From: Thermoanaerobaculia bacterium
Lineage (GTDB): Bacteria; Acidobacteriota; Thermoanaerobaculia; Multivoradales; UBA5704
DNA: 64,000 bases
Direction of reading: 5' to 3'
Assembly (NCBI GenBank): GCA_038248205.1
Contig: JBBRUC010000001.1
Span: 32,480 to 96,479 of the forward strand
Under the pieces are notes generated by a model. The model searched no databases. It had not been told where the DNA came from and saw only the letters and a program-made list of their open reading frames with translations. The translations under genes were made by a program, and so were the position numbers. Below are positions 1 to 64,000 of the stretch, one piece after another. How positions within the stretch are numbered: the stretch's first letter is position 1; each line of letters starts with the position of its first letter.

Positions 1-931
1 CGGTCGATCACGATCGCCCCCAGCAGCGCCGCGGGAACCTCCACCCAGACCTGGGCCGAATAGAGGAGTAGCGGCGGCGAAAAAGCCGCCAGCGCATAGG
101 CGAGCAGCGCGCCGGTGGGGCCGATGTTCGGATAGCGCTCGGCGAGGCGGAGGGTCATCCAGGCGAGCGCGGCGGCCATCACGATCATTATGGCGAGCGC
201 CCCGGGGAGCCCGGCGAGCCGATAGCTCGGAGCGAGCAGCAGCGGCAGCATCTCGTTGTGGCGCGAATAGAGCTCGCCGTGCGGACCGACCGGATCGCCC
301 GGCTGGGGCTCGATCGGCCGCGGCATGAAATGGCGCCACTCGCCTTCCCGGTAGTCGTCGGTCAGGTCGGCGTCGAAATCGTAGGCCAGGCTGTGGGTGA
401 TCAGCAGATAGTAGGGCTCGTCGCCGTCCGGCGGCCGCTGCTCTGAGGTCCAGGGAAGGATCGCGAGGTAGGCCAGCAGCGGCAAAACGAAGAACGGCCA
501 GCCGGGCGTTGCGGGCGGGGCAGGGAGCCCGCTGGTCTGCGGCGCGCCGGTTCCCAGCAGGGGCCGGAGCGCGAGCGTCTGCCGCGCCAGCCGGTGGGAG
601 AGAACGAGCGCGAAGCCCGCCGCGAGCACCGGCTCCATCCCGGAGATCCCGAGGTGCCCGCGGCCGATCGCAAGCAGGGTGAGCAGCGCCAGAGCGATCG
701 CTTCGCCGCCGCGCGCCGCGGGGGGAATCCGCCGCGCGCCGCGCCTCACCGCACCCCGTTCGAGCAGGACGAACCCGGCGATCAGAGCGGGGAGCAGAGC
801 GATCGTGCTGCGCAGTGGATCGTCCGCCGCGAGCGGCAGCAGCGCCCGGCAGGCGAGGGAGGCCGCGATCCCTCCGAGCAGGAGAGCGACCGCCCGGACC
901 GTCCCGGCGAACCGGACGCGGGAAGGGGTCA
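1..931 (-). CDS. PMT/ArnT-family (GT39/GT83-like) membrane glycosyltransferase, N-terminal part; the gene continues past the window start
   Basis: Reverse-strand translation from ATG 931..929 gives MTPSRVRFAGTVRAVALLLGG..., with several hydrophobic helices and a DEPYYLLITHSLAYDFDADLTDDYREGEWRHF loop typical of the DE-motif loop of ArnT/PMT glycosyltransferases. No in-window stop, so it is partial and absent from the ORF track. Codon usage is consistent with the genome. Confidence 0.55.
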
Positions 932-995
932 TGGCCGGCGCCCCATCGAACCGCTACCCGGTTCGCCGCCGCTTCTGAGGTATCGTCCCGCTTCG

Positions 996-1747
996 TGAGC
1001 CGCAATGCTTTTCGCTGGAAGAACGCTTGGGCGCGGCTCCTCGCCGGGCTGCCGGTGCGCGGGCCGGTGATCTCCCCCGAAGTGCCGAACGATCTGTTCC
1101 AGGCGCATCGTTCTTTCTACGCGTTCGCCGCCGGTTTCGCCGCGGGGCGGGCGGTGCTCGACCTCGGTTGCGGCACCGGCTATGGCACGGCGGACCTGCT
1201 CGCGGCGGGCGCCCGGCGCGCGGTGGGGATCGATCCGGAAGCACGACTGATCCGCTACGCTCAACGCCGCTTCCGCGCCCCGGGCCTCGATTTTCGCGTC
1301 GGACGGGCGGAGCAGCCGCCGGCCGATCTCGGAAGCTTCGACCGGATCGTCCTGGGCAATGTGCTGACCCACCTCGCCGATCCCGACGCCGCGCTCGCCG
1401 CCTCGGCCGATCTGCTGAGGCCGGACACCGGCGGCTCCGAAGCAGCCCTTCTGATCGCCTCCGTGCCGCCGATTCTGGATGGCCAGACGCTCGCGCAGCA
1501 CAAGGCGCTCGGCGCGGTGAACGCGCGCTTCCTGTGGGATTGGGACGAGATCCTCGCGGGCCATTTCCCGCATCTTCGCCTGTTCCGCTGTCTGCCGCCC
1601 GATGGGGTTCATCCCGATTTCGGCGATCCCGCGCCGTCGCGCCTCGCCCCCGGCGATTTCCGCTTCGAGGAGATTCCCCGCGCGAACCTCGACGACGTTG
1701 GCGGCCTCGCGGCGGTGTTCGTCGCCTCGCCGAAACCCACGTCGTAA
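996..1747 (+). CDS. Class I SAM-dependent methyltransferase
   Basis: Motif I VLDLGCGTGYGTADLL followed by GIDPEARLIRYAQRRF. A GTG at 996 is preceded by GAGGT. The track ORF starts at 815 but would overlap the divergent upstream gene, so the exact start is uncertain. Confidence 0.65.
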
Positions 1748-1779
1748 AACACCGCGTCGGGGCGAGCGGCCGAGGGGGA

Positions 1780-2826
1780 TCAGGGAATCTCCGGCGGTGC
1801 GTGACCGCGGAGCGGGTTGTCGAAGCCGCGGGCGGCGCTCTCCTCTAGGGAACCCGCCGGGGTCAAAATCCGGTCCGTGCCGAACGAGCGGCTCTTCGGC
1901 GCGTCGTCCGTCCCCGGTACAAGCACCGTCTGCCGCACCCGCCGGTAGTTGCCCAGGGTCAAAAAATGGACCACGAAACTCTTCCGGGTGAGCGCCGGAT
2001 CGTTCGGGTTCGAGCCGCCGTGAAGCAACGAGTGGTGCCAAAGCAGGACGCTGCCGCGGCGGCAGAGGAACGGCTCGGGGCGGAGGTTTTTCTTTGCCCC
2101 CTCTTCCAGATCGTGCGCCAGCGCCTGCTCCAGCCGTTCCGGGCCGTGGCGGCCGTGGTCGAAACGATGATCGCCGGGCTCGAACTCGTAGTAGGGGAGC
2201 CGGTGCGAGCCCGGCACGTAGGTGAGCGGCCCGCAGTCCGGCCCGATGTCTTCGAGAGCGATCCAGGCCGCCAGCAGGTGGCTCGGGGGGGAGGTATGCA
2301 CGTGGATCGGATCGCGATGAAGCGTCTGCTGGCTACCGTACTCGAAGTGGAGCGATTGGGTGGCCACGCCTGAGCGATCGAACACCAGATCGACCCAGCG
2401 GAAGATTTCGGGGTTCAAGTAGAGATCGGCGGCGGCGGCGCTCGCCGAATGCAGATCGGCGATCCGGACCGAGGGGCGCCGGTCGTGCGCCTCGTCGGCG
2501 AGCGGGAAGAGCTTGAGCCCGCTCTGATAGGCGAACGCCACGTCCCACGGCTTGTCCCGCCAGAGTCGATCGACGTCCGCCTCGATCCTTCGCGCCGCGG
2601 CCTCGGGCAGCTCGATCTCGAACGTCAGATAGCCGCGCTCGACGAAATGGCGGAGCTTCTCCGCTTCCGTTCCCGAGATCTCCTCGTTCCGCTCCCGTTC
2701 GGCGATCCGCGCGGCGGCATCCGGCTGATCGAGCCAGAGATCGCTCTTGAGCAGCCCCTGGCGCGAGAGGGGGCTTGCCGGATCGTCCTTCTTGCCGAAG
2801 ACTCCCCCGAATAGACGTCCGAGCAT
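1780..2826 (-). CDS. Phytanoyl-CoA dioxygenase (PhyH) family Fe(II)/2-oxoglutarate oxygenase
   Basis: 348 aa with an HxD...H facial triad (HRDPIHVH ... WHHSLLHGG) and overall PhyH-like pattern. Confidence 0.7.
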   Translation of the reverse strand: MLGRLFGGVFGKKDDPASPLSRQGLLKSDLWLDQPDAAARIAERERNEEISGTEAEKLRHFVERGYLTFEIELPEAAARRIEADVDRLWRDKPWDVAFAYQSGLKLFPLADEAHDRRPSVRIADLHSASAAAADLYLNPEIFRWVDLVFDRSGVATQSLHFEYGSQQTLHRDPIHVHTSPPSHLLAAWIALEDIGPDCGPLTYVPGSHRLPYYEFEPGDHRFDHGRHGPERLEQALAHDLEEGAKKNLRPEPFLCRRGSVLLWHHSLLHGGSNPNDPALTRKSFVVHFLTLGNYRRVRQTVLVPGTDDAPKSRSFGTDRILTPAGSLEESAARGFDNPLRGHAPPEIP

Positions 2827-2891
2827 CCGTGGATTCTACGAAAACGGCCGGCCCGGGGAAACCCGAGCCGGCCTTGAGGGAAGAAGCTGGT

Positions 2892-2916
2892 CCCTTCGCC
2901 GCAAAGGCGAAGGGGG
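2892..2916 (-). terminator. GC-rich hairpin (CCCTTCGCC-gcaaa-GGCGAAGGG) just downstream of the lon stop
   Basis: Perfect 9-bp inverted repeat with a 5-nt loop between lon and the PhyH gene. No strong U-tract, so it is only a putative terminator. Confidence 0.35.
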
Positions 2917-2921
2917 GACCG

Positions 2922-5489
<2,568 letters not shown>

Positions 5490-5820
5490 CTTCGATGACT
5501 CCCTGACCTCGTTCGAGGTCTGCCAAGGTGGCGCGCAATCTTCTGGGCGCCGCGTAAAGCTTGGAACCGCCAGGCACCCCTTGGTATTCCAGCTGAATCC
5601 AGGGCTCCAAGAGAATCTTAGCTGCCAAGGCTCATACATTGACGGACGCAGGTCCGTGAGTTGGACGTTGAACTCTCTCGGAGAGAAAGTCAAGAGATCG
5701 CAACCCCCGCCCGGAACGCGCGTAGAGTTGGAGCCACACTCTCTAACCCGAAGCGATTCGCTCGAATTCGAATCGCACCGTCCGGCACCGACCGTCCGTG
5801 GCCGCCCGAGGAGATCCGTG

Positions 5821-7353
5821 ATGAAGCGCTTTCGTTTTCTGCCTGTCTTTGCCCTCCTGCTCGCCGTTTCCCGCTTGGCCGCGGCGTTGCCGGACTCGAT
5901 GACTGACAAGGCCAAACCGGCGGCCGAGCCGGCGGCACCGGCCGAGAAGAAATCGGTGACCTCCCACTCGATCGTCCTCGGCGGTCAGCGTCTGGCCTAC
6001 ACCGCCACGGCCGGGACGATCGTCCTACGCGACGACGACGGCAAGGCGAAGGCCTCGGTCTTCTCGATCTCCTACGTTAAGGACGGGGTGAGCGATCCCG
6101 CCACCCGCCCGATCACCTTCTGTTTCAATGGCGGGCCGGGGACCTCATCGCTGTGGGTCCATCTCGGAGCGTTCGGGCCGCGGCGGGTCGAGACCGACGC
6201 CGAAGGTCTGCACTTTGCCACCCCCTCCCGCCTGGTCGACAACGAATTCTCCATCTTCGATGTCACCGACCTGGTGTTCATCGACCCGGTGACCACCGGC
6301 TGGAGCCGGGCGGCCCCAGGGGAAGATCCCAAGCAGTTTCACGGCTATACCGAGGACATCGAGTCGGTCGGCGAGTTCATCCGCCTCTGGCTGGCCCGCA
6401 ATCAACGCTTTGCGTCGCCCAAAATGATCGCCGGCGAGAGTTACGGCACGGCGCGGGCGGCCGGCCTCGCGCTGTTTCTCCTCGAGCGCTACGGTATCCA
6501 GCTGAATGGCGTGGCGCTGCTCTCCGTCGTGCTCAATTGGCAGAACCAGGAATTCGCGATCGGCAACGACATCCCGTATCTGATCCACCTACCGAGCTAT
6601 ACGGCGGCGGCCTGGTACCACGGCCGCCTGGCGCCCGACCTGCAAAAGGACCTGCGCTCCGCGCTCAAGGAAGCCGAGACCTTCGCCCTCGGTGACTACG
6701 CGACCGCTCTGCTTCAAGGCGATCTTCTGCCCACCGACCGCCGTCACGAGATCGCCGCCCATCTCGCCCGGCTGACGGGTTTGTCGACCGAGTTCGTCGA
6801 GCGGGCGGACCTGAAGATCGAGCTGTTTCGCTTCTTGAAAGAGCTATTGCGCAGCGAAGGCAAGACCGTCGGCCGGATCGACGCCCGCTTCACCGGCCGC
6901 GACCTCGACTCGGCGGGGGAGGAACCTGAGTTCGATCCGTCGATCGTCGGCCTCGAAGGGCCGTACGCGGTGGCGATCAACGATTATCTACGCCGCGATC
7001 TGGGCTACCAGGAAGATGCCGTCTACGAGCACTTTACCCGGAAGGTGCGGCCCTGGAACTGGGGCGGCGGCAACGGCTATGTCAACGTGGCCGAGTCGCT
7101 TCGCAAGGCGATCACCAAGAATCCCGGCCTCCACGTGATGATCGCGAGCGGCTTTTTCGATTTCGCGACCCCGTACTTCGATGCCCACTACACCCTGGCG
7201 CACATGGGGCTGCCGGCGGAAATGCGCGATCGGGTGCGAATCGAGACCTACGAGGCCGGCCACATGATGTACGTCAAATCCTCGGAGCACCGGAAGCTGC
7301 ACGACGACCTGGTCCGCTTCTATCGGGAAGCGACGGGAAACGCCGGGCGCTGA
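5821..7353 (+). CDS. Secreted S10-family serine carboxypeptidase-like peptidase
   Basis: Signal peptide MKRFRFLPVFALLLAVSRLAAA. Motifs FCFNGGPGTSSLW and GESYGT (catalytic Ser) match peptidase S10. GAGGAG Shine-Dalgarno before ATG 5821. Confidence 0.75.
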   Translation: MKRFRFLPVFALLLAVSRLAAALPDSMTDKAKPAAEPAAPAEKKSVTSHSIVLGGQRLAYTATAGTIVLRDDDGKAKASVFSISYVKDGVSDPATRPITFCFNGGPGTSSLWVHLGAFGPRRVETDAEGLHFATPSRLVDNEFSIFDVTDLVFIDPVTTGWSRAAPGEDPKQFHGYTEDIESVGEFIRLWLARNQRFASPKMIAGESYGTARAAGLALFLLERYGIQLNGVALLSVVLNWQNQEFAIGNDIPYLIHLPSYTAAAWYHGRLAPDLQKDLRSALKEAETFALGDYATALLQGDLLPTDRRHEIAAHLARLTGLSTEFVERADLKIELFRFLKELLRSEGKTVGRIDARFTGRDLDSAGEEPEFDPSIVGLEGPYAVAINDYLRRDLGYQEDAVYEHFTRKVRPWNWGGGNGYVNVAESLRKAITKNPGLHVMIASGFFDFATPYFDAHYTLAHMGLPAEMRDRVRIETYEAGHMMYVKSSEHRKLHDDLVRFYREATGNAGR

Positions 7354-7394
7354 GGCGCTTACTCGGGGCCTGCGGGCCGGCCTTTCCTTTGATA

Positions 7395-8255
7395 TTAGGG
7401 GCCGGCCACCAGGCCGCGCAGTACGTCGAGGTCTTGGCGCAGCCCCGCCTGATCGTCGCCCGGATCGGTTTCGAGCACCATCGGCACGGTGGCGAAACGT
7501 GGGTCAGAAAGCAGGCGGGCGAACGCTGGGTGCCCGATCTCGCCCTTGCCGATGTGCTCGTGGCGGTCGCGGCGCGAGGCGAACGGCTTGGCCGAGTCGT
7601 TCAGATGGAAGGCGCCGAGGGCTGAGCCGAAGCGTTCGGCCGCCTCGGCCGCGAATTCTTCGTAGCCGGCCGGCTCGTGGATCGCGTAGCCGGCCGCGAA
7701 GGCATGACAGGTGTCCAGGCAGACGCCCGTGCGTTCCGGCGAAGCGAGGCGGGAACGGATCGCCGCCAACTGCTCCAAGCGCCAGCCGATCGTCGAGCCC
7801 TGGCCCGCGGTGTTCTCCAAGAGGACGCGCGGGGTGGCTTCCGGCAGTCCGGAGAAGATCTCGTCGAGCGAGGCCGCGGCGCGGGCGATTCCGTCCTCTT
7901 CGCCGGTACCGAGGTGGGCGCCGGGGTGGAGAACGAGCCCGTCGATTCCGAGCGCGGCGCAACGGACGAGTTCGTCGGAGAGCGCCGCTTTCGACTTCGC
8001 GAGAATCTCCGCGTCGGTCGCCGCGAGGTTGATCAAGTAGCTGGCATGGGCGATCACCGAGCCGATCGCGCTCCGGGCCCGGGCGGCACGGAATGCGGCG
8101 ATCTCCTCCGGCAGGATCGTCCGGCCGCGCCACTGGTTGGCGTTTTTGACGAAGACTTGGATCGCGGTGCAGGCGAGGGCGGTGCCATTTTCGATCGCCC
8201 GGGGCATGCCGCCCGCGGTCGAGACGTGGGCGCCGAGAGGGGGTAGGCTGGCCAT
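7395..8255 (-). CDS. nfo: Endonuclease IV (deoxyribonuclease IV)
   Basis: 286 aa with full-length TIM-barrel AP endonuclease family 2 pattern: HASYLINLA, LVLHPGAHLG, CLDTCHAFAAGY, MVLETD. Confidence 0.9.
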   Translation of the reverse strand: MASLPPLGAHVSTAGGMPRAIENGTALACTAIQVFVKNANQWRGRTILPEEIAAFRAARARSAIGSVIAHASYLINLAATDAEILAKSKAALSDELVRCAALGIDGLVLHPGAHLGTGEEDGIARAAASLDEIFSGLPEATPRVLLENTAGQGSTIGWRLEQLAAIRSRLASPERTGVCLDTCHAFAAGYAIHEPAGYEEFAAEAAERFGSALGAFHLNDSAKPFASRRDRHEHIGKGEIGHPAFARLLSDPRFATVPMVLETDPGDDQAGLRQDLDVLRGLVAGP

Positions 8256-8293
8256 GGAGGGGAATTGTACGCGGGCTGGTAGACTGAGCCGCC

Positions 8294-9046
8294 ATGTTGC
8301 GCAAAATCCTTCGCTCGGCGGGTCTTTTAGCCTACGCGCTCCTGGTGGCGACGGTTTTCGTCGTGTGCGGCTATCTCGCCTTCAGCGGCTTCGTCCGCAG
8401 CGGCACGACCACGGTGCCGAAAGTTGGAGGGCTGACGATCGTCGAAGCCGAGAACCTACTGCGCGAGAAGGGCCTGCTGCCGCAACGCAGCAACGCCGAT
8501 CGCTACGACCCGCGGGTGCCCTCCGGGCGAATCGCCCGCCAGACGCCGGATGCCGGCTCCTGGGTCAAGCGCGGCAGCCCGGTCGAGTTGATCGCGTCGC
8601 GCGGGCCGCAGCAGGTCGAGGTTCCCGGGCTCACCGGGCGCGCGCTGTCGGCGGCGCAATTCACTCTCGCGGCGGTGGGCCTGGGGGTCGGCCGCTCGCT
8701 CGCCGTTTTCAGTACCGGCAACCCGGGCGTGGTGATCGAGCAAGACCCTCCCGCGGGAGCCGCCTTGCCGCCCGCTTCACCGGTCGACCTACTGGTCGCC
8801 CTGCCGAGTTCAGGTGAGAAATATGTAATGCCGGATCTCACCTACCGCCACTACGAAGAAGTCCGGCCGGCGTTCGAGCGGCAAGGCTTTCGCCTGGGTA
8901 ACGTGAAGTTCGAGCCCTATGAGGGCGTGGCCTCCGGGGTGATCCTTCGACAGTTTCCGCTCGCCGGTCATCCGGTGAGCCATCAGGACGCGATCTCGCT
9001 GGTCGTTGCGACGGCCGATCGGTTACCCGAGCAGCCGGTTCGTTGA
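8294..9046 (+). CDS. Membrane-anchored protein with three PASTA domains
   Basis: N-terminal TM helix (LLAYALLVATVFVVCGYLAF) followed by three roughly 70-aa repeats with a PASTA-like pattern (VPKVGGLTIVEAENLLREKGL..., VEVPGLTGRALSAAQFTLAAVGLGVG..., VMPDLTYRHYEEVRPAFERQGFRLGNV...). Confidence 0.7.
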   Translation: MLRKILRSAGLLAYALLVATVFVVCGYLAFSGFVRSGTTTVPKVGGLTIVEAENLLREKGLLPQRSNADRYDPRVPSGRIARQTPDAGSWVKRGSPVELIASRGPQQVEVPGLTGRALSAAQFTLAAVGLGVGRSLAVFSTGNPGVVIEQDPPAGAALPPASPVDLLVALPSSGEKYVMPDLTYRHYEEVRPAFERQGFRLGNVKFEPYEGVASGVILRQFPLAGHPVSHQDAISLVVATADRLPEQPVR

Positions 9047-9110
9047 ATTCACCCGGCCCCCATCGCTCTGCCCGACCCAACCACCGTTTGAAGATCCGAG
9101 GCCCCCTCCG

Positions 9111-9797
9111 ATGCGCATCGCCCCTTCGATCCTCGCCGCCGACCTCGCCGACCTAGCGGGGGCGCTCAGCGTCTGCGAGCGCGGCGGCGCCGATTTCGTC
9201 CATGTCGACGTGATGGACGGCCACTTCGTGCCCAATCTGTCGTTTGGCATTCCGGTCCTTGCCGCGATTCGGCGGCGCACCACCCTGCCGCTCGACGTTC
9301 ACCTCATGGTGACCAATCCAGGCGAACTGCTGGACGACTACCTCGCCGCGGGCGCTTCCAGCGTCGCGGTCCATTGGGAGACCGCGCCGCATCTCGATCG
9401 GCTGCTCGACCGCATTCGTCGGGGCGGCGCCCGGGCGGGGGTGGCGATCAACCCGGCGACCCCGGTCGAGTTGTTGATCGACAGCCTGGGGAGGCTCGAC
9501 TACGTCCTTTTGATGTCGGTCAATCCCGGTTTCTCCGGCCAGGCGTTCCTGCCCCACGTCTTGGACAAGGCGCGCCGCCTGCGCCGTCTGTTGGTCGCCG
9601 CGGCGCCGATCGGTACGCCGGGAGGGACGCAGATCGAGATCGGGATCGACGGCGGCATCGGGCGCGATAACATTCGGGCGGCCGCCGAGGCCGGCATCGA
9701 TTCTGCTGTCGTCGGTTCCGCGGTCTTCGGAGCCGCGGACCCCGCCGCCGAAATCGGCGTGCTGCACCGTCTTGCCGCGGCTCCCGCCGCGGAGTGA
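9111..9797 (+). CDS. rpe: Ribulose-phosphate 3-epimerase
   Basis: MRIAPSILAADLADL...VHVDVMDGHFVPNLSFG...MSVNPGFSGQAF is the canonical Rpe TIM-barrel pattern. Start at ATG 9111 (GAGG upstream); the track ORF has a 35-aa spurious extension. Confidence 0.9.
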   Translation: MRIAPSILAADLADLAGALSVCERGGADFVHVDVMDGHFVPNLSFGIPVLAAIRRRTTLPLDVHLMVTNPGELLDDYLAAGASSVAVHWETAPHLDRLLDRIRRGGARAGVAINPATPVELLIDSLGRLDYVLLMSVNPGFSGQAFLPHVLDKARRLRRLLVAAAPIGTPGGTQIEIGIDGGIGRDNIRAAAEAGIDSAVVGSAVFGAADPAAEIGVLHRLAAAPAAE

Positions 9798-9880
9798 ATC
9801 GGCCGATCAGGAGGATCATCTACAGTGCATCGAATCGCGCGAACCGCCGTCCATCCAACCGAAGCCTCCGGGAAGACTCT

Positions 9881-10666
9881 ATGAATCGACCGTTTGCGCT
9901 CGCCTTCGTTCTCCTCGCCGCCGTCGCTCCTCTGGGGCTTGGCGGTTGTCGCTCCGGCACCACCCAAGATCCCATCCTCAAGCTGGCGACGACCGAATCG
10001 CTCACCGCGGGCAAGGCACTCCTGGCGGACAAGAAGTACGCCAAGGCGAGGCCCTACTTCACCCACGCCTATGAAGTTGAACCCAACTCTGCGCAGGGAC
10101 GGGAAGCGCTGCTGCTGGCCGCCGACACCTATTTCCTGGAGGGTGGCAACACCAACCACATCCAGTCGGAAGCGAAGTATCGCGACTACCTCAATCGCTT
10201 CCCGACCAGCGACCAGGCCGCCTACGCGCAGTTCCAGGTCGCCAATTCGCTCGCCGAGCGGATGGAGAAACCGGATCGCGACCAGAGCGTGACCCGCAAG
10301 GCCTTAGAGGCCTATAAGGATCTGCTGCGCCTGTTTCCGACCAGCGACTACGCCGGCCAGGCACGAGAGAAGATGATCGTGGTGCGCGCCAATCTGGCGG
10401 AGCATGAGTTCGTGGTCGGCCGGTTCTACCAGCGCTATGGCATTCCGGCCGCGGCCGCCGGAAGGTTCGAGTACTTGCTGGAGCAGTTTCCGGAATATCC
10501 CACCAAGGACAAGGTGCTCTATTACCTGGGGGTTGCCTATTCGAACAGCGCCAAGGTCGACGAGTCGCAAAAGACCTTCGAGCGCCTGCGGACCGAATAT
10601 CCCGAGAGCCGGTGGAACCGCGAGATCCCCAAACTGGAGCCTTCGAAACAAAAGGTGGCTTCATGA
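9881..10666 (+). CDS. bamD: Outer membrane protein assembly factor BamD (TPR lipoprotein)
   Basis: Lipoprotein signal MNRPFALAFVLLAAVAPLGLGGC. TPR-like helices with YFTHAYEVEPNS, FPTSDQAAYAQFQVA, FPTSDYAGQAREKM and GRFYQRYGIP are typical of BamD/YfiO. Confidence 0.8.
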   Translation: MNRPFALAFVLLAAVAPLGLGGCRSGTTQDPILKLATTESLTAGKALLADKKYAKARPYFTHAYEVEPNSAQGREALLLAADTYFLEGGNTNHIQSEAKYRDYLNRFPTSDQAAYAQFQVANSLAERMEKPDRDQSVTRKALEAYKDLLRLFPTSDYAGQAREKMIVVRANLAEHEFVVGRFYQRYGIPAAAAGRFEYLLEQFPEYPTKDKVLYYLGVAYSNSAKVDESQKTFERLRTEYPESRWNREIPKLEPSKQKVAS

Positions 10667-11574
10667 CTCAGAAAACACCCCGCTTGCCGGTGCTCGCCGT
10701 CTGGTGTTCGCTCCTCGCAGCCACCGCCTGCGCTTCAGCACCCTCGCGAACCCCGGACGCGAAACCCGACGATCTGGCCGAGCTGAAGGCCCGGGTGGTC
10801 GAACTCCAGCAGAAGGCGGCGATTTCGGATGCGGAGATGGGGCGACTTCGCCAGCAGGTGACCGACCTCGAGGCGCGCCTCGGGGTGCGCCCGGCGACCG
10901 CGACACCGCCACCCCCTCCCGCCAAAAAGCCCGCCCCCACCCCGCCGGCCGCGGCGCCCGCCCGACCGTCTTCGCCTTCGAGCGGCGCGGCCACCACGCC
11001 TCGGCCCGCGCCTCCTCGCGGCCAGGAGATCGAGGTCGCCGACATCGACGTCGTTCCGATCGCTCCAGCCCCTACGGCTCCAACACAGACCGCGCCGACA
11101 CCGGCCGTGCCAAAAGCTCCCCCCGCCGCGAGCCCCCCGCCGGTGACGCCGCCGCCTGCCGCCAAACCCGCCATCCTGCCCGGCACTTCCGTGCCGCAGC
11201 CCGCCACCCAGGCGCTCTACGATCGCGGCTATACGCTTTATCACCAAGGGCATTACGCCGACGCCGAAGCGAGCTTCCAGCGCTTTCTGGAAGGGAACCC
11301 GACGAGCGAACTGGCCGACAACGCCCAGTATTGGATCGGCGAGTGCCGGTATGCGCGGGACGATCTGCGCGGTGCGCTCGACGCCTTCCGGCGGACGGTC
11401 GAGACGTTTCCCCAGGGCAACAAGGTTGCGGACTCTCTGCTCAAAGCCGGCCAGTGCCTGGAGGGGCTGGGCCAGAAGAACGACGCGCGAACGACCTACC
11501 GCGAGGTCGCGCGACGCTTCCCCGGCAGCGCGGCGAGCGCGGTCGCCGAAGAGCGCATCGCCAAGCTCAAGTAA
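10663..11574 (+). CDS. cpoB: Tol-Pal system protein YbgF/CpoB (coiled coil, Pro-rich linker, C-terminal TPR)
   Basis: Signal peptide, coiled-coil segment (LAELKARVVELQQKAAISDAEMGRLRQQVTDLEARL), long Pro/Ala-rich linker, and C-terminal TPR (YDRGYTLYHQGHYADAEASFQRFLEGNPTSELADNAQYWIGECRY). A 4-bp ATGA overlap with the bamD stop implies co-translation. Confidence 0.75.
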   Translation: MTQKTPRLPVLAVWCSLLAATACASAPSRTPDAKPDDLAELKARVVELQQKAAISDAEMGRLRQQVTDLEARLGVRPATATPPPPPAKKPAPTPPAAAPARPSSPSSGAATTPRPAPPRGQEIEVADIDVVPIAPAPTAPTQTAPTPAVPKAPPAASPPPVTPPPAAKPAILPGTSVPQPATQALYDRGYTLYHQGHYADAEASFQRFLEGNPTSELADNAQYWIGECRYARDDLRGALDAFRRTVETFPQGNKVADSLLKAGQCLEGLGQKNDARTTYREVARRFPGSAASAVAEERIAKLK

Positions 11575-11727
11575 CGGCGGCCCGGTCGCCCGTAAGCCAG
11601 GGCATCGTCTCAACCATCGCTTGAGAGGAAGGCGGCTAAACCTTGACCTTCGAAAGCGGATCGGTGTAGCCTAAGCCATAGAGATTTCACTATACGCCGG
11701 CTCTCCCTGGTCGCAGGAGGCCCCTAC

Positions 11728-12960
11728 ATGAAGCGGTTCTCTGTCTATCTTCTCGGATTCGCGCTTGGGCTTGGCGCGTCATCCGGTGCCTCGGCGGCCG
11801 ATCGGCCGCCGCGTGATCTACATCTGGTCGGCGACCATTGGACGGCGTGGGATCCGCCGACACCGCCCGCGGGGGCGGAGGTCTATACGATCGTCCGCGG
11901 CGACACGCTCTGGGATCTCGCGAATCGATTCCTGGGCAATCCCTACCTTTGGCCGCAGATCTGGGAAGTGAATCAATACATCCTCGACGCGCATTGGATC
12001 TATCCGGGCGACCCGCTGCTGATCGGCCCGACCGCGGGCGGGGTCGCTTCCGAGGCCGATGGCGAAGCGATCACTTCCGACAGCGATACCGCCGAATATC
12101 AGCCGGTCGACGACGGTGAGGACACCACCCCGGTCGATGGCGTACAGACCTCCGCCGCCGCCGCGAGCCCGCCGCAGGCGCTCGGCTCCGAGAGTGACAT
12201 CTACTGCACCGGATACATCGGTGAGCTGGAAGAGACGTTTCCGCTCCAGGTCGTCGGATCGGAATTCGAAAACCTGACGCCGGACACCGACGGCCGGGCC
12301 AAAGAGCCCGAAGACGTCCGGGCACCGATCGTCACCTCGTTCGGTCTCTCTCGGGGAGAGACCGCCAAATACGGCCTCGCCACCGGCGATATCGTCTATC
12401 TCGACGGCGGCCGCGCGAAAGGTTTGACTCCGGGCAGCCTGTTCACCGCCATCCGGCGGGGCGACCGCGTTCGTCATCCGCTGTTCGGCGACGTCCTCGG
12501 CCGTTACTACGGCTACCTCGGCCGCGTCCGCGTGCTGTCGGTCCAGGAGGACACCGCGATCGCCGAGGTGGTCCACTCCTGCGACCCGATTCCGGTCGGA
12601 GCGCCCCTGCGGCCGTTCGAAGAGGAGCCGGTGCCCTTGGGGCGGCGGGCAGGGTTGCGCCCGGTCAACTTCCCGGCGACGCCGCAGGAACTCGAAGGCG
12701 CGCCGTCGATCGTGTTCGCCAAGGATGGCATCGTCACCCTGGGTCAGGACCACTTGGTCTTCATCGACCGAGGCGAAGAAGAGGACGTGACACCGGGCGA
12801 CCTCTACACCATCTACCGCTTGAACCGTCCGGGAATCCCACCTCTGGTGATCGGCGAGTTGGCGGTTCTCTCGGTCGGACGGCGAACCTCGCTCGCCCGG
12901 ATCATCGAGGCCCGCGGGTCGATCTTCCTCGGCGACCGGCTGCAGGCGAAGAAGCAGTAA
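11728..12960 (+). CDS. Secreted LysM domain-containing protein
   Basis: Signal peptide, then a LysM motif YTIVRGDTLWDLANRFLGNPYLWPQIWEVN. The remaining roughly 300 aa is of unknown function. Confidence 0.7.
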   Translation: MKRFSVYLLGFALGLGASSGASAADRPPRDLHLVGDHWTAWDPPTPPAGAEVYTIVRGDTLWDLANRFLGNPYLWPQIWEVNQYILDAHWIYPGDPLLIGPTAGGVASEADGEAITSDSDTAEYQPVDDGEDTTPVDGVQTSAAAASPPQALGSESDIYCTGYIGELEETFPLQVVGSEFENLTPDTDGRAKEPEDVRAPIVTSFGLSRGETAKYGLATGDIVYLDGGRAKGLTPGSLFTAIRRGDRVRHPLFGDVLGRYYGYLGRVRVLSVQEDTAIAEVVHSCDPIPVGAPLRPFEEEPVPLGRRAGLRPVNFPATPQELEGAPSIVFAKDGIVTLGQDHLVFIDRGEEEDVTPGDLYTIYRLNRPGIPPLVIGELAVLSVGRRTSLARIIEARGSIFLGDRLQAKKQ

Positions 12961-13015
12961 GAAACGATCCGGCGGATCGGACGACGCGCGCGGCCGTGGT
13001 AACGTGCCGCGCCGT

Positions 13016-13678
13016 ATGTCCGATCACGAGGCCGGCCGCCCCCCTCACGGTTTGTTCGTCACCTTCGAAGGCATCGACGGCTCGGGAAAGTCGACGCTGC
13101 TACGCCGAACCGGCGCATGGCTCGCCGGGCGCGGCGTCGCCGTGCGGACCACCCATGAGCCGGGAGGCACCCCCCTGGGCGACGCGATCCGGGGCATCTT
13201 TCTCGATCCTCGCTGGGGCGAGGTCGACGGCACGGTCGAGCTTCTATTGGTCTTCGCAAGTCGGCGCCAGCATTTGCACGAGGTGATCGATCCGGCGCTC
13301 GCCGGGGGCCAGGTCGTCCTGTGCGATCGCTTCACCGATTCGACCTACGCCTACCAGGGGGCTGGCCGAGGGGTCGAGCGCGCGCGGATCGACGAGATCG
13401 ACCGAATCGCCACGAACGGCCGGCGCCCCGATCTCACCCTCTTGTTCGATCTATCGCTCGACGAGGCGGAGCGGCGGATGGGCGCCGTCGAACGTGGCGG
13501 GCAGGATCGTCTGGACGGCGAGAGCCGCGCGTTCGCGGGCCGGGTGCGCGAGGGGTTTCTCGCCCTGGCGTCGGCCGAGCCCGAACGCGTCCGCATGATC
13601 GACGCCTCGGGGCCGATCGAACAGACCGAAGCCGCGGTTCGAGCGGTGCTCGCGGCCGCGCTGAGGCTTGTGCCATGA
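13016..13678 (+). CDS. tmk: Thymidylate kinase
   Basis: P-loop FVTFEGIDGSGKST, DRF motif (LCDRFTDSTYAYQG) and lid region. An alternative GTG start lies at 13004. Confidence 0.85.
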   Translation: MSDHEAGRPPHGLFVTFEGIDGSGKSTLLRRTGAWLAGRGVAVRTTHEPGGTPLGDAIRGIFLDPRWGEVDGTVELLLVFASRRQHLHEVIDPALAGGQVVLCDRFTDSTYAYQGAGRGVERARIDEIDRIATNGRRPDLTLLFDLSLDEAERRMGAVERGGQDRLDGESRAFAGRVREGFLALASAEPERVRMIDASGPIEQTEAAVRAVLAAALRLVP

Positions 13679-14511
13679 ACCGCGAATCGATCCTCGCCGC
13701 CGCCCGCTCCGGCCAGCTCTATCCCGCGGTCATCCTTCACGGCTCGACCTCGGAGGGGCGGCGAGAGATGGTCTTCGAACTCGCCCGGGCTCTGCTGTGC
13801 GACGCCGAGCCCGCCGCCCGGCCCTGTGGCGTATGTCGTCATTGTCGGCGGATCGTGGCGACCGAAAGCGGCGGCGATGCGCCGTTTCATCCCGATTTCC
13901 AGCTTCTCGATCGCGATACCAAGACCTCGACCTCGGTCGATGCCACGCGGGAGCTTTTGAAGGCCGCGCAGTTTTCACCGTTCGAGGCCCGTGGCCAGGT
14001 CTTCGTAGTCGCCAGCGCCGAGAGCCTCACCGGCGAGGCGGCCAACGCCCTGCTCAAGGCGCTCGAAGAGCCGTACACCACCTCGCCGCGCCATTTTTTC
14101 TTGCTCGCCCCTTCCCGCCTCGATCTGCTCGCCACCTTGCGCAGCCGGTCGCTCTCGGTGTTCCTCGGCCCCGCCGCGCCGCCCGATCGCGAGTCCCTGG
14201 CCCGCGTGGCGACGACCTTCGCCGCCGCGGTTGCCGCCTGGGAAAGCAGCAGGGCGCCGATCCACCTGCTCGCCGCGGCGAGCATCCTCGGGAGCGTAGG
14301 TGATTTCGACGACGCTCGATCGAGTCAACCCTGGGCGCTGGCCGCGACCGCCATCCTGGCCGGCCTACCGGTCGAAGGGCCGCCGTGCTCTCCCCTGCTC
14401 GCGCTCGCCGAAGCGTTGCTCGAAGCACCGGCGTGGCGTTTGCGCGGCATCCCGGCCGACCGCATCCTCGAAGGGCTGGTCGCCCGGCATTTGGCGCTGG
14501 CCCTACGGTAG
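13675..14511 (+). CDS. holB: DNA polymerase III delta-prime subunit
   Basis: Zinc module CGVCRHCRR, a degenerate Walker region and SRC-like motif TLRSRS follow the conserved tmk-holB order. ATGA overlap with the tmk stop. Start at ATG 13675, internal to the 396-aa track ORF. Confidence 0.8.
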   Translation: MNRESILAAARSGQLYPAVILHGSTSEGRREMVFELARALLCDAEPAARPCGVCRHCRRIVATESGGDAPFHPDFQLLDRDTKTSTSVDATRELLKAAQFSPFEARGQVFVVASAESLTGEAANALLKALEEPYTTSPRHFFLLAPSRLDLLATLRSRSLSVFLGPAAPPDRESLARVATTFAAAVAAWESSRAPIHLLAAASILGSVGDFDDARSSQPWALAATAILAGLPVEGPPCSPLLALAEALLEAPAWRLRGIPADRILEGLVARHLALALR

Positions 14512-14624
14512 GTCTGGAGCCAGGAGGCCAGGGGTGCGTGATCTCCTGGTCCGCCCGTTCGCCGGACCGGAGCGCGGGACGAACCGCAGTTCGCGGGGGG
14601 CTGGTAGGATCTCGCCGGTCCAAC

Positions 14625-15869
14625 GTGAAGATCCTCCTCGTCGTTTCCCGCTCGCCGTTCCCGCCGCGCCGGGGGGATCAGATGCGCGCCGTCCAGGCTC
14701 TGGAAATTCTGGGGTCCGAGCACCAGATCACCCTCGTGACCCCGCGCGGCGGGCAGCCTCCAGCAGAGCTGGGCGGGCGGGTTCGATTCGAAACCTATGA
14801 GCCGCCGGGCCGATTTGCGCGGCTGGTCGGCGTGGCGGGTGCCGCGGTCCAAGGCCAGCCGCTTCAGGCGGGGCTGTTTCGGAGCAGCGACCTTGCGCGG
14901 AAGCTGCGGACGCTCGCTCCGCGACACGATCTCGTCGTGCTCCAACTGGAACGGCTGATCGGTCACCTTCCCGACCTGCTCGGCGTACCGCTGGTCGTCG
15001 ACCTGATCGACAGCCTCTCCCTGAACTTCGAGCGACGGGCCGATTTCGATTCTTGGATCTGGCGCCCCGCGCTCCGGTTCGAAGCGGCGCGGCTGCTTGG
15101 CGCCGAGCGCCGGTTGGCGAGCCGGGCGTTCAAGGTGCTCGTCGTCTCCGAGCGGGATCGTCACTACCTCGAGGGGCGGCTCGGTCCCGAGTTGGCGGCA
15201 AAGGTGGCGGTGGTGCCGCTCTCCATGTCGATCCCCGAGGATCTGCCGCCGACCCTGCGTTTGTGGAAGCGGCCGGGCGAAGCGTGGGCCGGCGCGGCGG
15301 CGGTCGATCCGATTGAGCCCGGTGAGCCCAAGGAGCGCCCCCTTCTCGCGATGACCGGCAATCTTGGGTACTTCCCAACCCTCGACGGCGCCCTCTGGTT
15401 TCTCGAGTCGGTCTGGCCGCTCGTCCGGGCGGCGCGGCCGGAGGTTCGGTTCGTCCTCGCGGGCGCCCGGCCGCCGCGGCGGCTCCGGACCGCTATCGCC
15501 CGGGGGGGCGCCGAGCTGATCGAATCCCCCCCCGATCTGCGCTCGATCCTCAAAGGCGCCACGCTCGCCCTGGCACCGATGCGGGCGGGTTCCGGCCTGC
15601 CGGTCAAGGTCCTCGAAGCCTGGCTTGAGGGGGTTCCGGTGGTCGCAACCCCGTGGGCTGCGGAGGGCGTTTCGGGCCATGCCGGGCTCGACCTGGCGGT
15701 CGTGGAACCCCAGCCGGCCGGCTGGTGCGGGGAGATCTTGCGCCTGTTGGGCGATCCCGGCGCGAGGGCACGGCTCGTCGCGCGGGCTCGCGAACGCCTT
15801 GCCGCGGACTACGGCGCGGAGATCGTGGCGGACCGTTGGCGCGCGGCGATCGAGGGAGCGAGCGATTGA
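14625..15869 (+). CDS. Family 4 (GT-B fold) glycosyltransferase
   Basis: VKILLVVSRSPFPPRRGDQ N-terminus and the C-terminal EAWLEGVPVVATPWAAEGV nucleotide-sugar-binding region of GT1/GT4. Start is GTG 14625, in frame within the track ORF. Confidence 0.7.
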   Translation: MKILLVVSRSPFPPRRGDQMRAVQALEILGSEHQITLVTPRGGQPPAELGGRVRFETYEPPGRFARLVGVAGAAVQGQPLQAGLFRSSDLARKLRTLAPRHDLVVLQLERLIGHLPDLLGVPLVVDLIDSLSLNFERRADFDSWIWRPALRFEAARLLGAERRLASRAFKVLVVSERDRHYLEGRLGPELAAKVAVVPLSMSIPEDLPPTLRLWKRPGEAWAGAAAVDPIEPGEPKERPLLAMTGNLGYFPTLDGALWFLESVWPLVRAARPEVRFVLAGARPPRRLRTAIARGGAELIESPPDLRSILKGATLALAPMRAGSGLPVKVLEAWLEGVPVVATPWAAEGVSGHAGLDLAVVEPQPAGWCGEILRLLGDPGARARLVARARERLAADYGAEIVADRWRAAIEGASD

Positions 15870-15915
15870 GGAAATGGCCGGAGCACCATTTTCCGTCTTC
15901 GCGTAGAGTCGGGCG

Positions 15916-16566
15916 ATGGAACGGCAACGTCGGCAGCACACGACGGCGGAAGAGGTCGCCAACAGCGTGACGCACGGAGTGGGCCTGATCTTGTCGCTGA
16001 TCGGCTTTCCGCTCCTGGTCTTCACCGCTTCGGGACGCCAAGATCCTTGGCAGCTTTTGGGTTACGCGGTCTTTGCCACCACCCTGGTCTTTCTCTATGG
16101 GATCTCGACGCTCTATCACTCCGCCAAGCCCGGCCGGACGAAGCAGATCTTAAGGGTGCTCGACCATTCCGCGATCTACCTTTTGATCGCCGGTACCTAC
16201 ACGCCGTTCACCCTGGGCGTGCTTCGCGGCGCCTGGGGCTGGACGCTCCTCGGTTTGATCTGGGGTCTTGCGGTCTTCGGAATTCTGTTCAAGAGCCTGA
16301 TCGGCATCCGTCTGCCGCGCGCCTCGATCGTCCTCTACATTCTGATGGGCTGGCTGGTGGTGATTGCGATCCGTCCCTTGGCCGTCCAGCACGACGGCGC
16401 GGCGTTGCGCTGGCTGCTCGCGGGGGGTCTCCTCTACACCGGGGGGGTCGTGTTTTACGCCTGGGAGCGACTGCGCTACCACCACATGCTCTGGCATCTG
16501 TTCGTTCTCGGCGGCAGCGTCTGTCACTTTCTCGCTGTGCTCTGGTACGCCGCTCCGCCGGCTTGA
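15916..16566 (+). CDS. Hemolysin III family (PAQR/YqfA) membrane protein
   Basis: Seven TM segments. Motifs EEVANSVTHGVG, HSAIYLLIAGTYTPF and MLWHLFVLGGSVCHF match HlyIII. Confidence 0.85.
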   Translation: MERQRRQHTTAEEVANSVTHGVGLILSLIGFPLLVFTASGRQDPWQLLGYAVFATTLVFLYGISTLYHSAKPGRTKQILRVLDHSAIYLLIAGTYTPFTLGVLRGAWGWTLLGLIWGLAVFGILFKSLIGIRLPRASIVLYILMGWLVVIAIRPLAVQHDGAALRWLLAGGLLYTGGVVFYAWERLRYHHMLWHLFVLGGSVCHFLAVLWYAAPPA

Positions 16567-16633
16567 GACGGCGGCAGTCTCGAAGCAACCACGCGACTCC
16601 CCCTTGACAGGCTGTATCCCCCCGCCTATCCTG

Positions 16634-16660
16634 TTAGCAGTCGTTGCCCGAGAGTGCTAG
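16634..16660 (+). promoter_or_regulatory. CIRCE-like inverted repeat (HrcA operator) upstream of groES
   Basis: TTAGCAGTC-N9-GAGTGCTAG, compared with the consensus TTAGCACTC-N9-GAGTGCTAA (2 mismatches), sits 79 bp upstream of the groES start. Confidence 0.7.
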
Positions 16661-16738
16661 CAGAAAGCGCGCTAGTACGCCCAGGGCAACGAGTTGGAAT
16701 TCAAACCCAAACAAGAGTTTTGAGGGAGGTATCGAGCC

Positions 16739-17026
16739 GTGAATATTCGTCCCCTTCACGATCGGGTGGTCGTCAAGCGAATTGAGCAGGGTGAGCAGGT
16801 CCGCGGAGGCATCATCATCCCGGACACCGCCAAAGAAAAGCCGCAGGAGGCCGAGGTCGTGGCCGTGGGTCCGGGCAAACTGAACGACGAGGGCAAGCGG
16901 ATGCCGATCGACGTCAAGGCCGGCGACCGTGTGCTGATCGGCAAGTACTCGGGCAGCGAGATCAAGATCGATGGTGAAGAACTCGTCATCCTCCGCGAGG
17001 ACGAGATCTTGGCCGTGGTCGGTTAA
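16739..17026 (+). CDS. groES: Co-chaperonin GroES
   Basis: 95 aa reading [45 protein letters not shown], a canonical Cpn10 sequence. GTG start with AGGGAGG upstream. Confidence 0.95.
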
Positions 17027-17056
17027 CTCAACTCTACGACCTCAAGGAGGTTCTAA

Positions 17057-18712
<1,656 letters not shown>

Positions 18713-18758
18713 GACGCACTTCCCGAAGGGGCACCGCCCCTTCGTACGCTGCAAAAAA

Positions 18759-18791
18759 CGGCCGGCCCTTTCGGGGGCCGGCCGTTTCGTT
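18759..18791. terminator. Bidirectional rho-independent terminator between convergent groEL and the outer-membrane protein gene
   Basis: CGGCCGGCCC-tttc-GGGGGCCGGCCG hairpin, followed by TTTCGTT on the plus strand and preceded by AAAAAACG (a U-tract for the minus strand). A second hairpin, CGAAGGGGCACCGCCCCTTCG, lies at 18724..18744. Confidence 0.6.
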
Positions 18792-18815
18792 GGTGCGCCA
18801 GATTTGAAAGAGGTT

Positions 18816-19442
18816 CTAGAAGTGGGCGCGCAGGCCGAGATAGATCTTGGTCTGCAGGCTGGCCTGCGCGTCCTGGACGAGGTCGAAGCGGCCGGTGCCG
18901 AACGCGGAGACGTGCTCCGAGAGGAAGAGGTCGACACCGAACTGGGCGTCGACACCCACCTTGGTCTGGTCGCCGGACTCGCCCGGGTTGTCCTTGAGCA
19001 GCGCGGAATCGATCTGATGGAGCGCCGCGCCCGCGCCGAAGAAGGTCTCGATGTTGCCGAACGGAACCACGCCGATCAGATTCGCGCCAATCAAGAGGTC
19101 GCTCGCTTTGCCGTCGCCGCGCGCCTTCGAGGTCTCCCAGTAGCCGATTTCGGGCTCGACGTAGCCGCGAATCCCGCGGTCGGGCGAACCGTAGTCCTGC
19201 TCGTTCTTATGACCCGCGCGGATGCGCAACGAGGCGGTAAGGTACGGCTCGGTGAAACTGCCGTTCGAGGGTTCGACCAAGCCGACGCCGACGGACAGAG
19301 CGAACCGCTTTTCTTCTTTGTAGTCCGCATAGGGATCCCGGTTCGGATCGCCATCGCGGCTTTGCGGATCTTGAGCCCGCGCCGCCGCTGCGGGCAGCAT
19401 CAGGGTCGCGCCCACGGCTACCACGGTGAGCCATCGTTTCAT
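18816..19442 (-). CDS. Small outer-membrane beta-barrel protein (OmpA/OmpW-like transmembrane barrel)
   Basis: Signal peptide MKRWLTVVAVGATLMLPAAAARAQ, alternating amphipathic beta-strands, and a C-terminal aromatic residue (...YLGLRAHF). AGGAGGG Shine-Dalgarno before ATG 19442. Confidence 0.6.
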   Translation of the reverse strand: MKRWLTVVAVGATLMLPAAAARAQDPQSRDGDPNRDPYADYKEEKRFALSVGVGLVEPSNGSFTEPYLTASLRIRAGHKNEQDYGSPDRGIRGYVEPEIGYWETSKARGDGKASDLLIGANLIGVVPFGNIETFFGAGAALHQIDSALLKDNPGESGDQTKVGVDAQFGVDLFLSEHVSAFGTGRFDLVQDAQASLQTKIYLGLRAHF

Positions 19443-19534
19443 CCCGATTCCCTCCTGTTGCGTTAGAGCCCACTGTCGGTGTCGACGGGAGCCAAAGTTT
19501 TCGATCGATTGGATCTGCAATTTGCCCGCCAATT

Positions 19535-20026
19535 CTAGCAAAAAGCATCCCCCGTCGCTTTGGGGCTTACTTCACCCCCCGTTCGGATCAGCGGCGCGAA
19601 ACGCTCGGCGAGCGTCGGCGACTCTCCAATCGGCGTTCCGCGATGCTCCACCCAGGCGTGGGCGGCGAGAGCCGCGCCCTCTTTGCTCACCCCAAAACGG
19701 ATCTCGGTCTCGATCCCCTCCTCGGCAAGGAACGATTGGAGGGCGAGAGCCCGCGGAAGGCAAAGCATGGGGTAGAGATGGTGCCGCGCGGCGACGTCTA
19801 CCGCCCGGACCCAAAGAGCGAGGATCTCCGTTTCGCCACCCGGCGGAAACGAGCCGGGAGGGCGGCGAGCCGCGAAGCGGCTGGAAAGTCGCGCCGCAAC
19901 CCGAGAATATCCGAACAGGCGTAGGCGGAGATCGACCCCGGCGAGGCGCAGTATCGCGCGCAGCAGCCGGCGACGCTCAGGACCCGGGAGGGCGAGCCAT
20001 CGACGGGCGTCACGCGGGCGCCACAT
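19535..20026 (-). CDS. Lasso peptide biosynthesis B2 protein (transglutaminase-like leader peptidase)
   Basis: CLPRALALQSFLAEEGIETEIRFGV...ALAAHAWVE is the conserved Cys/His core of the lasso B2 (McjB C-terminal-domain) family. The start overlaps the B1 stop. Confidence 0.85.
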   Translation of the reverse strand: MWRPRDARRWLALPGPERRRLLRAILRLAGVDLRLRLFGYSRVAARLSSRFAARRPPGSFPPGGETEILALWVRAVDVAARHHLYPMLCLPRALALQSFLAEEGIETEIRFGVSKEGAALAAHAWVEHRGTPIGESPTLAERFAPLIRTGGEVSPKATGDAFC

Positions 20027-20309
20027 CGATCAGCCCATGGTCGAGCAGGTCGCGCACGAGATCCGTGAGATCCGAGCGCAACACCTCGACTTCGACCTTG
20101 TAATCGCTTTGCAGCCGCTCCAGCGTCTCGCCGAACGTCGAACCTTCGAGCCAAAGGGTCCAAGCCCGGGTGGCGACTTCGTTGAGGCCGTAATAGATCC
20201 CCCCCTCGACGTCGAGGACGACCATCTCACCCCCCAGCTCTCGGGCCAGCACGCCTTCACGGGGGCGAACGACGCTGTGCGGAAGAAGACCCAAGGTTGC
20301 GGTGGTCAT
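20010..20309 (-). CDS. Lasso peptide biosynthesis B1 protein (PqqD-like RiPP recognition element)
   Basis: MTTATLGLLPHSVVRPREGVLARELGGEMVVLDVEGGIYYGLNEVATRAWTLWLEGSTFGETLERL has the PqqD/RRE fold pattern. Start at ATG 20309; the track ORF has a 45-aa upstream extension. Confidence 0.8.
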   Translation of the reverse strand: MTTATLGLLPHSVVRPREGVLARELGGEMVVLDVEGGIYYGLNEVATRAWTLWLEGSTFGETLERLQSDYKVEVEVLRSDLTDLVRDLLDHGLIDVAPA

Positions 20310-20325
20310 GCGGAGAGGAAAATTA

Positions 20326-21276
20326 TCACAGCCCCTCAAGGTGCCCGAGAACCGCGGCACGGACCCGCGGCAGGTGCTCCAGTCCATTCGGATAGCGAAG
20401 ATGAAATACCGGAATCCGCTCGGCGACCCAGGCCAGGCGCTCAAACCGCCGACCTATGCCGATCGCCGCCTCGCCGAGCGCCCCGAGAAAGGAATGGCGT
20501 ACCAGTTCGATCATCGCCTCGCGGGGGGAGAGGCGTTCCATCTCGATCGTTGAACCTTCGCGCACCGGCAGGAACAGCGCGTCGAGCGGGCGCGCCGAAT
20601 CTTGAAACGTGCCGAGCCCTGCCCCGCCGACCGGCACCCGGCGCTTGTCGAAATCGGGATGCACCGGTTCAAGCTCGGTGGGATTTTCAACCAGATCATC
20701 CATCGATCTGGGCCAGAGGCGGAGCTGCGGAAAGCTCGGCGTGGCCACGATGGCGCCGAGAGAATCGACTTCCACGGCGAGCACGTCGTCGGTCAGAAGT
20801 GAAAAGCCCTCCGGAAGAAAGCTCGCGGCGAGACTGCTCTTGCCGGCTCGGTTGAAACCGAGAAAGCCGACTCCACCCAGAGGCGTGTCGACAGCGGAAG
20901 CGTGTAGGCAGAGAGCCCCCGAGATCTCCAGCCAGAGCGCGAGTACGATCCCCAAAAGGTAGGTCTCGGCCGAGGCGCAATCACCCTTTTGCCCGATCGA
21001 ATAGGCAATCCGTCCTCTCTCGACCCGGAACTCAATGCCCTCGACGAAGCGCAGTAGATGGTGGTCGCCCTCTCGAAAGGCGGTGAGCCAGCGCTCTGCT
21101 CCCTCCTCTAAGGATCCACTCTCAAAGAACGCTTCGGCTCGGCGGCCGGATCCTCGTTCGACCGCGGGGACGCGCTCGACCACGAGGTCGATTGAACCTT
21201 CGGATTGGGGCGCGACGAGTGTTTTGAGTGAAGGCTCGACGGAGACTCGGCGGCCGAAAAGGAGATAGGTGGGCAT
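20326..21276 (-). CDS. HPr kinase/phosphorylase-related kinase (lasso peptide precursor Ser-kinase type)
   Basis: Walker A FLGFNRAGKSSLAASF lies inside an HprK C-terminal-like domain. An HprK homolog inside a lasso cluster is the hallmark of paeninodin-type phosphorylated lasso peptides. Confidence 0.75.
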   Translation of the reverse strand: MPTYLLFGRRVSVEPSLKTLVAPQSEGSIDLVVERVPAVERGSGRRAEAFFESGSLEEGAERWLTAFREGDHHLLRFVEGIEFRVERGRIAYSIGQKGDCASAETYLLGIVLALWLEISGALCLHASAVDTPLGGVGFLGFNRAGKSSLAASFLPEGFSLLTDDVLAVEVDSLGAIVATPSFPQLRLWPRSMDDLVENPTELEPVHPDFDKRRVPVGGAGLGTFQDSARPLDALFLPVREGSTIEMERLSPREAMIELVRHSFLGALGEAAIGIGRRFERLAWVAERIPVFHLRYPNGLEHLPRVRAAVLGHLEGL

Positions 21277-21309
21277 TCGATCGGCAGATTCTGGAGCTGG
21301 CTCGGCGAA

Positions 21310-22995
21310 TCAATGGAAATGCAACCTCAGCCAAGCCTCTAGGGTCAGGCTATACCAGAACAGCGCTTCGTTCGTGGCGCCGGCCTGGTACCGCTCGTAC
21401 GCCCGGCGCAGCGGAGCTTCTTCGACGAAACCCATCCGGGCGGCGATCATGTCGGTACAAAGGTCCAACGCCTGCTTCTGCTCTCGCTCCCGCAAACCGC
21501 GATCGAAGATCGGGGTCGGATAGGTCTTTCCCAGGCGCTCGACCTCCGGGGCCGGAAGCAGACCCGCGAGCGCATTGCGAAGAACGAGCTTCGGCGACCC
21601 GGCACGATAGGTCTGATCCGAAGGAAGCGACGCCGCAAGCTCGAACAGCCGATGATCGAGCCAGGGGTGGCGCAGCTCGATGCCGTGCTCCGCCGCCTGC
21701 TCGGTCGCCTGGGCGGCAACGGCGCGCAGCAAGGGGTCGCGCAGAATCTCCAGCCGGCGGCGACGCCCGGGCAAGAGGGTTCGAGGGATTTCGGGGAACG
21801 CGGGCGGGGCGACCCCTCGCAGGCGAGGTCCAAGCCACTCAGGAGGCGAATCGGAAGATCGCCGAGGCATCAGGAACCGCGCGATCGGGCCGAGAGTTTG
21901 GAAACGCAGGAGCCAATACCAGTCCACCCCGAACTGGCGCCGATGGCTCAGCAGGCCCTGGGTCAGGCGCAGCCAATGGCCCTGCCAGAACAGGTCCGAA
22001 TAGGAGACGACATTGCCTCCGACCAGATGGTCGCCGCTCAAGCCCGACAGGAGAACACGAATTCCTTCCGATCGAACGGTTCGGAAGGTCTCGTCCCAGA
22101 GCGAGGAGTAGGAGTTGGCGAGCGGACTCCCAGGCGGAAGCCGCGGCGGACGACGGAGCGTCCACTCCTGATCGGCCGCGATCAGCACTTGCCGCAGGCC
22201 GAGCGCGCGGCAAACGTCGGCGGCCAGAGCACTCTCGTCGGCTTCCGGTAGCTCGGGGCTCGCCCACGAAAACGCCAGCAGGCTCGAAGCCGGAACCGTT
22301 TGCCGCGCCGCCGCGGCCACCGCCGTGGAGTCGAGGCCGCCGCTTACGGTAACTCCGCACGGCTCCTCCGGCAGGTATTCGGCGACCACCGAGAGCAGAC
22401 GGTCACGAAAAGCCTCGGCGTATTCCCCATCGGACCCAAGTCGCAAGGTTGAGATTGCCTCGGGTCGCCAGTAGACCCGCGTCTCAAGACGGGAAGAGTC
22501 GGCGATCAGGACGGCTCCGGCGTCGAGGGCGTGAATGTCACGATAGAAGGTCTCGCCGGGATCCGGCACGGCGCCGCAGATTTGGCGGGCCACTGAGGTC
22601 TCGTTGAGCGCCGGAGTCTGGTCGGCGAACAGGTCCTCAATTCGATCGGAAAGGGCGAGGAGATCGCCGCGCAGCGTGAAGTAAAGAGAATTCGCCCCCA
22701 GTCGATCACGTAAAACGTACAAACGGCGACGAGGACCATGCCACAAAATCCAGGCACAGGGCCCGGCAATGAGACGCGCCGCGTCCAGAGGTTCGCGCGA
22801 GCAGGCGCGAACGAGCAGCATAATATCGCTCTCTAGAGGATCGGCCCCGAAAGCATCAATCAGCTCTTTTCTATTCGCAATGAAGCCGGAAAACCAGAGG
22901 CATCGAATCGCGTCGTACCCGACTCCATCGGGCGCCGCGCGGCTTCTGTGCCATCGAACCAAGGAACTTTGAAAAGCCGCCGAGGCAACGGACAT
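21310..22995 (-). CDS. Lasso peptide isopeptide-bond-forming cyclase (asparagine synthetase B-like; C protein)
   Basis: PP-loop SGGLDS and an AsnB C-terminal-domain-like pattern. The track ORF begins with TTG at 23091 and would overlap the candidate precursor. ATG 22995 (MSVASAAF...) gives a 22-nt gap after the precursor stop and is preferred. Confidence 0.8.
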   Translation of the reverse strand: MSVASAAFQSSLVRWHRSRAAPDGVGYDAIRCLWFSGFIANRKELIDAFGADPLESDIMLLVRACSREPLDAARLIAGPCAWILWHGPRRRLYVLRDRLGANSLYFTLRGDLLALSDRIEDLFADQTPALNETSVARQICGAVPDPGETFYRDIHALDAGAVLIADSSRLETRVYWRPEAISTLRLGSDGEYAEAFRDRLLSVVAEYLPEEPCGVTVSGGLDSTAVAAAARQTVPASSLLAFSWASPELPEADESALAADVCRALGLRQVLIAADQEWTLRRPPRLPPGSPLANSYSSLWDETFRTVRSEGIRVLLSGLSGDHLVGGNVVSYSDLFWQGHWLRLTQGLLSHRRQFGVDWYWLLRFQTLGPIARFLMPRRSSDSPPEWLGPRLRGVAPPAFPEIPRTLLPGRRRRLEILRDPLLRAVAAQATEQAAEHGIELRHPWLDHRLFELAASLPSDQTYRAGSPKLVLRNALAGLLPAPEVERLGKTYPTPIFDRGLREREQKQALDLCTDMIAARMGFVEEAPLRRAYERYQAGATNEALFWYSLTLEAWLRLHFH

Positions 22996-23017
22996 CCGAG
23001 GGGAGACGGGACGAAAA

Positions 23018-23248
23018 TCAGCTCCGGGTGCCTTTTCCGGGGTCGGGTTTGCTATTCGCTCGAGAACCGAAGAAACCGTCTGGATTGCCAAAGTTTCCCG
23101 CCGCCTGCGTCAATCCGGAAAGGTCTCCGAAAACGATCAATCGCGGACTGGAATAGGCGCTCCGGGCGGTCCACGGACGGTCGGCAAATGTCTCAGAGTC
23201 CACTGACTCTCGCATATTTGCATATCGATCGGACCGAGGCTCGACCAT
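23018..23248 (-). CDS. Candidate lasso peptide precursor (A peptide)
   Basis: 76 aa: MVEPRSDRYANMRESVDSETFADRPWTARSAYSSPRLIVFGDLSGLTQ / AAGNFGNPDGFFGSRANSKPDPGKGTRS. Thr sits at leader position -2 (LTQ). The core starts with Ala and has Asp at position 9 (a 9-residue macrolactam, as in paeninodin AGPGTSTPD) and ends in Ser. GGGGG Shine-Dalgarno before ATG 23248. Located immediately upstream of the cyclase. Codons are AT-richer than the genome average. Confidence 0.55.
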   Translation of the reverse strand: MVEPRSDRYANMRESVDSETFADRPWTARSAYSSPRLIVFGDLSGLTQAAGNFGNPDGFFGSRANSKPDPGKGTRS

Positions 23249-23400
23249 TTACCTAACCCCCATCGTGTAATTGCTAAGGAAGCGCCCTTGCTCCGGGGGC
23301 TGCTTTTTACCAAAGGATCTCTCCGAGTATAGCAGAGGCCGCTATAGGTCAAAGCAAAGGCCCTGCCAAGGAGCCAGACGGCGGCGCCGGAGTCTCCCTC

Positions 23401-23430
23401 AAAAAAAATGAGCCCGGGAAACCCGGGCTC
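23401..23430 (-). terminator. Rho-independent terminator downstream of giant gene 1
   Basis: GAGCCCGGG-aaa-CCCGGGCTC hairpin, followed on the minus strand by TTTTTTTT. A second perfect 10-bp hairpin, GGTCGGCGCC-aa-GGCGCCGACC, lies at 23452..23473. Confidence 0.65.
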
Positions 23431-23487
23431 GCGAAACTTCGATAAAGAGAGGGTCGGCGCCAAGGCGCCGACCTTCTCAAAGTCAAC

Positions 23488-26400
23488 CTAGTTGCGATGC
23501 GGTGCGCAGAGCAACCCGTTGTTGTAGTCGTCGAGCATCTCGTGCCACGGCGAGGCCTGATTCCAAGCCGAGCTGCTGCCGCGTACGTTGCTGCCGACCG
23601 GGTGGGTCTTCAGCCAGTTGTCGGCAGAGGTGATGATCGAGTCGATGCAGCTCGAGACGTTGCCGACCAGAACGTTCAACTTGGCCGCGATCAGCTGTTT
23701 GGCCAAATCGATCGTCTTGTCGCCCTTGCTCGGGGTGCCGAGAAGCGAGATCGCCTGGGAGACCGAGTAGGTCTTGTTGCCGATCTTGATGCTCTCGACC
23801 GGCCAGGCGCTCGCGTGGTTCTTCCAGTAGCCGATCGTGCCGGTACCCGGCGCCGGAGTGGTCGGCGGGCACTGGACGATGTCGACGTTGATGTCGCCTT
23901 GACCGGTGGTGGGCAGGGAGCCTCCCGAAGAGGGCTGCGTGACCACCGTCCACTTGTACCAACCGGAGGCCCCGTAGTTAAGGTTCTTGCCGTTGGCACC
24001 GACGCCGAGCTGGAACGCCGGCCCGGTGCGGGTGACGTTGATCACCGCGCCGCTGTTGCTGCTGAGTCCGGTCAGGGTTCCGTTGTACCCGGTGTAGTAG
24101 ATCCAGGTTCCCGTGTTGACCGGGCCGCCGTTCTCCGAGTAAGCCGAAGCCATGAGTTCCTTCTTCGGGCTACCGGCGGGGGTGACGGTCGTCCGGCCGG
24201 TGAAAGTGATGCTCACCGTCCAGGCGTTCAACGAGTTGGACAAGCTGCGCAACGTACCGTTCATGTTCGCCGTGCCGTTCGAGTTCTGAATGAACGAGCC
24301 CGGGGCCGGAGTGAACTGGTAATCGGTACCGATGCCCGGGAGCCAGAAGGCATGATTGGCTCCAGCGCCTTGGACCGACGGATCGTTGATCGCTTCGTCC
24401 ACACACTGCGGGTTATTGCTCGGGGAGTTGTAGCCGAAGTCTACGTCGAGCTTCGACTGACCGGCCGCGAGAGCGAACGCCGTGGTGTTCGCCGTGCCGA
24501 TGCCGTCGAGATCGTAGGTCTGCACATAGCCGGCCGGAACGGTCATCACGTCGACCGTCACCGTGTAGTTGCCGGAGAGCAGGTTCGAGAACAGGTAGTT
24601 CCCGTCACCGCTCGTGGTTACGACAGCGACCACGTTGCCGGAGCTGTTGCGCAGCACCACGTCGACGCCGTTGATTCCGAGCTCACCGGCGTCCTGAATG
24701 CCGTCGGCGTCGGTATCGGTCCAGACGCGGTCGCCGACCGAGGCCGTACCGCGGTAGCCGAAGTCAACGTTGAAGTTCGACTGATTGGCCGCGAGAGCGA
24801 CCGTCGCCTTGTTCGGGGTGCCCAGGCCATCGAGATCGTAGGTCTGGGTCAAACCTGCAGGCAGGGTAGAGGTGACGACCTGCACTGAGTAGGTGCCGGC
24901 CAGGAGGTTCTGGAACTGGTAGAGGCCGTCGCCCGCCGTGACCTTGGTGGCGATGACGTTGCCACCGGCGTCGAGCAGGTTGACGGTGACTCCGTTGATG
25001 CCGACTTCGAGCAGGTCCTGCGCGCCGTCGCCGTCGGAATCGATCCAGACCCGGTCACCGATCGAGCCGGTGCCGCGATAGCCGAAGTCGACGTCCGTAC
25101 GATTCTGGCCTCCGGTGATCGAAGCGGCGGCGATGTTCGCCGTCCCGGTTCCGTCGAGATCGTAGGTCTGGGTGAGGCCGGCGGGCAGCGTCGAAGACTC
25201 GACGCGGACCGAATAGCTTCCGGCCGCCAGGTTGGTGAAGGTGTAGTTACCGTCGCCACTGGTAATCGCCGTCTGGAGGACGACGCTACCTGAGCTAAGG
25301 AGCGAGACCGTGACGCCGTTCAGGCCGGACTCGCCGGGATCCTGGACGCCGTTGCCGTTGGTGTCGATCCACAGCCGGTCGCCGATCGAGCCGGTGCCGC
25401 GATAGCCGAAGTCGACGTCGTCGCGTTCCGCCTGAGCGAGCGTAAGCGTGGTGCTCGCGATGTGCGGGGTGGCAATTCCATCGAGATCGAACGTCGGGGC
25501 AAGACCCGCGGGCAGCGTCGAGGTCGCGACGCGGACCGAGTAGCTACCGAGCGGCAGATTGGCGAAGTTGTAGTTGCCGTTGCCGCTCGTCGCGGTGGTG
25601 GCAATGACGTTGCCGCCGTTGTCGAGCAGATCCAGGGTGACGCCGTTGATGCCGGACTCACTCGCGTCCTGGAGGCCATCGCCGTTTTCGTCGAGCCAGA
25701 TACGGTCGCCGATCGCGCCGACGCCCTTGTATCCGAAGTCGGCGTCGGTCCGGTTCTGGCCGGGGCCGAGCATCAGGTCGGTGAAGTTGACCGACGAGAT
25801 CCCGTCGAGGTCGTAACTCGCGGCGAGGCCGGCGGGCAGCGTTGCCGCTTCGATCCGCACCGAGTAGTGGCTCGACGGCAGGTTACCGAACGTGTAGTCG
25901 CCGTCGCCGCTGGTCACCCGGGTCGCCAAGACGTTGCCGCCCTGGTCGAGCAAGGAAACCGTGACGCCGTTGATCCCGTTTTCACCGGCATCTTGGATGC
26001 CGTCGGCGTCGAAGTCGAGCCAGACACGGTCGCCGATCGAGCCGGTACCGCGATAGCCGAAGTCGACGTCGGTCCGGTTCTGGCCGCCGATCAGGCCGAC
26101 CACGGCAAAGTTCGCCGTGCCGATGCCATCGAGGTCATAGGAGGGAACCAGACCGGTCGGGAGGGTGGCGGCTTCGACCCGCACGGCGTAGGAACCGCCC
26201 GGGAGGTTGCCAAAGGTGTAGTTGCCGTCGCCCGCGGTGAGCTGCGAGGCGATGACGTTGCCGCCGCTGTCGAGCAGTGTGACCGTGACGCCGTTCAAGC
26301 CGGCCTCACCGCCGTCCTGGATGCCGTCGTTGTTGAAATCGAGCCAGAGACGATCACCGATCGAGCCGGTGCCGCGATAGCCGAAGTCGACGTCGGCCCG

Positions 26401-29358
26401 GTTCTGGCCGCCCGCGAGGCTCGCCGCGGCGAGGTTCGCCGAGCCGATGCCGTCGAGGTCGTAGGTGGGCGCAAGGCCCGCCGGGAGAGTCGCCGCCACC
26501 ACCCGTACGGAGTAGTTGCCGGCGGGGAGATTGGCGAAGGTGTAGCCGCCGTCTCCGGCGGTTACCTGGGTCGCGAGAACGTTGCCGCCGTTGTCGAGAA
26601 GCTCCACAGTGACGCCGTTGATTCCGGCCTCCCCGGCGTCCTGGACGGTATCGGCGTCGAAATCGAGCCAGACGCGATCACCGATCGAGCCGGTGCCGCG
26701 ATAGCCAAAATCCACGTCGATCCGGTTCTGACCACCGGCCAGAGCGAACAAGGCGATGTGGGCCGTGGCGATGCCGTCGAGGTCGTAGGTCGGAGAGACT
26801 CCCGCCGGCAGGGTGGCCGAGACGACCCGGACCGAGTAGTTGCCCACCGGGAGGTTGGAGAAGGTGTAGTTGCCGTCGCCCGAAGTCACCTGCGATGCGA
26901 CGACGGTACCGCCGGAATTCAAAAGCTCGACGGTGATGCCGTTGAGCCCTGCTTCACCGCCGTCTTGGACGCCGTCGGCGTTGAAATCGAGCCAAACGCG
27001 ATCACCGACCGAAGCCGTGCCGCGATAGCCGAAGTCTACGTCCATCCGGCTCTGTCCGCCGATCAAGGAGACCGAAGCGACGTTGGCCGAGGCCAGACCG
27101 TCGAGGTCGTAGGTCTGGACCGAGCCGGCCGGAAGGGTCGCTGCCGCCACACGCACCGAATAACTTCCGGCGTTCAAGTTCGAGAAGGTGTAGTGGCCGT
27201 CGCCCGAGGTCACCTGGCTCGCGATGACGTTGCCGCCGTTGTCGAGCAACTCGACGGTGACGCCGTTGATGCCGGTCTCGCCGACACCCTGCAAGCCGTT
27301 GCCGTCGGCGTCGAGCCAAACGCGATCGCCGAGCGAACCGGTGCCGCGGTAGCCGAAGTCGACGTTGGTTTTGTTCTCGGCGGCCGCAAGAGAGAAGCTC
27401 GCAATGTTGGCCGAGCTTGTACCGTCGAGATCGAAGGTCGGGGCAACTCCCACCGGAAGGGTAGAGGTTACGACCCGCACCATGTAGCTGCCGGCGGCTA
27501 GATTGTCGAACAGATAGTCGCCGTCGCCGGTCGTTACCTGCGTGGCCAAGACGTTGCCGCCGTTGTCGAGGAGTTCGAGGGTGACGCCATTGATGCCGTT
27601 TTCGCCGCCATCCTGAATGCCGTCGCCGTTGGTGTCGAGCCAGACCCGGTCGCCAACCGAGGCGTCGTTGGCAGCCCCTTCGGAATAACCGAAGTCATAG
27701 GTGAGGACGTTGCCGTTGGTGAGCGTACGGGTGAGCGATTCGCCGCCCGTCGTCGAGGACTTACCCTCCAACGGCTGGCCGGGACCGAAGTTGCTCGCCG
27801 CGACCCGTACTTCATACGTTCCCGGCGAGTCCATGCCGAAGCAGTAGAGGCCGTTGGTGTCGGTACCCGTGTTGTTGGCTACGCACGCCGACCAGTTCGG
27901 GCTCGAAGTCTCGCCCGTGGTGGCCGTAGCGATCACCGATCCGTCGCTCGGACGGACCAGCTCCATCAGAACGCCCGGAATGCCCGCTTCACTCGGATCC
28001 AAAACACCCGGATTCGCTGTGTCCGCCCAGACGAAATCACCCAACAGATAGATCGATTCGTCCGAGCAGGCCGCCACGCGCGGCACATCGTCAGGATCCT
28101 CACCCGGGATCGGGGCGCGGGCCGGTCGCGTCGCACAGGTGTCCGCGAACCAGAAGTTCAGATTCGCGAGGTCCAAACCGATAATCGTGACTTTCCACAT
28201 ACCCGAGGGAAGAGTCGCGCCGCCGTAGACCCAATCCGCATCGCCGGCGAACGGCGAATTGATGCTCGCGATCAGGAACTGCTCCCATTCGAAGCTGCCC
28301 GAGGGGTTATCGTTGAAATAGATGTTGCCGTCCGGATCCGTCACTTCGTAGCGGACGCAGCCGATCCGGTTCGGATCGCCGGGCTCGCCGCGGCGGAAGG
28401 CATCCAAGTTGTTGTCATCCGGCGGTACGCCAGGGCCTTGGACCCCTTCCGGGTTGGCACCGGCGGTCGAGAAGGGGAAGCCGCTGTAGTCGGCGGCGGT
28501 ATCGAAGTCGTCCTCGTCCTCGCACGGATCGAGCGCCACGCCCGAGGGAGAGCCCACGGTCGAATTGGTACCGAAATCGAAGTCGCCGTCGAACATACGG
28601 AGTTCGGTTTCGCCGCCGGGCAGGGTGAAGAAGAACTCGAACGTGCCGTCGTAGGTCGTCGGCGCGGTGAGGAATCCGCCCGGGGGCGGAAACGTGCCCG
28701 GGTAAAGAATCGGGCCGTCGTTGAACAGCTGACGGAACGCGCCAACCAGGCCGAACTGCGGAGTACGGAAGGTCATCGGGTTCGAGGCCGCGACCTTGAT
28801 GTTGCTCTCAAGAACCTCGCCCGGGGCGCACGAGCCGTCGAGGCCGATCACCAAGTTATAGAAGTAGTTGCCGCTGGGCGCCTGGGCAATGGCCCCGTTT
28901 GTGACCGTCACAGCCCACCAATCGTTGTCGGGCATGGCGGCTGAGCTGGAAGTCCAGAGCGGCCCACTCGTCGGATTGACTCCGTTGCCGGTCCAGGTGC
29001 CGATCAGGTTGGCGGGGGCGGTGCTGCCGGTGCGCAGCGGATCCGCATAGAGGGAGTAGATGAGCTGGCGGGAGCCGGCGTCCCAATGCGGACGCGCGGC
29101 GCCATCGGCCATGCCGGTGTCGCCATCGAAGATGTTGACGTCGAACGTCGGGACCGACGCAGGCGCCGCCATGGCAATCTGGACGTTCTGCTCGAACGTC
29201 GCGATGCCGGCGCAACCGAAGCCCATGAAGCGACCGTCGGTGGCGCTTTCCGAGGGAAACGCCGCGAACGGCCCCGGTCCGATCTGAGCCCTCGCAGCGC
29301 CAAGGGCCGTCAGGGCCAGTAGCGCCAAAGTAGCGCACCTACTGTAAAACCTTCTCAT
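23488..29358 (-). CDS. Giant secreted repeat protein 1 (about 1956 aa): conserved N-terminal domain, about 11-12 SdrD-B/Cna-B-like Ca-binding repeats, one X repeat, conserved C-terminal domain
   Basis: Signal peptide MRRFYSRCATLALLALTALGAARAQ, with GGAG before ATG 29358. The roughly 600-aa N-terminal domain is shared with the two downstream paralogs. Tandem roughly 103-aa repeats read GDRVWLDxNGNGxQDxGExGINGVTVxLL...SGDGNYTFxNLPAGxYSVRV...LPAG..PTYDLDG...DVDFGYR, matching SdrD B-domain/Cna-B-like repeats with DxDxDG Ca sites. One roughly 200-aa Cys-bounded X repeat follows. The C-terminal domain GYWKNHASAWPV...LLCAPHRN is nearly identical in gene 2. Confidence 0.8.
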   Translation of the reverse strand: MRRFYSRCATLALLALTALGAARAQIGPGPFAAFPSESATDGRFMGFGCAGIATFEQNVQIAMAAPASVPTFDVNIFDGDTGMADGAARPHWDAGSRQLIYSLYADPLRTGSTAPANLIGTWTGNGVNPTSGPLWTSSSAAMPDNDWWAVTVTNGAIAQAPSGNYFYNLVIGLDGSCAPGEVLESNIKVAASNPMTFRTPQFGLVGAFRQLFNDGPILYPGTFPPPGGFLTAPTTYDGTFEFFFTLPGGETELRMFDGDFDFGTNSTVGSPSGVALDPCEDEDDFDTAADYSGFPFSTAGANPEGVQGPGVPPDDNNLDAFRRGEPGDPNRIGCVRYEVTDPDGNIYFNDNPSGSFEWEQFLIASINSPFAGDADWVYGGATLPSGMWKVTIIGLDLANLNFWFADTCATRPARAPIPGEDPDDVPRVAACSDESIYLLGDFVWADTANPGVLDPSEAGIPGVLMELVRPSDGSVIATATTGETSSPNWSACVANNTGTDTNGLYCFGMDSPGTYEVRVAASNFGPGQPLEGKSSTTGGESLTRTLTNGNVLTYDFGYSEGAANDASVGDRVWLDTNGDGIQDGGENGINGVTLELLDNGGNVLATQVTTGDGDYLFDNLAAGSYMVRVVTSTLPVGVAPTFDLDGTSSANIASFSLAAAENKTNVDFGYRGTGSLGDRVWLDADGNGLQGVGETGINGVTVELLDNGGNVIASQVTSGDGHYTFSNLNAGSYSVRVAAATLPAGSVQTYDLDGLASANVASVSLIGGQSRMDVDFGYRGTASVGDRVWLDFNADGVQDGGEAGLNGITVELLNSGGTVVASQVTSGDGNYTFSNLPVGNYSVRVVSATLPAGVSPTYDLDGIATAHIALFALAGGQNRIDVDFGYRGTGSIGDRVWLDFDADTVQDAGEAGINGVTVELLDNGGNVLATQVTAGDGGYTFANLPAGNYSVRVVAATLPAGLAPTYDLDGIGSANLAAASLAGGQNRADVDFGYRGTGSIGDRLWLDFNNDGIQDGGEAGLNGVTVTLLDSGGNVIASQLTAGDGNYTFGNLPGGSYAVRVEAATLPTGLVPSYDLDGIGTANFAVVGLIGGQNRTDVDFGYRGTGSIGDRVWLDFDADGIQDAGENGINGVTVSLLDQGGNVLATRVTSGDGDYTFGNLPSSHYSVRIEAATLPAGLAASYDLDGISSVNFTDLMLGPGQNRTDADFGYKGVGAIGDRIWLDENGDGLQDASESGINGVTLDLLDNGGNVIATTATSGNGNYNFANLPLGSYSVRVATSTLPAGLAPTFDLDGIATPHIASTTLTLAQAERDDVDFGYRGTGSIGDRLWIDTNGNGVQDPGESGLNGVTVSLLSSGSVVLQTAITSGDGNYTFTNLAAGSYSVRVESSTLPAGLTQTYDLDGTGTANIAAASITGGQNRTDVDFGYRGTGSIGDRVWIDSDGDGAQDLLEVGINGVTVNLLDAGGNVIATKVTAGDGLYQFQNLLAGTYSVQVVTSTLPAGLTQTYDLDGLGTPNKATVALAANQSNFNVDFGYRGTASVGDRVWTDTDADGIQDAGELGINGVDVVLRNSSGNVVAVVTTSGDGNYLFSNLLSGNYTVTVDVMTVPAGYVQTYDLDGIGTANTTAFALAAGQSKLDVDFGYNSPSNNPQCVDEAINDPSVQGAGANHAFWLPGIGTDYQFTPAPGSFIQNSNGTANMNGTLRSLSNSLNAWTVSITFTGRTTVTPAGSPKKELMASAYSENGGPVNTGTWIYYTGYNGTLTGLSSNSGAVINVTRTGPAFQLGVGANGKNLNYGASGWYKWTVVTQPSSGGSLPTTGQGDINVDIVQCPPTTPAPGTGTIGYWKNHASAWPVESIKIGNKTYSVSQAISLLGTPSKGDKTIDLAKQLIAAKLNVLVGNVSSCIDSIITSADNWLKTHPVGSNVRGSSSAWNQASPWHEMLDDYNNGLLCAPHRN
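24430..27700 (-). repeat. Tandem array of about 11 near-identical ~309-bp coding repeats (SdrD-B-like modules) inside giant gene 1; coordinates approximate
   Basis: Recurrent DNA strings such as GTCGCCGATCGAGCCGGTGCCGCGATAGCCGAAGTCGACGTCGG and GACGCCGTTGATGCCG recur with roughly 309-bp periodicity across this span. These are coding repeats, not CRISPR. Confidence 0.7.
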
Positions 29359-29701
29359 AACTCCATTCCCTTTCCCCGGCCAAAAGCATCGCCACGAAGG
29401 CGGGCGCGTCCGGTGCCCCAATGTTGCCGGGTGGGGGCCACCGAACCTCCAATCAAGTAGTCCGCTGCCAAAAATTGCGCAGCGCGAGAGCCAAAGATCG
29501 TCAGTCAACCCTTCGTAAGAGCAAAAAGGCAGTTCCATCTACGGCAAGTAGGAAACGACTCTTCCAAGACTGAGCGCCACATTGGGCTCGATGTTTTGGA
29601 CAGGCGGCACCCTTTGCCCTTCCGTTCAGTCGTTTAGTTGTTTAATGGGAACTTGATGGTTCCCGGGGCGGCTAAGACAATCCGCACTGTAACGAAAGGA
29701 C

Positions 29702-29719
29702 CGTCAGGGTGCCGTCAGG
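29702..29719 (-). promoter_or_regulatory. Heptameric direct repeat pair CGTCAGG-N4-CGTCAGG (11-bp periodicity) upstream of giant gene 1; SARP-type activator site candidate
   Basis: The same CGTCAGGnnnnCGTCAGGAG-N3-4-ATTT(G/T) element occurs upstream of giant gene 2 at 36319..36336. Direct heptads spaced one helical turn apart are the known architecture of SARP-family binding sites. A SARP gene lies at 38602. Confidence 0.4.
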
Positions 29720-29908
29720 AGATATTTGGAGTTTTTCGATCGACCCCTGAGCGGGCTCGTCGGCGCCTGGAGGAACTTCGCGAAAGGGCGCCTTTCAATC
29801 GGGATGGGGGACGCCAGCCAGGAACCTCAAGCGATCCGAGGCGAACCATCAGAACGTGGCACCGCGAGGTGGGCGCTCTTAGAAGTGGATAGAGGAACTG
29901 CGGAAAGC

Positions 29909-29936
29909 GAAGGCCGGAGCCGAAGCGCCGGCCTTC
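29909..29936 (-). terminator. Hairpin just downstream of the giant gene 2 stop
   Basis: GAAGGCCGG-N10-CCGGCCTTC, a 9-bp stem, starts 10 nt after the TAG at 29946..29948. The U-tract is weak (GCTTTCC). Confidence 0.45.
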
Positions 29937-29945
29937 GCATCAAAA

Positions 29946-32900
29946 CTAGTCGCGGTGCGGAGCGCAGAGCAACCCGTTGTTGTAGTCGTCGAGCATGTTG
30001 TGCCACGGCGAGGCCTGAGACCAGGCCGAGCTGCTGCCCCGGACGTTGCTGCCGACCGGATAGGTCTTCAGCCAGTTGTCCGCCGAAGTGATGGTCGCGC
30101 TGATGCAGCTCGACACGTTTCCGACCAGGACGTTCAACTTGGCCGCGATCAACTGCTTGGCCAAATCGATCGACTTGTCGCCCTTGCTCGGCGTGCGGAG
30201 CAGGTTGATCGCCTGAGAGACCGTGTAGGTCTCGTTACCGATCTTGATGCTGGTGACCGGCCAAGCGCTCGCGTGGTTCTTCCAGTAACCGATCGTACCG
30301 GTGCCCGGAGCGGGCGTGGTCGGCGGGCACTGGCCGATGTCGACGTTGATGTCGCCCTGGCCGCTGGTCGGCAGAGCCGAGCCCGACGTCGGCTGGGTCA
30401 CCACCGTCCAGTTCAGCCAGCCCGAACCGCCGTAGTGGAGGTTCTTGCCGTTGGCGCCCGTGCCCACCTGGAACGCCGGACCGACGCGCACCAGATTGAG
30501 CTTGGCACCCGCGGCGCTGCCGGTTCCCGTGAGGGTACCGGTGGCACCCGTGTAGTAGTACCAGGTGGCAGTCTTGATCGGACCGCCGTTCTCGCTGTAG
30601 GCGCTTGCCGCAAGCTCCTTCTTCGGGTTGCCGGCGGGAGCCGTCGTGGTGAAGCCCGAGAAGGTGACGTCCACCGCGAAGCCAAAGTTCGGGTTCGAGG
30701 TGCTTACCAGGGTGCCGGTCAAACGGGCTGTACCGTCGGCCTTCTCGACCAACGAGCCGTTGCCCGGTGAGAAGACGAGATCGGTCGAAATGCCCGGCAG
30801 CCAGATCGCGTGATGGGCGCTCGTTGCGTTGACCGACGAATCGTTGTCGGCCTTGTTGGCGCACTGCACGCAGTCGAAGATGTCGAGGTTGATGTCGCCT
30901 TGGCCGGTCGAGGGATAGCTGCTGCCCGAGGGCTGGGTCGCCGTCCAATGAATCCAGCCGGACGCCCCATAGTGGAGGTTCTTGCCGTTGGCGCCGACGC
31001 CCACTTGGAACGACGGACCGACGTTGGTGATGCTCAAGACGACGCCGGCATTGCCGTCGATGCCCGTCAAGACTCCGCCGAGGTAGCCGTAGTAGCGCCA
31101 GGTGGCCGGATCGATCGGTCCGCCGTTATTGACGTACGCGCTCCCGGCGAGTTCCTTCTTCGGGTTGCCCGGCCCCGGGGTCGTGGTGCGGGCGAAGAAG
31201 TTGATAGCGACCGTGAAGGCGTTGTTCGGATTCGACTGGCTCCGCATCGTACCGGTCAGCGTTGCCGAGCCGTCCGCCTTCTCGAGGAAGGCGCCAGGGT
31301 CGGGGGTGAAGGAGTAGTCGGTGCCGATACCGGGCAGCCACAACGCGTGATTGGCCGCGCTGCCGTTGTACGCCGGATCGTTGTTAGCCTGGTTGGCGCA
31401 GCTCTTCGCGTCGGTCTTGGACTGGTAGCCGAAATCGACGTCGGAGCGGTTCTGGCCCGCAGCCAGTGCCACCGTCGCGCGATGGGCGGTTCCGAGACCA
31501 TCCAGGTCGTAGGTTTGAACGTAACCGGCCGGAAGCGTCGCGCTTTCGACCCGCACCGAGTAGCTACCGGCCGGCAGATTGCCGAACAGGTAGTTGCCGT
31601 TGCCCGAAGTCACCTGGCTGGCGAGGGCGTTGCCACCCGTGTCGAGCAATGTGACGGTGACGCCGTTGATCCCGGCCTCGCCGCCGTCCTGCACCCCGTT
31701 GCCGTTGGCGTCTTCCCACACCCGATCGCCGATCGTCCCTTGCCCCCTGTAGCCAAAGTCGACGTCGGTCCGGTTCTGACCGCCGGTTAAAGCAGCCGTC
31801 GCGATGTGAGCGGTGCCGACTCCATCCAGGTCGTAGCTCGGAACGAGCCCCGCCGGAACGGTCGCCGATTCAACACGGACTTTGTACGTCCCCGCCGGAA
31901 GGTTCGCGAAGGTGTAGTTGCCGTTGCCCGTGGTCACCTGGGTCGCCAGGGCCACGTTGGCAGAGTTGAGGAGAGTAACGGTGACGCCGTTGATCCCGAC
32001 CTCGCCGCCGTCCTGCACACCGTTGGCGTTGAAATCGAGCCAGACCCGGTCACCGAGCGAGGCCGTACCCCGATAGCCGAAGTCCACGTCGGTCCGGTTC
32101 TGAGCCGCCGTCAACGAGGCCGCCGCCGTATGCGGAGTGCCGATCCCGTCGAGGTCGTAGCTCGGGGCCAGACCCGCCGGCAGCGTTGAGGAAACCACCC
32201 GGACCGTATAGTTGCCGGCCGAGAGGTTGGTGAAGTTGTAGGTGCCGTCACCCGACGTCACCTGGGAAGCCACCACGGTGCCGCCGGAATTCAGCAGCTC
32301 GACCGTCACGCCGTTGATCCCGACTTCGCCGCCGTCCTGCACCCCATTGGCGTTGAAATCGAGCCAGACCCGATCGCCGAGCGAGGCCGTGCCCCGGTAG
32401 CCGAAGTCCACGTCCGTCCGGTTCTGTCCCGCCGCCAGAGCGAACGAGGCGCTGTTCGCCGTCCCGAGGCCGTCCAAATCGAACGTCGCTGCCAAGCCTG
32501 CGGGAAGGGTCGCCGGAACCACCTCGACCCGATAGGTACCCGCGACGACGTGGGCGAAGGTGTAGATCCCGTCGCCAGCCGTCACCTGGGTCTCGACGGT
32601 CACGCCGTGCACAGTGTCCACCAAGCGAACCGTCACGCCGTTGATGCCGGTTTCGCCCGCATCCTGGACGCCGTTGCCGTTCGTGTCGTTCCAAACCCGG
32701 TCACCGATCGAGCCGTAGCTGACCGGCGGGCACTCGAACAGGTCGAGGTTGATGTCGCCCTGGCCCGAGCCGACGAGGGTCTCGCCGCCCGACGGCTGGC
32801 TCGTCACCTGCCACTGGTACCAACCCGAGCCACCGAAGTGGAGGTTCTTGTTGTTGGCGCCGACTCCCAGCTGGAAGGCCGGTCCGGTGCTGGAAATCGA

Positions 32901-35900
32901 GATCGAGCCGCCCGCATAGGCGCTCACCCCGACCAGGGTTCCCGAGTAGGACGTGTAGTAGCTCCAGCTCGCCGAATCCGCCACGCCGCCGTTCTCGACG
33001 TAGGCACCAGCGGAAAGCTCCTTCTTCGGGCTGCCCGGAGGAGTGGTCGCGGTGTAGCCCGAGAACAGGATGTCCACCTGGAACCCGTGGGTCGGGCTCG
33101 AAAGGCTGTACATCGTTCCCGTCAGGTGCGCCGTGCCGTCCGCGTTGCGAACGAACGTGCCGTCGACCGGACTGAACTGGAAGTCGGTACCGATCCCCGG
33201 CAGCCAGAACGCGTGGTTGTACGTCGAGCCCAAAACCGCGGGATCGTTGTTGGCGTTGTTTGCGCAGGACGAGCAGTTGCCGAAGTCGACGTTGATGTCA
33301 CCCTGGCCGGACTGCGTGAGCGCCGGACCGCTCGCGGGCTGCGAGGTGACGTTCCACACGAACCAGGCCGACGCCCCGTCGAGCAGGTTTTTGTTGTTGG
33401 CACCCGTGCCGAGCTGGAAGGCGGAGCCGGTGTTGGAAATGCCGATCACCGATCCGGCATACGCATCGATGCCGGTGAGCGTACCGGTGAAGCTCGTGTA
33501 GTACGTAAACGTCGCCGTGTTGACGGGTCCGCCGTTTTCCGAATAGGCGTTTCCGGAGAGCTCTTTCTTCGGGCTGCCCGGAGGAGCCGTCGCGGTCAAG
33601 CCGCTGAGCACCACGTCGACGACGAAGGCCTCGCTCGAATTCGCCGTCCGCCGCACGATGCCCGTCAGGCGAGCGGTTCCGTCCGCCCGCTGTACGAAGC
33701 TGCCGGTCGCCGGAGCGAACTGGAAGTCCAAACCGATGCCGGGCAGGTAGAACGCGTGCCCATCCGGGTTGCTGCCGTAGGCCGGATTGTTGAACGAGCC
33801 CTGCGCGCAGGTCTCGGTGTCGTGCGTGCGATAGCCGAAATCCACGTCGGTGCGATTCTGACCGGCGGCCACGGTGGCCGTTGCCCGGTGCGGTGTCGCG
33901 ACACCGTCGAGGTCATAGGTCGGGCCGAAGCCGGCCGGCAACGTGGTCGAATCGACCACCACCGTGTAGCTTCCGGCCGCCAGGTTGCCGAAGGTGTAGT
34001 TGCCGTCGCCCGAGGTCACCTGCGTCGCGACGACCGTGTTGGTCCCGTCGAGCAGGCGAACGGTGACGCCGTTGATCCCAACCTCGCCGGCATCCTGCAC
34101 ACCGTCGCCGTCGAGATCGCTCCAGACCCGATCGCCCAAGCTGCCGGGCGCCGGAGGCTGCCGGTAGCCGAAATCCACGTCGGTCCGGTTCTGCGACTGC
34201 GCGAGAGCGAAGCTCGCGATGTTCGCCGTACCGGTGCCGTCCAGGTCATAGGTCTGGGCCAAGCCCGCGGGCAGCGTCGCGGTCACCACGCGAACCGAGT
34301 AGTTGCCGGCCGCCAGGTTGTCGAACAAGTAGTTGCCGTTCCCCGAGGTGATTTGGCTGGCCACGACGTTGCCGCCGTTGTCGAGCAGATCAACCGTGAC
34401 GCCGTTGATGCCGTTCTCCCCGCCATCTTGAACGCCGTCGCCATCGGCATCGAGCCAGATCCGGTCGCCGACCGAGGCGTCGTTCGTCGCCGCCTCGGCG
34501 TAACCGAAGTCATACGTTAGCTCGTTGTCGGCCGAAAGCGTTCGGGTGAGCGACTCGCCGCCCGTCGTCGAGGACTTACCTTCCAACGGCTTGCCCGGGC
34601 CGAAGTTGCTTGCCGCGACCCTCACCTCGTAGGTGCCGGGAGCGTCCATGCCGAAGCAGTAGAGACCGTTGATATCGGTTCCCGTGTTGTTCGCCACGCA
34701 CGCCGACCAGTTCGGGCTCGTCGTGTCGCCCGTCTTGGCCGTAGCGATCACCGATCCGTCGCTCGGACGAACCAGCTCCATCAGAACGCCCGGAATGCCC
34801 GCTTCGCCCGGATCCAACACGCCCGGGTTTCCGGTGTCCGACCAGACGAAATCGCCTATCAGGTAGATGGATTCATCCGAACAAGCCGCCACGCGCGGAA
34901 CGTTGTCCGGATCTTCCCCCGGGATCGGATCGCGGGCCGGGCGCGTCGCACAGGTGTCCGCGAACCAGAAATTCAGATTCGCTAGGTCCAGCCCGATGAT
35001 CGTGACTTTCCACATCCCCGAGGGAAGCGTCGCGCCGCCGTAGACCCAATCCGCATCGCCGACGAACGGCGAATTGATGCTCGCGATCAGGAACTGCTCC
35101 CACTCGAAGCTGCCCGAGGGGTTGTCGTTGAAATAGATGTTGCCGTCTGGATCCGTCACTTCGTAGCGGACGCAGCCGATCCGATTCGGATCGCCGGGCT
35201 CGCCACGGCGGAAGGCATCCAAGTTGTTGTCATCAGGGGGAATACCGGGGCCTTGGACCCCTTCGGGGTTGGCGCCGGTGGTCGAGAAGGGGAAGCCGCT
35301 GTAGTCGGCGGCAGTATCGAAGTCGTCCTCGTCCTCGCACGGATCGAGCGCTACGCCGGAAGGCGAGCCGACGGTCGAGGCGGTACCGAAATCGAAGTCG
35401 CCGTCGAACATCCGCAGCTCGGTTTCTCCGCCGGGAAGAGTGAAGAAGAACTCGAACGTGCCGTCATACGTGGTCGGCGCGGTGAGGAACCCGCCCGGGG
35501 GCGGGAAGGTACCGGGATAGAGAATTGGACCGTCATTGAAGAGCTGACGAAACGCGCCAACCAGACCGAACTGCGGAGTCCGGAAGGTCATCGGGTTCGA
35601 GGCCGCGACCTTGATGTTGCTCTCAAGAACCTCGCCCGGGGCGCACGAGCCGTCGAGGCCGATCACCAAGTTATAGAAGTAGTTGCCACTGGGCGCCTGG
35701 GCAACGGCCCCGTTGGTGACCGTCACGGCCCACCAATCGTTGTCCGGCATGGTGCTTGAGCTGGAAGTCCAGAGCGGCCCACTCGTCGGATTGGCTCCGT
35801 TGCCGGTCCAGGTGCCGATCAGATCGGCCGGCGAGGTACTGCCATTGCGCAACGGGTCCGCATACAGAGAGTAAATGAGCTGGCGATTGCCGACGTCCCA

Positions 35901-36182
35901 ATGAGGACGGGCGGCGCCGTCGGGCATCCCGGTTTCGCCGTCGAAGATGTTGACGTCGAACGTAGCATTGGCGGCCGGCGCAGCCATCGCGATTGTGACG
36001 TTCTGCTCGAACGTTGCAATCCCGGCGCAACCGAAGCCAAGGAAACGTCCATCCGTGGCGCTCTGCGACGGAAACGCCGCAAAGGGACCCGGCCCTATCT
36101 GGGCTGATGCTCTACCGAACCCCAACAAGGCTCCTATCGCCACCAAGAGTACAGCTCTCAAAACTTGTCGCTGAGCTTTCAT
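29946..36182 (-). CDS. Giant secreted repeat protein 2 (about 2078 aa): N-terminal domain, 2 SdrD-B, 2 X repeats, 4 SdrD-B, 3 X repeats, C-terminal domain
   Basis: Signal peptide MKAQRQVLRAVLLVAIGALLGFGRASAQ, starting at ATG 36182. The N-terminal 600 aa and the C-terminal 130 aa are over 90% identical to gene 1 (for example QIGPGPFAAFPS(E/Q)SATDGRF(M/L)GFGCAGIATFEQNV). Five copies of the roughly 200-aa X repeat read C..N.NDPA..G....HAFWLPGIGTD..F.P..G.F......GTA.LTG.......P...F.V...F.G.T.T.PPGSPKKEL...AY.ENGG.......YYT...GTL.G.......I....TGPAFQLG.GAN.KNL..G.SGW..W.V.SQP.......GQGDIN.D...C. Confidence 0.8.
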   Translation of the reverse strand: MKAQRQVLRAVLLVAIGALLGFGRASAQIGPGPFAAFPSQSATDGRFLGFGCAGIATFEQNVTIAMAAPAANATFDVNIFDGETGMPDGAARPHWDVGNRQLIYSLYADPLRNGSTSPADLIGTWTGNGANPTSGPLWTSSSSTMPDNDWWAVTVTNGAVAQAPSGNYFYNLVIGLDGSCAPGEVLESNIKVAASNPMTFRTPQFGLVGAFRQLFNDGPILYPGTFPPPGGFLTAPTTYDGTFEFFFTLPGGETELRMFDGDFDFGTASTVGSPSGVALDPCEDEDDFDTAADYSGFPFSTTGANPEGVQGPGIPPDDNNLDAFRRGEPGDPNRIGCVRYEVTDPDGNIYFNDNPSGSFEWEQFLIASINSPFVGDADWVYGGATLPSGMWKVTIIGLDLANLNFWFADTCATRPARDPIPGEDPDNVPRVAACSDESIYLIGDFVWSDTGNPGVLDPGEAGIPGVLMELVRPSDGSVIATAKTGDTTSPNWSACVANNTGTDINGLYCFGMDAPGTYEVRVAASNFGPGKPLEGKSSTTGGESLTRTLSADNELTYDFGYAEAATNDASVGDRIWLDADGDGVQDGGENGINGVTVDLLDNGGNVVASQITSGNGNYLFDNLAAGNYSVRVVTATLPAGLAQTYDLDGTGTANIASFALAQSQNRTDVDFGYRQPPAPGSLGDRVWSDLDGDGVQDAGEVGINGVTVRLLDGTNTVVATQVTSGDGNYTFGNLAAGSYTVVVDSTTLPAGFGPTYDLDGVATPHRATATVAAGQNRTDVDFGYRTHDTETCAQGSFNNPAYGSNPDGHAFYLPGIGLDFQFAPATGSFVQRADGTARLTGIVRRTANSSEAFVVDVVLSGLTATAPPGSPKKELSGNAYSENGGPVNTATFTYYTSFTGTLTGIDAYAGSVIGISNTGSAFQLGTGANNKNLLDGASAWFVWNVTSQPASGPALTQSGQGDINVDFGNCSSCANNANNDPAVLGSTYNHAFWLPGIGTDFQFSPVDGTFVRNADGTAHLTGTMYSLSSPTHGFQVDILFSGYTATTPPGSPKKELSAGAYVENGGVADSASWSYYTSYSGTLVGVSAYAGGSISISSTGPAFQLGVGANNKNLHFGGSGWYQWQVTSQPSGGETLVGSGQGDINLDLFECPPVSYGSIGDRVWNDTNGNGVQDAGETGINGVTVRLVDTVHGVTVETQVTAGDGIYTFAHVVAGTYRVEVVPATLPAGLAATFDLDGLGTANSASFALAAGQNRTDVDFGYRGTASLGDRVWLDFNANGVQDGGEVGINGVTVELLNSGGTVVASQVTSGDGTYNFTNLSAGNYTVRVVSSTLPAGLAPSYDLDGIGTPHTAAASLTAAQNRTDVDFGYRGTASLGDRVWLDFNANGVQDGGEVGINGVTVTLLNSANVALATQVTTGNGNYTFANLPAGTYKVRVESATVPAGLVPSYDLDGVGTAHIATAALTGGQNRTDVDFGYRGQGTIGDRVWEDANGNGVQDGGEAGINGVTVTLLDTGGNALASQVTSGNGNYLFGNLPAGSYSVRVESATLPAGYVQTYDLDGLGTAHRATVALAAGQNRSDVDFGYQSKTDAKSCANQANNDPAYNGSAANHALWLPGIGTDYSFTPDPGAFLEKADGSATLTGTMRSQSNPNNAFTVAINFFARTTTPGPGNPKKELAGSAYVNNGGPIDPATWRYYGYLGGVLTGIDGNAGVVLSITNVGPSFQVGVGANGKNLHYGASGWIHWTATQPSGSSYPSTGQGDINLDIFDCVQCANKADNDSSVNATSAHHAIWLPGISTDLVFSPGNGSLVEKADGTARLTGTLVSTSNPNFGFAVDVTFSGFTTTAPAGNPKKELAASAYSENGGPIKTATWYYYTGATGTLTGTGSAAGAKLNLVRVGPAFQVGTGANGKNLHYGGSGWLNWTVVTQPTSGSALPTSGQGDINVDIGQCPPTTPAPGTGTIGYWKNHASAWPVTSIKIGNETYTVSQAINLLRTPSKGDKSIDLAKQLIAAKLNVLVGNVSSCISATITSADNWLKTYPVGSNVRGSSSAWSQASPWHNMLDDYNNGLLCAPHRD
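31400..32700 (-). repeat. Tandem SdrD-B-like coding repeats (4 units) inside giant gene 2; a further 2 units lie at about 33830..34560; coordinates approximate
   Basis: Same ~309-bp unit as the gene 1 array. Confidence 0.6.
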
Positions 36183-36318
36183 CCGATCACCCTTTCTCCG
36201 ATGGTCCAAAAGACTTCGCGCGCTTTCCGAACTGCCGCCCGACAAGACTCGCAAACCTAAGTAAAACCAAGAGTTTGGCCTGGAACTACCCGCTTGTAGG
36301 GTGATCTTTTTCGGCGAT

Positions 36319-36336
36319 CGTCAGGAAATCGTCAGG
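36319..36336 (-). promoter_or_regulatory. Heptameric direct repeat pair CGTCAGG-N4-CGTCAGG upstream of giant gene 2
   Basis: Exact copy of the gene 1 upstream element, with the same 11-bp spacing, GAG extension and downstream ATTT. Confidence 0.4.
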
Positions 36337-36591
36337 AGGACCATTTTGCCCATCGCGCAAAGGTTCGGACGAGAAGGGAGGTAGCAGGATCTACAGGGCG
36401 AAGCGTGGGTCCTAGGGGACTGCCGGAGGGGGGACTGCGTGGAAGTGTGGAAGTGGAAAACGAAGGCGGGGGCAGGGCGCGGCCGGGCAAGGGGTCCGGT
36501 CTTGGAGCCGGCTTGAACGGTGGGCTCCTGCCCAAGACTTCGAGAGATCCGGCCCACAAGGCGCTCCGGGTCGGCCGCTCCCAGCAAAGAT

Positions 36592-38325
36592 CTACCGCGC
36601 CCTGGAACTCCGCATCCCGGAGAAACCGAAGTCGAAGGTCAAAACGTTGGCCGCGGTGAGGGTGCGGGTCAAAGAGCTGTTCCCGGTCGTCGCCACTTGG
36701 CCGAAGAGCGCCCCTCCCGAGGTGAAGTTACGCGCCGCCACACGAACCTCGTACGTGCCCGGAACATCCTGACCAAAGCAGTACAGACCGTTCGAGTCAA
36801 CGCCCGTGCTGCTCGCCCGGCAGGCTGCCCAGTTCGGACTCGTCGGGTCGCCCGTGACCGCGGTGGCCAGTACCACGCCGTCGCTCGGACGGATCAACTC
36901 CATCACCACACCCGGCATGCCCACCTCGCCCGGATCCAGAACCCCCGGATTCGCCGTGTCCGCCCAGACGAGATTTCCCAAGAGATAAATCGATTCGTCC
37001 CCGCAGGCTGGTACCCGCGGCACGTCGATCGGATCTTCGCTCGGTAGCGGCTCATGAGCCGGACGCGTCGCGCAAGTCTTCGCATACCAGAAGTTCAGAT
37101 TGGCCAAGTCCAAGCCTACGATCGAAACCTTCCAGCTTCCCGCGGGAAGCAGGGCGTCGCCGTAGACATAGTCCGCATCCCCGACGAACGGCGAGTTGAC
37201 GCTCGCGATCAGAAATTGCTCCCACTCGAAGCTGCCCGAAGGGTTGTCGTTGTAATAGACATTGCCGACCGGATCCTGGACTTCGTAGCGTACGCAACCG
37301 ATGCGGTTCGGATCCCCCGGCTCACCGCGCCGGAATGCGTCGAACTTGTTGTCGTCGCTGGGAATGCCTGGCCCCTGGACCCCTTCGGGATTGGCTGCGA
37401 CGACGACGAATGGAAAGTTGCCGTAATCGGCAGGCGTATCGGGGTCGTCCTCGTCCGCACACTCGTCGAGAAACAGGCCCGAAGGCACTCCGCGGGCCGC
37501 ATCGGTGCCGAAATCGAAATCGCCATCGATCAGGCGCAGCTCCGTCTCGGATGCGGAAAGATTAAAATAGAGGTCGAAAGAGCCGTCGTAGGTGGTCGGC
37601 GCGGAAACGAAACTACCGGTAAGCGGCGCCGTCGGCAAGGAGCCCGGATAGAGGATCGGCAGGTCTGCTGCGAGCTGTCGTAGCGCGCCGACCAAACCGA
37701 AGTGAGAGGTGTTGAAGCTGACGGGGTAGGAAGCCGCGATCTTGAAGTTGCTTTCCAATATTTCGCCTACTTCGCAGGCTCCATCCGTATCGATCACCAG
37801 ATTGTAAAAGTAGTTTCCGCTTGGCGTCTGGGCGATGGCAGCGTTGGTGATTGTCACCCCCCACCATGCGTTGTCCGGCATGTTCGCCGCGGTGGAAGTC
37901 CACAGCGGACCGGCGATTGGATTTCTCTTATTGCCGTACCAAACACCGATTAAATCGGCCGGCAAAATACTCCCTTTGCGCGACGGATCGGCGTGCAGCG
38001 CAAATTTCAGCTGGCGGGTGCCAAGATCCCAGTGGGCGGTGTCCATACCGTCGAGCCCACCGGTTTCTCCATCGAATAGATTGAGGGAGAAGGTCGAGGT
38101 GGACGCGGGCACGGCAAGCGCTACCTGAACATTGCGTTCCAAGGTCGCGAGGCCCGCACAGGCAAGGCCTAGGAATCGCCCGTCCGTAGCGCTCTCCGAC
38201 GGGAAAGACGCGAGAGGCTTTGGCCCCAATTGGCCTCGCGCGGAAACGAACCCCAGGAGAGTTCCAAGGATCGAGAAAAGAGCGACCCGCAAAACATTCG
38301 ACAACGAACGAATCACGCTACTCAT
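36592..38325 (-). CDS. Truncated paralog 3 (about 577 aa): N-terminal domain of the giant proteins only, no repeat region or C-terminal domain
   Basis: Signal peptide MSSVIRSLSNVLRVALFSILGTLLGFVSARGQ. Roughly 50% identical to the N-terminal domains of genes 1 and 2 (FDGDFDFGT, NPEGVQGPGIP.DDN, DAFRRGEPGDPNRIGCVRYEV, GSFEWEQFLIAS, WKVSIVGLDLANLNFW, YCFG.D.PGTYEVRVAA.NF). AAGGGGGG Shine-Dalgarno before ATG 38325. Confidence 0.75.
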   Translation of the reverse strand: MSSVIRSLSNVLRVALFSILGTLLGFVSARGQLGPKPLASFPSESATDGRFLGLACAGLATLERNVQVALAVPASTSTFSLNLFDGETGGLDGMDTAHWDLGTRQLKFALHADPSRKGSILPADLIGVWYGNKRNPIAGPLWTSTAANMPDNAWWGVTITNAAIAQTPSGNYFYNLVIDTDGACEVGEILESNFKIAASYPVSFNTSHFGLVGALRQLAADLPILYPGSLPTAPLTGSFVSAPTTYDGSFDLYFNLSASETELRLIDGDFDFGTDAARGVPSGLFLDECADEDDPDTPADYGNFPFVVVAANPEGVQGPGIPSDDNKFDAFRRGEPGDPNRIGCVRYEVQDPVGNVYYNDNPSGSFEWEQFLIASVNSPFVGDADYVYGDALLPAGSWKVSIVGLDLANLNFWYAKTCATRPAHEPLPSEDPIDVPRVPACGDESIYLLGNLVWADTANPGVLDPGEVGMPGVVMELIRPSDGVVLATAVTGDPTSPNWAACRASSTGVDSNGLYCFGQDVPGTYEVRVAARNFTSGGALFGQVATTGNSSLTRTLTAANVLTFDFGFSGMRSSRAR

Positions 38326-38601
38326 GGTTACCCCCCTTAGCGGCCGACACACTCCGCCGCAGGGGCTTACTTTGCGCCAACTGAAAGCTCGTATAGGCCG
38401 GACAAAATAGCGCAGCGCGCGATTGTCCCCCCATCGGCGAATCGGGGTTCTGAGTTAGGATCGCCCTCTCTTGCGATTGCGGCCAACGAACAACCTCTGA
38501 TAAGGCCAGTTCCCCCGTGAGCTACGAGCGATTTATCCGCCGAGCCCTTCGATCGAGCTGGCCTTCCGCGCGATGAGGTTCCCGGCCGGAGGTGTTGTAG
38601 C

Positions 38602-40848
38602 GTGATTCGAGTTCGGTTATTCGGCGGCTTCGAGGTCTGGCACGGAGATCGGCAGGTGCGAGGCTTCGAGTCCCAGAAGGTCCGAGCCCTCTTCGCCTAT
38701 TTGGCCTGTCAGTCGGCGCGCGCATTCAGTCGCGATCACCTCGCCGGCCTGCTCTGGCCCGAACAGGAAGACGACGGCGCACGGCACGCGCTGCGCCAAG
38801 CGCTCTATAACTTGCGTTCTGCGCTTCCCGGGCGTGACTCGGCGAACCCGCCGCTTCTGGTGAGCCACGGCGAGATCCGTATCAACCCGGCGGCGGGCCT
38901 TTGGGTCGACGTCCATGCCTTCGAGGAGTCGATCAAGCGTGGCGCCGCGCGGGACGCCGCCGACCCTCATCACCTCGCGACCGCGGTCCAATTGTATCGA
39001 GGCGATTTTTTGGTGGGTTTTTTCGTTCGCGACAGCAACACGTTCGAGGAGTGGCTGATCGCCGAGCAGGAGCGCCTTCGAGAGGCGACGGTCGAGGCGC
39101 TACACACCTTGATCGAGAGCTACCGGCGCCGGGGCGAATATCGATTTGGCCTGCACTATGCCCGACGGCTCGTCGCCCTGGAACCTCTCGCCGAGGAACC
39201 CCGACGCAACCTGATGCAGTTCTACGCGATGACCGGGCGCCGCAGCCAGGCGCTTGCCGAGTACGAGGATCTGGTGGCCCTCCTCGATCGCGAACTCGGT
39301 GTCGATCCCTTAGGGGAAACCCTGGAACTCTACGAATCGATCCGGGACGACGCGCCGACGCAAGGGGTTCCTCTCGCGGACGGCGAGCCGATCGGCCCGA
39401 TCATCCCCCTGGCGGGGCGCCGCGGCGCTTGGGATCGGCTTCGCGACAGCTGGCGCAGGGCTCTCTCCGGAGAGACCCCCGTCACTTTGGTCGTGGGAGA
39501 GACCGGCATCGGCAAAACCCGGCTGATCCGTACTTTTCTCGACGCGGTGAGCGGCTCTCGCCGAATCGTCGTCCTGCGCGGCGCAGGCCGGCCCTCGACT
39601 CTGCCGATACCGTTTCTCCCCTGGCTCGACCTCTTGCGTGGCGCGTTTGACGAGGCGACCGAAGGCGGCGGCCCCGACCCCGCGGCGCTTACGCCCCAAA
39701 AGTTCGGAGACCTCGCACGCCTTCTGCCCGAGATCGGATCTCGCCGCCCCGAGCTACCCTCTCCGGCGCCGTTGAAACGCGCAGCCGAGCGGCGACGGTT
39801 CTTCGAGAACGTGATCGACTACCTCGGCGCTTTTTGCTCCGCCGGCCCAGGAGTGGCGACCGTGCCGTTGGTGATCTTTCTCGACGACCTTCACCTGGTC
39901 GACGAGGACTCCCTGGAGCTTCTCTACGCGGCGATCTCTCGATTGCATGGGCAACCCTGTTGGTTCCTGATCGCCTCCGAGGTGATCGACCCGTCCGAGG
40001 CCCCGCCCTTCTTCTCTGAAGTTATCGCGCTCGCCGAGCGCGTCGAGATTCGACGGTTCGACGACAGCGCGATCGAAGAGATCGCCGCCTCCTTGGTTGG
40101 CGACGATCGTGCGAGAGAGCTGTCTCACTGGCTCGCCGGCCGGAGTAAAGGCCTGCCGTTCGCGATCGCGGAGCTGATCAACCTGCTCTGGGACGAGGGG
40201 CTGCTGACGCCTGGCGAAAACGGCATATGGCAGCTCGCATCCTCTTTGGAAACCGCGGAGGTGCCCACCAGCGGAGAACTCGGCGCCCTGCTCGGCGAAC
40301 GGGTCCGGCGGCTCCCCTCCTCGATCCGACGGCTGGCGATCCAAGCGGCGTTTGCCGGCGGCAGCTTCGAGGCCGACCTGCTCCAAAAGGCGGCTGACGA
40401 ACACCCGGCGGTGGTCGAAATCGGCCTTGAGCTGCTGCTCAAGCGGTGGCTGATCCGCCAGAGCATTCGGTACTGGTCGACTTTCGGCCGGGCATCCGAT
40501 GTCGCACTGTGGAACCGGGGCGCCCGGCGGGGCAGCTTCGAGTTCGCGCACCAGCAGGTGCGCGAGGCCCTGGCGTCTTCCGTCGTGCCGGAACGGCAAA
40601 GAGCCCTCCACGCCCGGATCGCCTCGACTCTAGAGACTCTGGCCGCGGATCATCTGGAGAGCCACTTCGAAGAACTCGCCGGGCATTACCTGGCAGCCGA
40701 GATGTGGAACCGAGCCCTCCCCTACCTTGAACTGGCGGAGAACCGAGCCCGGGGCCTGTTCGCCCGCACCGCCGCGGCGCGCTACGCCGCCGCGGCAGCC
40801 GAGGCGCGATTCCACCTCACCACCGAAAAATCTGGAACGACAGAGTAA
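38602..40848 (+). CDS. AfsR-like SARP-family transcriptional activator (OmpR-type winged helix, BTAD, NB-ARC-type P-loop ATPase, C-terminal helical repeats)
   Basis: N-terminus VIRVRLFGGFEVWHGDRQVRGFESQKVRALFAYLA (SARP DNA-binding domain). The BTAD region has MQFYAMTGRRSQALAEYEDLVALLDRELGVDP. Walker A VVGETGIGKTRL. GTG start at 38602, divergent from paralog 3. Confidence 0.8.
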   Translation: MIRVRLFGGFEVWHGDRQVRGFESQKVRALFAYLACQSARAFSRDHLAGLLWPEQEDDGARHALRQALYNLRSALPGRDSANPPLLVSHGEIRINPAAGLWVDVHAFEESIKRGAARDAADPHHLATAVQLYRGDFLVGFFVRDSNTFEEWLIAEQERLREATVEALHTLIESYRRRGEYRFGLHYARRLVALEPLAEEPRRNLMQFYAMTGRRSQALAEYEDLVALLDRELGVDPLGETLELYESIRDDAPTQGVPLADGEPIGPIIPLAGRRGAWDRLRDSWRRALSGETPVTLVVGETGIGKTRLIRTFLDAVSGSRRIVVLRGAGRPSTLPIPFLPWLDLLRGAFDEATEGGGPDPAALTPQKFGDLARLLPEIGSRRPELPSPAPLKRAAERRRFFENVIDYLGAFCSAGPGVATVPLVIFLDDLHLVDEDSLELLYAAISRLHGQPCWFLIASEVIDPSEAPPFFSEVIALAERVEIRRFDDSAIEEIAASLVGDDRARELSHWLAGRSKGLPFAIAELINLLWDEGLLTPGENGIWQLASSLETAEVPTSGELGALLGERVRRLPSSIRRLAIQAAFAGGSFEADLLQKAADEHPAVVEIGLELLLKRWLIRQSIRYWSTFGRASDVALWNRGARRGSFEFAHQQVREALASSVVPERQRALHARIASTLETLAADHLESHFEELAGHYLAAEMWNRALPYLELAENRARGLFARTAAARYAAAAAEARFHLTTEKSGTTE

Positions 40849-40899
40849 CCTCGTGCCACGAACCCGCGCCGAGCTGGCTCTCGGCGCAAGGAGCCCCCG

Positions 40900-41433
40900 A
40901 TGACCCTTACGACCGAACGTAGCTGTCCGAGCGGCAAGCCCGCGCGGAAATCTCGTCTGACGCCGGAGGAACGCGCGGCGGCGATCGCGGCGATTCGAGC
41001 CACGCCGGCCGAACTTCGCACCGCCTTGGCCGGGCTCTCCGAGGAACAGCTCGATACTCCCTATCGACCCGGCGGCTGGACCGTCCGCCAGGTCGCCCAT
41101 CACGTGCCGGACAGTCACATGAACGCCTACATCCGGCTGAAACTGGCGCTCACCGAAGATCGTCCGCGAATCAAGCCGTACGATCAGGATGGCTGGTCCC
41201 GGTTGGCCGATACCGCGAACACTCCCGTCGGGGTATCTCTGGCGCTGCTCGAAGCGCTTCATGTCCGCTGGGTGGAGCTGCTCTGCGCGATGAAGCCGAC
41301 GGAATTCGAGCGGACGCTCGAACATCCCGAACTCGGCGAGGTCACCCTCGATTCCGTAGTCGGTCTCTACGCCTGGCATGGGCGGCACCACGTCGCCCAC
41401 GTGACCCGGCTCCGCGAGCGGGAGGGTTGGTAG
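40900..41433 (+). CDS. DinB_2/YfiT-like metal-dependent four-helix-bundle protein
   Basis: PGGWTVRQVAHHVPDSHMNAYIRLKLALTEDRPRIKPYDQDGW ... YAWHGRHHVAHV shows the DinB/YfiT His triad pattern. Confidence 0.65.
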   Translation: MTLTTERSCPSGKPARKSRLTPEERAAAIAAIRATPAELRTALAGLSEEQLDTPYRPGGWTVRQVAHHVPDSHMNAYIRLKLALTEDRPRIKPYDQDGWSRLADTANTPVGVSLALLEALHVRWVELLCAMKPTEFERTLEHPELGEVTLDSVVGLYAWHGRHHVAHVTRLREREGW

Positions 41434-41459
41434 GCGCAACGGCCGGAGCTGTCGGCGTT

Positions 41460-41702
41460 CTATGCGGCAGGGGCCAAGGTTGTCAGGCGTTGGGGAAGTT
41501 GCGCCAAGAAATCGCCAAGATCCTCGGTGTCGGGCAGGACGATCTCTACCTTGCCGTTGGCCAGCCTCTGGACTGAGCCTGAGCCCTCCATCGCGAGCGG
41601 TACCTGCACCGCTTCTCGATCGAGCGGAATCTCATCGATCACCTCGAACAACCGCTGCATCGCTTCCTGGGTGAGAATTCGCACCGTCAAATGCCCTCTC
41701 AA
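41460..41702 (-). CDS. Hypothetical small protein (80 aa)
   Basis: The only ORF in a 360-bp gap, with protein-like composition. No recognizable domain. Confidence 0.25.
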   Translation of the reverse strand: MRGHLTVRILTQEAMQRLFEVIDEIPLDREAVQVPLAMEGSGSVQRLANGKVEIVLPDTEDLGDFLAQLPQRLTTLAPAA

Positions 41703-41796
41703 GGTAGATTACCATCCTAAAAACCCGTCCGGAGTACGAGCCCGGCTCAAGATAGAATTCCGGCGATAAGCTTACGCTTCGAGGCCCTCTACGATC

Positions 41797-44340
41797 ATGG
41801 CGGAACGCCGCGACATTGGTGAGCGATACCGAATCACCCGAAAGCTTGGGGAGAGCGCATTTACCAGCGTTCACGCCGCGACGGACGCCACGAACGGCGC
41901 CATGGTGGTGGTCAAGCGGATCGCTCCCGGGCGCAACCCGGAGGCGATGTCGCGATTTCTCCAGACCGCCACGGCCCTGGCCAAGATTCGCCACCCGACC
42001 ATCCCTTCGCTCCTCGATTTCGGCACGCTGCCGGACGGCGGCGCATTCATGCTGCTTGAGCCGGTCGCCGGCCGGGGACTCGAAGTGCTGGCGGGCGCGG
42101 CACCCGCCGAAGTGCTCTCCCATCTGCTTCAGGTTCTCGACGGGCTCGAGCTTCTCGGCCAAAGCGGCATCGCTCACGGCAATCTGGTGGCGGAAAACAT
42201 TCGCTTGGCCGGAACCTCCACGGGAGAGCAGGCGAAGCTTCTCGGCTTCGGCACCCGCATCCTCCATCCGCCGATCGCCGGCATGCCCGGGGTCGAAGGT
42301 ACGGCACCCGAGATGCTCGCCGATGGCGCAGGCGACAGCCGTTCCGACGTGTACTCCTTTGCCCGTATCGCCTGTCGGCTCCTCGACATCGGAATTCAAA
42401 ACGACTCCCGGGGAGAGCCTGAGCTCTCCCTGCCGCTCGGCGTAAGCTTCGAGCTGGAGGACGCGGAAGCCCTGCGCCAGGCGCTTCTGCGCTCGTTGCG
42501 CCGATCGCCCGCCGATCGCCCGAGCTGGAACGAGGTTCGCGAGGGTCTGCGCACGGCGCTGCGCGGACCGGTCGCCCAACCGTCGGTGGGCGAGAAGACC
42601 AACCCGGTCTACATTCCTCCTTCCGCGACCGACGGCGATCCTCCGGCGCTCCGATTCGAGGAATCTTTCGAAGGATCAACCCCGGCACCGTCCGCACTGC
42701 TGGAAGCCCTGCCTCCGCTCGCTTTCGCGGATCCACTTCCGCCGTCGGCGCCGCCTACCCCGCCGACGCCATCGATACCACCAACGGCGACGACCCCGCC
42801 AATACCGGCGCCGATACCGGCGACCCCGATTCCACCGAGCCCGAAACCTCCCGCGCCGGTTTCGGCGTCGGACGATCTCTTGTCCTCGGTCGAAGACTTT
42901 CTCGCCGCACCGATCGTCGCTCCGATCACCGCACCGGCGGCCCAAAGGGAGGTCGCCCCGGCGTTTGCGATGCCGATCAAGCCGCCCGATACCGCCGAGA
43001 TTCCGGTCGTCCCCCAACCGCGGCGGTCACCCGGCAAGAGCAAAAAGGTGATCCTGATCGCTCTGGCCGCCGCCATCGGTCTCGGCGTATTGGCCGCGAT
43101 TTTGATCTACCTGCGGGATCGAGACGTCGATCCGTTTGAGATTCAAGACGAGCTGAGAGTCCCGGCGACACCCGCGGCAACGCCCAGCGCGCCGATCGAC
43201 TTTCAATCGACCCTCGGGGACGTCGCTCCGGCCGGAAATCCCGGCCTGGCCGCGGCGCGCGCCGCGCTCGATGCGGGAAATCCTTCGGCCGCCCTCGCGG
43301 CGCTCAATGCCCTTGATGCCTCCTCGCTTTCGCCGGAGGAACGCGAGGAAGCCAAGGCGCTGCGCGATTCGCTCGGCCAATCGCAGATCGAGCGCCTTGC
43401 CGCCGATCTGAAGCGCGGTTTGCGAACCGGCAACGTGACCACCTTGCGTTCCACGGTTCGCGCCATTACCGCGAACCGGACGGCATTCTTCAAGGACAAT
43501 CCGAGCCTCCGGACGGATTTCGATCGAGCCAAGGAGATCGTCCGCCTTTCGGCGCAGCTGCAACAAGCCGCCAAGGGGAGCGATCCGCTCGCGACCGTCC
43601 GCCTCGCCGGCTCGTTCGCCGAGCTGGCGCCGCGCGACAAGACGGCCCCCCGGCTGCGCGAACAAGCGGCCGCGACGATCGAAGCCGAGGCCGATCGGCT
43701 GAGCCAAAGCGGTCAAGCCCAGGTCGCTCTCAACCGGCTGGAAGCCCTGCGCGCCGCCTGGCCGGAGAGGCCGGGAGTGAGGGAACGGATCGGCCGTATT
43801 CGGACCGTCGCCGAGGTCGACCCGCGGCTCGACCGAGTCCTCGCGAACGCCCAAGCGGCGGCGCAGCGCAAGCGGCCCGACGAGGGCCTCGCGATCCTGC
43901 GCGCGGCGAACCCGACCGGCCCCTATGTCGAGCGCTTTCGGGAGCTGTCCGATCGGTTGAAAGCCGATTTCGCCCAACTGGACCAGAATCCTCCGGCGAT
44001 CGAGCTTCGCGAAGGTTCCGCGAGCGAGTTCGAGAAGGGTGCGACCACGCGGGTCTCGCTGCGGATCACCGACGATTTCCAGGTGGCGAAAACCGCCCTC
44101 TTCGCCCGCCCCGAGGGAGGCTCCTGGCAGACCTTGGAGCTACGCCAATCCGGGTCGTTCTACACGACCGAGATCCCGGCGAGCTTCCATCAGAACAAGA
44201 ACCTTCAGTGGTACGCGACCGCCACCGACGTCTCCGGCCATACGGCCCAGCTAGGCAGCGAGAGTGCGCCCAGGGTCCTCAAGCGAAAGAAATGGTTCGA
44301 CCGCATCCGCGGCAGCAAGGAGGAGGACGGCGGGCGGTAA
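41797..44340 (+). CDS. Ser/Thr protein kinase-like protein, predicted pseudokinase; Pro-rich linker, one TM helix, C-terminal helical/TPR-like domain
   Basis: Kinase fold markers are present: GxGxxG-like LGESAFTSV, VAIK-like VVVKRI, and APE (GTAPEMLA). The catalytic HRD is replaced by HGN (IAHGNLVAENI) and DFG by GFG (KLLGFGTR). A TM segment lies at KKVILIALAAAIGLGVLAAILIYL. Confidence 0.7.
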   Translation: MAERRDIGERYRITRKLGESAFTSVHAATDATNGAMVVVKRIAPGRNPEAMSRFLQTATALAKIRHPTIPSLLDFGTLPDGGAFMLLEPVAGRGLEVLAGAAPAEVLSHLLQVLDGLELLGQSGIAHGNLVAENIRLAGTSTGEQAKLLGFGTRILHPPIAGMPGVEGTAPEMLADGAGDSRSDVYSFARIACRLLDIGIQNDSRGEPELSLPLGVSFELEDAEALRQALLRSLRRSPADRPSWNEVREGLRTALRGPVAQPSVGEKTNPVYIPPSATDGDPPALRFEESFEGSTPAPSALLEALPPLAFADPLPPSAPPTPPTPSIPPTATTPPIPAPIPATPIPPSPKPPAPVSASDDLLSSVEDFLAAPIVAPITAPAAQREVAPAFAMPIKPPDTAEIPVVPQPRRSPGKSKKVILIALAAAIGLGVLAAILIYLRDRDVDPFEIQDELRVPATPAATPSAPIDFQSTLGDVAPAGNPGLAAARAALDAGNPSAALAALNALDASSLSPEEREEAKALRDSLGQSQIERLAADLKRGLRTGNVTTLRSTVRAITANRTAFFKDNPSLRTDFDRAKEIVRLSAQLQQAAKGSDPLATVRLAGSFAELAPRDKTAPRLREQAAATIEAEADRLSQSGQAQVALNRLEALRAAWPERPGVRERIGRIRTVAEVDPRLDRVLANAQAAAQRKRPDEGLAILRAANPTGPYVERFRELSDRLKADFAQLDQNPPAIELREGSASEFEKGATTRVSLRITDDFQVAKTALFARPEGGSWQTLELRQSGSFYTTEIPASFHQNKNLQWYATATDVSGHTAQLGSESAPRVLKRKKWFDRIRGSKEEDGGR

Positions 44341-44348
44341 CCGCGGCG

Positions 44349-44894
44349 CTATTTCCCCGCCGCCTCCGCCATCCGGCGGTTGAATTCCTCGGTCTTGCCG
44401 CGCGGCACCGTGAGCGGCCGCCAGGTCTCGGAAACGTAGTGCTTGGCGAGCATGACGATCTGGCCGACGTGGTACGCCTGGTGGCAGAGCGATCGTTGGA
44501 GCGCCTCGACCACCGAATGCGGCTCGTGGCGGATGGTGATGGTCTTCAGCAGATCGTCCGGCGTTAGGCTCGCCAAGGTCGAGAGCAGACACCCCCAACC
44601 CTCCTCCCAACGGGCCATCAGCTGCGCGCGCGTCGTATCGGGTGCCACTTCGAACTCCGCGTCGCGATGTCGGTCGGGCTTCTCGCCGTCGGTAGTCAAG
44701 AAGTCGGTGAACCGGGAGCGCAAATTACCGCCCATGTGTTGAACCAAGACCGCGAGACTGTTCGTCTCGCGGTCGAGGGTGAGAAAGAGATCCTCGTCCG
44801 AAACCTGCGCGAGCGCTGCTTCGGCGAGCGTCTTGTGGCCGCGGAACCGTTTTTCCAACTCTTCGATCAGATGCTGCCCGACTACCTCGGCCAT
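44349..44894 (-). CDS. DinB/DUF664-like four-helix-bundle protein
   Basis: 181 aa with a conserved His pattern (LVQHMGGNL ... CHQAYHVGQIVML). Confidence 0.55.
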   Translation of the reverse strand: MAEVVGQHLIEELEKRFRGHKTLAEAALAQVSDEDLFLTLDRETNSLAVLVQHMGGNLRSRFTDFLTTDGEKPDRHRDAEFEVAPDTTRAQLMARWEEGWGCLLSTLASLTPDDLLKTITIRHEPHSVVEALQRSLCHQAYHVGQIVMLAKHYVSETWRPLTVPRGKTEEFNRRMAEAAGK

Positions 44895-44943
44895 TTCGTT
44901 CGTCTCCTCATCAAGAGCCGATGCTACCAGGACCGGGCGCCGC

Positions 44944-45774
44944 TCACCCTTCCAACGGGCGGAAGAACAGCTTGCGGATAGCCGCGAGCAGCAGGAGCGC
45001 GGCGCCGAAGGTCGCGACGATCGTCGCCCCGGTCGGCAGATCCCAGAGGAACGAGAGCCAGACTCCCCCAGCTGAAACCACGGCGCCCAGGGACCAACCG
45101 ATCGCCAGGCGCGTCCCCAGGCGACGGGCGAACAACATCGCCGCCACCGACGGGACGATCAGGAAACAGAAGACCAAGAGTACACCGGCCACCGCGACCG
45201 ACGAAGTCACCACGAACCCGAACGAGACGTAGAACAGGAAGTCCCAGAAGCGGACGTTCAGCCCATTTCTCTCCGCCGCCTCCTCGTCCATCGAGATCGC
45301 CAGAAAACGCTCGCGGAAGATGTAATGGAACAGCCCGACCAGCGCATAGAGCACCGCCGTCTTAGCCAACTCCGGCCAGGTGACCGAGAGAATGTTGCCG
45401 ACCAGCATCTCTTTGAGGTGCTCGGTCTCTTGCGTCGCCTTGGACATCACCAGGATCGCGAGCGCCGCGGACACCGCGTAGGCGATGCCGATCACCGCCT
45501 CTTGGGGAATCCGGGTCTTTCGATGGACCTTGGTGAACGCGAAGACCGCGGCGCCCAAAAAGGTAAAGCCGAGCGAGAAGAGATACGCCATTCCCGAGTG
45601 CAGGTCGTAGCCCGCGAGGTAGGCGACCGTGGGGCCGAGCGCGGCGATCTGTGCGAGCGAGAGGTCGACGAAGATCACGCCGCGCTCGACGACGTGGACT
45701 CCCAGGTAGGCGTGGATGCCGGTGAGGATCAGGCTCGCGACGAACGCCGGGAGCAGCAGCTCGAAGATCGTCAT
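44944..45774 (-). CDS. Metal (Zn/Mn) ABC transporter permease, ZnuB/MntB (ABC-3) family
   Basis: MTIFELLLPAFVASLILTGIHAYLGVHVVERGVIFVDLSLAQIAALG and multiple TM helices. Start at ATG 45774, overlapping the binding-protein stop by 4 bp. Confidence 0.8.
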   Translation of the reverse strand: MTIFELLLPAFVASLILTGIHAYLGVHVVERGVIFVDLSLAQIAALGPTVAYLAGYDLHSGMAYLFSLGFTFLGAAVFAFTKVHRKTRIPQEAVIGIAYAVSAALAILVMSKATQETEHLKEMLVGNILSVTWPELAKTAVLYALVGLFHYIFRERFLAISMDEEAAERNGLNVRFWDFLFYVSFGFVVTSSVAVAGVLLVFCFLIVPSVAAMLFARRLGTRLAIGWSLGAVVSAGGVWLSFLWDLPTGATIVATFGAALLLLAAIRKLFFRPLEG

Positions 45775-46685
45775 CGGCTGCCCACCGCGGCCACGAACGA
45801 GTCGACGTTCTTGTCGAAGAGCGAGAAGTAATTGTCGATCCCGGGCGCGCCGCCCACCGACGGATAGAACGTCACGACTTTGGCACCCGTCTTTCCCCCG
45901 ATGTATTTCGGCGTCTTGGTGTCGAAATAGGGTTCGACCAGGATCACCGGGATCTTCTGCGCCATGATCAGATTGATCACCTCCAAGGTGTGGGTGGGCG
46001 ACGGCGGAATGCCCGGCTTCGGCTCCACGTGTCCGGCCACCACGAGCTGGAAGCGCTTCGCGAAGTTGGGCCAGGAATCGTGAAAGGTCACGATCTTCAG
46101 GCCCTTGTAGGGAGCCATCCTGGCGCTCCATTCCTGCTCTTTTGCCGTGAGCTTCGCCTCGAACGCCGCGAGGCCCTGAGCGTAGGCGCCCTTACCTGCC
46201 GGATCGAGTTGCGAGAGGCGCGCCGCAATCGCCCGCGCGATCACCCGGCCGTTTTCCGGATCGGTCCAGTAGTGCGGATTGCCGTACGGATGGACGTCGC
46301 CCATCGCGCGGGTCACCTGCTGGGTCGGCCGCTGCAAGATGTCGCAGCCGGCCGAGGCGTCGAGATAGCCGGGGTTGCCCGTATGGATCTTGTCGTTGCG
46401 GCTCTGGTCGAGGAGCGGCGGCAGGTAACCGATTTCGAGCTCCAAGCCCGCGACGATCACCAGGTTCGCGCGCGACAGCTTGAGCACGAAGGACGGCTTG
46501 GCGTCGACGAAATGGGGATCTTGGTACCCCTTGGCCAAAGCGAAGGTTTCGACCCGGTCGCCGCCGACGCTGGCCGCGATCGAGGCCAGATCTTGCAGCG
46601 TGGTGACCACCGAGATCTTGGCCTCCGCCGCATGGGCGAGGCCGAGCAGCGAAAGGGCGAGAAGGAAGATCTGCCAAGTTTTCAT
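45771..46685 (-). CDS. Metal ABC transporter substrate-binding protein (ZnuA/TroA family)
   Basis: Signal peptide MKTWQIFLLALSLLGLAHAAEA. Reads KISVVTTLQDLASIAASVGGDRVETFALAKGYQDPHFVDAKPS and DVHPYGNPHYWTDP. GAGGT Shine-Dalgarno before ATG 46685. Confidence 0.8.
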   Translation of the reverse strand: MKTWQIFLLALSLLGLAHAAEAKISVVTTLQDLASIAASVGGDRVETFALAKGYQDPHFVDAKPSFVLKLSRANLVIVAGLELEIGYLPPLLDQSRNDKIHTGNPGYLDASAGCDILQRPTQQVTRAMGDVHPYGNPHYWTDPENGRVIARAIAARLSQLDPAGKGAYAQGLAAFEAKLTAKEQEWSARMAPYKGLKIVTFHDSWPNFAKRFQLVVAGHVEPKPGIPPSPTHTLEVINLIMAQKIPVILVEPYFDTKTPKYIGGKTGAKVVTFYPSVGGAPGIDNYFSLFDKNVDSFVAAVGSR

Positions 46686-46696
46686 GGTCGGGTACC

Positions 46697-47956
46697 TCAG
46701 AACGGATGGGCGCCGTGCGCGCCGATCGCGAATTGCAGTTGAAGGAGAAGCTCGTTGGCCGTCTCGCCGAGGTCGAACCGGCGGCGGCGCAATTCCGCGC
46801 GCAACGCCGAAAACTCGCTCGGCATGAAGGTGATGAGGAACGCTTGCCCCGTGTCGCGGCGCGCGGCGTCGTCGGCCCTCTCGGAGGATTCGAGGCGGGC
46901 GCCGACGGACCAGCGCTTCGCGAGTTGGTAGTCGCCCGAGAGGAACCATCCGAGCGCCGTCTGAGCCCCGAGCGGCTCCTCGCGGCGGCTGCGGATCACC
47001 TCGCCGCGGATCGTCGCCGAGCGGTAGCTCGCGGTCGCCAGCGGCTTCCAGCGGTAGGTGAAATCGAGCCCGGACAGTGCGGTGTCTTTCCCCGTCGCCG
47101 TGCCGTTGGGACCGCGGCCGTAGGAGAACCCAAGATCCAGGTTGCTGGCATCGGTGAGATCCCGGAAAATTCGGTAGTGGCCGTTGTACGCAAGATCGCC
47201 GCGCCGCGGGCCGTCGAACAGGCCGGCGGCCTCGCCGCGAAAGACCTGGAGAGTCGCCTCGGAAAACGTGTCGCCGAGCGGTAGCAGGCGCGCCGCGGAA
47301 ACGCCCGTGCCGATCCACCCTTCTTCCCCCCCGAGAAGATTGACCACCGGCAGCGGCTGGTCCGGCCAAGGGAGGGTGTGCAGGTGCATCGTGTTGACTT
47401 TGCCGAACGCCGCGCGCATCCGGCCGACTTTCAAAAGGAGATCGGCGGGCAGCGAGGTAAACGTCGCGTACCCCTCTTCGACTTCGACCCCCTCTTCGCC
47501 GAAGGAGAGGAAAATGTCCGCCTTGGCATACGGGTCGATGATCGCCTGGAGCCCCAACTCCGACTCGCGGAGCGAGGAATTCGGCAGGTTCTCGGTCCGG
47601 CCATGACCGCCGACCGCCAGGTAGTTGCCGATCAACGAGATCGCCGGGTTGAAGTAGTTCGAAGTCTGCGCGGGCGCCGCGGCCGGCGGAACCTCCGCCA
47701 CTTGGGGAGCTTCCACCTCCACCGTTTCAGAGGCTGGCGAAAGCTCGGCCAGCCTCTGCTCCAGGTCGGCGATCCGCCGCTCGTAGTCGCTTTTCAAATC
47801 GGCTAGCTCGCGGCGGAGCGCGGCGACCGCTTCGTCGGAGGCTGAACCGGACTCCGGCGTCTGCGCGACGAGCGGCGATGCCGTCGGCACGGCGATTAGA
47901 AGTGTCAACAACGCCCAACGGGTCATCGACCCGCGGAGCAAGCTCTGCGAAACCAT
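46697..47956 (-). CDS. Outer-membrane porin-like beta-barrel protein with N-terminal coiled coil, co-operonic with the metal ABC importer
   Basis: Signal peptide, coiled coil (AVAALRRELADLKSDYERRIADLEQRLAEL), then alternating beta-strands ending ...LQLQFAIGAHGAHPF. GGGAGGA Shine-Dalgarno before ATG 47956. Confidence 0.55.
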   Translation of the reverse strand: MVSQSLLRGSMTRWALLTLLIAVPTASPLVAQTPESGSASDEAVAALRRELADLKSDYERRIADLEQRLAELSPASETVEVEAPQVAEVPPAAAPAQTSNYFNPAISLIGNYLAVGGHGRTENLPNSSLRESELGLQAIIDPYAKADIFLSFGEEGVEVEEGYATFTSLPADLLLKVGRMRAAFGKVNTMHLHTLPWPDQPLPVVNLLGGEEGWIGTGVSAARLLPLGDTFSEATLQVFRGEAAGLFDGPRRGDLAYNGHYRIFRDLTDASNLDLGFSYGRGPNGTATGKDTALSGLDFTYRWKPLATASYRSATIRGEVIRSRREEPLGAQTALGWFLSGDYQLAKRWSVGARLESSERADDAARRDTGQAFLITFMPSEFSALRAELRRRRFDLGETANELLLQLQFAIGAHGAHPF

Positions 47957-48073
47957 AGGTTTTCCTCCCGCCTTCGGGGGTACCGTCGTTCTACTCGAAG
48001 ATCGGGAACGAACGATCGCGAGGATCGCTACGATCGGGAAACGTCCCCGGACGTAAACGCTGCGAAACAGCGC

Positions 48074-48499
48074 TTACGCGGCGGGAGGTGCGCGGGCGGG
48101 GAGCCCGGAACGGCCGGCGGAGTGCGGCGGGCGGGTCGAGACCGCGAGAGGCGCCCGTCGGATGTCCGGGAGCGACTGCGGGATTGGCGATCCGAGAAGT
48201 CCGTTGCCGATCTGGCCGCTGAACAGGCAGAAGGCGCAAGGTTCTTCTTCGGTCTGCGGCGAGCTTTCGACGTGGAGCGGCGCCGTGGGATGGCTCGCCC
48301 CTTCGGCGATCAGCGTCTTTTCGCCGCCGAACGATGCTCCTACCTGCTGAGCCCGGTGGACGTCCAGATGCGGCGCGACCAGCAGGACAAGCGCTCCCAC
48401 CAGCGCCACGGCGCGGGAGAGGCCGGCAAGAAACCCAAGAGGTTCGTTCCGGGGTGCGGATCGAGGAACGGATCGACGCATCGCGCCAGATGATAACAC
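48074..48499 (-). CDS. Hypothetical small secreted/membrane protein with a CAFC motif
   Basis: Hydrophobic N-terminal segment LGFLAGLSRAVALVGALVLLVAPHL and a His/Cys cluster (HVESSPQTEEEPCAFCLF). Lies upstream of the metal-uptake operon. Weak evidence. Confidence 0.3.
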   Translation of the reverse strand: MLSSGAMRRSVPRSAPRNEPLGFLAGLSRAVALVGALVLLVAPHLDVHRAQQVGASFGGEKTLIAEGASHPTAPLHVESSPQTEEEPCAFCLFSGQIGNGLLGSPIPQSLPDIRRAPLAVSTRPPHSAGRSGLPARAPPAA

Positions 48500-48621
48500 C
48501 GAATCAGTAGCCGACTCGGGCGTCCGTCTCGGTGTTACGATTCGCCCGCCTCCGAGGAGTCTTGGTGCCCGAATCCGCCTCTCCCAGCCGCCCCCCTCTC
48601 CTGCTCGAAGCGGAACGCCCG

Positions 48622-50391
48622 ATGGCGCGGCTGTTCGCCTATCTGGCGCCCTACCGCACCCGGCTCAACTTGGGCATCTCGTCCTCGGTGCTCAACAAGG
48701 TTCTCGATCTGATGCCGCCGCTGCTGGTCGGCTGGGTGATCGACTCGCTTCGCGGCGAGCCTCCTGCCTGGATTGCCCGGCTCGCGGGAACTTCCGAAGC
48801 CTGGAACCTCGCGGTGGTGCTCGCCGCGCTCTCGGTCGCGATCTTCTTCTTCGAGAGCCTGTTCCAATGGGGCTACCAGCATTTCTTCATGACGTTGGCC
48901 CAGGAGGTCCAGCACGACCTCCGGCTCGACGCCTACGAACGCATTCAGCGCCGCGAGATCGCGTTTTTCGAAGAGCACCGCCTGGGCGAGACGCTCGCGA
49001 TGTTGAACGACGACGTGAACCAGCTCGAACGTTTCTTGAACAACGGTGCCAACGAGCTGATCCAGACCGTGGTGCTGTTCATCTTCTCGGGCATCGTGCT
49101 GTTCGACACCTCGTGGCGCCTGGCGTTCATCGCAATGGCGCCGATCCCGTTGATCCTCTGGGGCAGCCTCGCCTACCAGCGCCGGATCGCGCCGCGCTAC
49201 AAGCGGGTGCGCGAAGCGGTGGGCAGCCTGTCGAGCCGGCTCGAAAATAACATCGGCGGCATCTTGGTCATTCAAAGTTTCGGCGCCGAAGCGTTCGAAC
49301 TGGACCGGGTGCGCGCCGCGTCGGCCGAATATCGGGAGGCGAATTTTCAGGCGATCCGGCTCTCGGCGATCTTCGTCCCGGTGATTCGCATGGCGATCGT
49401 GCTCGGCTTCGCCGGGGTGCTCCTTGTCGGCAGCCACTGGATTCTCGAACAGCGCAGTTGGATCACGGTCGGCCAGCTGGTCCTGTTCGCAATGATGACC
49501 GAACGGCTGCTCTGGCCGCTGGTCCGCCTCGGCCAGGTTCTGGACGAATATGAGCGGGCGAGGGCTTCGGCGCGGCGGACGTTCGGGTTGCTCGACACGC
49601 CATCGAAAATCGTCGAGCCGGCCGATCCGATCCGCATCGAGCGCGCCCGCGGCGAGCTGGAACTGGCGAACGTCGATTTCACCTACCAGCGCGGCGACCG
49701 GATTCTCGACCACCTGTCGTTCCACATCGCCCCGGGCGAGACGATCGGCATCGCAGGCCCCACCGGAGCGGGCAAATCGACGTTGATCAAGCTGCTGCTC
49801 CGCCTCTACGACCCGACCGGCGGCGCGGTCAAGCTGGACGGCCACGACTTGCGCGACCTGGCGCTCGAAGACCTGCGTCGCTCGATCGCCCTGGTCTCCC
49901 AGGACGTCTATCTCTTCCACGGTTCGCTACGCGAAAACATCGCCTATCGCGAGGTCGGCGTACCGTTCGAAAAAATCGTCGAAGCGGCAAAGTACGCCGA
50001 GCTGCACGATTTCATCGCCGGCCTGCCCGAGGGGTACGACACTCTCGTTGGAGAGCGCGGCATCAAGCTCTCCGGGGGCCAACGTCAGAGGCTGTCGATC
50101 GCCCGGGCGATCTTGAAGGACGCACCGATCCTGATCCTCGACGAAGCGACCAGCTCGGTCGACACCGAAACCGAGCGCGCAATCCAAGAAAACCTCCGCC
50201 GCTGGACCGCCGGCCGCACCGCCCTGATCATCGCCCATCGCCTCTCGACCATCCGCAACGCCGACCGCATCCTCGTCCTACGCGACGGCCGGCTCGCCGA
50301 AGAGGGTTCCCACGACGAGCTGATCGCTAGAGGGGGCACCTACGCCGATCTTTGGCACGTGCAGTCGGGCGAGCTGGTGGAGGTGGGGTAG
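48622..50391 (+). CDS. ABC exporter, fused TMD-NBD (MsbA/ABCB-like half transporter)
   Basis: Six TM helices, then an NBD with GPTGAGKSTL, LSGGQRQRLSIARAIL and ILDEATSSVD. No N-terminal C39 peptidase domain. Start chosen at ATG 48622 (MARLFAYLAPYRTRL). Confidence 0.85.
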   Translation: MARLFAYLAPYRTRLNLGISSSVLNKVLDLMPPLLVGWVIDSLRGEPPAWIARLAGTSEAWNLAVVLAALSVAIFFFESLFQWGYQHFFMTLAQEVQHDLRLDAYERIQRREIAFFEEHRLGETLAMLNDDVNQLERFLNNGANELIQTVVLFIFSGIVLFDTSWRLAFIAMAPIPLILWGSLAYQRRIAPRYKRVREAVGSLSSRLENNIGGILVIQSFGAEAFELDRVRAASAEYREANFQAIRLSAIFVPVIRMAIVLGFAGVLLVGSHWILEQRSWITVGQLVLFAMMTERLLWPLVRLGQVLDEYERARASARRTFGLLDTPSKIVEPADPIRIERARGELELANVDFTYQRGDRILDHLSFHIAPGETIGIAGPTGAGKSTLIKLLLRLYDPTGGAVKLDGHDLRDLALEDLRRSIALVSQDVYLFHGSLRENIAYREVGVPFEKIVEAAKYAELHDFIAGLPEGYDTLVGERGIKLSGGQRQRLSIARAILKDAPILILDEATSSVDTETERAIQENLRRWTAGRTALIIAHRLSTIRNADRILVLRDGRLAEEGSHDELIARGGTYADLWHVQSGELVEVG

Positions 50392-50568
50392 CGGGAGCCT
50401 CCGGGTAACGCCCAAGACCTCGTCAAAATCGATTGCCTTGTAGGGGCGCCCCCCCGTTGTCCGGCCTTCAGGACACCCCCGTGGGCGCCCAAGAAGGCCA
50501 CGGGCTCCAACGTTCCATCCGGGGTACCTCGTGTCGCGGCCGGGCGTGCTAGATTTTGTTCCGACTCG

Positions 50569-53085
50569 ATGACGCTCAAAGCCTCCGACGTCCTTCGTCG
50601 CGACCCGGCCGCCCAGGCGGTAGCACTCCCCGATGGCCGTCTCTTCCTCCGGCATCGCGACGGGGCGAGCCTGCTCGGCGGAATCGAGCTTGGCAATCTT
50701 CACGGCCTGCTCGGCCTCGTCGACGGCGTGCGCACCGCGGCGGAAGTCGTAGCCGCGGCGGGGGCGCTCGATCCGCCGTTTTCCGAGCGGGAGGCGCGGG
50801 GCCTGCTCCAGGCGCTCGACGGCGAAATGGTGCTGCGGGTGTCGGCAAAAGCGAACGAGGCCTCCGAGGCTCTGTCGGTTCTCGTACTCGGCGAGGGCGA
50901 TCTCGCTCGCTCGATTGAGGCGTCGCTCCGCCGCGCCGCTCCTTCCGTCGCGATCCGCCGGCTCGATCGTTTCGACCCTACCGATCCCGCACTCCCGGAC
51001 TCGGCGCTCGTCGTCTGCGTGACAGAGGAAGTGTCGTACCGGGATCTTCTCGCCGTCCAGGCGGCTTGCTTGGATGCGGGCGCGCCGGCCCTTTTCGTAA
51101 CCGCCGATCCAGATGGCGTTCGCGTCGGACCGACCGCGATTCCGGGAGTCGGTCCGTGCTTTGCCTGCGCGCAGCTCGCGGCGACCCGGTTCGTCGGTCT
51201 CGACCCCGCGGCGAGGCTCTCGGCCGTCTCAAACTTCCGAGCGGGGAAGATCGATCCCGCAACGCGTACATGGGTGGAGCGCGCGCTCGCCGACGAGGCG
51301 CTTCGGGTGCTGGGGGTAGACGGCCGAGGGCCAGACCTCTTCGATGCCCTCCTCGTGCTGGCCCCACGGGCGTTCGATTCGGGCGAGGCGCGACGCGTTC
51401 CGCTCGAACGCGACCCCGGCTGCCCCCTCTGCGCGGGAACGGAACCGCCCCGGACCGCGATCGCCGAGCGCGCCGAGATCTCGATCGTCGAGACCGAAGA
51501 TCGCAAGCCGTTACGCGCCGCCGTTGTCGTGCGCGAAGAGCCGGAGGCGTTCGTCCGTTCGGTCGGCATCGTCGGCGGCGGCACGGCCGGGTACCTCGCC
51601 GCCTTGGCGCTCCGGAAGAAGGTTCCCAGTCTCGCGGTCACCTTGATCGAGTCGCCGGACCTGCCCGTCATCGGCGTCGGCGAAGCGACCACGCCGCTTC
51701 TGCCGCAGTTCCTGCACGTCGATCTCGGGCTCGACATCCATACACTGTTCGAAGAGGTCCGTCCGACGCTCAAGCTCGGCATCCGCTTCCTTTGGGGAGC
51801 CCCCGGCGTGGGCGATTTTCACTATCCGTTCGGCCCCGTCCACGTGTTGGAACCCGCCGTCTATGGCGGGTCGGAGGATCTACGTTCCTGCTCGCTCCAA
51901 TCGCTCTTGATGGGCGCGGACGCGGTCGGTCTGTACCGAAGCGAAAACGATTCCTGGAGCAGCCGTTTGAACACGGCGACCGCCTATCACTTGGACAACG
52001 AGCGTTTCGTCTCGTATCTCCAGCGGCGCGCCGTCGAGGCCGGCGTCGAGCGAATCGAAGCGACCCTGGTCGATGCCGAGTTGGCGGAAAGAACGGACGG
52101 CGGCGGCGGGGATCGCGAGGTAAGCCATCTGGTCGCCAGCGACGGCCGTCGCCTGGCGTTCGACCTCTACCTCGACTGCACGGGATTCCGCTCGTTTCTT
52201 TTGGAGCGTGCCCTCGGTTCGCCTTGGCTCAGCTTCGAAAAGAGCCTATGGACCGACCGGGCGGTGGTCGCCGCGGTACCTCACGGCGGCACGATTCATC
52301 CCTACACGACCGCCGAAACGTATGCCGCCGGATGGTGCTGGAACACGCCGCAGATCGAAGCCGACCATCGCGGCTATGTCTACTCGTCGGCCCACCTGAG
52401 CCCCGAAGAGGCCGAGGCCGAGATGCGACGCGGGAACCCGGGGATGGGCGAGGCGCGCGAAGTACGGTTTCGCGCCGGCCGGCACGAGCATTTCTGGCAG
52501 GGCAACGTGCTCGCGCTGGGCAACGCCTACGGCTTCGTCGAGCCGCTTGAGTCGACCGCGCTCCACCTGCTGATTCGCCAGATCGGGCTGCTCTGCGGGC
52601 TCTTCCCGCTCCGCCGCACCGACAGAAGCCTCGTCCCGCTGCTCAACCGTCGCGTGGGCGCCTGGTGGGACTACCTCTCCTGGTTTCTCGCCATCCACTA
52701 CCGCTTCAACCGCCGCCTCGACACTCCGTTTTGGCGTGCCGCGCGAGCCGAGGTGGACGTATCGCAGCATGCCGAGCTGCTCGACACCTTCCGGCATCGC
52801 GGACCGCTGTCCTACGACCCGGCCATCCGGAACGCTTTCGACTATCCCGACCCGCTCTGGGGGCCGGAAGGAATCGACACCCTCCTGCTCGGCCAAGGCG
52901 TCCCCTGTCGCCTGCCGCGCCCTTTCCTGTCCCCCGACGCATGGCGCGCTCAGATCGAGAGAATGCAGTCCACCGTCGGGCGGGCCGCTCCCCACTCCCT
53001 GGCCCTCGACCTGCTCGCAACCCAGGCGAGCCTTCGCGAAAGCTTCGCCGCCACCTTCCGCGCCGCCGGGCCTGCCTTCCCCTAG
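50569..53085 (+). CDS. Tri-domain fusion: PqqD-like RRE (about aa 1-90), E1/ThiF-like TOMM-docking-type domain (about aa 100-320), flavin-dependent tryptophan-halogenase-family domain (about aa 330-838)
   Basis: RRE: VALPDGRLFLRHRDGASLLGGIELGNLHGLLGLVDGVRTAAEVV. E1-like: VLVLGEGDLARSI, and DLLAVQAACLDAGAPALFVTADPDGVRVGPTAIPGVGPCFACAQ with a CxxC. Halogenase: VGIVGGGTAGYLAALAL...IGVGEATTP, and GWCWNTPQ, which approximates the WxWxIP flavin-halogenase signature. Confidence 0.75.
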   Translation: MTLKASDVLRRDPAAQAVALPDGRLFLRHRDGASLLGGIELGNLHGLLGLVDGVRTAAEVVAAAGALDPPFSEREARGLLQALDGEMVLRVSAKANEASEALSVLVLGEGDLARSIEASLRRAAPSVAIRRLDRFDPTDPALPDSALVVCVTEEVSYRDLLAVQAACLDAGAPALFVTADPDGVRVGPTAIPGVGPCFACAQLAATRFVGLDPAARLSAVSNFRAGKIDPATRTWVERALADEALRVLGVDGRGPDLFDALLVLAPRAFDSGEARRVPLERDPGCPLCAGTEPPRTAIAERAEISIVETEDRKPLRAAVVVREEPEAFVRSVGIVGGGTAGYLAALALRKKVPSLAVTLIESPDLPVIGVGEATTPLLPQFLHVDLGLDIHTLFEEVRPTLKLGIRFLWGAPGVGDFHYPFGPVHVLEPAVYGGSEDLRSCSLQSLLMGADAVGLYRSENDSWSSRLNTATAYHLDNERFVSYLQRRAVEAGVERIEATLVDAELAERTDGGGGDREVSHLVASDGRRLAFDLYLDCTGFRSFLLERALGSPWLSFEKSLWTDRAVVAAVPHGGTIHPYTTAETYAAGWCWNTPQIEADHRGYVYSSAHLSPEEAEAEMRRGNPGMGEAREVRFRAGRHEHFWQGNVLALGNAYGFVEPLESTALHLLIRQIGLLCGLFPLRRTDRSLVPLLNRRVGAWWDYLSWFLAIHYRFNRRLDTPFWRAARAEVDVSQHAELLDTFRHRGPLSYDPAIRNAFDYPDPLWGPEGIDTLLLGQGVPCRLPRPFLSPDAWRAQIERMQSTVGRAAPHSLALDLLATQASLRESFAATFRAAGPAFP

Positions 53086-53187
53086 CAGCCCGTGGTTTAA
53101 GTGTCCCGAACTGCGATTGCTCACCCGTAAGCCCTTTAGATTCAGTGCCCGAACTTGGCCCAAACGACTTCTGCCACGGGCTGCTAG
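53082..53187 (+). promoter_or_regulatory. Long-range perfect 14-bp inverted repeat (CTAGCAGCCCGTGG ... CCACGGGCTGCTAG) bracketing the halogenase stop, with internal direct repeats GTG(T)CCCGAACT; possible attenuator or processing structure before the precursor gene
   Basis: Arms at 53082..53095 and 53174..53187. Internal direct repeats at 53100..53114 and 53143..53157. It sits between the modifying-enzyme gene and the precursor ORF. Confidence 0.35.
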
Positions 53188-53275
53188 GGGTAATCCGACC
53201 CGATTGCCCCGGCGATTCGCACCTTCTTGGGTAGGACGCGTCGATTGCCGCCGCGGCCGGAAAGGAATTTTGCCG

Positions 53276-53494
53276 ATGAAAAAGAAGAAGCTCACCCTCT
53301 CCAGAGAGACCCTGGCCCACTTGGAGTCCCGAGGCCTTCGCGCCGTCCGCGGCGCCTCGGCCAACACCTGTACTCAGTGTACCGACTGGGTGACGTGCGC
53401 CACCTGCGAGTCGTGCGATACCTGCCCGCCCTGGTGCGTCATCTCGGAAACGCTCTGCCTCTCGGCCTGCAAAACGGCCTGCGCGGGCTGCTGA
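53276..53494 (+). CDS. Candidate Cys/Thr/Trp-rich RiPP precursor peptide (72 aa)
   Basis: MKKKKLTLSRETLAHLESRGLRAVRGASA / NTCTQCTDWVTCATCESCDTCPPWCVISETLCLSACKTACAGC. AAGGA Shine-Dalgarno 10 bp before ATG 53276. Amphipathic leader-like N-terminus with a Gly-Ala junction. The core has 11 Cys, 2 Trp and many Thr/Ser. It lies directly downstream of the RRE-E1-halogenase fusion. Confidence 0.5.
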   Translation: MKKKKLTLSRETLAHLESRGLRAVRGASANTCTQCTDWVTCATCESCDTCPPWCVISETLCLSACKTACAGC

Positions 53495-53549
53495 TACCGA
53501 TCACCCGGATCGTCGGGCACGAGCGGCGATCCGGGCGTCTTCAATTCCC

Positions 53550-55565
<2,016 letters not shown>

Positions 55566-55659
55566 AAATTCTCCTCGAACAAGGTGGCCAGGTGGCGGCG
55601 AGCCTGCGCATCCTAGCAGCGGGCCAACGAAGCGGCGTGGGTCACTCGCCCTTCCTAAC

Positions 55660-56301
55660 TCAATCCGCGAACACCCGCCCGACTTCCACCCCAGACCGCG
55701 CCGCCAGGTCCCGTAACGCTCGCTCCGCCTCGCCTGCGAAAACGACCCCCACCGGCAAGTAGGCGACCAGCCAGCCGTGGGCGGTTTCGGGTTGGATCTT
55801 CACCCGCACGCTGTCGGTGATCGGAGTACCGAGCGGCCCCTTGGCGTCGGCGAGAAGCGGTTTTCCTTCGAGCGAGAACGGCCCGCGGAGCGACTCGAAG
55901 GTTTCGCCGGATGCTCCGGCGCGGAGGACGAGCGGCGGCTCCATGGATTCGGCGGCCATGATGCAGCTGGGCACCGCGAGGTCGATCGAGAGGGCGTTGT
56001 TCAGATCGACCAGCGGCTGGATCGCCGCGAGGTCTTCACCCTTGAGCACCCTGCGAAGCAGCGCTTCGGACGACGGCCGGTAGCGGGTGGGATCGCAGCC
56101 CGCGGCGCGGAACAGCTTGCGGATCGCGGCCACCGTCGGATCGTCGGCCGACAGCTGCGCGCCATGCCGCGCACGAGCTTTCTCGATCGTCTCGCGCAGC
56201 ACCGCATGCGCCGCGGGAGAGAGGGGATCGACCGTCAACTCGGCCCAGACGAGAGTCCAGCCGGGAAGATCGAGGCGGACGGCAAAGGGAGCGTCGTTCA
56301 T
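55660..56301 (-). CDS. B3/4 domain-containing protein (PheT-like tRNA-binding fold)
   Basis: PTVAAIRKLFRAAGCDPTRYRPSSEALLRRVLKGEDLAAIQPLVDLNNALSIDLAVP matches the B3_4 domain pattern. Confidence 0.6.
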   Translation of the reverse strand: MNDAPFAVRLDLPGWTLVWAELTVDPLSPAAHAVLRETIEKARARHGAQLSADDPTVAAIRKLFRAAGCDPTRYRPSSEALLRRVLKGEDLAAIQPLVDLNNALSIDLAVPSCIMAAESMEPPLVLRAGASGETFESLRGPFSLEGKPLLADAKGPLGTPITDSVRVKIQPETAHGWLVAYLPVGVVFAGEAERALRDLAARSGVEVGRVFAD

Positions 56302-56337
56302 GCCCCCGATTCTGGCACGGGCACCGGGCGGTTCGCC

Positions 56338-58242
56338 TCAGCGGGGAACGATCGGCTGGAACGTCTCGGTCGCCGGATCCCAACGGGCGAAGGTGGCCGG
56401 CCCGGTGAGCACGACCTTGGCCTTGGATTCCGCTGGATCAAGCGGCGGCACCCTGCCGCGTCCCACCTCTCGAATCGTGCCGGCCGCGAGGTCGAAAAGG
56501 ATCAGGCGTCGCGCCTCCAAGGTAGAGGGTGCGCCGCCGGCCGCGACCGAGGCTAGGATGGTGGTCGGAGTCGGTTGGCCGGCTAAGAGGAGCCCGGGGT
56601 ATCCCCCCAGATCGAACCGCCGCCGCAACGTTCCGGTCCGGTCGTAGATCGCGAGGCTCCGCGACTCCGGAAGGCGGACCCTGATCGCCACCAGGCCGTT
56701 CCGCAGAAGGTCACCGCTGCTTTGTCTCGGCTCGTCGATCACGCCCACCGCATCACCGGTCCGGCCGTCGAAAATTTCCCGATGTCCGGTTCCGGTTTCC
56801 CGCACGAGGAGAGTCGCGCCGTCGCGGCTCACGTCCCAGGAGATGCCGTGCGCGGGAAGCTCGATAAAGCCGACCTGGAGGGCGGCGGCTCCCGGTTCCG
56901 AGGGCACCTGGATCTCCGCGATCGAGATCTGTGACGAGACGGAGACCGGGGCGTTGGCCACCATGTTCCAACAACGCAGGCGATCCTCGCCGGTCCAGGC
57001 CGTCCGGACCGCGCTCCAGTCCGAGTTGACGGGAACCGAGGCGACGAGGCGGCCGGTTCGAAGCTCGAAGATCAGAAGACGACCGTCCGAGCGGGTGGCG
57101 AGCCAGCGGCCCGTAGGGGAAAGAGCGGGTATTTCGGCGGCCCGTTCGAACGAGATCGGACCGTTCTCGACCTTCGGCTTGGCCGCCGAAATGTCGGTCC
57201 AGAGAACTCTCATCTCTGTCGGCGAATCGGAAAACCACGCCGCCACCCTACCGTCGCTCGAGAAGGTGGTCGGAAAGAACCAACTATCGCGAGAAACGCC
57301 CTGACGCACCACGCGGCCGGTGGCTGCGTCGATCAGGAACCTGCCCGAGAGTGCCCCTCGGTTGCGCAGCTTTCCGCCCACCGAAAACCACGAACCGGCC
57401 GGCGCTTCGAACACAACGTCGACACCCGCGAGATCAGTCACTTTCGGCGTAACGACCCACCGCGAGGCCGCCTCGAGGGCGAGAGCTCCGAGGAGGAGCG
57501 GTACCCAGAGCGCGATCGAGAGCACGCGGTGCCCGCGGGCGAGATCGGTTCGCCCGACCAGCAGCTGAACCAGGGTGGCGCCGGTCAAAACGATGAGAAA
57601 AAGGGCGAGATAGGAGGTCGCGCCGACGGAGAATGCATCCTGCGCCCAGCTTCGGTGAAGACGCGTGAGGGCGGCCCCCACCAGAAGTCCCACAGCCAAA
57701 AGCCCGACGAGATCCAACCCGAGCGCCGCCGATCGCGAGGCAAACAGCAGTACGCCGACATGGGAAAGGAAGAGGAGTGCCAGGCAACACAGCAGGCTGG
57801 CGACGAACGTCCAGTTCGGCCCCAGAGCGGCAGCGGTCGGCAGGTAACCGACTTCCTTGGGCAGGAACGAGTGCTTCAGCCAACCGACGAGGAACGCTGG
57901 GGCCACCACCAGCACCGCCGAGGCAAAAAGCAGCGTGACCGCCGAGCCGATCCGTCCCGCCCAGATGGAGAAGCCCGAGATCGGTCGGACGAAATCGAAT
58001 CCAAGCCGGCCCTCGACAAGGTCGCGAACGACCGCACCGGACCCGAGGACCAGGGCAAAGATGCCGCAGGTGAGCAGGCTGAGCAGGAGCGCCGCCTCGA
58101 CTGCCGTTTCGGCGGCGGTGGCGCCGACCTGCCCTTGCAGGCGCGGTACGACCAAAGCCATGAGGCCGATGGCGAATGCGCCGATCAGCAGAACCCGGCG
58201 CAGGCGAAACTCCCGGGCGAAGACGGCGAGAAACGCGCTCAT
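56338..58242 (-). CDS. ABC-2-type transporter permease fused to a C-terminal extracytoplasmic beta-propeller-like domain
   Basis: About 6 TM helices in the N-terminal 300 aa, then a roughly 330-aa soluble domain. ATGA start/stop overlap with the upstream ATPase gene. Confidence 0.55.
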   Translation of the reverse strand: MSAFLAVFAREFRLRRVLLIGAFAIGLMALVVPRLQGQVGATAAETAVEAALLLSLLTCGIFALVLGSGAVVRDLVEGRLGFDFVRPISGFSIWAGRIGSAVTLLFASAVLVVAPAFLVGWLKHSFLPKEVGYLPTAAALGPNWTFVASLLCCLALLFLSHVGVLLFASRSAALGLDLVGLLAVGLLVGAALTRLHRSWAQDAFSVGATSYLALFLIVLTGATLVQLLVGRTDLARGHRVLSIALWVPLLLGALALEAASRWVVTPKVTDLAGVDVVFEAPAGSWFSVGGKLRNRGALSGRFLIDAATGRVVRQGVSRDSWFFPTTFSSDGRVAAWFSDSPTEMRVLWTDISAAKPKVENGPISFERAAEIPALSPTGRWLATRSDGRLLIFELRTGRLVASVPVNSDWSAVRTAWTGEDRLRCWNMVANAPVSVSSQISIAEIQVPSEPGAAALQVGFIELPAHGISWDVSRDGATLLVRETGTGHREIFDGRTGDAVGVIDEPRQSSGDLLRNGLVAIRVRLPESRSLAIYDRTGTLRRRFDLGGYPGLLLAGQPTPTTILASVAAGGAPSTLEARRLILFDLAAGTIREVGRGRVPPLDPAESKAKVVLTGPATFARWDPATETFQPIVPR

Positions 58243-59141
58243 GCGTCACCTTTCGGCCCGGCCGATCCGACCAGGGCGACGAACAGTTCTTCGAGCGGAA
58301 CGGCTTCTACCTCGGCCGCGCCGAAGCGGGCCATGCCCGCCCACAGCTCTTCGGTGAACCGCGAGACGATCGCCTCCAGCCCCCAAGCCTTCCGCTCGAC
58401 CGCGATCGGCTCCAGCTCGGCGAGGGCGGCTTCCACGCCCTCCGCCGGCCTCACCCAGCGCAGGCGGCGAAAGCGCGCTTTGACCGATTCGAGATCCTCG
58501 TCGAGCCGGAGCGTCCCCTCGCGCAGGATGCCCACCCGATCGGCGATCCCCTCGACCGCCGCCAGCTCGTGGGTGGTCAGGAAGACGGTGGTGCCGCGCT
58601 CGGCGAGGTCGCCGATCAGCTCTTCGAAAACGGAACGCTTGGCGACCGGATCGAGCCCGAGGGTCGGATCGTCGAGAATCAAAATGGGAGGCGCCGGGGC
58701 GAGGGCCAAAGCGAGCGCCACTTGCCCCTTCTGCCCCTTCGAAAGCCGGCCGAACGGCTGATCGAGCGGCACGCCGAACCGGCGCAAGCGCGCGTCGAAC
58801 CCGGCGCGGTCGAAACGCGGAAAAATCCGGGCGGAGAAACGCGCAATCTCCCGAGCCGAGAGGGCCACCGGAGCATCCGGCTCTTCGGGCACCACGCCGA
58901 CCTCGGCGAGCACTTCCGCCCGCTCCCGCCAAACGTCCCGGCCGAACAGCTGGGCGCTCCCGGAGTCCGGCCGACGCAGGCCGAGCAGGCAGCGGACAAG
59001 GGTTGATTTGCCCGCACCGTTCAAACCGATCAGCGCGTACACGGAGCCGCGAACGACCGACAGCGAAACCTGCTCGAGGGCGCTCTTCCGCCCGAACCGG
59101 ACGGTCAGGTCGGTCGCCCGCAAAGGAACTTCGGGGCTCAT
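58239..59141 (-). CDS. ABC transporter ATP-binding protein
   Basis: LIGLNGAGKSTL, LSKGQKGQVALALAL and ILILDDPTLGLD. GAGGAGGA Shine-Dalgarno before ATG 59141. Confidence 0.85.
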   Translation of the reverse strand: MSPEVPLRATDLTVRFGRKSALEQVSLSVVRGSVYALIGLNGAGKSTLVRCLLGLRRPDSGSAQLFGRDVWRERAEVLAEVGVVPEEPDAPVALSAREIARFSARIFPRFDRAGFDARLRRFGVPLDQPFGRLSKGQKGQVALALALAPAPPILILDDPTLGLDPVAKRSVFEELIGDLAERGTTVFLTTHELAAVEGIADRVGILREGTLRLDEDLESVKARFRRLRWVRPAEGVEAALAELEPIAVERKAWGLEAIVSRFTEELWAGMARFGAAEVEAVPLEELFVALVGSAGPKGDA

Positions 59142-59539
59142 GACTCTCCTCCTCTTTCGCGGCTCTCGACGATTTGGTCCCATGCCGCCTCGGCCGCCTC
59201 GACCGTCTCCTCCCGCGAGACCCCCAAGGTCACGGCCTGGCTCGCGAATCGAACCGCAGCCTCTTCCAGCAGACGGTCGCGCTCCCGCTTGGGGAACGCC
59301 GGGGGCTTTTCCGACACGAACGTCCCCTCGCCCCGGCGGACGACGAGCACCCCCTGGTCGGTCAGACGCTGATAAGCCTTGGAAACCGTCGCCGGATTGA
59401 CCTGCAGATCCTTTGCCAAATCGCGCACCGAAGGGACGTTCTCCCCCGAAGGCAGAGCCCCACTCGCCACCAAATGGCGAACCGCCTCCTCAATCTGTCG
59501 CCAGATCGGGCGCGGATCCGATGGATCGATCCTGAGCAT
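59138..59539 (-). CDS. GntR-family (YtrA-subfamily-like) transcriptional regulator
   Basis: HTH region LPSGENVPSVRDLAKDLQVNPATVSKAYQRL and a short C-terminus. First gene of a GntR, ABC ATPase, ABC-2 permease operon. Confidence 0.75.
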   Translation of the reverse strand: MLRIDPSDPRPIWRQIEEAVRHLVASGALPSGENVPSVRDLAKDLQVNPATVSKAYQRLTDQGVLVVRRGEGTFVSEKPPAFPKRERDRLLEEAAVRFASQAVTLGVSREETVEAAEAAWDQIVESRERGGES

Positions 59540-59662
59540 CCCGGCGTCCCCGAAGGCCACCGGCTGGACGGTGGCGGTGTGTTAGGGTTATAACACAGCT
59601 CGGGGAAGGGGTGGCGGAGGGATTTGGACGGGAGTTCTATAGGTTGCATGCAGGGCGAAACT

Positions 59663-61051
59663 TCAGGGATACGACTCAGACTCCGGGATGAGCGGCACCG
59701 GATGATTGCCTGTTTGCGGCCGCTCGATCCTGTCGCCGTTGAATAAACAGGGTTCTAGATTGTATAAGGGAGAGATATACCTCCCTTCATAGTTCAACAT
59801 CGCCATCACAATTCTCTTCAGCAGCTCCTCCGCGATGTCACTCGCACGATTTATGCGGCCCCGATTCTTTCCGATCTTCTCCAGGAACCCTCGATGAACA
59901 AGATCGTTTCGGCAGCCTACAACGACATGTCGCAGTTCACGTTCATCGATATCATTTACCGGAACCTTGTAGTGCTCCATAAGCTGTCGCACCTTGTCGA
60001 AAAACGTGGGCCTGTTTAAATTTGCGAGACTCTTGTTTAGGCTTTCTTTTTGCGTTGGCTCCAAGACTCCGCTTTCGACTAGGCCAGCAAGAGCCTCACG
60101 TAGCCGCGGCACTACCTTTGAACTGAATATTTTCTTGGGGATCAAGGGACTGGCTTTGTTTTCAAAGGTAGAGACCAGCAACTCTAGTGCAATTATCTGG
60201 TTTAAAATTCTCGTTTCCGCATATGGCGCCGGAGCAAGCATCCATGAAAGTGCAACGTCGAGCTTGGTCTGAAGAATAAGATCCCGCGTGCAGGACTGAA
60301 CTGCGAGCTGAAGTACGGGCTCGAGGTCAAGGTGAGGAAAGAGCTGAGCTAAGACTGCGTCGCTGAGGCTGTGAGAACGGATCCTTTTGGAGACCAGGTC
60401 GTCACCTACTGCTACTTCCCGAGCGGTCCACATGAGCCAGCGTCCCTGTGCCAATGACAGTACGTTGAGGACTCTCTCGGCAAGGTCATCACTGGCTTTA
60501 ATCCATTCGTCAAGGCTGAGATCGACGTTCTTCACTATTCGAATTGCGCCAAATTTTTCCATTGCCGCCGCAACACTGGAAGTTGCGCTGGTGAAAAGCG
60601 TACCTACCGTAGTGTCAACTGGTCGATGAGGGAATCCGAGTTGGCCAAGTGATAAGTAGGTAGCAGAGACATCCCTTTCTGCTGTACACGCGGGAGACGG
60701 CCGCTCGAGATTAAGCTCGGAAACAGAAACCATCGGTTGAAGAGTAACCGCCCCAGGAGTGGAAGATGTAACCAAGTTTTCCAGGTGCGCGAATTCCGAA
60801 TATACCTTTAGACCACATGCTGACAGCCCTGATAGATGAAAATATGGACGTTGCCGATTATTGCTTTGTAGTAAGTCATGCCACAGCTTCCAGTGGGCAC
60901 ACCACTCTCTGTTGGACGATTGGACAGCATCGATCTCTAACGTGATTTCCCCTAACTGGCCGATTTTGACGCGGAAGCTCACTCTTAGCTCAATCCCCGC
61001 CCAGGACAAGATACCTTCGCGTACTTCAATTGACTGAGTCGTCTCTATCAT
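59663..61051 (-). CDS. Hypothetical protein with a C-terminal HEPN-like Rx4H motif, encoded on a low-GC island (candidate Abi/defense or toxin protein)
   Basis: About 50% GC over 59700..61050 versus about 68% elsewhere. The C-terminal segment ELRHVVVGCRNDLVHRGF carries an R-x4-H motif characteristic of HEPN RNase folds. No other recognizable domain. Start uncertain: ATG 61051, while the track ORF extends to 61219. Confidence 0.45.
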   Translation of the reverse strand: MIETTQSIEVREGILSWAGIELRVSFRVKIGQLGEITLEIDAVQSSNREWCAHWKLWHDLLQSNNRQRPYFHLSGLSACGLKVYSEFAHLENLVTSSTPGAVTLQPMVSVSELNLERPSPACTAERDVSATYLSLGQLGFPHRPVDTTVGTLFTSATSSVAAAMEKFGAIRIVKNVDLSLDEWIKASDDLAERVLNVLSLAQGRWLMWTAREVAVGDDLVSKRIRSHSLSDAVLAQLFPHLDLEPVLQLAVQSCTRDLILQTKLDVALSWMLAPAPYAETRILNQIIALELLVSTFENKASPLIPKKIFSSKVVPRLREALAGLVESGVLEPTQKESLNKSLANLNRPTFFDKVRQLMEHYKVPVNDIDERELRHVVVGCRNDLVHRGFLEKIGKNRGRINRASDIAEELLKRIVMAMLNYEGRYISPLYNLEPCLFNGDRIERPQTGNHPVPLIPESESYP

Positions 61052-61097
61052 TCGCCAGTGAACCTTTTTCTGTCCCACCACCGGCGGACCCGGCCGC

Positions 61098-61394
61098 TCA
61101 AGTCGTAGGGCAGCACGTCCGGCTCGCTTGTCCGAGCAACTCGATGAAAGCCTCAACGGAGAGGTCGGCCAGTTTCGCGGCTTGCGCCAGCGTCGCCTGT
61201 CCGGCTTCGTAGACATCAAGGGCCACGGCCCGATGGACTCCGTGAGCTAGCAGGCGCTCTCCGAAGGGAATCGCCAGAATGGCAGGCCGACCGTTCTTCG
61301 TGATGATCGATAGCTTTCCCGCCTCAGCGTCCCGAAGCAATTCTCCTGAACGAAGCCGGAGGTCGCGGGCGGTGAAAACGCCAAAGCGTTCCAT
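61098..61394 (-). CDS. Phd/YefM-like antitoxin N-terminal domain fused to a UPF0175-like C-terminal domain
   Basis: MERFGVFTARDLRLRSGELLRDAEAGKLSIITKNGRPAILAIPF shows the Phd/YefM pattern. AVALDVYEAGQATLAQAAKLADLSVEAFIELL is UPF0175-like. GGAAGGAAGAG Shine-Dalgarno before ATG 61394. Confidence 0.5.
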   Translation of the reverse strand: MERFGVFTARDLRLRSGELLRDAEAGKLSIITKNGRPAILAIPFGERLLAHGVHRAVALDVYEAGQATLAQAAKLADLSVEAFIELLGQASRTCCPTT

Positions 61395-61482
61395 AGGTCT
61401 CTTCCTTCCCATTGTGCCGTCAAAGCGTAGCGCCACACCGGCGCTGGGGGTATCGTGCGCCGCGCCAACGCCCGGAGGCGAC

Positions 61483-61785
61483 TCAGCTGACCGAGCGCCC
61501 ACGCAGCCAACGCCCGAGGGAGGATTGGCTCTCGCCCGAAGGGCGGCCGAGGATCAAGCCCTCGACGCTGATGTCCTCGTCCAGGTCGGGCCAGTGGATT
61601 CCCTCGCCCCCCTGGATCAAGCGCCAGTGCGCTCGCTCAGCGGGGCTGCCGCGGAGAAGTCGCGGATACCATCCCAGCGGCACAGAGATCGTTCGGCCAT
61701 CTAGCAGGTCGACGGTCAGGGCTTCGTCTGTGACTGAGAGGCCCAACGCTTTCCCAACCTTGGGTTCATACGCCAAAGAACTCAT
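61483..61785 (-). CDS. DUF2442 domain protein
   Basis: LTVDLLDGRTISVPLGWYPRLLRGSPAERAHWRLIQGGEGIHWPDLDEDISVEGL matches the DUF2442 pattern. Confidence 0.6.
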   Translation of the reverse strand: MSSLAYEPKVGKALGLSVTDEALTVDLLDGRTISVPLGWYPRLLRGSPAERAHWRLIQGGEGIHWPDLDEDISVEGLILGRPSGESQSSLGRWLRGRSVS

Positions 61786-62002
61786 TCCAGCTCCCTAAGA
61801 GGTCGTCTTTGTGATCCTCGATCATCTGTTGCAGCCGAGCGAGCTCAACCCGGCTGAAGCCTTCGCTGGAGTGGAGGCGAACCGGCAAGAGCCAAAACTT
61901 GGCCTCGCCCCCAGCGCTCTCTACGTGCACATGCGGCGGCTCGCTTCGGTCGCCCGAGTAGAAGAAGAAGCGGTACGAACCGCTGCGCAAGATCGTCGGC
62001 AT
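61766..62002 (-). CDS. DUF4160 domain protein
   Basis: MPTILRSGSYRFFFYSGDRSEPPHVHVESAGGEAKFWL matches the DUF4160 pattern. It overlaps the downstream DUF2442 gene by 20 nt, forming the common DUF4160/DUF2442 two-gene module. Confidence 0.6.
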   Translation of the reverse strand: MPTILRSGSYRFFFYSGDRSEPPHVHVESAGGEAKFWLLPVRLHSSEGFSRVELARLQQMIEDHKDDLLGSWNEFFGV

Positions 62003-62257
62003 GAGACATGACTCTAGGCGAAGGGCCGAAAGGGAGCGTAAGTCTCGTTACCCCCGGTGTCAATCCGCCCGTCCTGCCTGCGCAATCGGCTGCGGGTCCA
62101 TTGCGCCGAACCTGACCCGCAGGGGGAGAGACGCCCCAGGACGTGACCACAGACTTGCCCGGGTCCACCGACGTCGGGGCGTCTCCAGCGCACCAACGAC
62201 CACCGGCGCCAGCTACATGGACAGACGGCGACACACGCGGCCCCGGCGCCCTGGCGG

Positions 62258-62824
62258 CTAACCGCGCAGGCGCTGCACGAGGTGGGCAGCGCATCGCGGC
62301 AGCAGCAGCCCGCCTTGGATCAATATGTATCCGCAGGCGACAAACAGCACGACGAACTTGATTCCGGCCGCCAGGCTCGCGCCGACGACGTCGAGCTTCG
62401 TGGCGCCCTGGTCGAGCATGCGCAGCATGAACAGGTTCTCGGTGGCATCCAGGGGGAGTGCGGCGAGCACCGACCAGGCGATGACGAACCCGATCGGCCC
62501 GCCAAAACTTTTCGGGGAGCGCGCCAGCAGGGAACAGGCGAGCGAAAAGGCCAGCGGGTAGAGCACCAGGAACCCGAAGTCCCAATGGATCTGCTTGCGG
62601 GCGAGATCGAGTTGGTTGGCGTCGGCCCAGGACTGACGAATCGCATCGGCACGATCCGGGGTCCAGGCAAGCTCGTACGAGACCACGGCGTGCGTCGCCA
62701 CGCGATTATTGAGGTCCTTGCCTTGCTTGCCGAGAGCCAAGGAGTAACAGACGGTCGCAACCGCGAGAACCAAAAACAGCACCCAGCGAGCTGGACCCTG
62801 GAGAAACGCAAAGGGGTCGCTCAT
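62258..62824 (-). CDS. Hypothetical integral membrane protein
   Basis: 188 aa with about 5 predicted TM helices. No identifiable family. Confidence 0.45.
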   Translation of the reverse strand: MSDPFAFLQGPARWVLFLVLAVATVCYSLALGKQGKDLNNRVATHAVVSYELAWTPDRADAIRQSWADANQLDLARKQIHWDFGFLVLYPLAFSLACSLLARSPKSFGGPIGFVIAWSVLAALPLDATENLFMLRMLDQGATKLDVVGASLAAGIKFVVLFVACGYILIQGGLLLPRCAAHLVQRLRG

Positions 62825-63077
62825 CTCTCTTCACCTCCCGAGAGTAATGACAGACCCTACGCCAGTTTTACGCCAAGATTTTCTGCCCGGCGCGGACCTG
62901 CGCGAATCGAGCCGAACAACGCCGGGAGACGGAAACCCCTCCGCCCTGGGGACGACCTCGCAGATCTCGGCGATCCACGGCAAGCGAAGCGAACGGCGAA
63001 TTCCCCGCGGCGTAACCTTCCGGGCCGCCACTCAGTTGCGTGGCGACCCGGAAGGTGTCGATCTATTTTTCTCCTGC

Positions 63078-63272
63078 CTAGGCCGAAACCGCCCGTCCCT
63101 CGACCCGGGCGGGTGGCGGGGGGAGAGGGTGGCCGCAGCCGAGGCCGGTTCCTCCGGGGGAGGCGGTGGCAAGGTCCGTCCGGTGCTCGGCGCAGAGGCC
63201 GATCGAGCAGTGCGGGCAGAGGGCGACCGCCTCGGTGGCGCGGCCCGCTTCGTTACAGAGATAGCAGCGCAT
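63078..63272 (-). CDS. Small Cys-rich zinc-ribbon-like protein (64 aa) immediately downstream of the catalase
   Basis: MRCYLCNEAGRATEAVALCPHCSIGLCAEH carries a CxxC...CxxC pattern. GGAGGTGGG Shine-Dalgarno before ATG 63272. It begins 5 bp after the catalase stop. Confidence 0.45.
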   Translation of the reverse strand: MRCYLCNEAGRATEAVALCPHCSIGLCAEHRTDLATASPGGTGLGCGHPLPPPPARVEGRAVSA

Positions 63273-63276
63273 GGCT

Positions 63277-64000
63277 TTAGCCCACCTCCGCCAGCTCGGG
63301 CTCCCGGACGCAACCGATCGCCCCGGGGGCCATCGCCGCGATCTCGGCGCCGGAGATGCCAAGCTCCGCGGCGACCCGCATGCCGTAGTCGGGATCGGCG
63401 CGGAAGAAGTGGCAGAGCTGCAGCATCTGCACCTCGCGCCGCGCCTGCGAGAGCGGTCCGGCGATCGCCTTGGCCAACCGGTCGCGCTCCCCTTCGTCGA
63501 ACAGCCGGAAGAGATTGCCCGGCTGGGTGTAGTCGTCATTGCCGATCCGATGGTCATAGCGATCGGCCACCACGTCACCGAGCGGCATCGGCGGCTCGGC
63601 GTACTGGGGCGCCTCGCGCGGCGTACCCGGCACGGTGTTGGGGAAGTAGTTGGGCGAAGAGCCCCCCTGGCCGACCGACATCACCCCGTCGCGCTGGTAG
63701 TTCATGACCGGGCAGCGTGGTTTGTTGACCGGCAGCTGGTGGTAGTTCGTCCCGATCCGATAGCGGTGGGCGTCGGCGTAGCTCATCAGCCGGGCCTGGA
63801 GCATCTTGTCGGGGCTCCAGGAAATGCCCGGCACCGTAGCGCTGGGCGAGAACGACGCCTGCTCGACCTCGGCGAAGTAATTCTCCGGATTGCGGTTGAG
63901 CTCCAGGATGCCGACCTCGATCAGTGGAAACTCGCCGTGCGGCCAGACCTTGGTCAGATCGAACGGGTTGAACCGGAACTCCTCCGCCTGGACCTCGGTC
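63277..64000 (-). CDS. katA: Catalase (monofunctional heme catalase), C-terminal part; the gene continues past the window end
   Basis: Reverse-strand translation to the window edge gives FNPFDLTKVWPHGEFPLIEVGILELNRNPENYFAEVEQASFSPSATVPGISWSPDKMLQARLMSYADAHRYRIGTNYHQLPVNKPRCPVMNYQRDG, a canonical catalase core/C-terminal sequence. Confidence 0.9.
   Translation of the reverse strand, partial: TEVQAEEFRFNPFDLTKVWPHGEFPLIEVGILELNRNPENYFAEVEQASFSPSATVPGISWSPDKMLQARLMSYADAHRYRIGTNYHQLPVNKPRCPVMNYQRDGVMSVGQGGSSPNYFPNTVPGTPREAPQYAEPPMPLGDVVADRYDHRIGNDDYTQPGNLFRLFDEGERDRLAKAIAGPLSQARREVQMLQLCHFFRADPDYGMRVAAELGISGAEIAAMAPGAIGCVREPELAEVG

What the first reader, a model, noticed from the sequence alone, without database searches (positions are those of the whole stretch)
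19535..23248. Kinase-associated (paeninodin-type) lasso peptide cluster: A - C - HprK-like kinase - B1 - B2
Five co-directional, tightly spaced or overlapping genes on the minus strand encode the complete core lasso machinery. They are an Asn-synthetase-like cyclase (SGGLDS), a split B protein (PqqD-like B1 and transglutaminase-like B2 with the CLPRALAL...AHAW core), and an HprK-related kinase with a P-loop. The kinase is known to O-phosphorylate the C-terminal Ser of the precursor in paeninodin-family clusters. The order A-C-K-B1-B2 and the high-GC Gram-negative host differ from the Firmicutes prototype (A-K-B1-B2-C-D). No cluster-associated ABC exporter is present; the next gene downstream is a small outer-membrane barrel.
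Basis: partly seen in the sequence, partly recalled or inferred. Interest (0 to 1): 0.7.

Follow-up and report, generated by a model that had tools for sequence, protein, structure and literature searches.

The report
Kinase-tailored lasso peptide gene cluster
This is a complete gene cluster for a knotted "lasso" peptide plus a tailoring kinase, one of thousands of similar uncharacterised clusters, and its relatives suggest the kinase phosphorylates an internal serine rather than the last residue as in the textbook example.

Summary
Window 19535-23248 (minus strand) encodes a lasso precursor (A), an Asn-synthetase-like cyclase (C), an HprK-like P-loop kinase (K), a PqqD-type leader-binding protein (B1) and a transglutaminase-like protease (B2). 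The genes are tightly packed. Two strong terminators lie upstream and none was found inside.

"Paeninodin-type" is only partly right. The kinase sits in a separate, very large clade, 18-30% identical to one kinase of each characterised cluster type. No ABC exporter is present.

Among 65 linked core peptides, a C-terminal Ser occurs in only 11%. A Gly-Ser/Thr just after the ring occurs in 88%, and in three kinase-bearing relatives (plus one short contig) it is the only Ser/Thr. I therefore favour Ser14 over Ser28 as the phosphorylation site. This is inference, not proof.

The downstream outer-membrane barrel is a conserved neighbour near groESL that also occurs without lasso genes. This is a new variant of a known kind, of moderate interest.

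The parts
23018..23248 (-). Precursor peptide A, 76 aa from ATG 23248 (an alternative start is Met12 at 23215). The leader is 48 aa and carries Tyr(-17), Pro(-14), Leu(-12) and Thr(-2). The predicted 28-aa core is AAGNFGNPD-GFFGS-RANSKPDPGKGTRS: ring Ala1-Asp9, conserved Gly13-Ser14, C-terminal Ser28.
   Evidence: ORF, DNA. NCBIfam lasso_cyano scores 25.7 bits, below its cut-off of 33. Homologous precursors lie next to C and K in related loci. It is the only hit to the precursor HMM in the window, E 5.5e-25.
21310..22995 (-). Lasso cyclase C, an Asn-synthetase homologue of 561 aa from ATG 22995. The longest ORF starts at TTG 23091 and would overlap A. It is predicted to form the Ala1-Asp9 isopeptide bond.
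   Evidence: PF00733 at 6e-38 and GATase_7 at 6e-7. NF033535 lasso cyclase scores 189.9 bits, below its cut-off of 525. The SGGLDS motif is in the translation. It is 71% identical to the C of L001.
20326..21276 (-). HprK-related P-loop kinase K (316 aa). Catalytic residues are His125, Gly140, Gly145-Lys146-Ser147 and Asp163-Asp164.
20010..20309 (-). B1, a PqqD-like RiPP recognition element of 99 aa from ATG 20309. The longest ORF starts at 20444, inside K.
   Evidence: PF05402 at 2.5e-14; NF033536 lasso PqqD chaperone scores 44.9 bits, below its cut-off of 80.
19535..20026 (-). B2, the transglutaminase-like leader peptidase (163 aa), with the CLPRALAL...AHAWVE core.
   Evidence: PF13471 at 4e-20. 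NF033537 lasso B2 scores 67.4 bits, above its cut-off of 33. It is closer to B2s of kinase-bearing clusters (E 1e-6 to 6e-9) than to actinobacterial B2s (E 0.03 to 0.1).
23410..23473 (-). Two strong intrinsic-terminator-like hairpins downstream of the giant SdrD_B gene. They mark the 5' boundary of the lasso transcription unit.
   Evidence: 9-bp stems with 8 GC pairs, each followed by a T run; sequence.
18816..19442 (-). Small outer-membrane beta-barrel protein (208 aa, with a signal peptide and a C-terminal Phe), 92 nt downstream of B2. It may be co-transcribed. It is a conserved neighbour, and membership of the cluster is doubtful.
   Evidence: PF13505 hit is weak. It is 93% identical in L001, against 58-71% for the lasso proteins. 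It is adjacent to lasso genes in 14 of 26 metagenome loci seeded with this protein, but occurs next to groEL without lasso genes in L091, L104 and L107.

Best explanation
This is a functional biosynthetic operon for a class II lasso peptide that carries a phosphate.

Proposed pathway (each step marked as shown or inferred):
1. The 76-aa precursor is bound through its YxxPxL...T(-2) leader by the PqqD-like B1. This is inferred from the motif and the family.
2. The HprK-like kinase K uses ATP to phosphorylate a Ser of the still linear precursor, probably assisted by B1. That the protein is a kinase is supported by fold and motif. The timing and the B1 assistance are inferred from PadeK, ThcoK and BsfK.
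3. B2 cuts after Gln48.
4. C activates the Asp9 side chain and joins it to the new Ala1 amine. This gives a 9-residue ring threaded by a 19-residue tail.

The most likely phosphorylation site is Ser14, in the conserved Gly-Ser just after the ring, not the C-terminal Ser28 as in paeninodin. I put Ser14 at about 0.5, Ser28 at about 0.3, and another site or none at about 0.2.

No dedicated exporter is encoded. Export and the biological target remain unknown.
For: Core machinery: B1, B2 and C families pass Pfam cut-offs, and B2 passes the NCBIfam lasso cut-off. The leader has the canonical Tyr(-17), Pro(-14), Leu(-12) and Thr(-2), and the core has Asp at position 9 (motif as described in PMC10368454).

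Kinase:
- His125, Gly145-Lys146 and Asp163-Asp164 are invariant in 42 homologues.
- The spacing is the same as in the BsfK motif H148..G163..G168-K169-S170..D186-D187.
- The profile's four best PDB hits are HPr kinases.
- It is homologous to kinases of an annotated paeninodin-family cluster (E 3e-20) and of a proteobacterial-type cluster (E 2e-27), with all motif residues aligned.

Operon: terminators lie upstream and none was found between A and B2.

Site:
- 57 of 65 unique cores linked to this kinase clade have G-[S/T] at core positions 12-16. Tail shuffling gives 18.9 +/- 3.5, and 0 of 2000 shuffles reach 57.
- Only 7 of 65 end in Ser, no more than the Ser content of the tails.
- The precursors in the four closest loci (L001, L085, L002, L004) end in R, G, R and H. 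The Ser of G-S-R is the only hydroxyl residue aligned in all five, window included.
- In three kinase-bearing loci this position holds the only Ser/Thr of the core: L073 T16, L116 S14, L122 T15.
Against: No experiment bears on this cluster.
- The window precursor does end in Ser. Every characterised lasso kinase except BsfK acts on a C-terminal Ser.
- SyanA-type precursors also carry G-T at positions 15-16, yet SyanK is reported to modify the C-terminal Ser. A conserved G-S/T may therefore be structural rather than a phospho-site.
- The five closest precursors also each have a Ser/Thr within their last four residues.
- The 65 cores are phylogenetically related, so the shuffle statistic overstates independence.
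- Cleavage sites and ring acceptors are predicted by rule.
- The kinase itself fails the Pfam and NCBIfam cut-offs.
Confidence: 0.75

Rival explanations
1. Paeninodin-type chemistry. K phosphorylates, or polyphosphorylates, the hydroxyl of the C-terminal Ser28 of the linear precursor. The conserved Gly-Ser after the ring is only a structural feature of the fold.
For: The window precursor ends in ...GTRS. PadeK, ThcoK, SyanK and PsmK all modify a C-terminal Ser and tolerate varied upstream sequence. The reference precursors from Priestia, Sulfitobacter and SyanA all end in Ser, and SyanA also has G-T at positions 15-16.
Against: A C-terminal Ser is present in only 7 of 65 cores of this kinase clade. 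It is absent from the precursors in the four closest loci (L001, L085, L002, L004), whose kinases are about 58-62% identical and whose precursors end in R, G, R and H. The kinase is only 18-30% identical to the two reference types and falls outside them in a tree. BsfK shows that the site is not fixed in this superfamily.
Confidence: 0.25
2. K does not tailor the precursor. Instead it modifies the mature peptide as self-protection, standing in for the missing exporter or immunity gene, or it has an unrelated or regulatory substrate.
For: No exporter or immunity gene lies in or near the cluster. Lys acetylation serves as self-resistance for some lasso peptides (PMC13352647).
Against: K sits between C and B1 in one tight operon, and it co-occurs with lasso genes and precursors in most of the 80 loci seeded with the kinase. 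Characterised homologues act on linear precursors and fail on threaded peptides.
Confidence: 0.07
3. The cluster is an inactive relic, inherited with a conserved chromosomal block (SdrD_B genes, outer-membrane barrel, groESL), and makes no product.
For: The cluster sits in a block that is syntenic across Thermoanaerobaculia and Holophagales. Some relatives retain only a B2 gene beside groESL (L097, L120, L135).
Against: All five ORFs are intact, match their homologues in length and keep their catalytic motifs. The precursor leader motif is conserved, whereas non-coding sequence would have decayed.
Confidence: 0.05

Closest known systems
Paeninodin cluster of Paenibacillus dendritiformis and relatives (PadeK, ThcoK, PsmK). 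Represented here by the Priestia aryabhattai pB2.3 locus L164, which NCBI annotates as 'paeninodin family lasso peptide'.
   Same: It has a split B1/B2, an Asn-synthetase-like C, and an HprK-like kinase placed directly before B1-B2. The His/Gly-Lys-Ser/Asp-Asp residues are all aligned. The ring is 9 residues closed on Asp9. The window precursor happens to end in Ser.
   Different: The Priestia representative kinase is only 24-26% identical and lies outside the window's clade. The gene order is A-C rather than C-A, and there is no ABC exporter D. The precursor does not resemble paeninodin-family precursors or match their models. The C-terminal Ser is not conserved among orthologues. The host is Acidobacteriota, not Bacillota.
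Proteobacterial kinase-type lasso clusters (SyanK of Sphingobium yanoikuyae, order A-B1-B2-C-K-D). Represented here by Sulfitobacter indolifex plasmid locus L165.
   Same: The host is Gram-negative. The leader has YxxPxL...G....LT, and a G-S/T lies a few residues after the ring. This representative is the nearer of the two compared (28-30% identity, E 2e-27).
   Different: The gene order differs and an ABC exporter is present. The precursors end in a conserved ...T(F/L)S, and SyanK polyphosphorylates that terminal Ser.
bsf cluster of Bradymonas sediminis (BsfK)
   Same: It sets the precedent that an HprK-like lasso kinase can act on a non-terminal Ser (Ser3) of the linear precursor, and that B1 accelerates it. 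The catalytic motif has the same spacing.
   Different: BsfA has Ile at position -2 and its site lies in the ring. Here Thr(-2) is canonical and the candidate site lies after the ring.
HPr kinase/phosphorylase (HprK/P) C-terminal domain, in the PEP-carboxykinase-like fold
   Different: The N-terminal domain is different. The gene context is RiPP biosynthesis rather than carbon catabolite control. PF07475 does not hit this protein.

Membership tests
Lasso peptide biosynthetic gene cluster | A precursor with a leader carrying YxxPxL and Thr(-2), and a core with Asp or Glu at position 7-9 | tested here: met
   Tyr32, Pro35, Leu37 and Thr47 are present, and the core has Ala1...Asp9. The same layout is seen in about 65 homologous precursors. 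NCBIfam lasso_cyano is below its cut-off, 25.7 against 33 bits.
Lasso peptide biosynthetic gene cluster | A PqqD-like RRE (B1) and a transglutaminase-like Cys protease (B2) | tested here: met
   PF05402 scores 53.8 bits (cut-off 23.4). PF13471 scores 72.3 bits (cut-off 26). NF033537 lasso B2 scores 67.4 bits (cut-off 33).
Lasso peptide biosynthetic gene cluster | An Asn-synthetase-like lasso cyclase (C) | tested here: met
   PF00733 scores 131.8 bits (cut-off 21), and the SGGLDS motif is present. The best NCBIfam model is lasso cyclase NF033535 at 189.9 bits, below that model's cut-off of 525.
Lasso peptide biosynthetic gene cluster | A threaded lariat product | not testable with these tools
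   This needs MS, NMR, or protease and heat stability assays of the expressed peptide.
HprK-related lasso-precursor kinases (PadeK, ThcoK, SyanK, BsfK) | The conserved His / P-loop Gly-Lys-Ser / Asp-Asp catalytic motif | tested here: met
   H125, G140, G145-K146-S147 and D163-D164 are present. They are invariant in alignment A1 and align with the Priestia and Sulfitobacter kinases. The spacing equals that of the BsfK motif.
HprK-related lasso-precursor kinases (PadeK, ThcoK, SyanK, BsfK) | The HprK C-terminal (PEPCK-like) fold | tested here: met
HprK-related lasso-precursor kinases (PadeK, ThcoK, SyanK, BsfK) | A hit to the curated HprK models (PF07475; TIGR04352 and TIGR04355) | tested here: not met
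   There is no Pfam hit. TIGR04352 scores 23 bits against a cut-off of 200. This test is weak: 16 of 42 homologues hit PF07475, and the two reference lasso kinases score only 32.5 and 33.7 bits against a cut-off of 33.3.
HprK-related lasso-precursor kinases (PadeK, ThcoK, SyanK, BsfK) | ATP-dependent phosphorylation of the linear precursor | not testable with these tools
   This needs an in vitro assay or co-expression followed by MS.
Paeninodin family in the strict sense | Cluster order C-A-K-B1-B2-D with an ABC exporter | tested here: not met
   The window has A-C-K-B1-B2 and no D. The nearest ABC-like ORF is about 25 kb away. The reference order is given in PMC5067487 and seen in L164.
Paeninodin family in the strict sense | A conserved C-terminal Ser on the precursor, the known phospho-site | tested here: inconclusive
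   The window precursor ends in Ser28. However, only 7 of 65 clade cores do, and the precursors in the four closest loci end in R, G, R and H.
Paeninodin family in the strict sense | Kinase and precursor sequences that group with the family | tested here: not met
   The kinase clade is 18-26% identical to the Priestia paeninodin-type kinase (window 24-26%) and lies outside it in an NJ tree. The precursor hits no paeninodin-family model and lacks the ...LD(V/I)xxTM|AGPG pattern.

The most novel reading that the evidence does not exclude
This cluster represents a third, very large and uncharacterised clade of lasso-peptide kinases. Its conserved target would be a Ser/Thr five to six residues after the ring-forming Asp (Ser14 here). 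The phosphate installed there before ring closure could act as part of the steric lock that keeps the tail threaded. Many clade members, such as TGLTNPGGDAKGGSVLSGGV, have no bulky tail residue that could otherwise do this job.
Probability: 0.4. Interest if true: 0.55.

Novelty: new variant of a known kind. Interest (0 to 1): 0.4.

Why it matters
Phosphorylated lasso peptides are known from only a handful of characterised systems: paeninodin and its relatives, SyanK, pseudomycoidin and BsfK.

The kinase profile built here finds 4,716 cluster representatives at E<=1e-30. They come from Acidobacteriota, Gemmatimonadota, Chloroflexota, Rhodothermales, Cyanobacteria, Actinomycetota and even methanogen MAGs. 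No characterised member of this clade turned up in the literature I could search. If its conserved post-ring Ser/Thr is the phospho-site, that would add a new regiochemistry to lasso tailoring. It might also give the phosphate a role in holding the fold. It would also provide a kinase useful for peptide engineering.

For this window alone the result is more modest. It is a well-formed but ordinary secondary-metabolite cluster of a known kind.

Tried and rejected
- **Single-sequence searches with the kinase.** phmmer against the PDB gave only a spurious ABC hit, and Pfam gave nothing. A profile and a structure model were needed.
- **Outer-membrane barrel as exporter.** I considered it because it lies between B1 and B2 in L081 and follows the cluster in 13 genome loci. 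A metagenome scan seeded with this protein showed it next to groEL without any lasso genes (L091, L104, L107). It evolves far more slowly than the lasso genes (93% against 58-71% identity). I therefore demoted it to a conserved neighbour.
- **Giant SdrD_B proteins as cluster members.** I found no functional argument for this, and strong terminators separate them from A.
- **Phosphorylation followed by elimination to dehydroalanine.** No lyase-like gene is present.
- **Second precursor or paralogous lasso genes in the window.** None found.
- **Structured RNA between 16000 and 24500.** None found.
- **Source organism and published sequences.** Exact-sequence look-ups of the kinase gave no contig record or name. 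The Zhu 2016 JBC paper and the RODEO paper were not held. PadeK, ThcoK, SyanK and BsfK sequences could therefore not be compared directly. Kinases from an annotated paeninodin-family plasmid cluster and from a proteobacterial-type plasmid cluster were used as stand-ins.


Full report
**1. What is in the sequence**

On the minus strand of window 19535-23248 there are five co-directional ORFs. The window has about 65% G+C.

- A, 23018-23248, 76 aa.
- C, 21310-22995 from an in-frame ATG, 561 aa. The longest ORF starts at TTG 23091 and would overlap A.
- K, 20326-21276, 316 aa.
- B1, 20010-20309 from an ATG, 99 aa.
- B2, 19535-20026, 163 aa.

The gaps are 22, 33 and 16 nt, followed by a 17-nt overlap. 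Two strong terminator-like hairpins at 23410-23473 separate the cluster from the upstream giant gene.

**2. The core lasso machinery**

Pfam gives Asn_synthase for C (131.8 bits) with a GATase_7 N-domain, PqqD for B1 (53.8 bits) and Transglut_core3 for B2 (72.3 bits). All are above their cut-offs. NCBIfam's lasso B2 model passes its cut-off (67.4 against 33 bits). The best NCBIfam models for C and B1 are lasso-specific but below cut-off.

The precursor places Tyr, Pro, Leu and Thr at -17, -14, -12 and -2. This is the canonical recognition motif described in PMC10368454. It predicts cleavage after Gln48. The resulting core is AAGNFGNPDGFFGSRANSKPDPGKGTRS, with a 9-residue Ala1-Asp9 ring.

Cleavage site and ring are predicted by rule, not shown. 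It is the only precursor-like ORF in the window, and there are no paralogues of the other genes.

**3. The kinase**

A single-sequence search of the PDB found nothing meaningful. The alignment-based half of the test passes clearly:

- A database search found 262 homologues. In an alignment of 42 of them, His125, Gly145-Lys146 and Asp163-Asp164 are invariant. This is the His-Lys-Asp-Asp motif reported for lasso kinases. Its spacing is the same as H148/G163/G168-K169-S170/D186-D187 of BsfK.
- The profile's four best PDB hits are HPr kinases, with E from 4.5e-5 to 5e-4, aligned over His...GKS...DD.
- 16 of the 42 homologues hit PF07475 individually.
- An AlphaFold model built from the alignment is confident, with pLDDT 93.9 and pTM 0.91.

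Two bona fide reference lasso kinases reach only 32.5 and 33.7 bits on PF07475, against a cut-off of 33.3. The missing Pfam hit is therefore not informative.

**4. Relation to characterised systems**

The held literature describes these types:
- Firmicute clusters ordered C-A-K-B1-B2-D, such as paeninodin.
- Proteobacterial clusters ordered A-B1-B2-C-K-D, such as SyanK.
- Pseudomycoidin.
- The Bradymonas bsf cluster, whose kinase phosphorylates ring residue Ser3 with help from B1.

I therefore recovered stand-ins by tblastn against plasmids:
- Priestia aryabhattai pB2.3 carries C, then a 'paeninodin family lasso peptide', then K, B1, B2 and an ABC exporter.
- A Sulfitobacter plasmid carries an ABC exporter, A, B1, B2, C and K.

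The window kinase is 26% identical to the Priestia kinase (E 3e-20) and 30% identical to the Sulfitobacter kinase (E 2e-27). All motif residues align.

Within the window's own clade, identities are 32% or higher, with a mean of 45%. The two references are 18-30% identical to the clade and 23% identical to each other. Both fall outside the clade in a neighbour-joining tree.

B2 is roughly equidistant from the B2s of all kinase-bearing systems, and closer to them than to actinobacterial B2s.

The clade is very large. The profile finds 31,341 cluster representatives at E<=1e-3, 17,626 at E<=1e-10 and 4,716 at E<=1e-30. A scan of reference genomes returned 80 loci. They come from Thermoanaerobaculia, Holophagales, Gemmatimonadota, Chloroflexota, Rhodothermales, Cyanobacteria, Actinomycetota and two methanogen MAGs. 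Most have C, B1 or B2 next to the kinase.

**5. Which residue is phosphorylated?**

The window precursor does end in Ser, and the reference precursors all do: PadeA, ThcoA, SyanA, Priestia and Sulfitobacter. The clade tells a different story.

- I built an HMM from nine homologous precursors. With it I found precursors in about 55 kinase-seeded loci and 21 further metagenome loci.
- Among 65 unique cores, only 7 end in Ser (10.8%). This is no more than the Ser content of the tails, 13.6%.
- 57 of 65 have Gly-Ser/Thr at core positions 12-16. Shuffling the tails gives 18.9 +/- 3.5, with 0 of 2000 shuffles reaching 57.
- The precursors in the four closest loci (L001, L085, L002, L004; kinases about 58-62% identical) end in R, G, R and H. 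The Ser of a shared G-S-R is the only hydroxyl residue aligned in all five.
- In L073, L116 and L122, all of which encode the kinase, this position holds the only Ser/Thr of the core.

By homology the site in the window is Ser14.

There are four caveats:
- SyanA-type precursors also have G-T at positions 15-16, although SyanK is reported to modify the terminal Ser.
- The five closest precursors also each have a Ser/Thr within their last four residues.
- The cores are related by descent, so they are not independent observations.
- Nothing here measures chemistry.

I therefore give Ser14 about 0.5, Ser28 about 0.3, and another site or none about 0.2.

**6. Surroundings**

Upstream lie two giant secreted SdrD_B-repeat proteins, at 23488-29538 and 29946-36254, and a smaller one at 36592-38352.

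Downstream, 92 nt after B2, lies a 208-aa protein with a signal peptide, a C-terminal Phe and weak OMP_b-brl matches. After it, groEL and groES converge from the plus strand.

The block of SdrD_B genes, lasso genes and barrel recurs in many Acidobacteriota loci, even where the outer flanks differ. In L081 the barrel gene lies between B1 and an inverted B2.

Seeding a metagenome scan with the barrel protein gave 26 loci with at least 3 kb of upstream sequence. Fourteen carry lasso genes and twelve do not, including barrel-plus-groEL loci such as L091, L104 and L107. The barrel is 93% identical between the window and L001. The lasso proteins are only 58-71% identical.

I conclude that the barrel is a slowly evolving neighbour near groESL rather than a dedicated lasso component. 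A role in export cannot be excluded. No ABC exporter lies near the cluster. The only ABC-like ORF is at 48511-50388.

**7. Verdict**

It is imprecise in three details: the label 'paeninodin-type', the quoted prototype gene order, and the assumed C-terminal phospho-site.

The system is a new variant of a known kind. It is a member of a large, apparently uncharacterised third clade of lasso kinases, lacks an exporter, and has a precursor family whose conserved hydroxyl residue lies just after the ring.

Interest is moderate at 0.4. The kind is known and the clade is common. Even so, it offers a clear, testable prediction about a new phosphorylation site.

Noticed in passing
window 18816-19442 (-): A small outer-membrane beta-barrel protein lies directly after B2. 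It is far more conserved than the lasso genes: 93% identity with L001, against 58-71%. It follows the lasso genes in many Acidobacteriota loci and sits between B1 and B2 in L081, yet it also occurs next to groEL without any lasso genes. It has no relative in the PDB by sequence.
   Followed up: yes
window 23488-29538, 29946-36254 and 36592-38352 (-): Two giant proteins (2016 and 2102 aa) and one 586-aa protein made of SdrD_B / CarboxypepD_reg repeats, the first with a signal peptide. A homologous giant gene sits immediately upstream of the lasso precursor in about 12 of 13 related Acidobacteriota loci that have enough upstream sequence. The reason for this persistent adjacency is unknown.
   Followed up: partly
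window 16739-18712 (+); loci L058, L113, L114: groES-groEL converge on the barrel gene. In some relatives the B2 gene lies on the far side of groESL, so the lasso genes straddle the chaperonin operon. In L097, L120 and L135 only a B2 gene remains there, which looks like a remnant of a lost cluster.
   Followed up: partly
L025 (Methanothrix MAG) and L030 (Methanolinea MAG, 658-kb contig): Homologues of the kinase occur in methanogen MAGs. L030 also has C, B1, B2 and a precursor (core GGTGVYQDNGGAGSYSPVRLD). This would be an archaeal kinase-type lasso cluster.
   Followed up: no
L010 1167-2369, L012 794-2230, L046 1847-3181: In Rhodothermales, Actinomycetota and Gemmatimonadota loci, the PqqD domain lies at the C-terminus of a stop-to-stop ORF of 400-480 aa. 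The N-terminal 300 or more residues have no Pfam match, and no separate B2 was detected. This may be a divergent fused B protein or an unknown fusion partner.
   Followed up: partly
L081 5249-8955: A Thermoanaerobaculaceae relative carries two tandem Asn-synthetase-like cyclase genes (597 and 556 aa) ahead of the kinase.
   Followed up: no
homologues P0058, P0064, P0072, P0112; L081 18411-18987: Some kinase homologues carry the precomputed Pfam label PF27840 (ScmC, SynChlorMet cassette). This links the kinase family to another cassette that contains a PqqD-family protein. The model is not in the local Pfam copy, so this could not be scored for the window protein.
   Followed up: no
window 14385-16566 (+) and 48511-50388 (+): Beyond groES (lower coordinates) lie a group-1 glycosyltransferase and a haemolysin-III family membrane protein. 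The only ABC-ATPase-like ORF in the window is about 25 kb from the cluster.
   Followed up: partly

Follow-up and report, generated by a model that had tools for sequence, protein, structure and literature searches.

Lasso peptide clusters that carry a kinase are already known. In those of paeninodin and pseudomycoidin, both from Bacillota, split B1 and B2 proteins occur together with an Asn-synthetase-like cyclase and a kinase of the HprK type (PadeK and PsmK, respectively) that has the catalytic residues His-Lys-Asp-Asp. Clusters of the paeninodin type follow the gene order C-A-K-B1-B2-D and include an ABC transporter and a nucleotidyltransferase. The ring of paeninodin is closed between an N-terminal Ala and an inner Asp, and an Ala1-Asp9 ring is documented for pseudomycoidin (PMC6993621). 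The phosphosite of the paeninodin family is the C-terminal Ser, a residue described as extremely conserved (PMC9266682); all kinases characterised before BsfK modify a C-terminal Ser (PMC9266682, PMC6993621). BsfK, from the bsf cluster of Bradymonas sediminis, phosphorylates instead a non-terminal residue, Ser3 of the precursor BsfA (PMC10368454).

Here we describe a related locus in a 64 kb stretch of DNA (the window) from an uncultured metagenome-assembled genome (MAG) of Thermoanaerobaculia (Acidobacteriota). A lasso peptide precursor is very probably encoded by a 76-codon open reading frame at 23018..23248 (minus strand), the first gene of a six-gene operon. The peptide is predicted to be of class II because its core has no Cys. 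The product is an ordinary addition to a known class, previously unannotated; in the literature searched, no paper mentions both lasso peptides and Thermoanaerobaculia.

The locus shares with the paeninodin and pseudomycoidin clusters the split B1/B2 pair, the cyclase type, the kinase with its His-Lys-Asp-Asp set, a long hydrophilic tail on the peptide and a precursor ending in Ser; its predicted ring, from Ala1 to Asp9, would also be of the same kind. The first-pass annotation drew the parallel with the paeninodin core, which reportedly starts AGPGTSTPD. The window locus differs from the paeninodin type in its host phylum, in its gene order (A-C-K-B1-B2-OMP, where OMP is an outer-membrane protein gene), in having neither ABC transporter nor nucleotidyltransferase, and in that the C-terminal Ser is not conserved across its family. 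With the bsf system it has in common a homologous kinase of identical catalytic spacing, a YxxPxL leader, a G-N-x-x-D-G ring end and a Pro/Gly/Asp-rich tail; unlike it, the window cluster has no D or N genes. Four points are modestly new: no terminal-Ser rule holds across the family, its members share a conserved Asp-x3-Gly-Ser/Thr motif, the genes are arranged A-C-K-B1-B2-OMP, and the closest subfamily has a long hydrophilic tail.

A compact six-gene operon

The cluster is complete and compact, with all six genes on the minus strand. Downstream of the precursor gene, after a gap of 22 nt, lies the lasso cyclase gene (C, 21310..22995, 561 aa). Its product matches PF00733 (E 5e-38), has NF033535 (lasso cyclase) as its best NCBIfam match, at 190 bits, and contains an SGGLDS PP-loop motif. 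It is 100% identical to an NCBI MAG protein, and its nearest relatives come from MAGs of Thermoanaerobaculia (Acidobacteriota).

Next follow the gene of an HprK-like lasso precursor kinase (K, 20326..21276, 316 aa) and that of B1, a PqqD-type RiPP recognition element (20010..20309, 99 aa). The B1 gene is counted from Met46 of the mechanically called ORF, at which residue the alignment of its relatives begins; the protein exceeds the cutoff of PF05402 with 53.8 bits and also matches NF033536 and NF033530. B2, the leader peptidase, is a transglutaminase-like cysteine protease (19535..20026, 163 aa), recognised by PF13471 (E 4e-20) and by NF033537 (lasso_biosyn_B2), where its 67.4 bits pass the curated cutoff of 33. 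The genes of C, B2 and B1 thus adjoin the precursor downstream on its own strand, as is looked for in the neighbourhood of a lasso precursor. The last gene (18816..19442, 208 aa) encodes a secreted, beta-barrel-like outer-membrane protein.

The operon is bounded downstream by the convergent groES-groEL pair (groES 16739..17026 and groEL 17063..18712, both on the plus strand; PF00118 for GroEL, E 1e-78). Upstream, a terminator scan found two hairpins resembling intrinsic terminators (23410..23473, minus strand), both kept in relatives, which end the gene of a 2016-aa SdrD_B-repeat surface protein and separate it from the lasso operon. Domain searches detected neither an ABC exporter nor an isopeptidase in the cluster, and no ABC transporter is encoded between groEL and the upstream surface-protein gene.

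A 637-aa ORF on the minus strand at 17042..18955, rich in Arg, Ala, Asp and Gly, was considered as a conserved cluster neighbour and rejected: it is the antisense shadow of groEL, and its apparent conservation beside lasso clusters comes from groEL synteny.

Further upstream, the giant surface protein (23488..29538, minus strand, 2016 aa) is one of a tandem pair with a second of 2102 aa (29946..36254, minus strand); the two carry SdrD_B, CarboxypepD_reg and SpaA-like repeats.

The precursor and its family

Our translation of the 76-aa ORF, from an ATG to a stop codon at 23018..23020, is identical to that of the first-pass annotation: MVEPRSDRYANMRESVDSETFADRPWTARSAYSSPRLIVFGDLSGLTQAAGNFGNPDGFFGSRANSKPDPGKGTRS. 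Its leader of 48 residues (23105..23248, minus strand) ends in AYSSPRLIVFGDLSGLTQ, an exact fit to the leader recognition motif YxxPxLx3Gx5Tx defined in PMC10368454, with Tyr at -17, Pro at -14, Leu at -12, Gly at -8 and Thr at -2. When all six frames of the 64 kb window are translated, the pattern Y..P.[LIVMF]...G.....T. occurs once, in this ORF; with 0.18 expected per mononucleotide shuffle, the signal exceeds chance. Cleavage after Gln48 puts Thr at -2, Ala at core position 1 and Asp at core position 9, and leaves Ser as the last residue, all as first described; the predicted core of 28 residues (23021..23104, minus strand) is AAGNFGNPDGFFGSRANSKPDPGKGTRS.

The window peptide matches the curated precursor profile NF033528 (lasso_cyano) over residues 30-60 (E 8e-6), with 25.7 bits against a curated cutoff of 33; by this measure it is related to the cyanobacterial subfamily of NF033528 and is not a member of it. 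Neither exact look-up nor a word-based homology search of limited sensitivity matched the 76-aa peptide in the protein collections, and it is not on record as a called gene in those searched. Two ORFs overlapping it (22948..23256, plus strand, and 23137..23463, minus strand) have no Pfam match, and an Rfam scan of 22800..23700 returned nothing near threshold.

Searching with the cyclase, we gathered 20 loci from genomes, 80 from metagenomes and 1 exact-protein locus. The related set comprises the 41 of these with a cyclase identity of 34% or more; they belong to Thermoanaerobaculia, other Acidobacteriota and Chloroflexota. The first-pass annotation had proposed to look for the small ORF in homologous clusters, and it is indeed conserved: 39 of the 41 loci have one with matching leader spacing, and with few exceptions it immediately precedes the cyclase gene. 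For the two others, the available sequence begins inside the cyclase match or lacks the part upstream of it.

When 32 precursors are aligned (alignment A2), Tyr, Pro and Gly-8 are invariant, and four further positions are at least 90% conserved: Leu-12, Thr-2, the Asp that serves as ring acceptor and, at acceptor+4, a Gly. The next position, acceptor+5, is Ser or Thr in 30 of the 32, which completes a conserved Asp-x3-Gly-Ser/Thr motif; in the window peptide it is Ser14. The closest relative (locus L001) has a cyclase 71% identical and a peptide 56% identical over 75 aa, with a dN/dS of 0.30 in the precursor frame.

Relatives of the precursor are already recognised by the NCBI annotation pipeline PGAP, which named one of them 'lasso RiPP family leader peptide-containing protein'. 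At E <0.01, 22 of the 32 family members match NF033528 and 22 match a second precursor model, NF033521 (lasso_leader_L3). A full HMMER scan of 1.84 billion representatives added three called peptides with nine-residue x-x-G-x-x-x-N-(P/K)-D-G rings.

In some Chloroflexota relatives, three or four tandem precursor genes precede a single cyclase gene (L016, 4763..5775; L039, 786..1728).

The kinase and its candidate phosphosites

The 316-aa protein matches TIGR04352 and TIGR04355 weakly and is 27% identical to BsfK over 211 aa (E 2e-9). Its catalytic motif is intact: residues H125, G140, G145, K146, S147, D163 and D164 are spaced identically to those of BsfK between H148 and D187, where mutagenesis showed the residues to matter (PMC10368454). 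All 49 kinases in the alignment keep the His, the Lys and both Asp, and in each of them the Lys is followed by Ser or Thr. On these grounds we consider its assignment as a kinase sound. A PDB sequence search with the protein returned only noise, and a single-sequence AlphaFold2 model reached a mean pLDDT of 34 and was unusable.

The target of this kinase is less clear-cut. The first-pass annotation held that the C-terminal Ser of the peptide fits the presence of a precursor kinase. This argument does not carry over to the family: a kinase homolog occurs in almost every related cluster with enough flanking sequence, yet a terminal Ser is found in just 7 of 42 distinct cores (Ser or Thr in 16) and is missing from the four closest ones, their ends being ...DDTPR, ...RPRQG, ...GISRG and ...PGPTR. 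The terminal Ser of the window peptide may thus be a coincidence, and the rule that a kinase implies a C-terminal phosphosite is not transferable to this clade.

Nor does the peptide resemble a BsfK substrate. BsfA, with Ile and Ser at the two positions concerned, agrees with the pattern of the BsfK type (Ile/Val at -2, Ser/Thr at core 3); in the window peptide the residue at -2 is Thr, and the ring, AAGNFGNPD, has Gly at position 3 and no Ser or Thr at all.

At the family level, the better candidate would be Ser14, the residue at acceptor+5. We favour it as the phosphosite with somewhat less than even confidence. The rule it would follow is not absolute, because one relative (L014) has no Ser or Thr anywhere after its ring.

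In the precedent-based alternative, which keeps the same precursor, the kinase would act on the linear form at its C-terminal Ser28 and phosphorylate or polyphosphorylate it, following the examples of paeninodin, pseudomycoidin, ThcoA and SyanA; this was the view of the first-pass annotation. The window peptide does end in Ser, the kinases known before BsfK all act on such a residue (PMC9266682, PMC6993621), many cores of the family end in S, T or G, and their tails are rich in Ser and Thr. Against this stand the few Ser-ended cores (7/42) and the ends of the closest four, R, G, G and R, despite a kinase that is 62% identical in each of their sufficiently covered loci. The terminal Ser is described as extremely conserved in the paeninodin family, unlike here, and BsfK sets a precedent for other target positions. 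Phosphorylation at Ser28 therefore seems rather doubtful to us. It is likewise unlikely, if still to be reckoned with, that the phosphate is carried elsewhere or that the peptide is not phosphorylated.

Returning to Ser14, a more speculative extension would make this Thermoanaerobaculia/Chloroflexota family a third regiochemical class of kinase-tailored lasso peptides: its HprK-like kinase would phosphorylate the conserved Ser/Thr at acceptor+5, in the loop or plug region and not at the C-terminus or ring position 3, where the phosphate at acceptor+5 would perhaps lock the thread, and export would perhaps proceed via the small outer-membrane beta-barrel instead of an ABC transporter. We put this forward tentatively, as the less probable outcome. 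If Asp-x3-Gly-Ser is a real target, the chemistry of phosphorylated lasso peptides would be wider than described and a kinase of new regioselectivity would become available for peptide engineering.

Peptide start, cleavage site and ring

The peptide ORF contains a second in-frame ATG, Met12 (23215). Translation from there would give a leader of 37 aa and leave the mature product unchanged. Met12 is also kept in L001 (YANMRE), and the leaders of many relatives measure only about 25-30 aa. However, a GGGGG lies 8 nt upstream of the first ATG, with nothing similar to a Shine-Dalgarno sequence before Met12, and L001 and L021 share at the protein level both the first Met and an N-terminal M-x5-(D/H)-x-YA block. 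An internal start is accordingly improbable, and the first ATG (23248) is the favoured start of the peptide.

The pathway can be proposed by analogy with characterised systems. B1 would bind the leader. The HprK-like kinase, probably assisted by B1 as in the bsf system, would then phosphorylate a Ser of the linear precursor. B2 would cleave after Gln48, with Thr at -2, and the Asn-synthetase-like cyclase would adenylate Asp9 and join its side chain to the amine of Ala1, around a tail of 19 residues.

Cleavage after Gln48 (...LTQ) is predicted because the spacing of the leader is fixed, and the acceptor was placed by alignment. The cores of the five closest precursors read AAGNFGNPDGFFGSR... 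(window), AAGQFGKPDGLFGSR..., AAGFFGAPDGAFGSR..., NAGNRGR-DPLTGSR... and SGGSVVF-DGVTGSR..., so that rings in this family should be 8- or 9-membered. In 32 relatives the acceptor is Asp in 90% or more of the sequences, and most of them would have 8-membered rings; in the window peptide the acceptor falls at position 9. An Ala1-Asp9 ring is thus the best reading of the predicted product. Its monoisotopic mass would be 2790.322 Da, or 2870.289 Da with one phosphate, and Phe11, Phe12 and Arg15 are candidate plug residues in the predicted threaded form.

The first-pass annotation offered a seven-membered Gly1-Asp7 ring, following cleavage after ...TQAA, as an alternative. Gly3, which would become the first residue, is invariant in the five closest precursors, and Gly is the commonest first residue of known lasso peptides. 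The shift would, however, move Thr to -4 and Tyr, Pro and Leu to -19, -16 and -14, breaking the spacing fixed in the family. Most relatives, L002 and L021 among them, have the acceptor at position 8 and would be left with 6-membered rings, below the known range of 7-9. We consider this alternative very improbable and retain the Ala1-Asp9 ring.

The core of 28 aa had been described as at the long end for lasso peptides. It is long, and still within the published range, which includes peptides of 30 and 33 aa (PMC13352647). In most relatives the core has 16-19 residues, and outside the closest subfamily it ends 3-5 residues past the conserved Gly-Ser. The extra length of the window peptide comes from a hydrophilic C-terminal extension with a GSRxxSxPxPG pattern, 12-17 residues long, that is present only in the five closest precursors (the window, at 23021..23062 of the minus strand, L001, L002, L021 and L023).

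Start of the cyclase gene

A mechanical ORF call extends the cyclase to a TTG at 23091 (21310..23091, minus strand, 593 aa), which makes it overlap the peptide ORF; an in-frame ATG exists at 22995. The first-pass annotation had noticed this conflict and preferred the ATG. The overlap is real and amounts to 74 nt counting the stop codon, not 73 as given before.

The homologs and the stop codons of relatives decide for the ATG. None of the 28 homologs in alignment A1 has a counterpart to the 32 residues between TTG 23091 and ATG 22995; the conserved longer N-terminus that would have spoken against the peptide was thus looked for and not seen. The closest cyclases start 8-10 residues before a block (L/V)(V/I)RW(H/D), for example MIFAPVAVRSRVIRWH and MPAVFSSRVIQWH, and so does the window cyclase when read from ATG 22995: MSVASAAFQSSLVRWH. 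In L023 the cyclase ATG comes directly after the precursor stop codon, in L001 an in-frame TGA stands immediately 5' of the cyclase start, and in L021 the cyclase frame is closed by the precursor's own stop. Overall, a stop keeps the cyclase frame out of the precursor gene in 24 of 39 loci, among them the six closest (at least 61% identity). There is no obvious Shine-Dalgarno sequence 5' of ATG 22995. With the cyclase beginning at this ATG, the precursor and cyclase genes do not overlap.

That the small ORF is a product of chance and the cyclase is translated from TTG 23091, 32 residues longer at its N-terminus, is scarcely credible: the frame is open back to the TTG and the small ORF has no frame-specific GC3 signal, but the extension lacks counterparts in the homologs and any Pfam match, in-frame stops exclude one in those 24 of 39 loci, and the small ORF is conserved, under a dN/dS of 0.30, together with its leader motif. 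GC3 is equal in all three frames over the peptide ORF (0.57-0.59) and as low in the first 100 cyclase codons, so composition is uninformative on the coding status of the small ORF.

The public record has the opposite fault: there the identical cyclase (P0001, 503 aa) begins at MLLVRACS, 58 residues past the homolog-supported ATG, and is without the conserved N-terminal RWH...CLWFSGFIANR block. Two annotation errors in the MAG are corrected in this way: a precursor that was not called, and a cyclase that was either too long (from TTG 23091) or, publicly, 58 residues too short.

Outer-membrane protein gene and upstream DNA

The outer-membrane protein has a signal-peptide-like N-terminus, MKRWLTVVAVGATLMLPAAAARAQ, and matches PF13505 below the cutoff (E 1e-3); a PDB sequence search with it gave only noise. 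A homolog is found beside or inside the lasso cluster in 11 loci (L001, L002, L004, L006, L007, L020, L022, L025, L026, L028 and L029), and in L006 it sits between B1 and B2. The gene is possibly cluster-associated, and as a beta-barrel-like outer-membrane gene it is the only candidate for an export or immunity component.

Two blocks upstream of the precursor gene, both on the minus strand, may be promoter elements. The first, GCCTCTGCTATACT (23326..23339; TGnTATACT), resembles an extended -10 element and is nearly invariant, with one substitution in L021, in a four-way alignment of otherwise diverged intergenic DNA. A sigma-70 scan requiring two hexamers at 16-18 nt spacing reported no promoter, this block included.

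The second, TGGCAGGGCCTTTGCT (23353..23368; TGGCAG-N5-TTTGCT), resembles a sigma-54 -24/-12 element. It is the sole match in the window to TGGCACG-N4-TTGCW with at most one mismatch, where 0.33 are expected, and it is conserved in L001, L023 and partly in L021. More distant loci lack it, and the family as a whole shows no enrichment of such blocks ahead of its precursor genes, with matches in 4 of 39 loci, of which two are weak. We therefore treat it as a weak lead and not as a finding. Both blocks are conserved only among the closest relatives.

Base composition and distant clusters

The segment around the precursor had been called locally AT-rich. It is so to a modest degree: between about 22700 and 23500 the GC content is 0.56-0.60, and the neighbouring genes have 0.61-0.71. 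The frequent A/T-ending codons noted in the peptide ORF are borne out by a GC3 of 0.58, compared with 0.71-0.72 in the cyclase, kinase and B2 genes. GC3 rises to 0.83-0.89 in the flanking genes, which encode the outer-membrane protein, GroEL and the upstream giant protein. The low GC3 of the lasso genes as a group (19535..23248, 0.58-0.72) relative to these flanks is consistent with horizontal acquisition or with low expression.

Beyond the related set, distant kinase-linked clusters (L044, L045, L048, L049 and L051) have a cyclase about 30% identical. Their precursors, such as YAKPRLIEYGSVAKLTQ/GTRTKQADTPAAGFRRVCL, likewise do not end in Ser, and positions 2 and 4 of their rings are Thr.

What the first reader, a model, noticed from the sequence alone, without database searches (positions are those of the whole stretch)
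23488..38325. Three tandem paralogous genes (about 5.9 kb, 6.2 kb, 1.7 kb) for giant secreted repeat proteins with a shared unrecognized roughly 600-aa N-terminal domain
All three start with signal peptides and share a Gly/Asp/aromatic-rich N-terminal domain (motifs FDGDFDFGT, NPEGVQGPGIP.DDN, DAFRRGEPGDPNRIGCVRYEV, NDNPSGSFEWEQFLIAS, WKV.I.GLDLANLNFW) that I cannot assign to a known family. Genes 1 and 2 are over 90% identical in this domain and share an identical roughly 125-aa C-terminal domain (GYWKNHASAWPV...DLAKQLIAAKLNVLVGNVSSCI...NGLLCAPHR). They differ radically in the number and order of internal repeat modules, which suggests recent duplication followed by repeat shuffling. Gene 3 is a diverged, N-domain-only version. 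The first two are each followed by a hairpin and preceded by long leader regions (410 bp and 340 bp). Together they occupy about 23% of the window, which implies a major investment in surface or adhesive function.
Basis: seen in the sequence. Interest (0 to 1): 0.7.

Follow-up and report, generated by a model that had tools for sequence, protein, structure and literature searches.

The report
Giant secreted proteins tied to lasso-peptide cluster
Three neighbouring genes encode large exported repeat proteins with an undescribed head domain, and across many uncultured bacterial phyla such genes sit beside a lasso-peptide gene cluster and, in part of the family, a dedicated activator.

Summary
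Three minus-strand genes encode signal-peptide proteins: g3 36592-38325 (577 aa), g2 29946-36182 (2078 aa) and g1 23488-29358 (1956 aa). All share an N-terminal head.

Corrections:
- The new domain is about 410 aa. The next 120 aa are a divergent SdrD_B domain.
- The long repeats are ordinary SdrD_B domains (Pfam PF17210).
- A 180-aa beta-barrel module (X) and a 120-aa helical C-terminal domain are also unannotated.
- The g1 and g2 C-terminal domains are 89% identical, not identical.
- The copies differ by 16% in DNA, so this is not an assembly artefact.

The head matches nothing in Pfam, NCBIfam or PDB. It defines a family of about 511 clusters at 50% identity, all from uncultured bacteria in many phyla. 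It almost always follows the signal peptide, and SdrD_B usually follows it.

The family sits in a conserved island. In 44 of 73 related loci, lasso-peptide genes lie within 10 kb: precursor, cyclase, kinase, B1 and B2. The window has the full set directly after g1.

A SARP-like activator lies beside the genes in 26 loci. An exact TCCTGACG repeat at 11-bp spacing precedes g1, g2 and 30 further sites.

Most likely these are calcium-stiffened extracellular binding proteins co-regulated with, and perhaps working with, a phosphorylated lasso peptide. Their function is untested.

The parts
36592..38325 (-). g3: signal peptide, head domain (aa 32-441) and divergent SdrD_B (aa 449-569); 577 aa
   Evidence: It is 100% identical to database protein P0006.
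29946..36182 (-). g2: signal peptide, head, SdrD_B variant, 2 SdrD_B, 2 X, 4 SdrD_B, 2 X, C-terminal domain; 2078 aa
23488..29358 (-). g1: signal peptide, head, SdrD_B variant, 10 SdrD_B, 1 X, C-terminal domain; 1956 aa
34881..36101 (-). Head (N) domain of g2, 407 aa. The equivalents are 28066-29286 in g1 and 37003-38232 in g3. It forms two beta-sandwich lobes joined by an acidic loop region.
24424..27663 (-). Ten tandem SdrD_B repeats of g1. In g2 the repeats lie at 33825-34478 and 31419-32714.
   Evidence: Pfam PF17210 E 9.5e-232
23869..24405 (-). X module of g1: a 180-aa up-and-down beta barrel bracketed by two Cys. In g2 there are four, at 32730-33809 and 30327-31400.
23491..23850 (-). C-terminal domain of g1 (GYWKNH...LCAPHRN), mostly helical, 120 aa. 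In g2 it lies at 29949-30308.
   Evidence: It forms most of 1073 database hits and usually lies at the extreme C-terminus.
36319..36336 (-). CCTGACG-N4-CCTGACG direct repeat, 137 nt before the g2 start codon
29702..29719 (-). CCTGACG-N4-CCTGACG direct repeat, 344 nt before the g1 start codon, with TACAGT 10 nt downstream
38602..40848 (+). Divergent regulator: winged helix, BTAD and AAA_16 domains (SARP/AfsR-like); 748 aa
   Evidence: A homologue lies next to head-domain genes in 26 loci.
29907..29938 (-). GC-rich hairpin after the g2 stop codon (GCGAAGGCCGG...CCGGCCTTCGC, then TTTCC)
   Evidence: read directly from the sequence
23410..23473 (-). Two strong hairpins after the g1 stop codon; the second is followed by ATTTTTTTT
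23018..23248 (-). Lasso precursor: leader YSSPRLIVFGDLSGLTQ, core AAGNFGNPDGFFGSRANSKPDPGKGTRS
21310..23091 (-). Lasso cyclase (asparagine-synthase-like)
   Evidence: NF033535 E 7.7e-56 and Pfam Asn_synthase
20326..21276 (-). HprK-related kinase-like protein
   Evidence: weak match. Homologues occur in 29 loci.
20010..20444 (-). PqqD-family B1 (leader-binding) protein
   Evidence: NF033536 E 9.5e-12
19535..20026 (-). B2 leader peptidase (Transglut_core3)
   Evidence: PF13471 E 4.1e-20
18816..19541 (-). Signal-peptide protein resembling a small outer-membrane beta barrel; ends ...LRAHF
   Evidence: weak OMP_b-brl match. The family recurs in 35 loci.

Best explanation
g3, g2 and g1 encode Sec-exported, acidic, calcium-binding rod proteins of a widespread but unannotated family.

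Each protein has four kinds of part:
- a 410-aa two-lobed beta-sandwich head right after the signal peptide;
- a stalk of SdrD_B domains;
- in the giant forms, disulfide-bracketed beta-barrel X modules;
- a helical C-terminal domain.

[quoted passage not shown] Transcription of g2 and g1 is most likely switched on by the divergently encoded SARP-like activator. It would bind two TCCTGACG repeats spaced 11 bp apart, about 9 nt upstream of a -10-like element.

Shown here:
- the gene and domain anatomy;
- the size and spread of the family;
- the repeat box and its strict position and orientation;
- the linkage to the regulator and to the lasso genes.

Inferred:
- the proteins reach the cell surface or the matrix;
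- the stalk is stiffened by calcium as in staphylococcal B domains;
- the head binds a ligand;
- the proteins act together with the lasso peptide, for example by capturing or displaying it, or as the adhesive output of a circuit in which the peptide takes part.
For: Anatomy.

Family:
- 511 clusters at 50% identity (E<=1e-3) among 1.84 billion representatives, with the head starting at about residue 25-40 in nearly all.
- 194 loci in GTDB species genomes; the 73 loci fetched are all MAGs, from many phyla.
- Architectures are N, N-S, N-S-C and giants of more than 3700 aa.

Extracellular location:
- Signal peptides are present.
- Paired cysteines co-occur: 27/27, 29/29 and 36/42.
- A Kapaibacterium relative carries a T9SS sorting domain (Por_Secre_tail 30.8 bits, above the cut-off of 27). 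Other relatives carry PA14, VWA and DUF11 modules.

Calcium: 9 D-x-[DN]-x-[DN]-G-x-x-D-type motifs in g1 and 6 in g2, with acidic residues at about twice the level of basic ones. The B-domain literature is PMC6232131.

Regulation:
- The exact 14-base pattern occurs twice in the window, both times in the leaders of g1 and g2.
- Over all sequence held there are 32 distinct sites, all on the gene strand upstream of head-domain genes. About 0.013 would be expected by chance.
- 17 of the 19 genome loci with a box also show the regulator homologue.
- SARP sites are heptamer direct repeats with 4-nt spacers, giving 11-bp units (PMC10972967).

Lasso linkage:
- The window has all the components.
- 44 of 73 loci have at least one component and 32 have at least two.
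- 58 precursor-like ORFs match the YxxPxLxxxGxxxxxTx leader, nearly all with Asp/Glu at core position 7-10, mostly 8 or 9.
- Reverse test: loci found through the cyclase carry a family gene next to it in 8 of the 8 close-to-moderate cases that have upstream sequence. None of 6 distant cyclases with full flanks do.
Against: - No experiment exists, and every relative comes from an uncultured organism.
- There is no route across the outer membrane in the window proteins. They lack a T9SS, PEP-CTERM, LPXTG, autotransporter or RTX signal.
- g3 and its closest relative (L011) lack the repeat box.
- In the window, two strong hairpins separate g1 from the lasso genes, and no box precedes the precursor gene. 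Co-regulation with the peptide genes is therefore not shown here.
- 29 of 73 loci show no lasso gene within the sequence held. Many of these are cut by contig ends, but not all.
- Chloroflexota and Kapaibacteriota loci have neither the regulator nor the box.
- The winged-helix match of the regulator is below Pfam's cut-off (23.1 against 26.2 bits).
Confidence: 0.6

Rival explanations
1. These are ordinary surface adhesins or matrix proteins with no functional tie to the lasso peptide. The neighbourhood reflects a shared regulator, or a genomic island that travels together.
For: - Terminators lie between g1 and the precursor gene.
- No box precedes the lasso genes in the window.
- 29 of 73 loci have no lasso gene in the sequence held.
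- The accessory modules are typical of adhesins.
Against: - Linkage persists across at least seven phylum-level groups with rearranged gene orders.
- It holds in the reverse direction for one cyclase clade only.
- In L055 a box precedes the cyclase and precursor genes, and a head-domain gene follows in the same direction.
Confidence: 0.25
2. The head is an extracellular enzyme, such as a polysaccharide- or peptide-acting hydrolase or lyase. The stalk merely spaces it from the cell.
For: - Invariant polar residues: D54, D69, D82, K164, S329, E335, D372 and N375.
Against: - There is no invariant His.
- The many conserved Asp/Asn/Gly loops look like metal sites.
- Partner modules are binding modules, not catalytic ones.
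Confidence: 0.1
3. The proteins serve the peptide pathway itself, as an export, sequestration or self-protection factor that replaces the usual ABC exporter.
For: - No ABC transporter family recurs among the neighbours, whereas the small outer-membrane-type protein does.
- Linkage to the cluster is tight.
Against: - Sizes of 2000-3700 aa with variable repeat numbers, and several tandem paralogues per locus, are unusual for an immunity or export factor.
- The proteins have no membrane-spanning segments other than the signal peptide.
Confidence: 0.1
4. The tandem copies are an assembly artefact of one repetitive gene.
For: The region is repeat-rich.
Against: - 16% nucleotide divergence between g1 and g2; the longest exact shared stretch is 107 bp.
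- The leaders differ and are not alignable with each other.
- The same two-gene order with matching leaders occurs in another genome.
Confidence: 0.01

Closest known systems
Staphylococcal Sdr/MSCRAMM adhesins (SdrC, SdrD, SdrE)
   Same: - Signal peptide, an N-terminal ligand-binding region, then tandem calcium-binding B domains (Pfam SdrD_B).
- The profile of the region after the head matches SdrD and UafA structures.
   Different: - The head is unrelated to the A region.
- There is no Ser-Asp repeat and no LPXTG anchor.
- The host is a diderm Acidobacteriota bacterium.
- NCBIfam scores are far below cut-off: 532 against 2500 and 464 against 1700.
Kinase-containing lasso-peptide clusters (paeninodin type; PMC9266682)
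   Same: - Split B1/B2, an asparagine-synthase-like cyclase and an HprK-related kinase.
- The window precursor ends in Ser, the residue that PadeK phosphorylates.
   Different: - Described clusters hold no large secreted repeat protein. A full-text search for 'lasso peptide' with 'SdrD' gave no paper.
- The window kinase matches the NCBIfam models only weakly.
- No ABC exporter lies adjacent.
SARP and SARP-LAL activators of Streptomyces (ActII-ORF4, AfsR, PimR)
   Same: - Winged helix plus BTAD plus NTPase architecture.
- The candidate site consists of direct heptamer repeats with 4-nt spacers just upstream of a -10-like element (PMC10972967).
   Different: - Found in Acidobacteriota and a few other non-actinomycete MAGs.
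- The repeat sequence is TCCTGACG rather than TCGAGxx.
- The genes directly behind the boxes encode secreted proteins, not biosynthetic enzymes. Binding is untested.
Giant repeat adhesins of diderm bacteria (LapA, SiiE, MpIBP) - comparison from general knowledge
   Same: Several thousand residues, a calcium-stiffened stalk of Ig-like repeats, and terminal binding modules.
   Different: Those lack a Sec signal peptide and leave through type I secretion with a C-terminal RTX signal. Neither feature is present here.

Membership tests
MSCRAMM Sdr adhesins | Tandem SdrD_B (CnaB-like, calcium-binding) repeats | tested here: met
   PF17210 E 9.5e-232 (11 stretches) in g1 and 2.2e-147 (7 stretches) in g2
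MSCRAMM Sdr adhesins | A region, Ser-Asp repeat region and full-length family score | tested here: not met
   NCBIfam SdrD scores 532 bits against a cut-off of 2500, matching over the B-repeat region only. No SD repeat is visible in the translations.
MSCRAMM Sdr adhesins | C-terminal LPXTG sortase signal | tested here: not met
   The proteins end ...NNGLLCAPHRN/D, with no LPXTG and no hydrophobic tail.
T9SS cargo proteins | C-terminal Por_Secre_tail sorting domain | tested here: not met
   None at the C-terminus of g1-g3. The only hit (E 3.2e-8) lies inside an SdrD_B repeat at aa 589-632. A Kapaibacterium relative (L029) does carry one.
PEP-CTERM / exosortase substrates | C-terminal PEP motif, transmembrane helix and basic tail | tested here: not met
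   Absent from g1-g3. Small single-X proteins elsewhere carry PF07589.
Type I secreted RTX adhesins | No Sec signal peptide; C-terminal GGxGxDxUx repeats | tested here: not met
   Sec signal peptides are present and no RTX family appears in the Pfam or NCBIfam scans.
Outer-membrane 8-stranded beta barrels (for the X module) | Fold similarity | tested here: met
Outer-membrane 8-stranded beta barrels (for the X module) | Membrane insertion as a terminal or stand-alone barrel | tested here: inconclusive
   - X occurs in tandem pairs between soluble repeats and is bracketed by two Cys.
- Soluble barrels (avidins, YceI, AOC-like) match almost as well.
- Model coordinates could not be inspected to see which face is hydrophobic.
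Lasso-peptide biosynthetic gene cluster (context) | Precursor with a YxxPxLxxxGxxxxxTx leader and an Asp/Glu ring acceptor at core position 7-9 | tested here: met
   Window ORF 23018-23248: leader YSSPRLIVFGDLSGLTQ, core A1...D9
Lasso-peptide biosynthetic gene cluster (context) | Cyclase, B1 (PqqD) and B2 (transglutaminase-like) genes | tested here: met
   NF033535 E 7.7e-56, NF033536 E 9.5e-12 and PF13471 E 4.1e-20. The cyclase and B1 scores are below NCBIfam's strict cut-offs.
SARP regulators (context) | OmpR-type winged helix plus BTAD domain | tested here: met
   BTAD 87 bits (cut-off 22.1). Trans_reg_C 23.1 bits, just below its cut-off of 26.2.
SARP regulators (context) | Binds heptamer direct repeats at 11-bp spacing overlapping the -35 region | not testable with these tools
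   A matching site architecture is conserved, but binding was not measured.

The most novel reading that the evidence does not exclude
The head-plus-stalk proteins are dedicated extracellular partners of a clade of phosphorylated lasso peptides. The calcium-rich head (or the C-terminal domain) would capture or display the peptide at the cell surface. The SARP-like activator would tie their expression together. That would give these lasso peptides a structural, adhesive or signalling role rather than an antibiotic one.
Probability: 0.3. Interest if true: 0.85.

Novelty: new variant of a known kind. Interest (0 to 1): 0.68.

Why it matters
The natural roles of most lasso peptides are unknown, and their clusters are usually read as small self-contained antibiotic pathways.

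A large exported calcium-binding protein that accompanies one whole clade of these clusters across many phyla gives a concrete, testable partner for the peptide. In Acidobacteriota it also comes with a recognisable activator and DNA box.

The work also defines three unannotated domain families that could be added to domain databases:
- the head;
- the X barrel;
- the C-terminal domain, which accounts for most of 1073 database hits, including archaeal ones.

Finally, it shows SARP-type control outside actinomycetes. The same repeat box, exact over its 14 specified bases, is kept from Thermoanaerobaculia to a Deltaproteobacteria genome.

Tried and rejected
- Pfam and NCBIfam at relaxed thresholds gave nothing for the head, X and C-terminal domains.
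- PDB sequence searches, single-sequence and profile, matched only the SdrD_B part.
- Foldseek against PDB on the X+C model gave nothing below E 0.1. The C-terminal domain therefore has no identified structural neighbour.
- The afdb50 library was not available.
- MAFFT kept splitting X-only sequences across the C-terminal domain. A balanced set of native fragments worked.
- Rfam on 29300-38700 gave one sub-threshold chance hit.
- The g1 leader does not fold better than shuffled sequence (z 0.19).
- The three leaders are not alignable with each other.
- The exact-product look-up for g3 found no contig, although g3 equals P0006.
- The idea that the asparagine-synthase-like neighbour was an exosortase-system amidotransferase was dropped. 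The lasso cyclase model scores much higher, and precursor, B1 and B2 genes are present.
- Reading the N-terminus of the big proteins as a lasso core was rejected. The first Asp/Glu after the signal-peptide cut lies at position 13, and separate canonical precursor genes exist.


Full report
**1. What is there**

Three long ORFs lie head to tail on the minus strand. I chose ATG starts that follow GGAG-like ribosome sites and that open Sec-type signal peptides. This gives g3 at 36592-38325 (577 aa), g2 at 29946-36182 (2078 aa) and g1 at 23488-29358 (1956 aa).

The window has about 65% G+C, and g1 and g2 have a GC3 of 0.84, typical of real genes here.

**2. Domain anatomy**

Pfam recognises only SdrD_B (PF17210): 11 stretches in g1, 7 in g2 and 1 in g3. 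NCBIfam matches the staphylococcal SdrC/SdrD models over the repeat region only, far below cut-off.

Marker motifs and home-made profiles give these layouts:
- g1: signal peptide, head (about aa 25-431), a Cys-containing divergent SdrD_B, ten canonical SdrD_B, one X module, then the C-terminal domain.
- g2: signal peptide, head, SdrD_B variant, 2 SdrD_B, 2 X, 4 SdrD_B, 2 X, then the C-terminal domain.
- g3: signal peptide, head, SdrD_B variant.

Identities:
- The g1 and g2 heads are 94.6% identical, and g3 is 69% identical to both.
- The g1 and g2 C-terminal domains are 89% identical.

**3. Artefact check**

- g1 and g2 share 84% nucleotide identity over the first 2.3 kb.
- The longest exact shared run is 107 bp, and the longest internal exact repeats are 41 bp or less.
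- Synonymous codon differences outnumber non-synonymous ones, 127 to 56.
- The leaders do not align with each other.

The duplication is real and under purifying selection.

**4. The three unassigned domains**

*Head.*
- Nothing matches it in Pfam, NCBIfam or PDB sequences.
- With a 52-sequence alignment, AlphaFold gives a confident model (pLDDT 91.5, pTM 0.91). It has two beta-sandwich lobes and a 75-residue acidic loop region holding the FDGDFDFGT, DEDDFDT and PPDDN motifs.
- Three cysteine pairs are present or absent together across the family. This fits disulfides in an exported protein.

*C-terminal domain.*
- The domain is mostly helical and has no detectable PDB neighbour.
- It accounts for most of 1073 database hits.
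- It usually sits at the extreme C-terminus of proteins that carry SdrD_B, DUF7507 or CBM96.
- It also occurs in tandem copies in a Geoalkalibacter protein and in a Methanoperedens (archaeal) protein.

**5. The family**

A word-indexed search found 84 relatives of the head. An exhaustive phmmer search of 1.84 billion representatives found 511 at E<=1e-3 and 121 at E<=1e-30. In nearly all, the head starts at about residue 25-40.

A scan of one genome per GTDB species found 194 loci. The 73 loci fetched are all from metagenome-assembled genomes of:
- Acidobacteriota (Thermoanaerobaculia, Holophagales)
- Chloroflexota
- Armatimonadota
- Kapaibacteriota and Chlorobiota
- Bacteroidota
- Deltaproteobacteria
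- Caldisericales

The nearest relative is a Thermoanaerobaculia MAG, with the head 83% identical and the regulator 87% identical. The window therefore comes from that class.

Architectures range from N alone, N-S and N-S-C (about 625 aa) to giants of more than 3700 aa.

Tandem paralogues are common, with up to five in a row (L054, L067).

Alternative tails include a T9SS sorting domain in a Kapaibacterium relative (30.8 bits, cut-off 27), DUF11/DUF7507, PA14, VWA and DUF7305. No catalytic domain was seen.

This pattern is what one expects of an extracellular binding head on a modular stalk.

g3 equals database protein P0006, which carries no name. Named relatives are called 'hypothetical' or 'SdrD B-like domain-containing'.

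**6. The leaders hold a conserved box**

CCTGACG-N4-CCTGACG occurs exactly twice in the window, at 29702-29719 and 36319-36336. Both copies are on the gene strand, in the g1 and g2 leaders. Those leaders are otherwise unrelated to each other.

Across all sequence held (1.78 Mb) there are 32 distinct exact sites. All lie on the gene strand upstream of head-domain genes. About 0.013 would be expected by chance.

The consensus is T-CCTGACG-nTtT-CCTGACG, followed about 9 nt later by cAnacT, a -10-like element.

The divergent neighbour gene (38602-40848) encodes a winged helix, BTAD and AAA_16 protein. Its homologue lies next to head-domain genes in 26 loci, and 17 of the 19 genome loci with a box also have it.

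Heptamer direct repeats with 4-nt spacers, giving 11-bp units, are the classical SARP site (PMC10972967). I therefore infer that this regulator activates g2 and g1. This is not tested.

g3 and its nearest relative (L011) have no box.

**7. The lasso-peptide cluster**

Two strong hairpins follow g1. After them comes a complete lasso-peptide cluster on the same strand:

| Gene | Coordinates | Evidence |
|---|---|---|
| Precursor | 23018-23248 | Leader YSSPRLIVFGDLSGLTQ; core AAGNFGNPDGFFGSRANSKPDPGKGTRS, with Asp9 as ring acceptor and a C-terminal Ser |
| Cyclase | 21310-23091 | NF033535 E 7.7e-56 |
| HprK-related kinase-like protein | 20326-21276 | Weak NCBIfam match |
| B1, PqqD family | 20010-20444 | NF033536 E 9.5e-12 |
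| B2 | 19535-20026 | PF13471 E 4.1e-20 |
| Small outer-membrane-type protein | 18816-19541 | Weak OMP_b-brl match |

In paeninodin-type clusters the kinase phosphorylates the C-terminal Ser of the precursor (PMC9266682).

The neighbourhood is not peculiar to this genome:
- 44 of 73 loci have at least one lasso component within the fetched 10-kb flanks, and 32 have at least two. Gene orders vary, and the loci span the phyla listed above.
- Many of the remaining 29 loci are cut by contig ends or filled by a giant gene.
- 58 precursor-like ORFs match the canonical leader motif. Nearly all have Asp/Glu at core position 7-10, mostly 8 or 9.

A reverse test used a cyclase profile against metagenome contigs:
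- All 8 loci with usable upstream sequence have a family gene adjacent (L077-L080, L082, L084, L087, L094). Seven of their cyclases are 42-70% identical to the window's. L094 is an exception at only 27%.
- None of six loci with 27-29% identical cyclases and full flanks do (L101, L103, L105, L106, L119, L120).

The head-domain proteins thus mark mainly one clade of lasso clusters.

No ABC exporter family recurs among the neighbours.

A full-text search for 'lasso peptide' together with 'SdrD' returned no paper. One metagenomic study lists an unexplained 2118-bp hypothetical gene beside acidobacterial precursor genes. I could not check that gene (PMC9064862).

**8. History of the paralogues**

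- The g1 leader aligns at 74% to the leader of the second tandem gene in L005, with 30-nt identical blocks.
- The box-proximal stretch of the g2 leader is near-identical to the corresponding stretch in L004, the first L005 gene and L007.
- Yet the heads are more alike within a genome (94.6% here, 86.2% in L005) than between positional orthologues (76-78%).

This fits an old duplication with gene conversion of the head better than a recent duplication.

**9. Interpretation**

Shown:
- the anatomy;
- three unannotated domain families;
- a phylum-spanning family;
- a conserved box;
- linkage to a SARP-like regulator and to one clade of lasso clusters.

Inferred:
- export to the surface or the matrix;
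- a calcium-stiffened stalk, as in staphylococcal B domains (PMC6232131);
- a ligand-binding head;
- activation by the regulator through the box;
- some functional coupling to the lasso peptide.

The nature of that coupling is open. It could be capture or display of the peptide, an adhesive output of a circuit that includes the peptide, or simple co-regulation.

How the proteins would cross the outer membrane is unexplained.

Noticed in passing
window 29359-29690; L005 9402-9925: The long g1 leader shares 74% identity with the leader of the second tandem gene in L005. This includes a 30-nt identical block (TCTCGCGCTGCGCAATTTTTGGCAGCGGAC) that can form a short hairpin. The leader as a whole does not fold better than shuffled sequence (z 0.19).
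   Followed up: partly
window 48532-50391, 50569-53085, 53550-55565: About 25-30 kb from the lasso genes lie three genes: an ABC exporter (ABC_membrane plus ABC_tran), an 838-aa protein with a tryptophan-halogenase domain, and an S9 prolyl-oligopeptidase with PD40 repeats. S9 is the peptidase family to which lasso isopeptidases belong (from general knowledge). No link to the cluster was tested.
   Followed up: no
window 40900-41433 and 41797-44340; L004, L007: A DinB-family gene and an 847-aa Ser/Thr protein kinase follow the SARP-like regulator. They are conserved in the same place in the two closest genomes, at 81% and 78% identity.
   Followed up: partly
window 16739-18712: groES and groEL lie next to the small outer-membrane-type gene. 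Relatives of both chaperonin genes recur in 10-20 of the loci examined, so this looks like lineage synteny.
   Followed up: partly
L005 aa 2323-2493 of ORF 1806-9284; also L014, L018, L022, L061: A different unassigned 170-aa C-terminal module (SFSNNDG...TRIRFR...FKVD.V.ID..C) replaces or follows the C-terminal domain in several relatives, sometimes in tandem. Its only Pfam hint is a sub-threshold reelin subrepeat B match.
   Followed up: partly
proteins P0087, P0100 and others: The GYWKNH C-terminal domain also occurs as two or three internal tandem copies in a Geoalkalibacter protein. It also occurs in a Candidatus Methanoperedens protein. It is therefore not just a bacterial C-terminal sorting tag.
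   Followed up: partly
proteins P0088-P0104, P0119, P0122, P0127, P0148: The X barrel also occurs as two-copy proteins of about 500 aa, one labelled Planctomycetota. It occurs too as single-copy proteins of about 240 aa that end in a PEP-CTERM signal.
   Followed up: partly
window 23488-36182: g3 is present in the large protein collection as P0006 (100% identical, from a 118,520-nt NCBI contig, unnamed). g1 and g2 did not appear in searches that should have found them, so the giant genes seem to be missing from that collection.
   Followed up: partly
window 60001-62000: G+C drops to 0.566 against about 0.65 elsewhere in the window.
   Followed up: no
window 36592-38325 and 18816-23248: g3 (GC3 0.725) and the lasso genes (GC3 0.58-0.81) have lower third-position G+C than g1 and g2 (0.84).
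   Followed up: no

Follow-up and report, generated by a model that had tools for sequence, protein, structure and literature searches.

Two exact copies of a direct repeat, CCTGACG-N4-CCTGACG, stand upstream of two genes for giant secreted proteins in the window (the whole 64-kb stretch of Thermoanaerobaculia DNA that was analysed), and the element is almost certainly a functional cis-regulatory site. The motif is conserved in related acidobacterial loci with a constant geometry and orientation, and it co-occurs with the gene for a large SARP-type regulator and with a particular recognition helix in that regulator. The adjacent SARP is likely to be the activator that binds these boxes. The original prediction, that the two giant proteins constitute a SARP regulon, is thus well supported at the sequence level by the conservation of the box, the geometry of its -10, the direction in which it points and its association with the SARP gene and helix. 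The genes and repeats concerned are the following:

23488..29358, minus strand: gene 1, secreted giant paralog, 1956 aa
29702..29719, minus strand: candidate SARP box of the 'a'-like type, CCTGACG-GCAC-CCTGACG, exact match
29946..36182, minus strand: gene 2, secreted giant protein, 2078 aa, predicted SARP target
36319..36336, minus strand: candidate SARP box of the 'b' type, CCTGACG-ATTT-CCTGACG, exact match
36592..38325, minus strand: gene 3, short paralog (N-domain with a single SdrD_B repeat), transcribed divergently to the SARP gene
38602..40848, plus strand: large SARP-type regulator, 748 aa, recognized by Pfam and by alignment with AfsR and EmbR; predicted box binder

The starts of the three minus-strand genes were taken from conserved signal peptides (ATG at 29358 for gene 1, ATG at 36182 for gene 2 and about 38325 for gene 3). 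Following the signal peptide, the products of genes 1 and 2 have an N-terminal region of approximately 560 aa that is mostly without a Pfam family (the N-domain), and then 7-11 SdrD_B/CarboxypepD_reg repeats; the two share 84% identity in the first ~780 residues. The product of gene 3 has 577-586 aa. No box was found in the region upstream of gene 3, in agreement with the earlier statement that this third paralog lacks the element, and in the closest relative (locus L004) a gene-3-like paralog likewise adjoins the SARP gene with the box absent. Locus L021, for which 333 nt upstream of the SARP gene are covered, may share this box-less layout.

The original prediction had described the element as identical CGTCAGG-N4-CGTCAGG copies upstream of genes 1 and 2, with heptamer starts exactly 11 bp apart, and both statements hold at 29702-29719 and 36319-36336 (CGTCAGGGTGCCGTCAGG read at 29702 and CGTCAGGAAATCGTCAGG at 36319, with AG after both copies). 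The strand had been missed: genes 1 to 3 are minus-strand genes, and read in their direction the element is CCTGACG-N4-CCTGACG. The element is upstream of the giant genes as claimed, but not immediately so, with 343 nt separating it from the ATG of gene 1 and 136 nt from that of gene 2. A (T/C)ATTT flank, said to follow after 3-4 nt, is in fact found at distances of 1 nt and 3 nt; it is conserved in no related locus and was therefore dropped as a part of the element.

On both strands of the 64-kb window, and allowing up to two mismatches, these two sites are the only matches to the repeat, and a relaxed scan using the CTGACG core and the -10 geometry returned the same two sites only. The heptamer alone is not over-represented in the window (10 copies vs. 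12.9 expected), and some 7-mer recurred with an 11-bp period at two loci in 100 of 2000 dinucleotide shuffles (5%). Therefore, the window by itself is only suggestive, and it is the conservation across loci that lifts the repeat above chance. A further repeat of this kind, CGCCAAG-N4-CGCCAAG at 41502, is internal to a minus-strand ORF of 80 aa, lacks the -10 geometry and was set aside as a chance occurrence.

An alignment search with the N-domain, using one genome per species, produced 19 loci, 15 of which come from Thermoanaerobaculia/Acidobacteriota MAGs, placing the window in that clade. With one mismatch or none, and read in the direction of the gene, the box was present 99-446 nt upstream of the homolog in nine of these 15 acidobacterial loci, in 12 copies overall. 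A SARP homolog was found in all nine genome loci with a box, usually divergent and immediately upstream, and the box was absent from all five paralog loci of the same MAGs that have no SARP within 10 kb. Additionally, a metagenome scan anchored on SARP alignments contributed 80 further loci covering 639 kb, in which ~75 boxes with at most one mismatch were detected vs. ~0.2 expected. In the pooled loci, which amount to 1.04 Mb of related Thermoanaerobaculia/Acidobacteriota DNA, 73 non-redundant boxes were counted, compared with an expectation of ~0.3; all of the named relatives are MAGs from these groups.

The arrangement of the boxes relative to the regulator gene is equally regular. Within the SARP-anchored loci, 68 of the 69 core-exact boxes face away from the regulator gene, and the median distance from the SARP start codon to the nearest box is 121 nt. 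At SARP identities of 46% or more, nearly all loci carry a box, which is mostly gone below 35% identity; it is kept in loci with proteins only 30-60% identical, with its orientation and its -10 offset fixed. Among the orthologs of the 36319 box, the ATTT spacer recurs in L001, L002, L003 and L020 and reads GTTT in L014, and the sequence downstream of the box is identical or nearly so in all five of these loci. The SARP loci L021, L034 and L051 have no box and neither does gene 3, so the link between SARP and box is not absolute.

Alignment of the boxes revealed a common promoter anatomy. A NANNNT hexamer, with a background rate of 0.028 per position, starts 9-10 nt past the 3' heptamer (offset 10-11) in 70 of the 73 non-redundant boxes. 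The consensus of this hexamer is cAnAcT (A in 67/73 and T in 64/73, four bases apart), and it is of the housekeeping type, resembling TAnnnT. Further conserved T residues are located directly 5' of each heptamer and two bases past the first heptamer, resulting in an 11-bp unit, T-CCTGACG-N-T-N, that occurs twice per element; some boxes (L003, L006, L100) have a third unit another 11 bp upstream. In the window, the corresponding hexamers are:

29686..29691, minus strand: predicted -10 hexamer TACAGT, starting 10 nt past the 3' repeat
36304..36309, minus strand: hexamer AAAGAT, predicted -10 of the gene 2 promoter, beginning 9 nt past the 3' repeat

If the hexamer is the -10 element and is set at -12..-7, the two 11-bp units compute to -40..-30 and -29..-19, and it is the extra conserved T residues, by extending each unit, that would bring the pair to -40..-19. 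The 36319..36336 box is predicted to lie at about -39..-22 of the gene 2 promoter, with transcription expected to start near 36297, and a start near 29679 is predicted for the 29702 box. The position of a -35 element, 16-18 bp upstream of the -10, reads ACG[A/C]T[C/T] and has at most two of six matches to TTGACA; without a -35-like hexamer at this distance, the promoter looks activator-dependent. A scan of both intergenic regions with the sigma-70 consensus called no promoter, and a terminator scan returned two weak terminator-like matches near 36267-36303, at chance level. A promoter of the ECF sigma type, with one -35/-10 pair separated by 16-18 bp, was considered and rejected, as the repeats are 20 bp and 9 bp from the hexamer.

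These features are the ones by which SARP boxes are recognized. Heptameric direct repeats spaced by one or two helical turns are present at the window sites and at the 73 related sites, the -35 hexamer is weak or absent, and the distance from the repeats to the -10, the latter being read from conservation, is as in afsS. The originally predicted arrangement, SARP-like heptamers at 11-bp periodicity overlapping the -35 region, is in accordance with the computed placement of the units and the poor -35.

The genes that follow the boxes belong almost entirely to two families, with 67 of the 73 boxes upstream of either secreted N-domain/SdrD_B genes (39) or a conserved small ORF of ~80 aa (28). The 'b'-type boxes preceding the former usually have the spacer ATyT and often a 5' repeat of the form G/A-CTGACG, and the 'a'-type boxes preceding the small ORF usually have the spacer CTnn. 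The core of the small protein is SFLVRxWxEPRE...R.x[VI][RK][DN]L.TGEE.Y..DP..LGxL; its 218 database homologs are all annotated as hypothetical, and searches of Pfam and NCBIfam assigned it to no family. A confident AlphaFold model (pLDDT 80, above 90 in the core) consists of three beta-strands and one helix, for which Foldseek found no significant match in the PDB. As a reverse test, three independently retrieved small-ORF homologs on long contigs were inspected, and each was found beside a divergent gene encoding wHTH, BTAD and AAA_16 domains. In these loci, the small ORF precedes genes for SdrD_B proteins, the longest of which has 4893 aa, and each small ORF and giant gene is preceded by its own co-oriented box with a -10 at offset 10. 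Some loci additionally have genes for AsnB-like and PqqD-domain proteins, resembling lasso-peptide genes, which separate the small ORF from the SdrD_B gene.

Between the 29702 box and gene 1, two further features were recognized:

29472..29505, minus strand: possible decayed 'b'-type site, ACTGACG-ATCT-TTGGCTC-N10-CAATTT, in a block largely conserved with L002
29539..29610, minus strand: 23-aa relic of the ~80-aa small-ORF family, MPPVQNIEPNVALSLGRVVSYLP followed by a stop, recognized by alignment with L002

The 29702 box is 92 nt upstream of this relic, and its ortholog in L002 (at 17498) is followed by a full-length small ORF that starts 92 nt downstream, with TAGACT at the same -10 offset. 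Relative to L002, a 162-nt in-frame deletion took out the conserved core of the small ORF. By this alignment, the 29702 copy is a predicted small-ORF ('a'-type) promoter whose gene is a relic in the window. Closer to gene 1, ~140 nt upstream of its ATG, the 29472..29505 block overlaps a CGCTGC/GCAGCG hairpin and has CAATTT at offset 11; it is largely kept in L002, including the half-site and the -10-like hexamer, with a run of 36 identical columns. This block may be a decayed 'b' promoter, with a function that is uncertain since its 5' repeat alone fits the consensus. Gene 1 is probably transcribed from the flagged 29702..29719 box through the relic leader and, given the length of that 343-nt leader, its expression from there would require read-through of the relic ORF and the conserved hairpin.

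The regulator gene itself was correctly described by the original prediction as encoding a full-length AfsR-like SARP-ATPase. The 748-aa product consists of an OmpR-type winged helix-turn-helix (wHTH), a BTA domain, a STAND ATPase of the AAA_16 type and a helical C-terminal region. The match of the wHTH to Trans_reg_C is weak (23.1 bits, i.e., below the gathering score of 26.2), and the L104 and L105 orthologs match the same family without the sub-threshold mark. The BTAD match (PF03704, 87.2 bits) covers the whole profile at residues 102-248, and AAA_16 spans residues 270-448 (82.8 bits). In residues 450-748, no TPR was detected with Pfam, and a partial match to the NCBIfam model TOMM_kin_cyc is far under its cut-off. 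Over their full length, residues 3-248 can be aligned with the AfsR SARP module (8hvr, E = 6e-8; also 8k60 and 8jke), and EmbR (2fez) aligns with the wHTH-BTA module at E = 1e-4 to 2e-4; from these alignments, the 748-aa protein is a 'large SARP', and it has the N-terminal OmpR-type wHTH followed by a BTA/BTAD domain that characterizes this class.

The connection between this protein and the boxes is visible at the level of the recognition helix. The helix, ARHALRQAxYNLRS, is nearly invariant among orthologs that are ~50% identical elsewhere, and the residues T88 and R92, which contact bases in AfsR, align with Q66 and N70 of the regulator; this replacement fits the recognition of another heptamer. 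Across 73 SARP-anchored loci, the presence of a box tracks the helix LRQAxYNL[RK], with 39 of the 45 loci having Q and N carrying a box vs. only 2 of the 28 without them (Fisher p = 6e-12, with loci that are not phylogenetically independent). Four of the six Q/N loci without a box have a two-mismatch version, nCTGACG-N4-nCTGACG, with a -10 at the expected offset. Apart from the SARP, the box loci share no conserved regulator, and two-component genes are conserved in none of the loci examined. Downstream of the SARP gene are a DinB-like gene and then the following:

41797..44340, plus strand: Ser/Thr protein kinase, 847 aa (Pfam Pkinase)

The kinase gene is syntenic with the SARP gene in the closest relatives only (L001-L003, L014 and L020). 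By comparison with the pair AfsK and AfsR, the kinase could be an upstream input to the SARP, and its membership in the system is speculative.

Several other explanations of the repeats were weighed against activation by the adjacent SARP. The high identity of genes 1 and 2 made it necessary to exclude shared ancestry as the source of the boxes, and two recent or gene-converted paralogs, taken together with the 5% of shuffled windows that contain a recurrent 7-mer of 11-bp period, could suggest that the 18-mer is a functionless chance match or a leftover of duplication. Against this, the box is conserved across species with orientation and -10 offset fixed. Furthermore, a MAFFT alignment of the three upstream regions aligns nothing beyond the box, and a simple duplication remnant was rejected because the intergenic regions are unalignable outside it; a functionless repeat thus has next to no probability. 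An element that acts from the plus strand or as RNA (an AGGAG with a TTG start, a 3'-UTR or terminator signal, or a 5'-UTR riboregulator) is just as far-fetched. It would draw on CGTCAGGAG, whose AGGAG has a TTG behind it at both sites (29726 and 36346), but the plus-strand ORF at 29726-30091 overlaps the 3' end of gene 2 in antisense, is not matched by an ORF at the other box and was discarded as spurious. An Rfam scan of 29200-38700 identified no riboswitch or leader family, with a sub-threshold sRNA match at 36499-36538 as its only result, and direct repeats make no hairpin. The box is mostly found in divergent intergenic regions without a co-oriented upstream gene, and the conserved -10 occurs only on the side that faces the gene.

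More weight was given to the explanations that accept the box as a real operator. Direct repeats at 10-11-bp spacing are typical of OmpR-type winged-helix proteins in general, so the operator could belong to a protein encoded elsewhere, such as a response regulator of the OmpR/PhoB family, with the SARP gene a mere conserved neighbour, and gene 3, which adjoins the SARP gene and yet has no box, is in line with this. The position of the SARP as sole conserved regulator, the dependence of the box on the SARP recognition helix, the proximity of the boxes to the SARP start and their direction away from it, and the lack of boxes at the same-genome paralogs without a SARP all speak against another binder, which is considered unlikely. 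An operator for an OmpR/PhoB two-component system was specifically rejected, as the adjacent regulator has no Response_reg match and no two-component genes are conserved. It is also conceivable, and very unlikely, that the SARP binds and represses, forming a roadblock at the -35 region, or that it mainly autoregulates its own divergent promoter. The site does overlap the core promoter, a position that repressors use too, and autoregulation is geometrically possible given that the first box is 40-200 nt from the SARP start codon in most loci. However, the absence of a -35-like hexamer makes the promoter look activator-dependent, the geometry is identical to that of the activating afs box, boxes are also found far from the SARP gene before each downstream cassette, and the characterised SARPs are all activators (PMC10972967).

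Activation by the adjacent SARP is therefore the preferred reading, in which we infer the identity of the binder, the activation rather than repression and the positions of the transcription starts. In the mechanism proposed here, a side-by-side dimer of the 748-aa regulator would occupy the two repeats, with one protomer per repeat, at about -40..-19 in place of a -35 element. The dimer would recruit or adapt the housekeeping RNA polymerase holoenzyme, standing in for the absent -35 contact, and would switch on transcription to the left, of gene 2 from 36336 and, from 29719, of the leader together with gene 1. The activity of the regulator would be gated by its STAND ATPase domain and possibly also by the nearby Ser/Thr kinase.

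The broadest reading, to which we give an even chance, is that this is the first operator and regulon to be defined for a SARP-type (AfsR-like, STAND-ATPase) activator outside Actinobacteria, and that it drives a modular cassette of soil Thermoanaerobaculia. That cassette would comprise the ~80-aa protein, giant secreted SdrD-repeat proteins and, in some loci, the lasso-peptide-like AsnB/PqqD genes. If true, the 'sigma adaptation' mode of SARP activation would not be specific to actinobacteria, and the small protein would suggest itself as a conserved, AfsS-like first output of the switch.

The combination of a full-length AfsR-like protein in uncultured soil Acidobacteriota with a sequence-searchable operator and more than 70 target promoters has several consequences should it be confirmed. 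The regulon would be predictable from sequence in unculturable organisms, and the boxes would provide ready probes for EMSA and in vitro transcription. SARP control would extend to giant secreted or surface proteins and a family of small proteins, and the system would offer a natural test of the AfsR mechanism, in which a dimer replaces the -35 contact, with a non-actinobacterial RNA polymerase. Overexpression of the SARP could additionally serve as a handle for switching on these loci in heterologous hosts.

The closest parallel is AfsR and its target afsS. The direct repeats of SARP promoters are spaced by 11 or 22 bp, and about 8 bp separate the 3' one from the -10 (PMC10936776, PMC10972967); at afsS, AfsR occupies two 11-bp units from -40 to -19 and contacts only the first 8 bp of each, in a promoter whose -35 is poor and whose -10, CACTGT, is weak (PMC10936776). 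The loci described here share the direct repeats at 11-bp periodicity, the placement of the units at about -40..-19, where they replace a poor -35, and the distance of 8-10 bp between the 3' repeat and a weak -10. The likeness extends to the regulator, a large SARP (OmpR-type wHTH, BTA and NOD-type ATPase) whose gene is adjacent to its predicted targets, to the small ORF, which in most related loci takes the place of afsS as the nearest target, and to a Ser/Thr kinase gene, reminiscent of AfsK, that lies nearby in the closest relatives only. The operator is likened to the afs box by its geometry, and the SARP is its predicted binder.

The differences from the AfsR system are also clear. Reviews state that SARPs occur 'exclusively' in actinobacteria or actinomycetes and portray them as activating antibiotic gene clusters, and a literature search for SARPs linked to Acidobacteriota found no such paper; the host here is not actinobacterial but belongs to the Acidobacteriota (Thermoanaerobaculia), as do its relatives, and the taxonomic restriction of SARPs to Actinobacteria does not apply to this protein. 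The heptamer CCTGACG is unrelated to the TCGAG-like boxes of actinobacterial SARPs and to the afs box, the base-contacting T and R of AfsR are represented by Q and N, and the ATPase is of the AAA_16 type with no TPR domain detected. Unlike the SARPs of antibiotic pathways, this regulator has secreted SdrD_B-repeat giants and an 80-aa protein as its predicted targets, with lasso-peptide-like AsnB/PqqD genes present in some related loci.

Two other winged-helix systems are worth comparing. The Pho box consists of 7-bp direct repeats with 4-bp spacers that replace the -35, and the boxes found here resemble those of OmpR/PhoB in their 7+4 bp repeats, their overlap with the -35 and the winged-helix DNA-binding fold of the presumed binder; unlike the OmpR/PhoB regulators, the 748-aa protein has no receiver domain and instead has BTA and STAND ATPase domains. 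EmbR of Mycobacterium tuberculosis is a SARP-like wHTH-BTA-FHA regulator that is controlled by the kinase PknH. The regulator described here differs from EmbR in having no FHA domain and in coming from another phylum, and no CCTGACG repeat is defined as the EmbR operator; the regulator described here resembles EmbR in its wHTH-BTA module, in the possible control by a neighbouring Ser/Thr kinase, and in having envelope or surface proteins rather than antibiotics as its predicted output.

As its first target, the CCTGACG box most often has a member of a conserved, uncharacterised protein family of about 80 aa (loci L002, L024, L047, L102 and others from related Thermoanaerobaculia and Acidobacteriota), which shares the core SFLVRxWxEPRE...TGEE.Y..DP..LG. 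All 218 of its database homologs are annotated as hypothetical, no family was found for it in Pfam or NCBIfam, and its AlphaFold model (pLDDT 80), in which a helix accompanies three beta-strands, had no significant fold match in the PDB. The small ORF is complete in the close relative's locus L002 and is reduced to a relic in the window:

L002:17590-17830, full small ORF
Window 29539-29610, minus strand, small-ORF relic of 23 aa left after a 162-nt in-frame deletion

In L102 (5465-6866), three small-ORF paralogs (78, 80 and 76 aa) are arranged in tandem, each with its own box, and a 3649-aa SdrD_B protein is encoded downstream of them, which shows the cassette to be both modular and amplifiable. 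In the AT-richer DNA of loci L079 and L080, where the SARP homolog is about 35% identical, the box is kept beside the SARP gene (CCTGACG-TTTT-CCTGACG, then TAGAAT), as is a divergent small ORF (FLLRVWRS...SGERNSF). The downstream gene product at these loci is a secreted repeat protein of a different kind. The persistence of both elements at these loci suggests that the triad of SARP, box and small ORF may extend beyond Thermoanaerobaculia.

The window also contains a short paralog and three repeat-like elements:

36592-38352, minus strand, gene 3, short paralog with the N-domain and one SdrD_B repeat, adjoining the SARP gene
41502-41519, plus strand, third direct repeat of 11-bp period, CGCCAAGA-AAT-CGCCAAGA, similar to the box of gene 2
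29318-29336, plus strand, 8-mer direct repeat of 11-bp period, AGTAGCGC-CAA-AGTAGCGC
29472-29505, minus strand, half-site ACTGACG-ATCT-TTGGCTC with CAATTT at offset 11

No box was found in the upstream region of gene 3, an arrangement repeated in the closest relative, L004, where the short paralog adjoining the SARP gene also lacks one; in the related locus L021, no box adjoins the SARP gene within the 333 nt of upstream sequence. The repeat at 41502-41519 falls within a minus-strand ORF of 80 aa (41460-41702) and does not show the -10 geometry, and is therefore probably due to chance. The 8-mer repeat, which falls where gene 1 encodes its signal peptide, is likely coincidental. The half-site overlaps a CGCTGC/GCAGCG hairpin and sits some 140 nt ahead of the ATG of gene 1, in a block largely conserved with L002, including an identical 36-column run; it may be what is left of a second promoter, or else part of an RNA structure in the leader.

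An asparagine-synthase-like gene follows the small ORF in some related loci, L026, L027, L042, L047, L053, L059 and L100, and the small ORFs of such loci carry a C-terminal W-x-x-[QR]-H. L100 (6397-9560) additionally has, downstream of the small ORF, a 63-aa ORF along with a PqqD-domain protein of 413 aa. Together with the asparagine-synthase-like gene, these form a gene set resembling lasso-peptide biosynthesis and predicted to be governed by the same SARP-box promoters. Additionally, a kinase gene is located two genes downstream of the window's SARP gene:

41797-44340, plus strand, Ser/Thr protein kinase, 847 aa

This synteny is shared by the closest relatives (L001-L003, L014, L020) and is absent from loci further removed, and the proximity of the two genes is reminiscent of the AfsK-AfsR pair.
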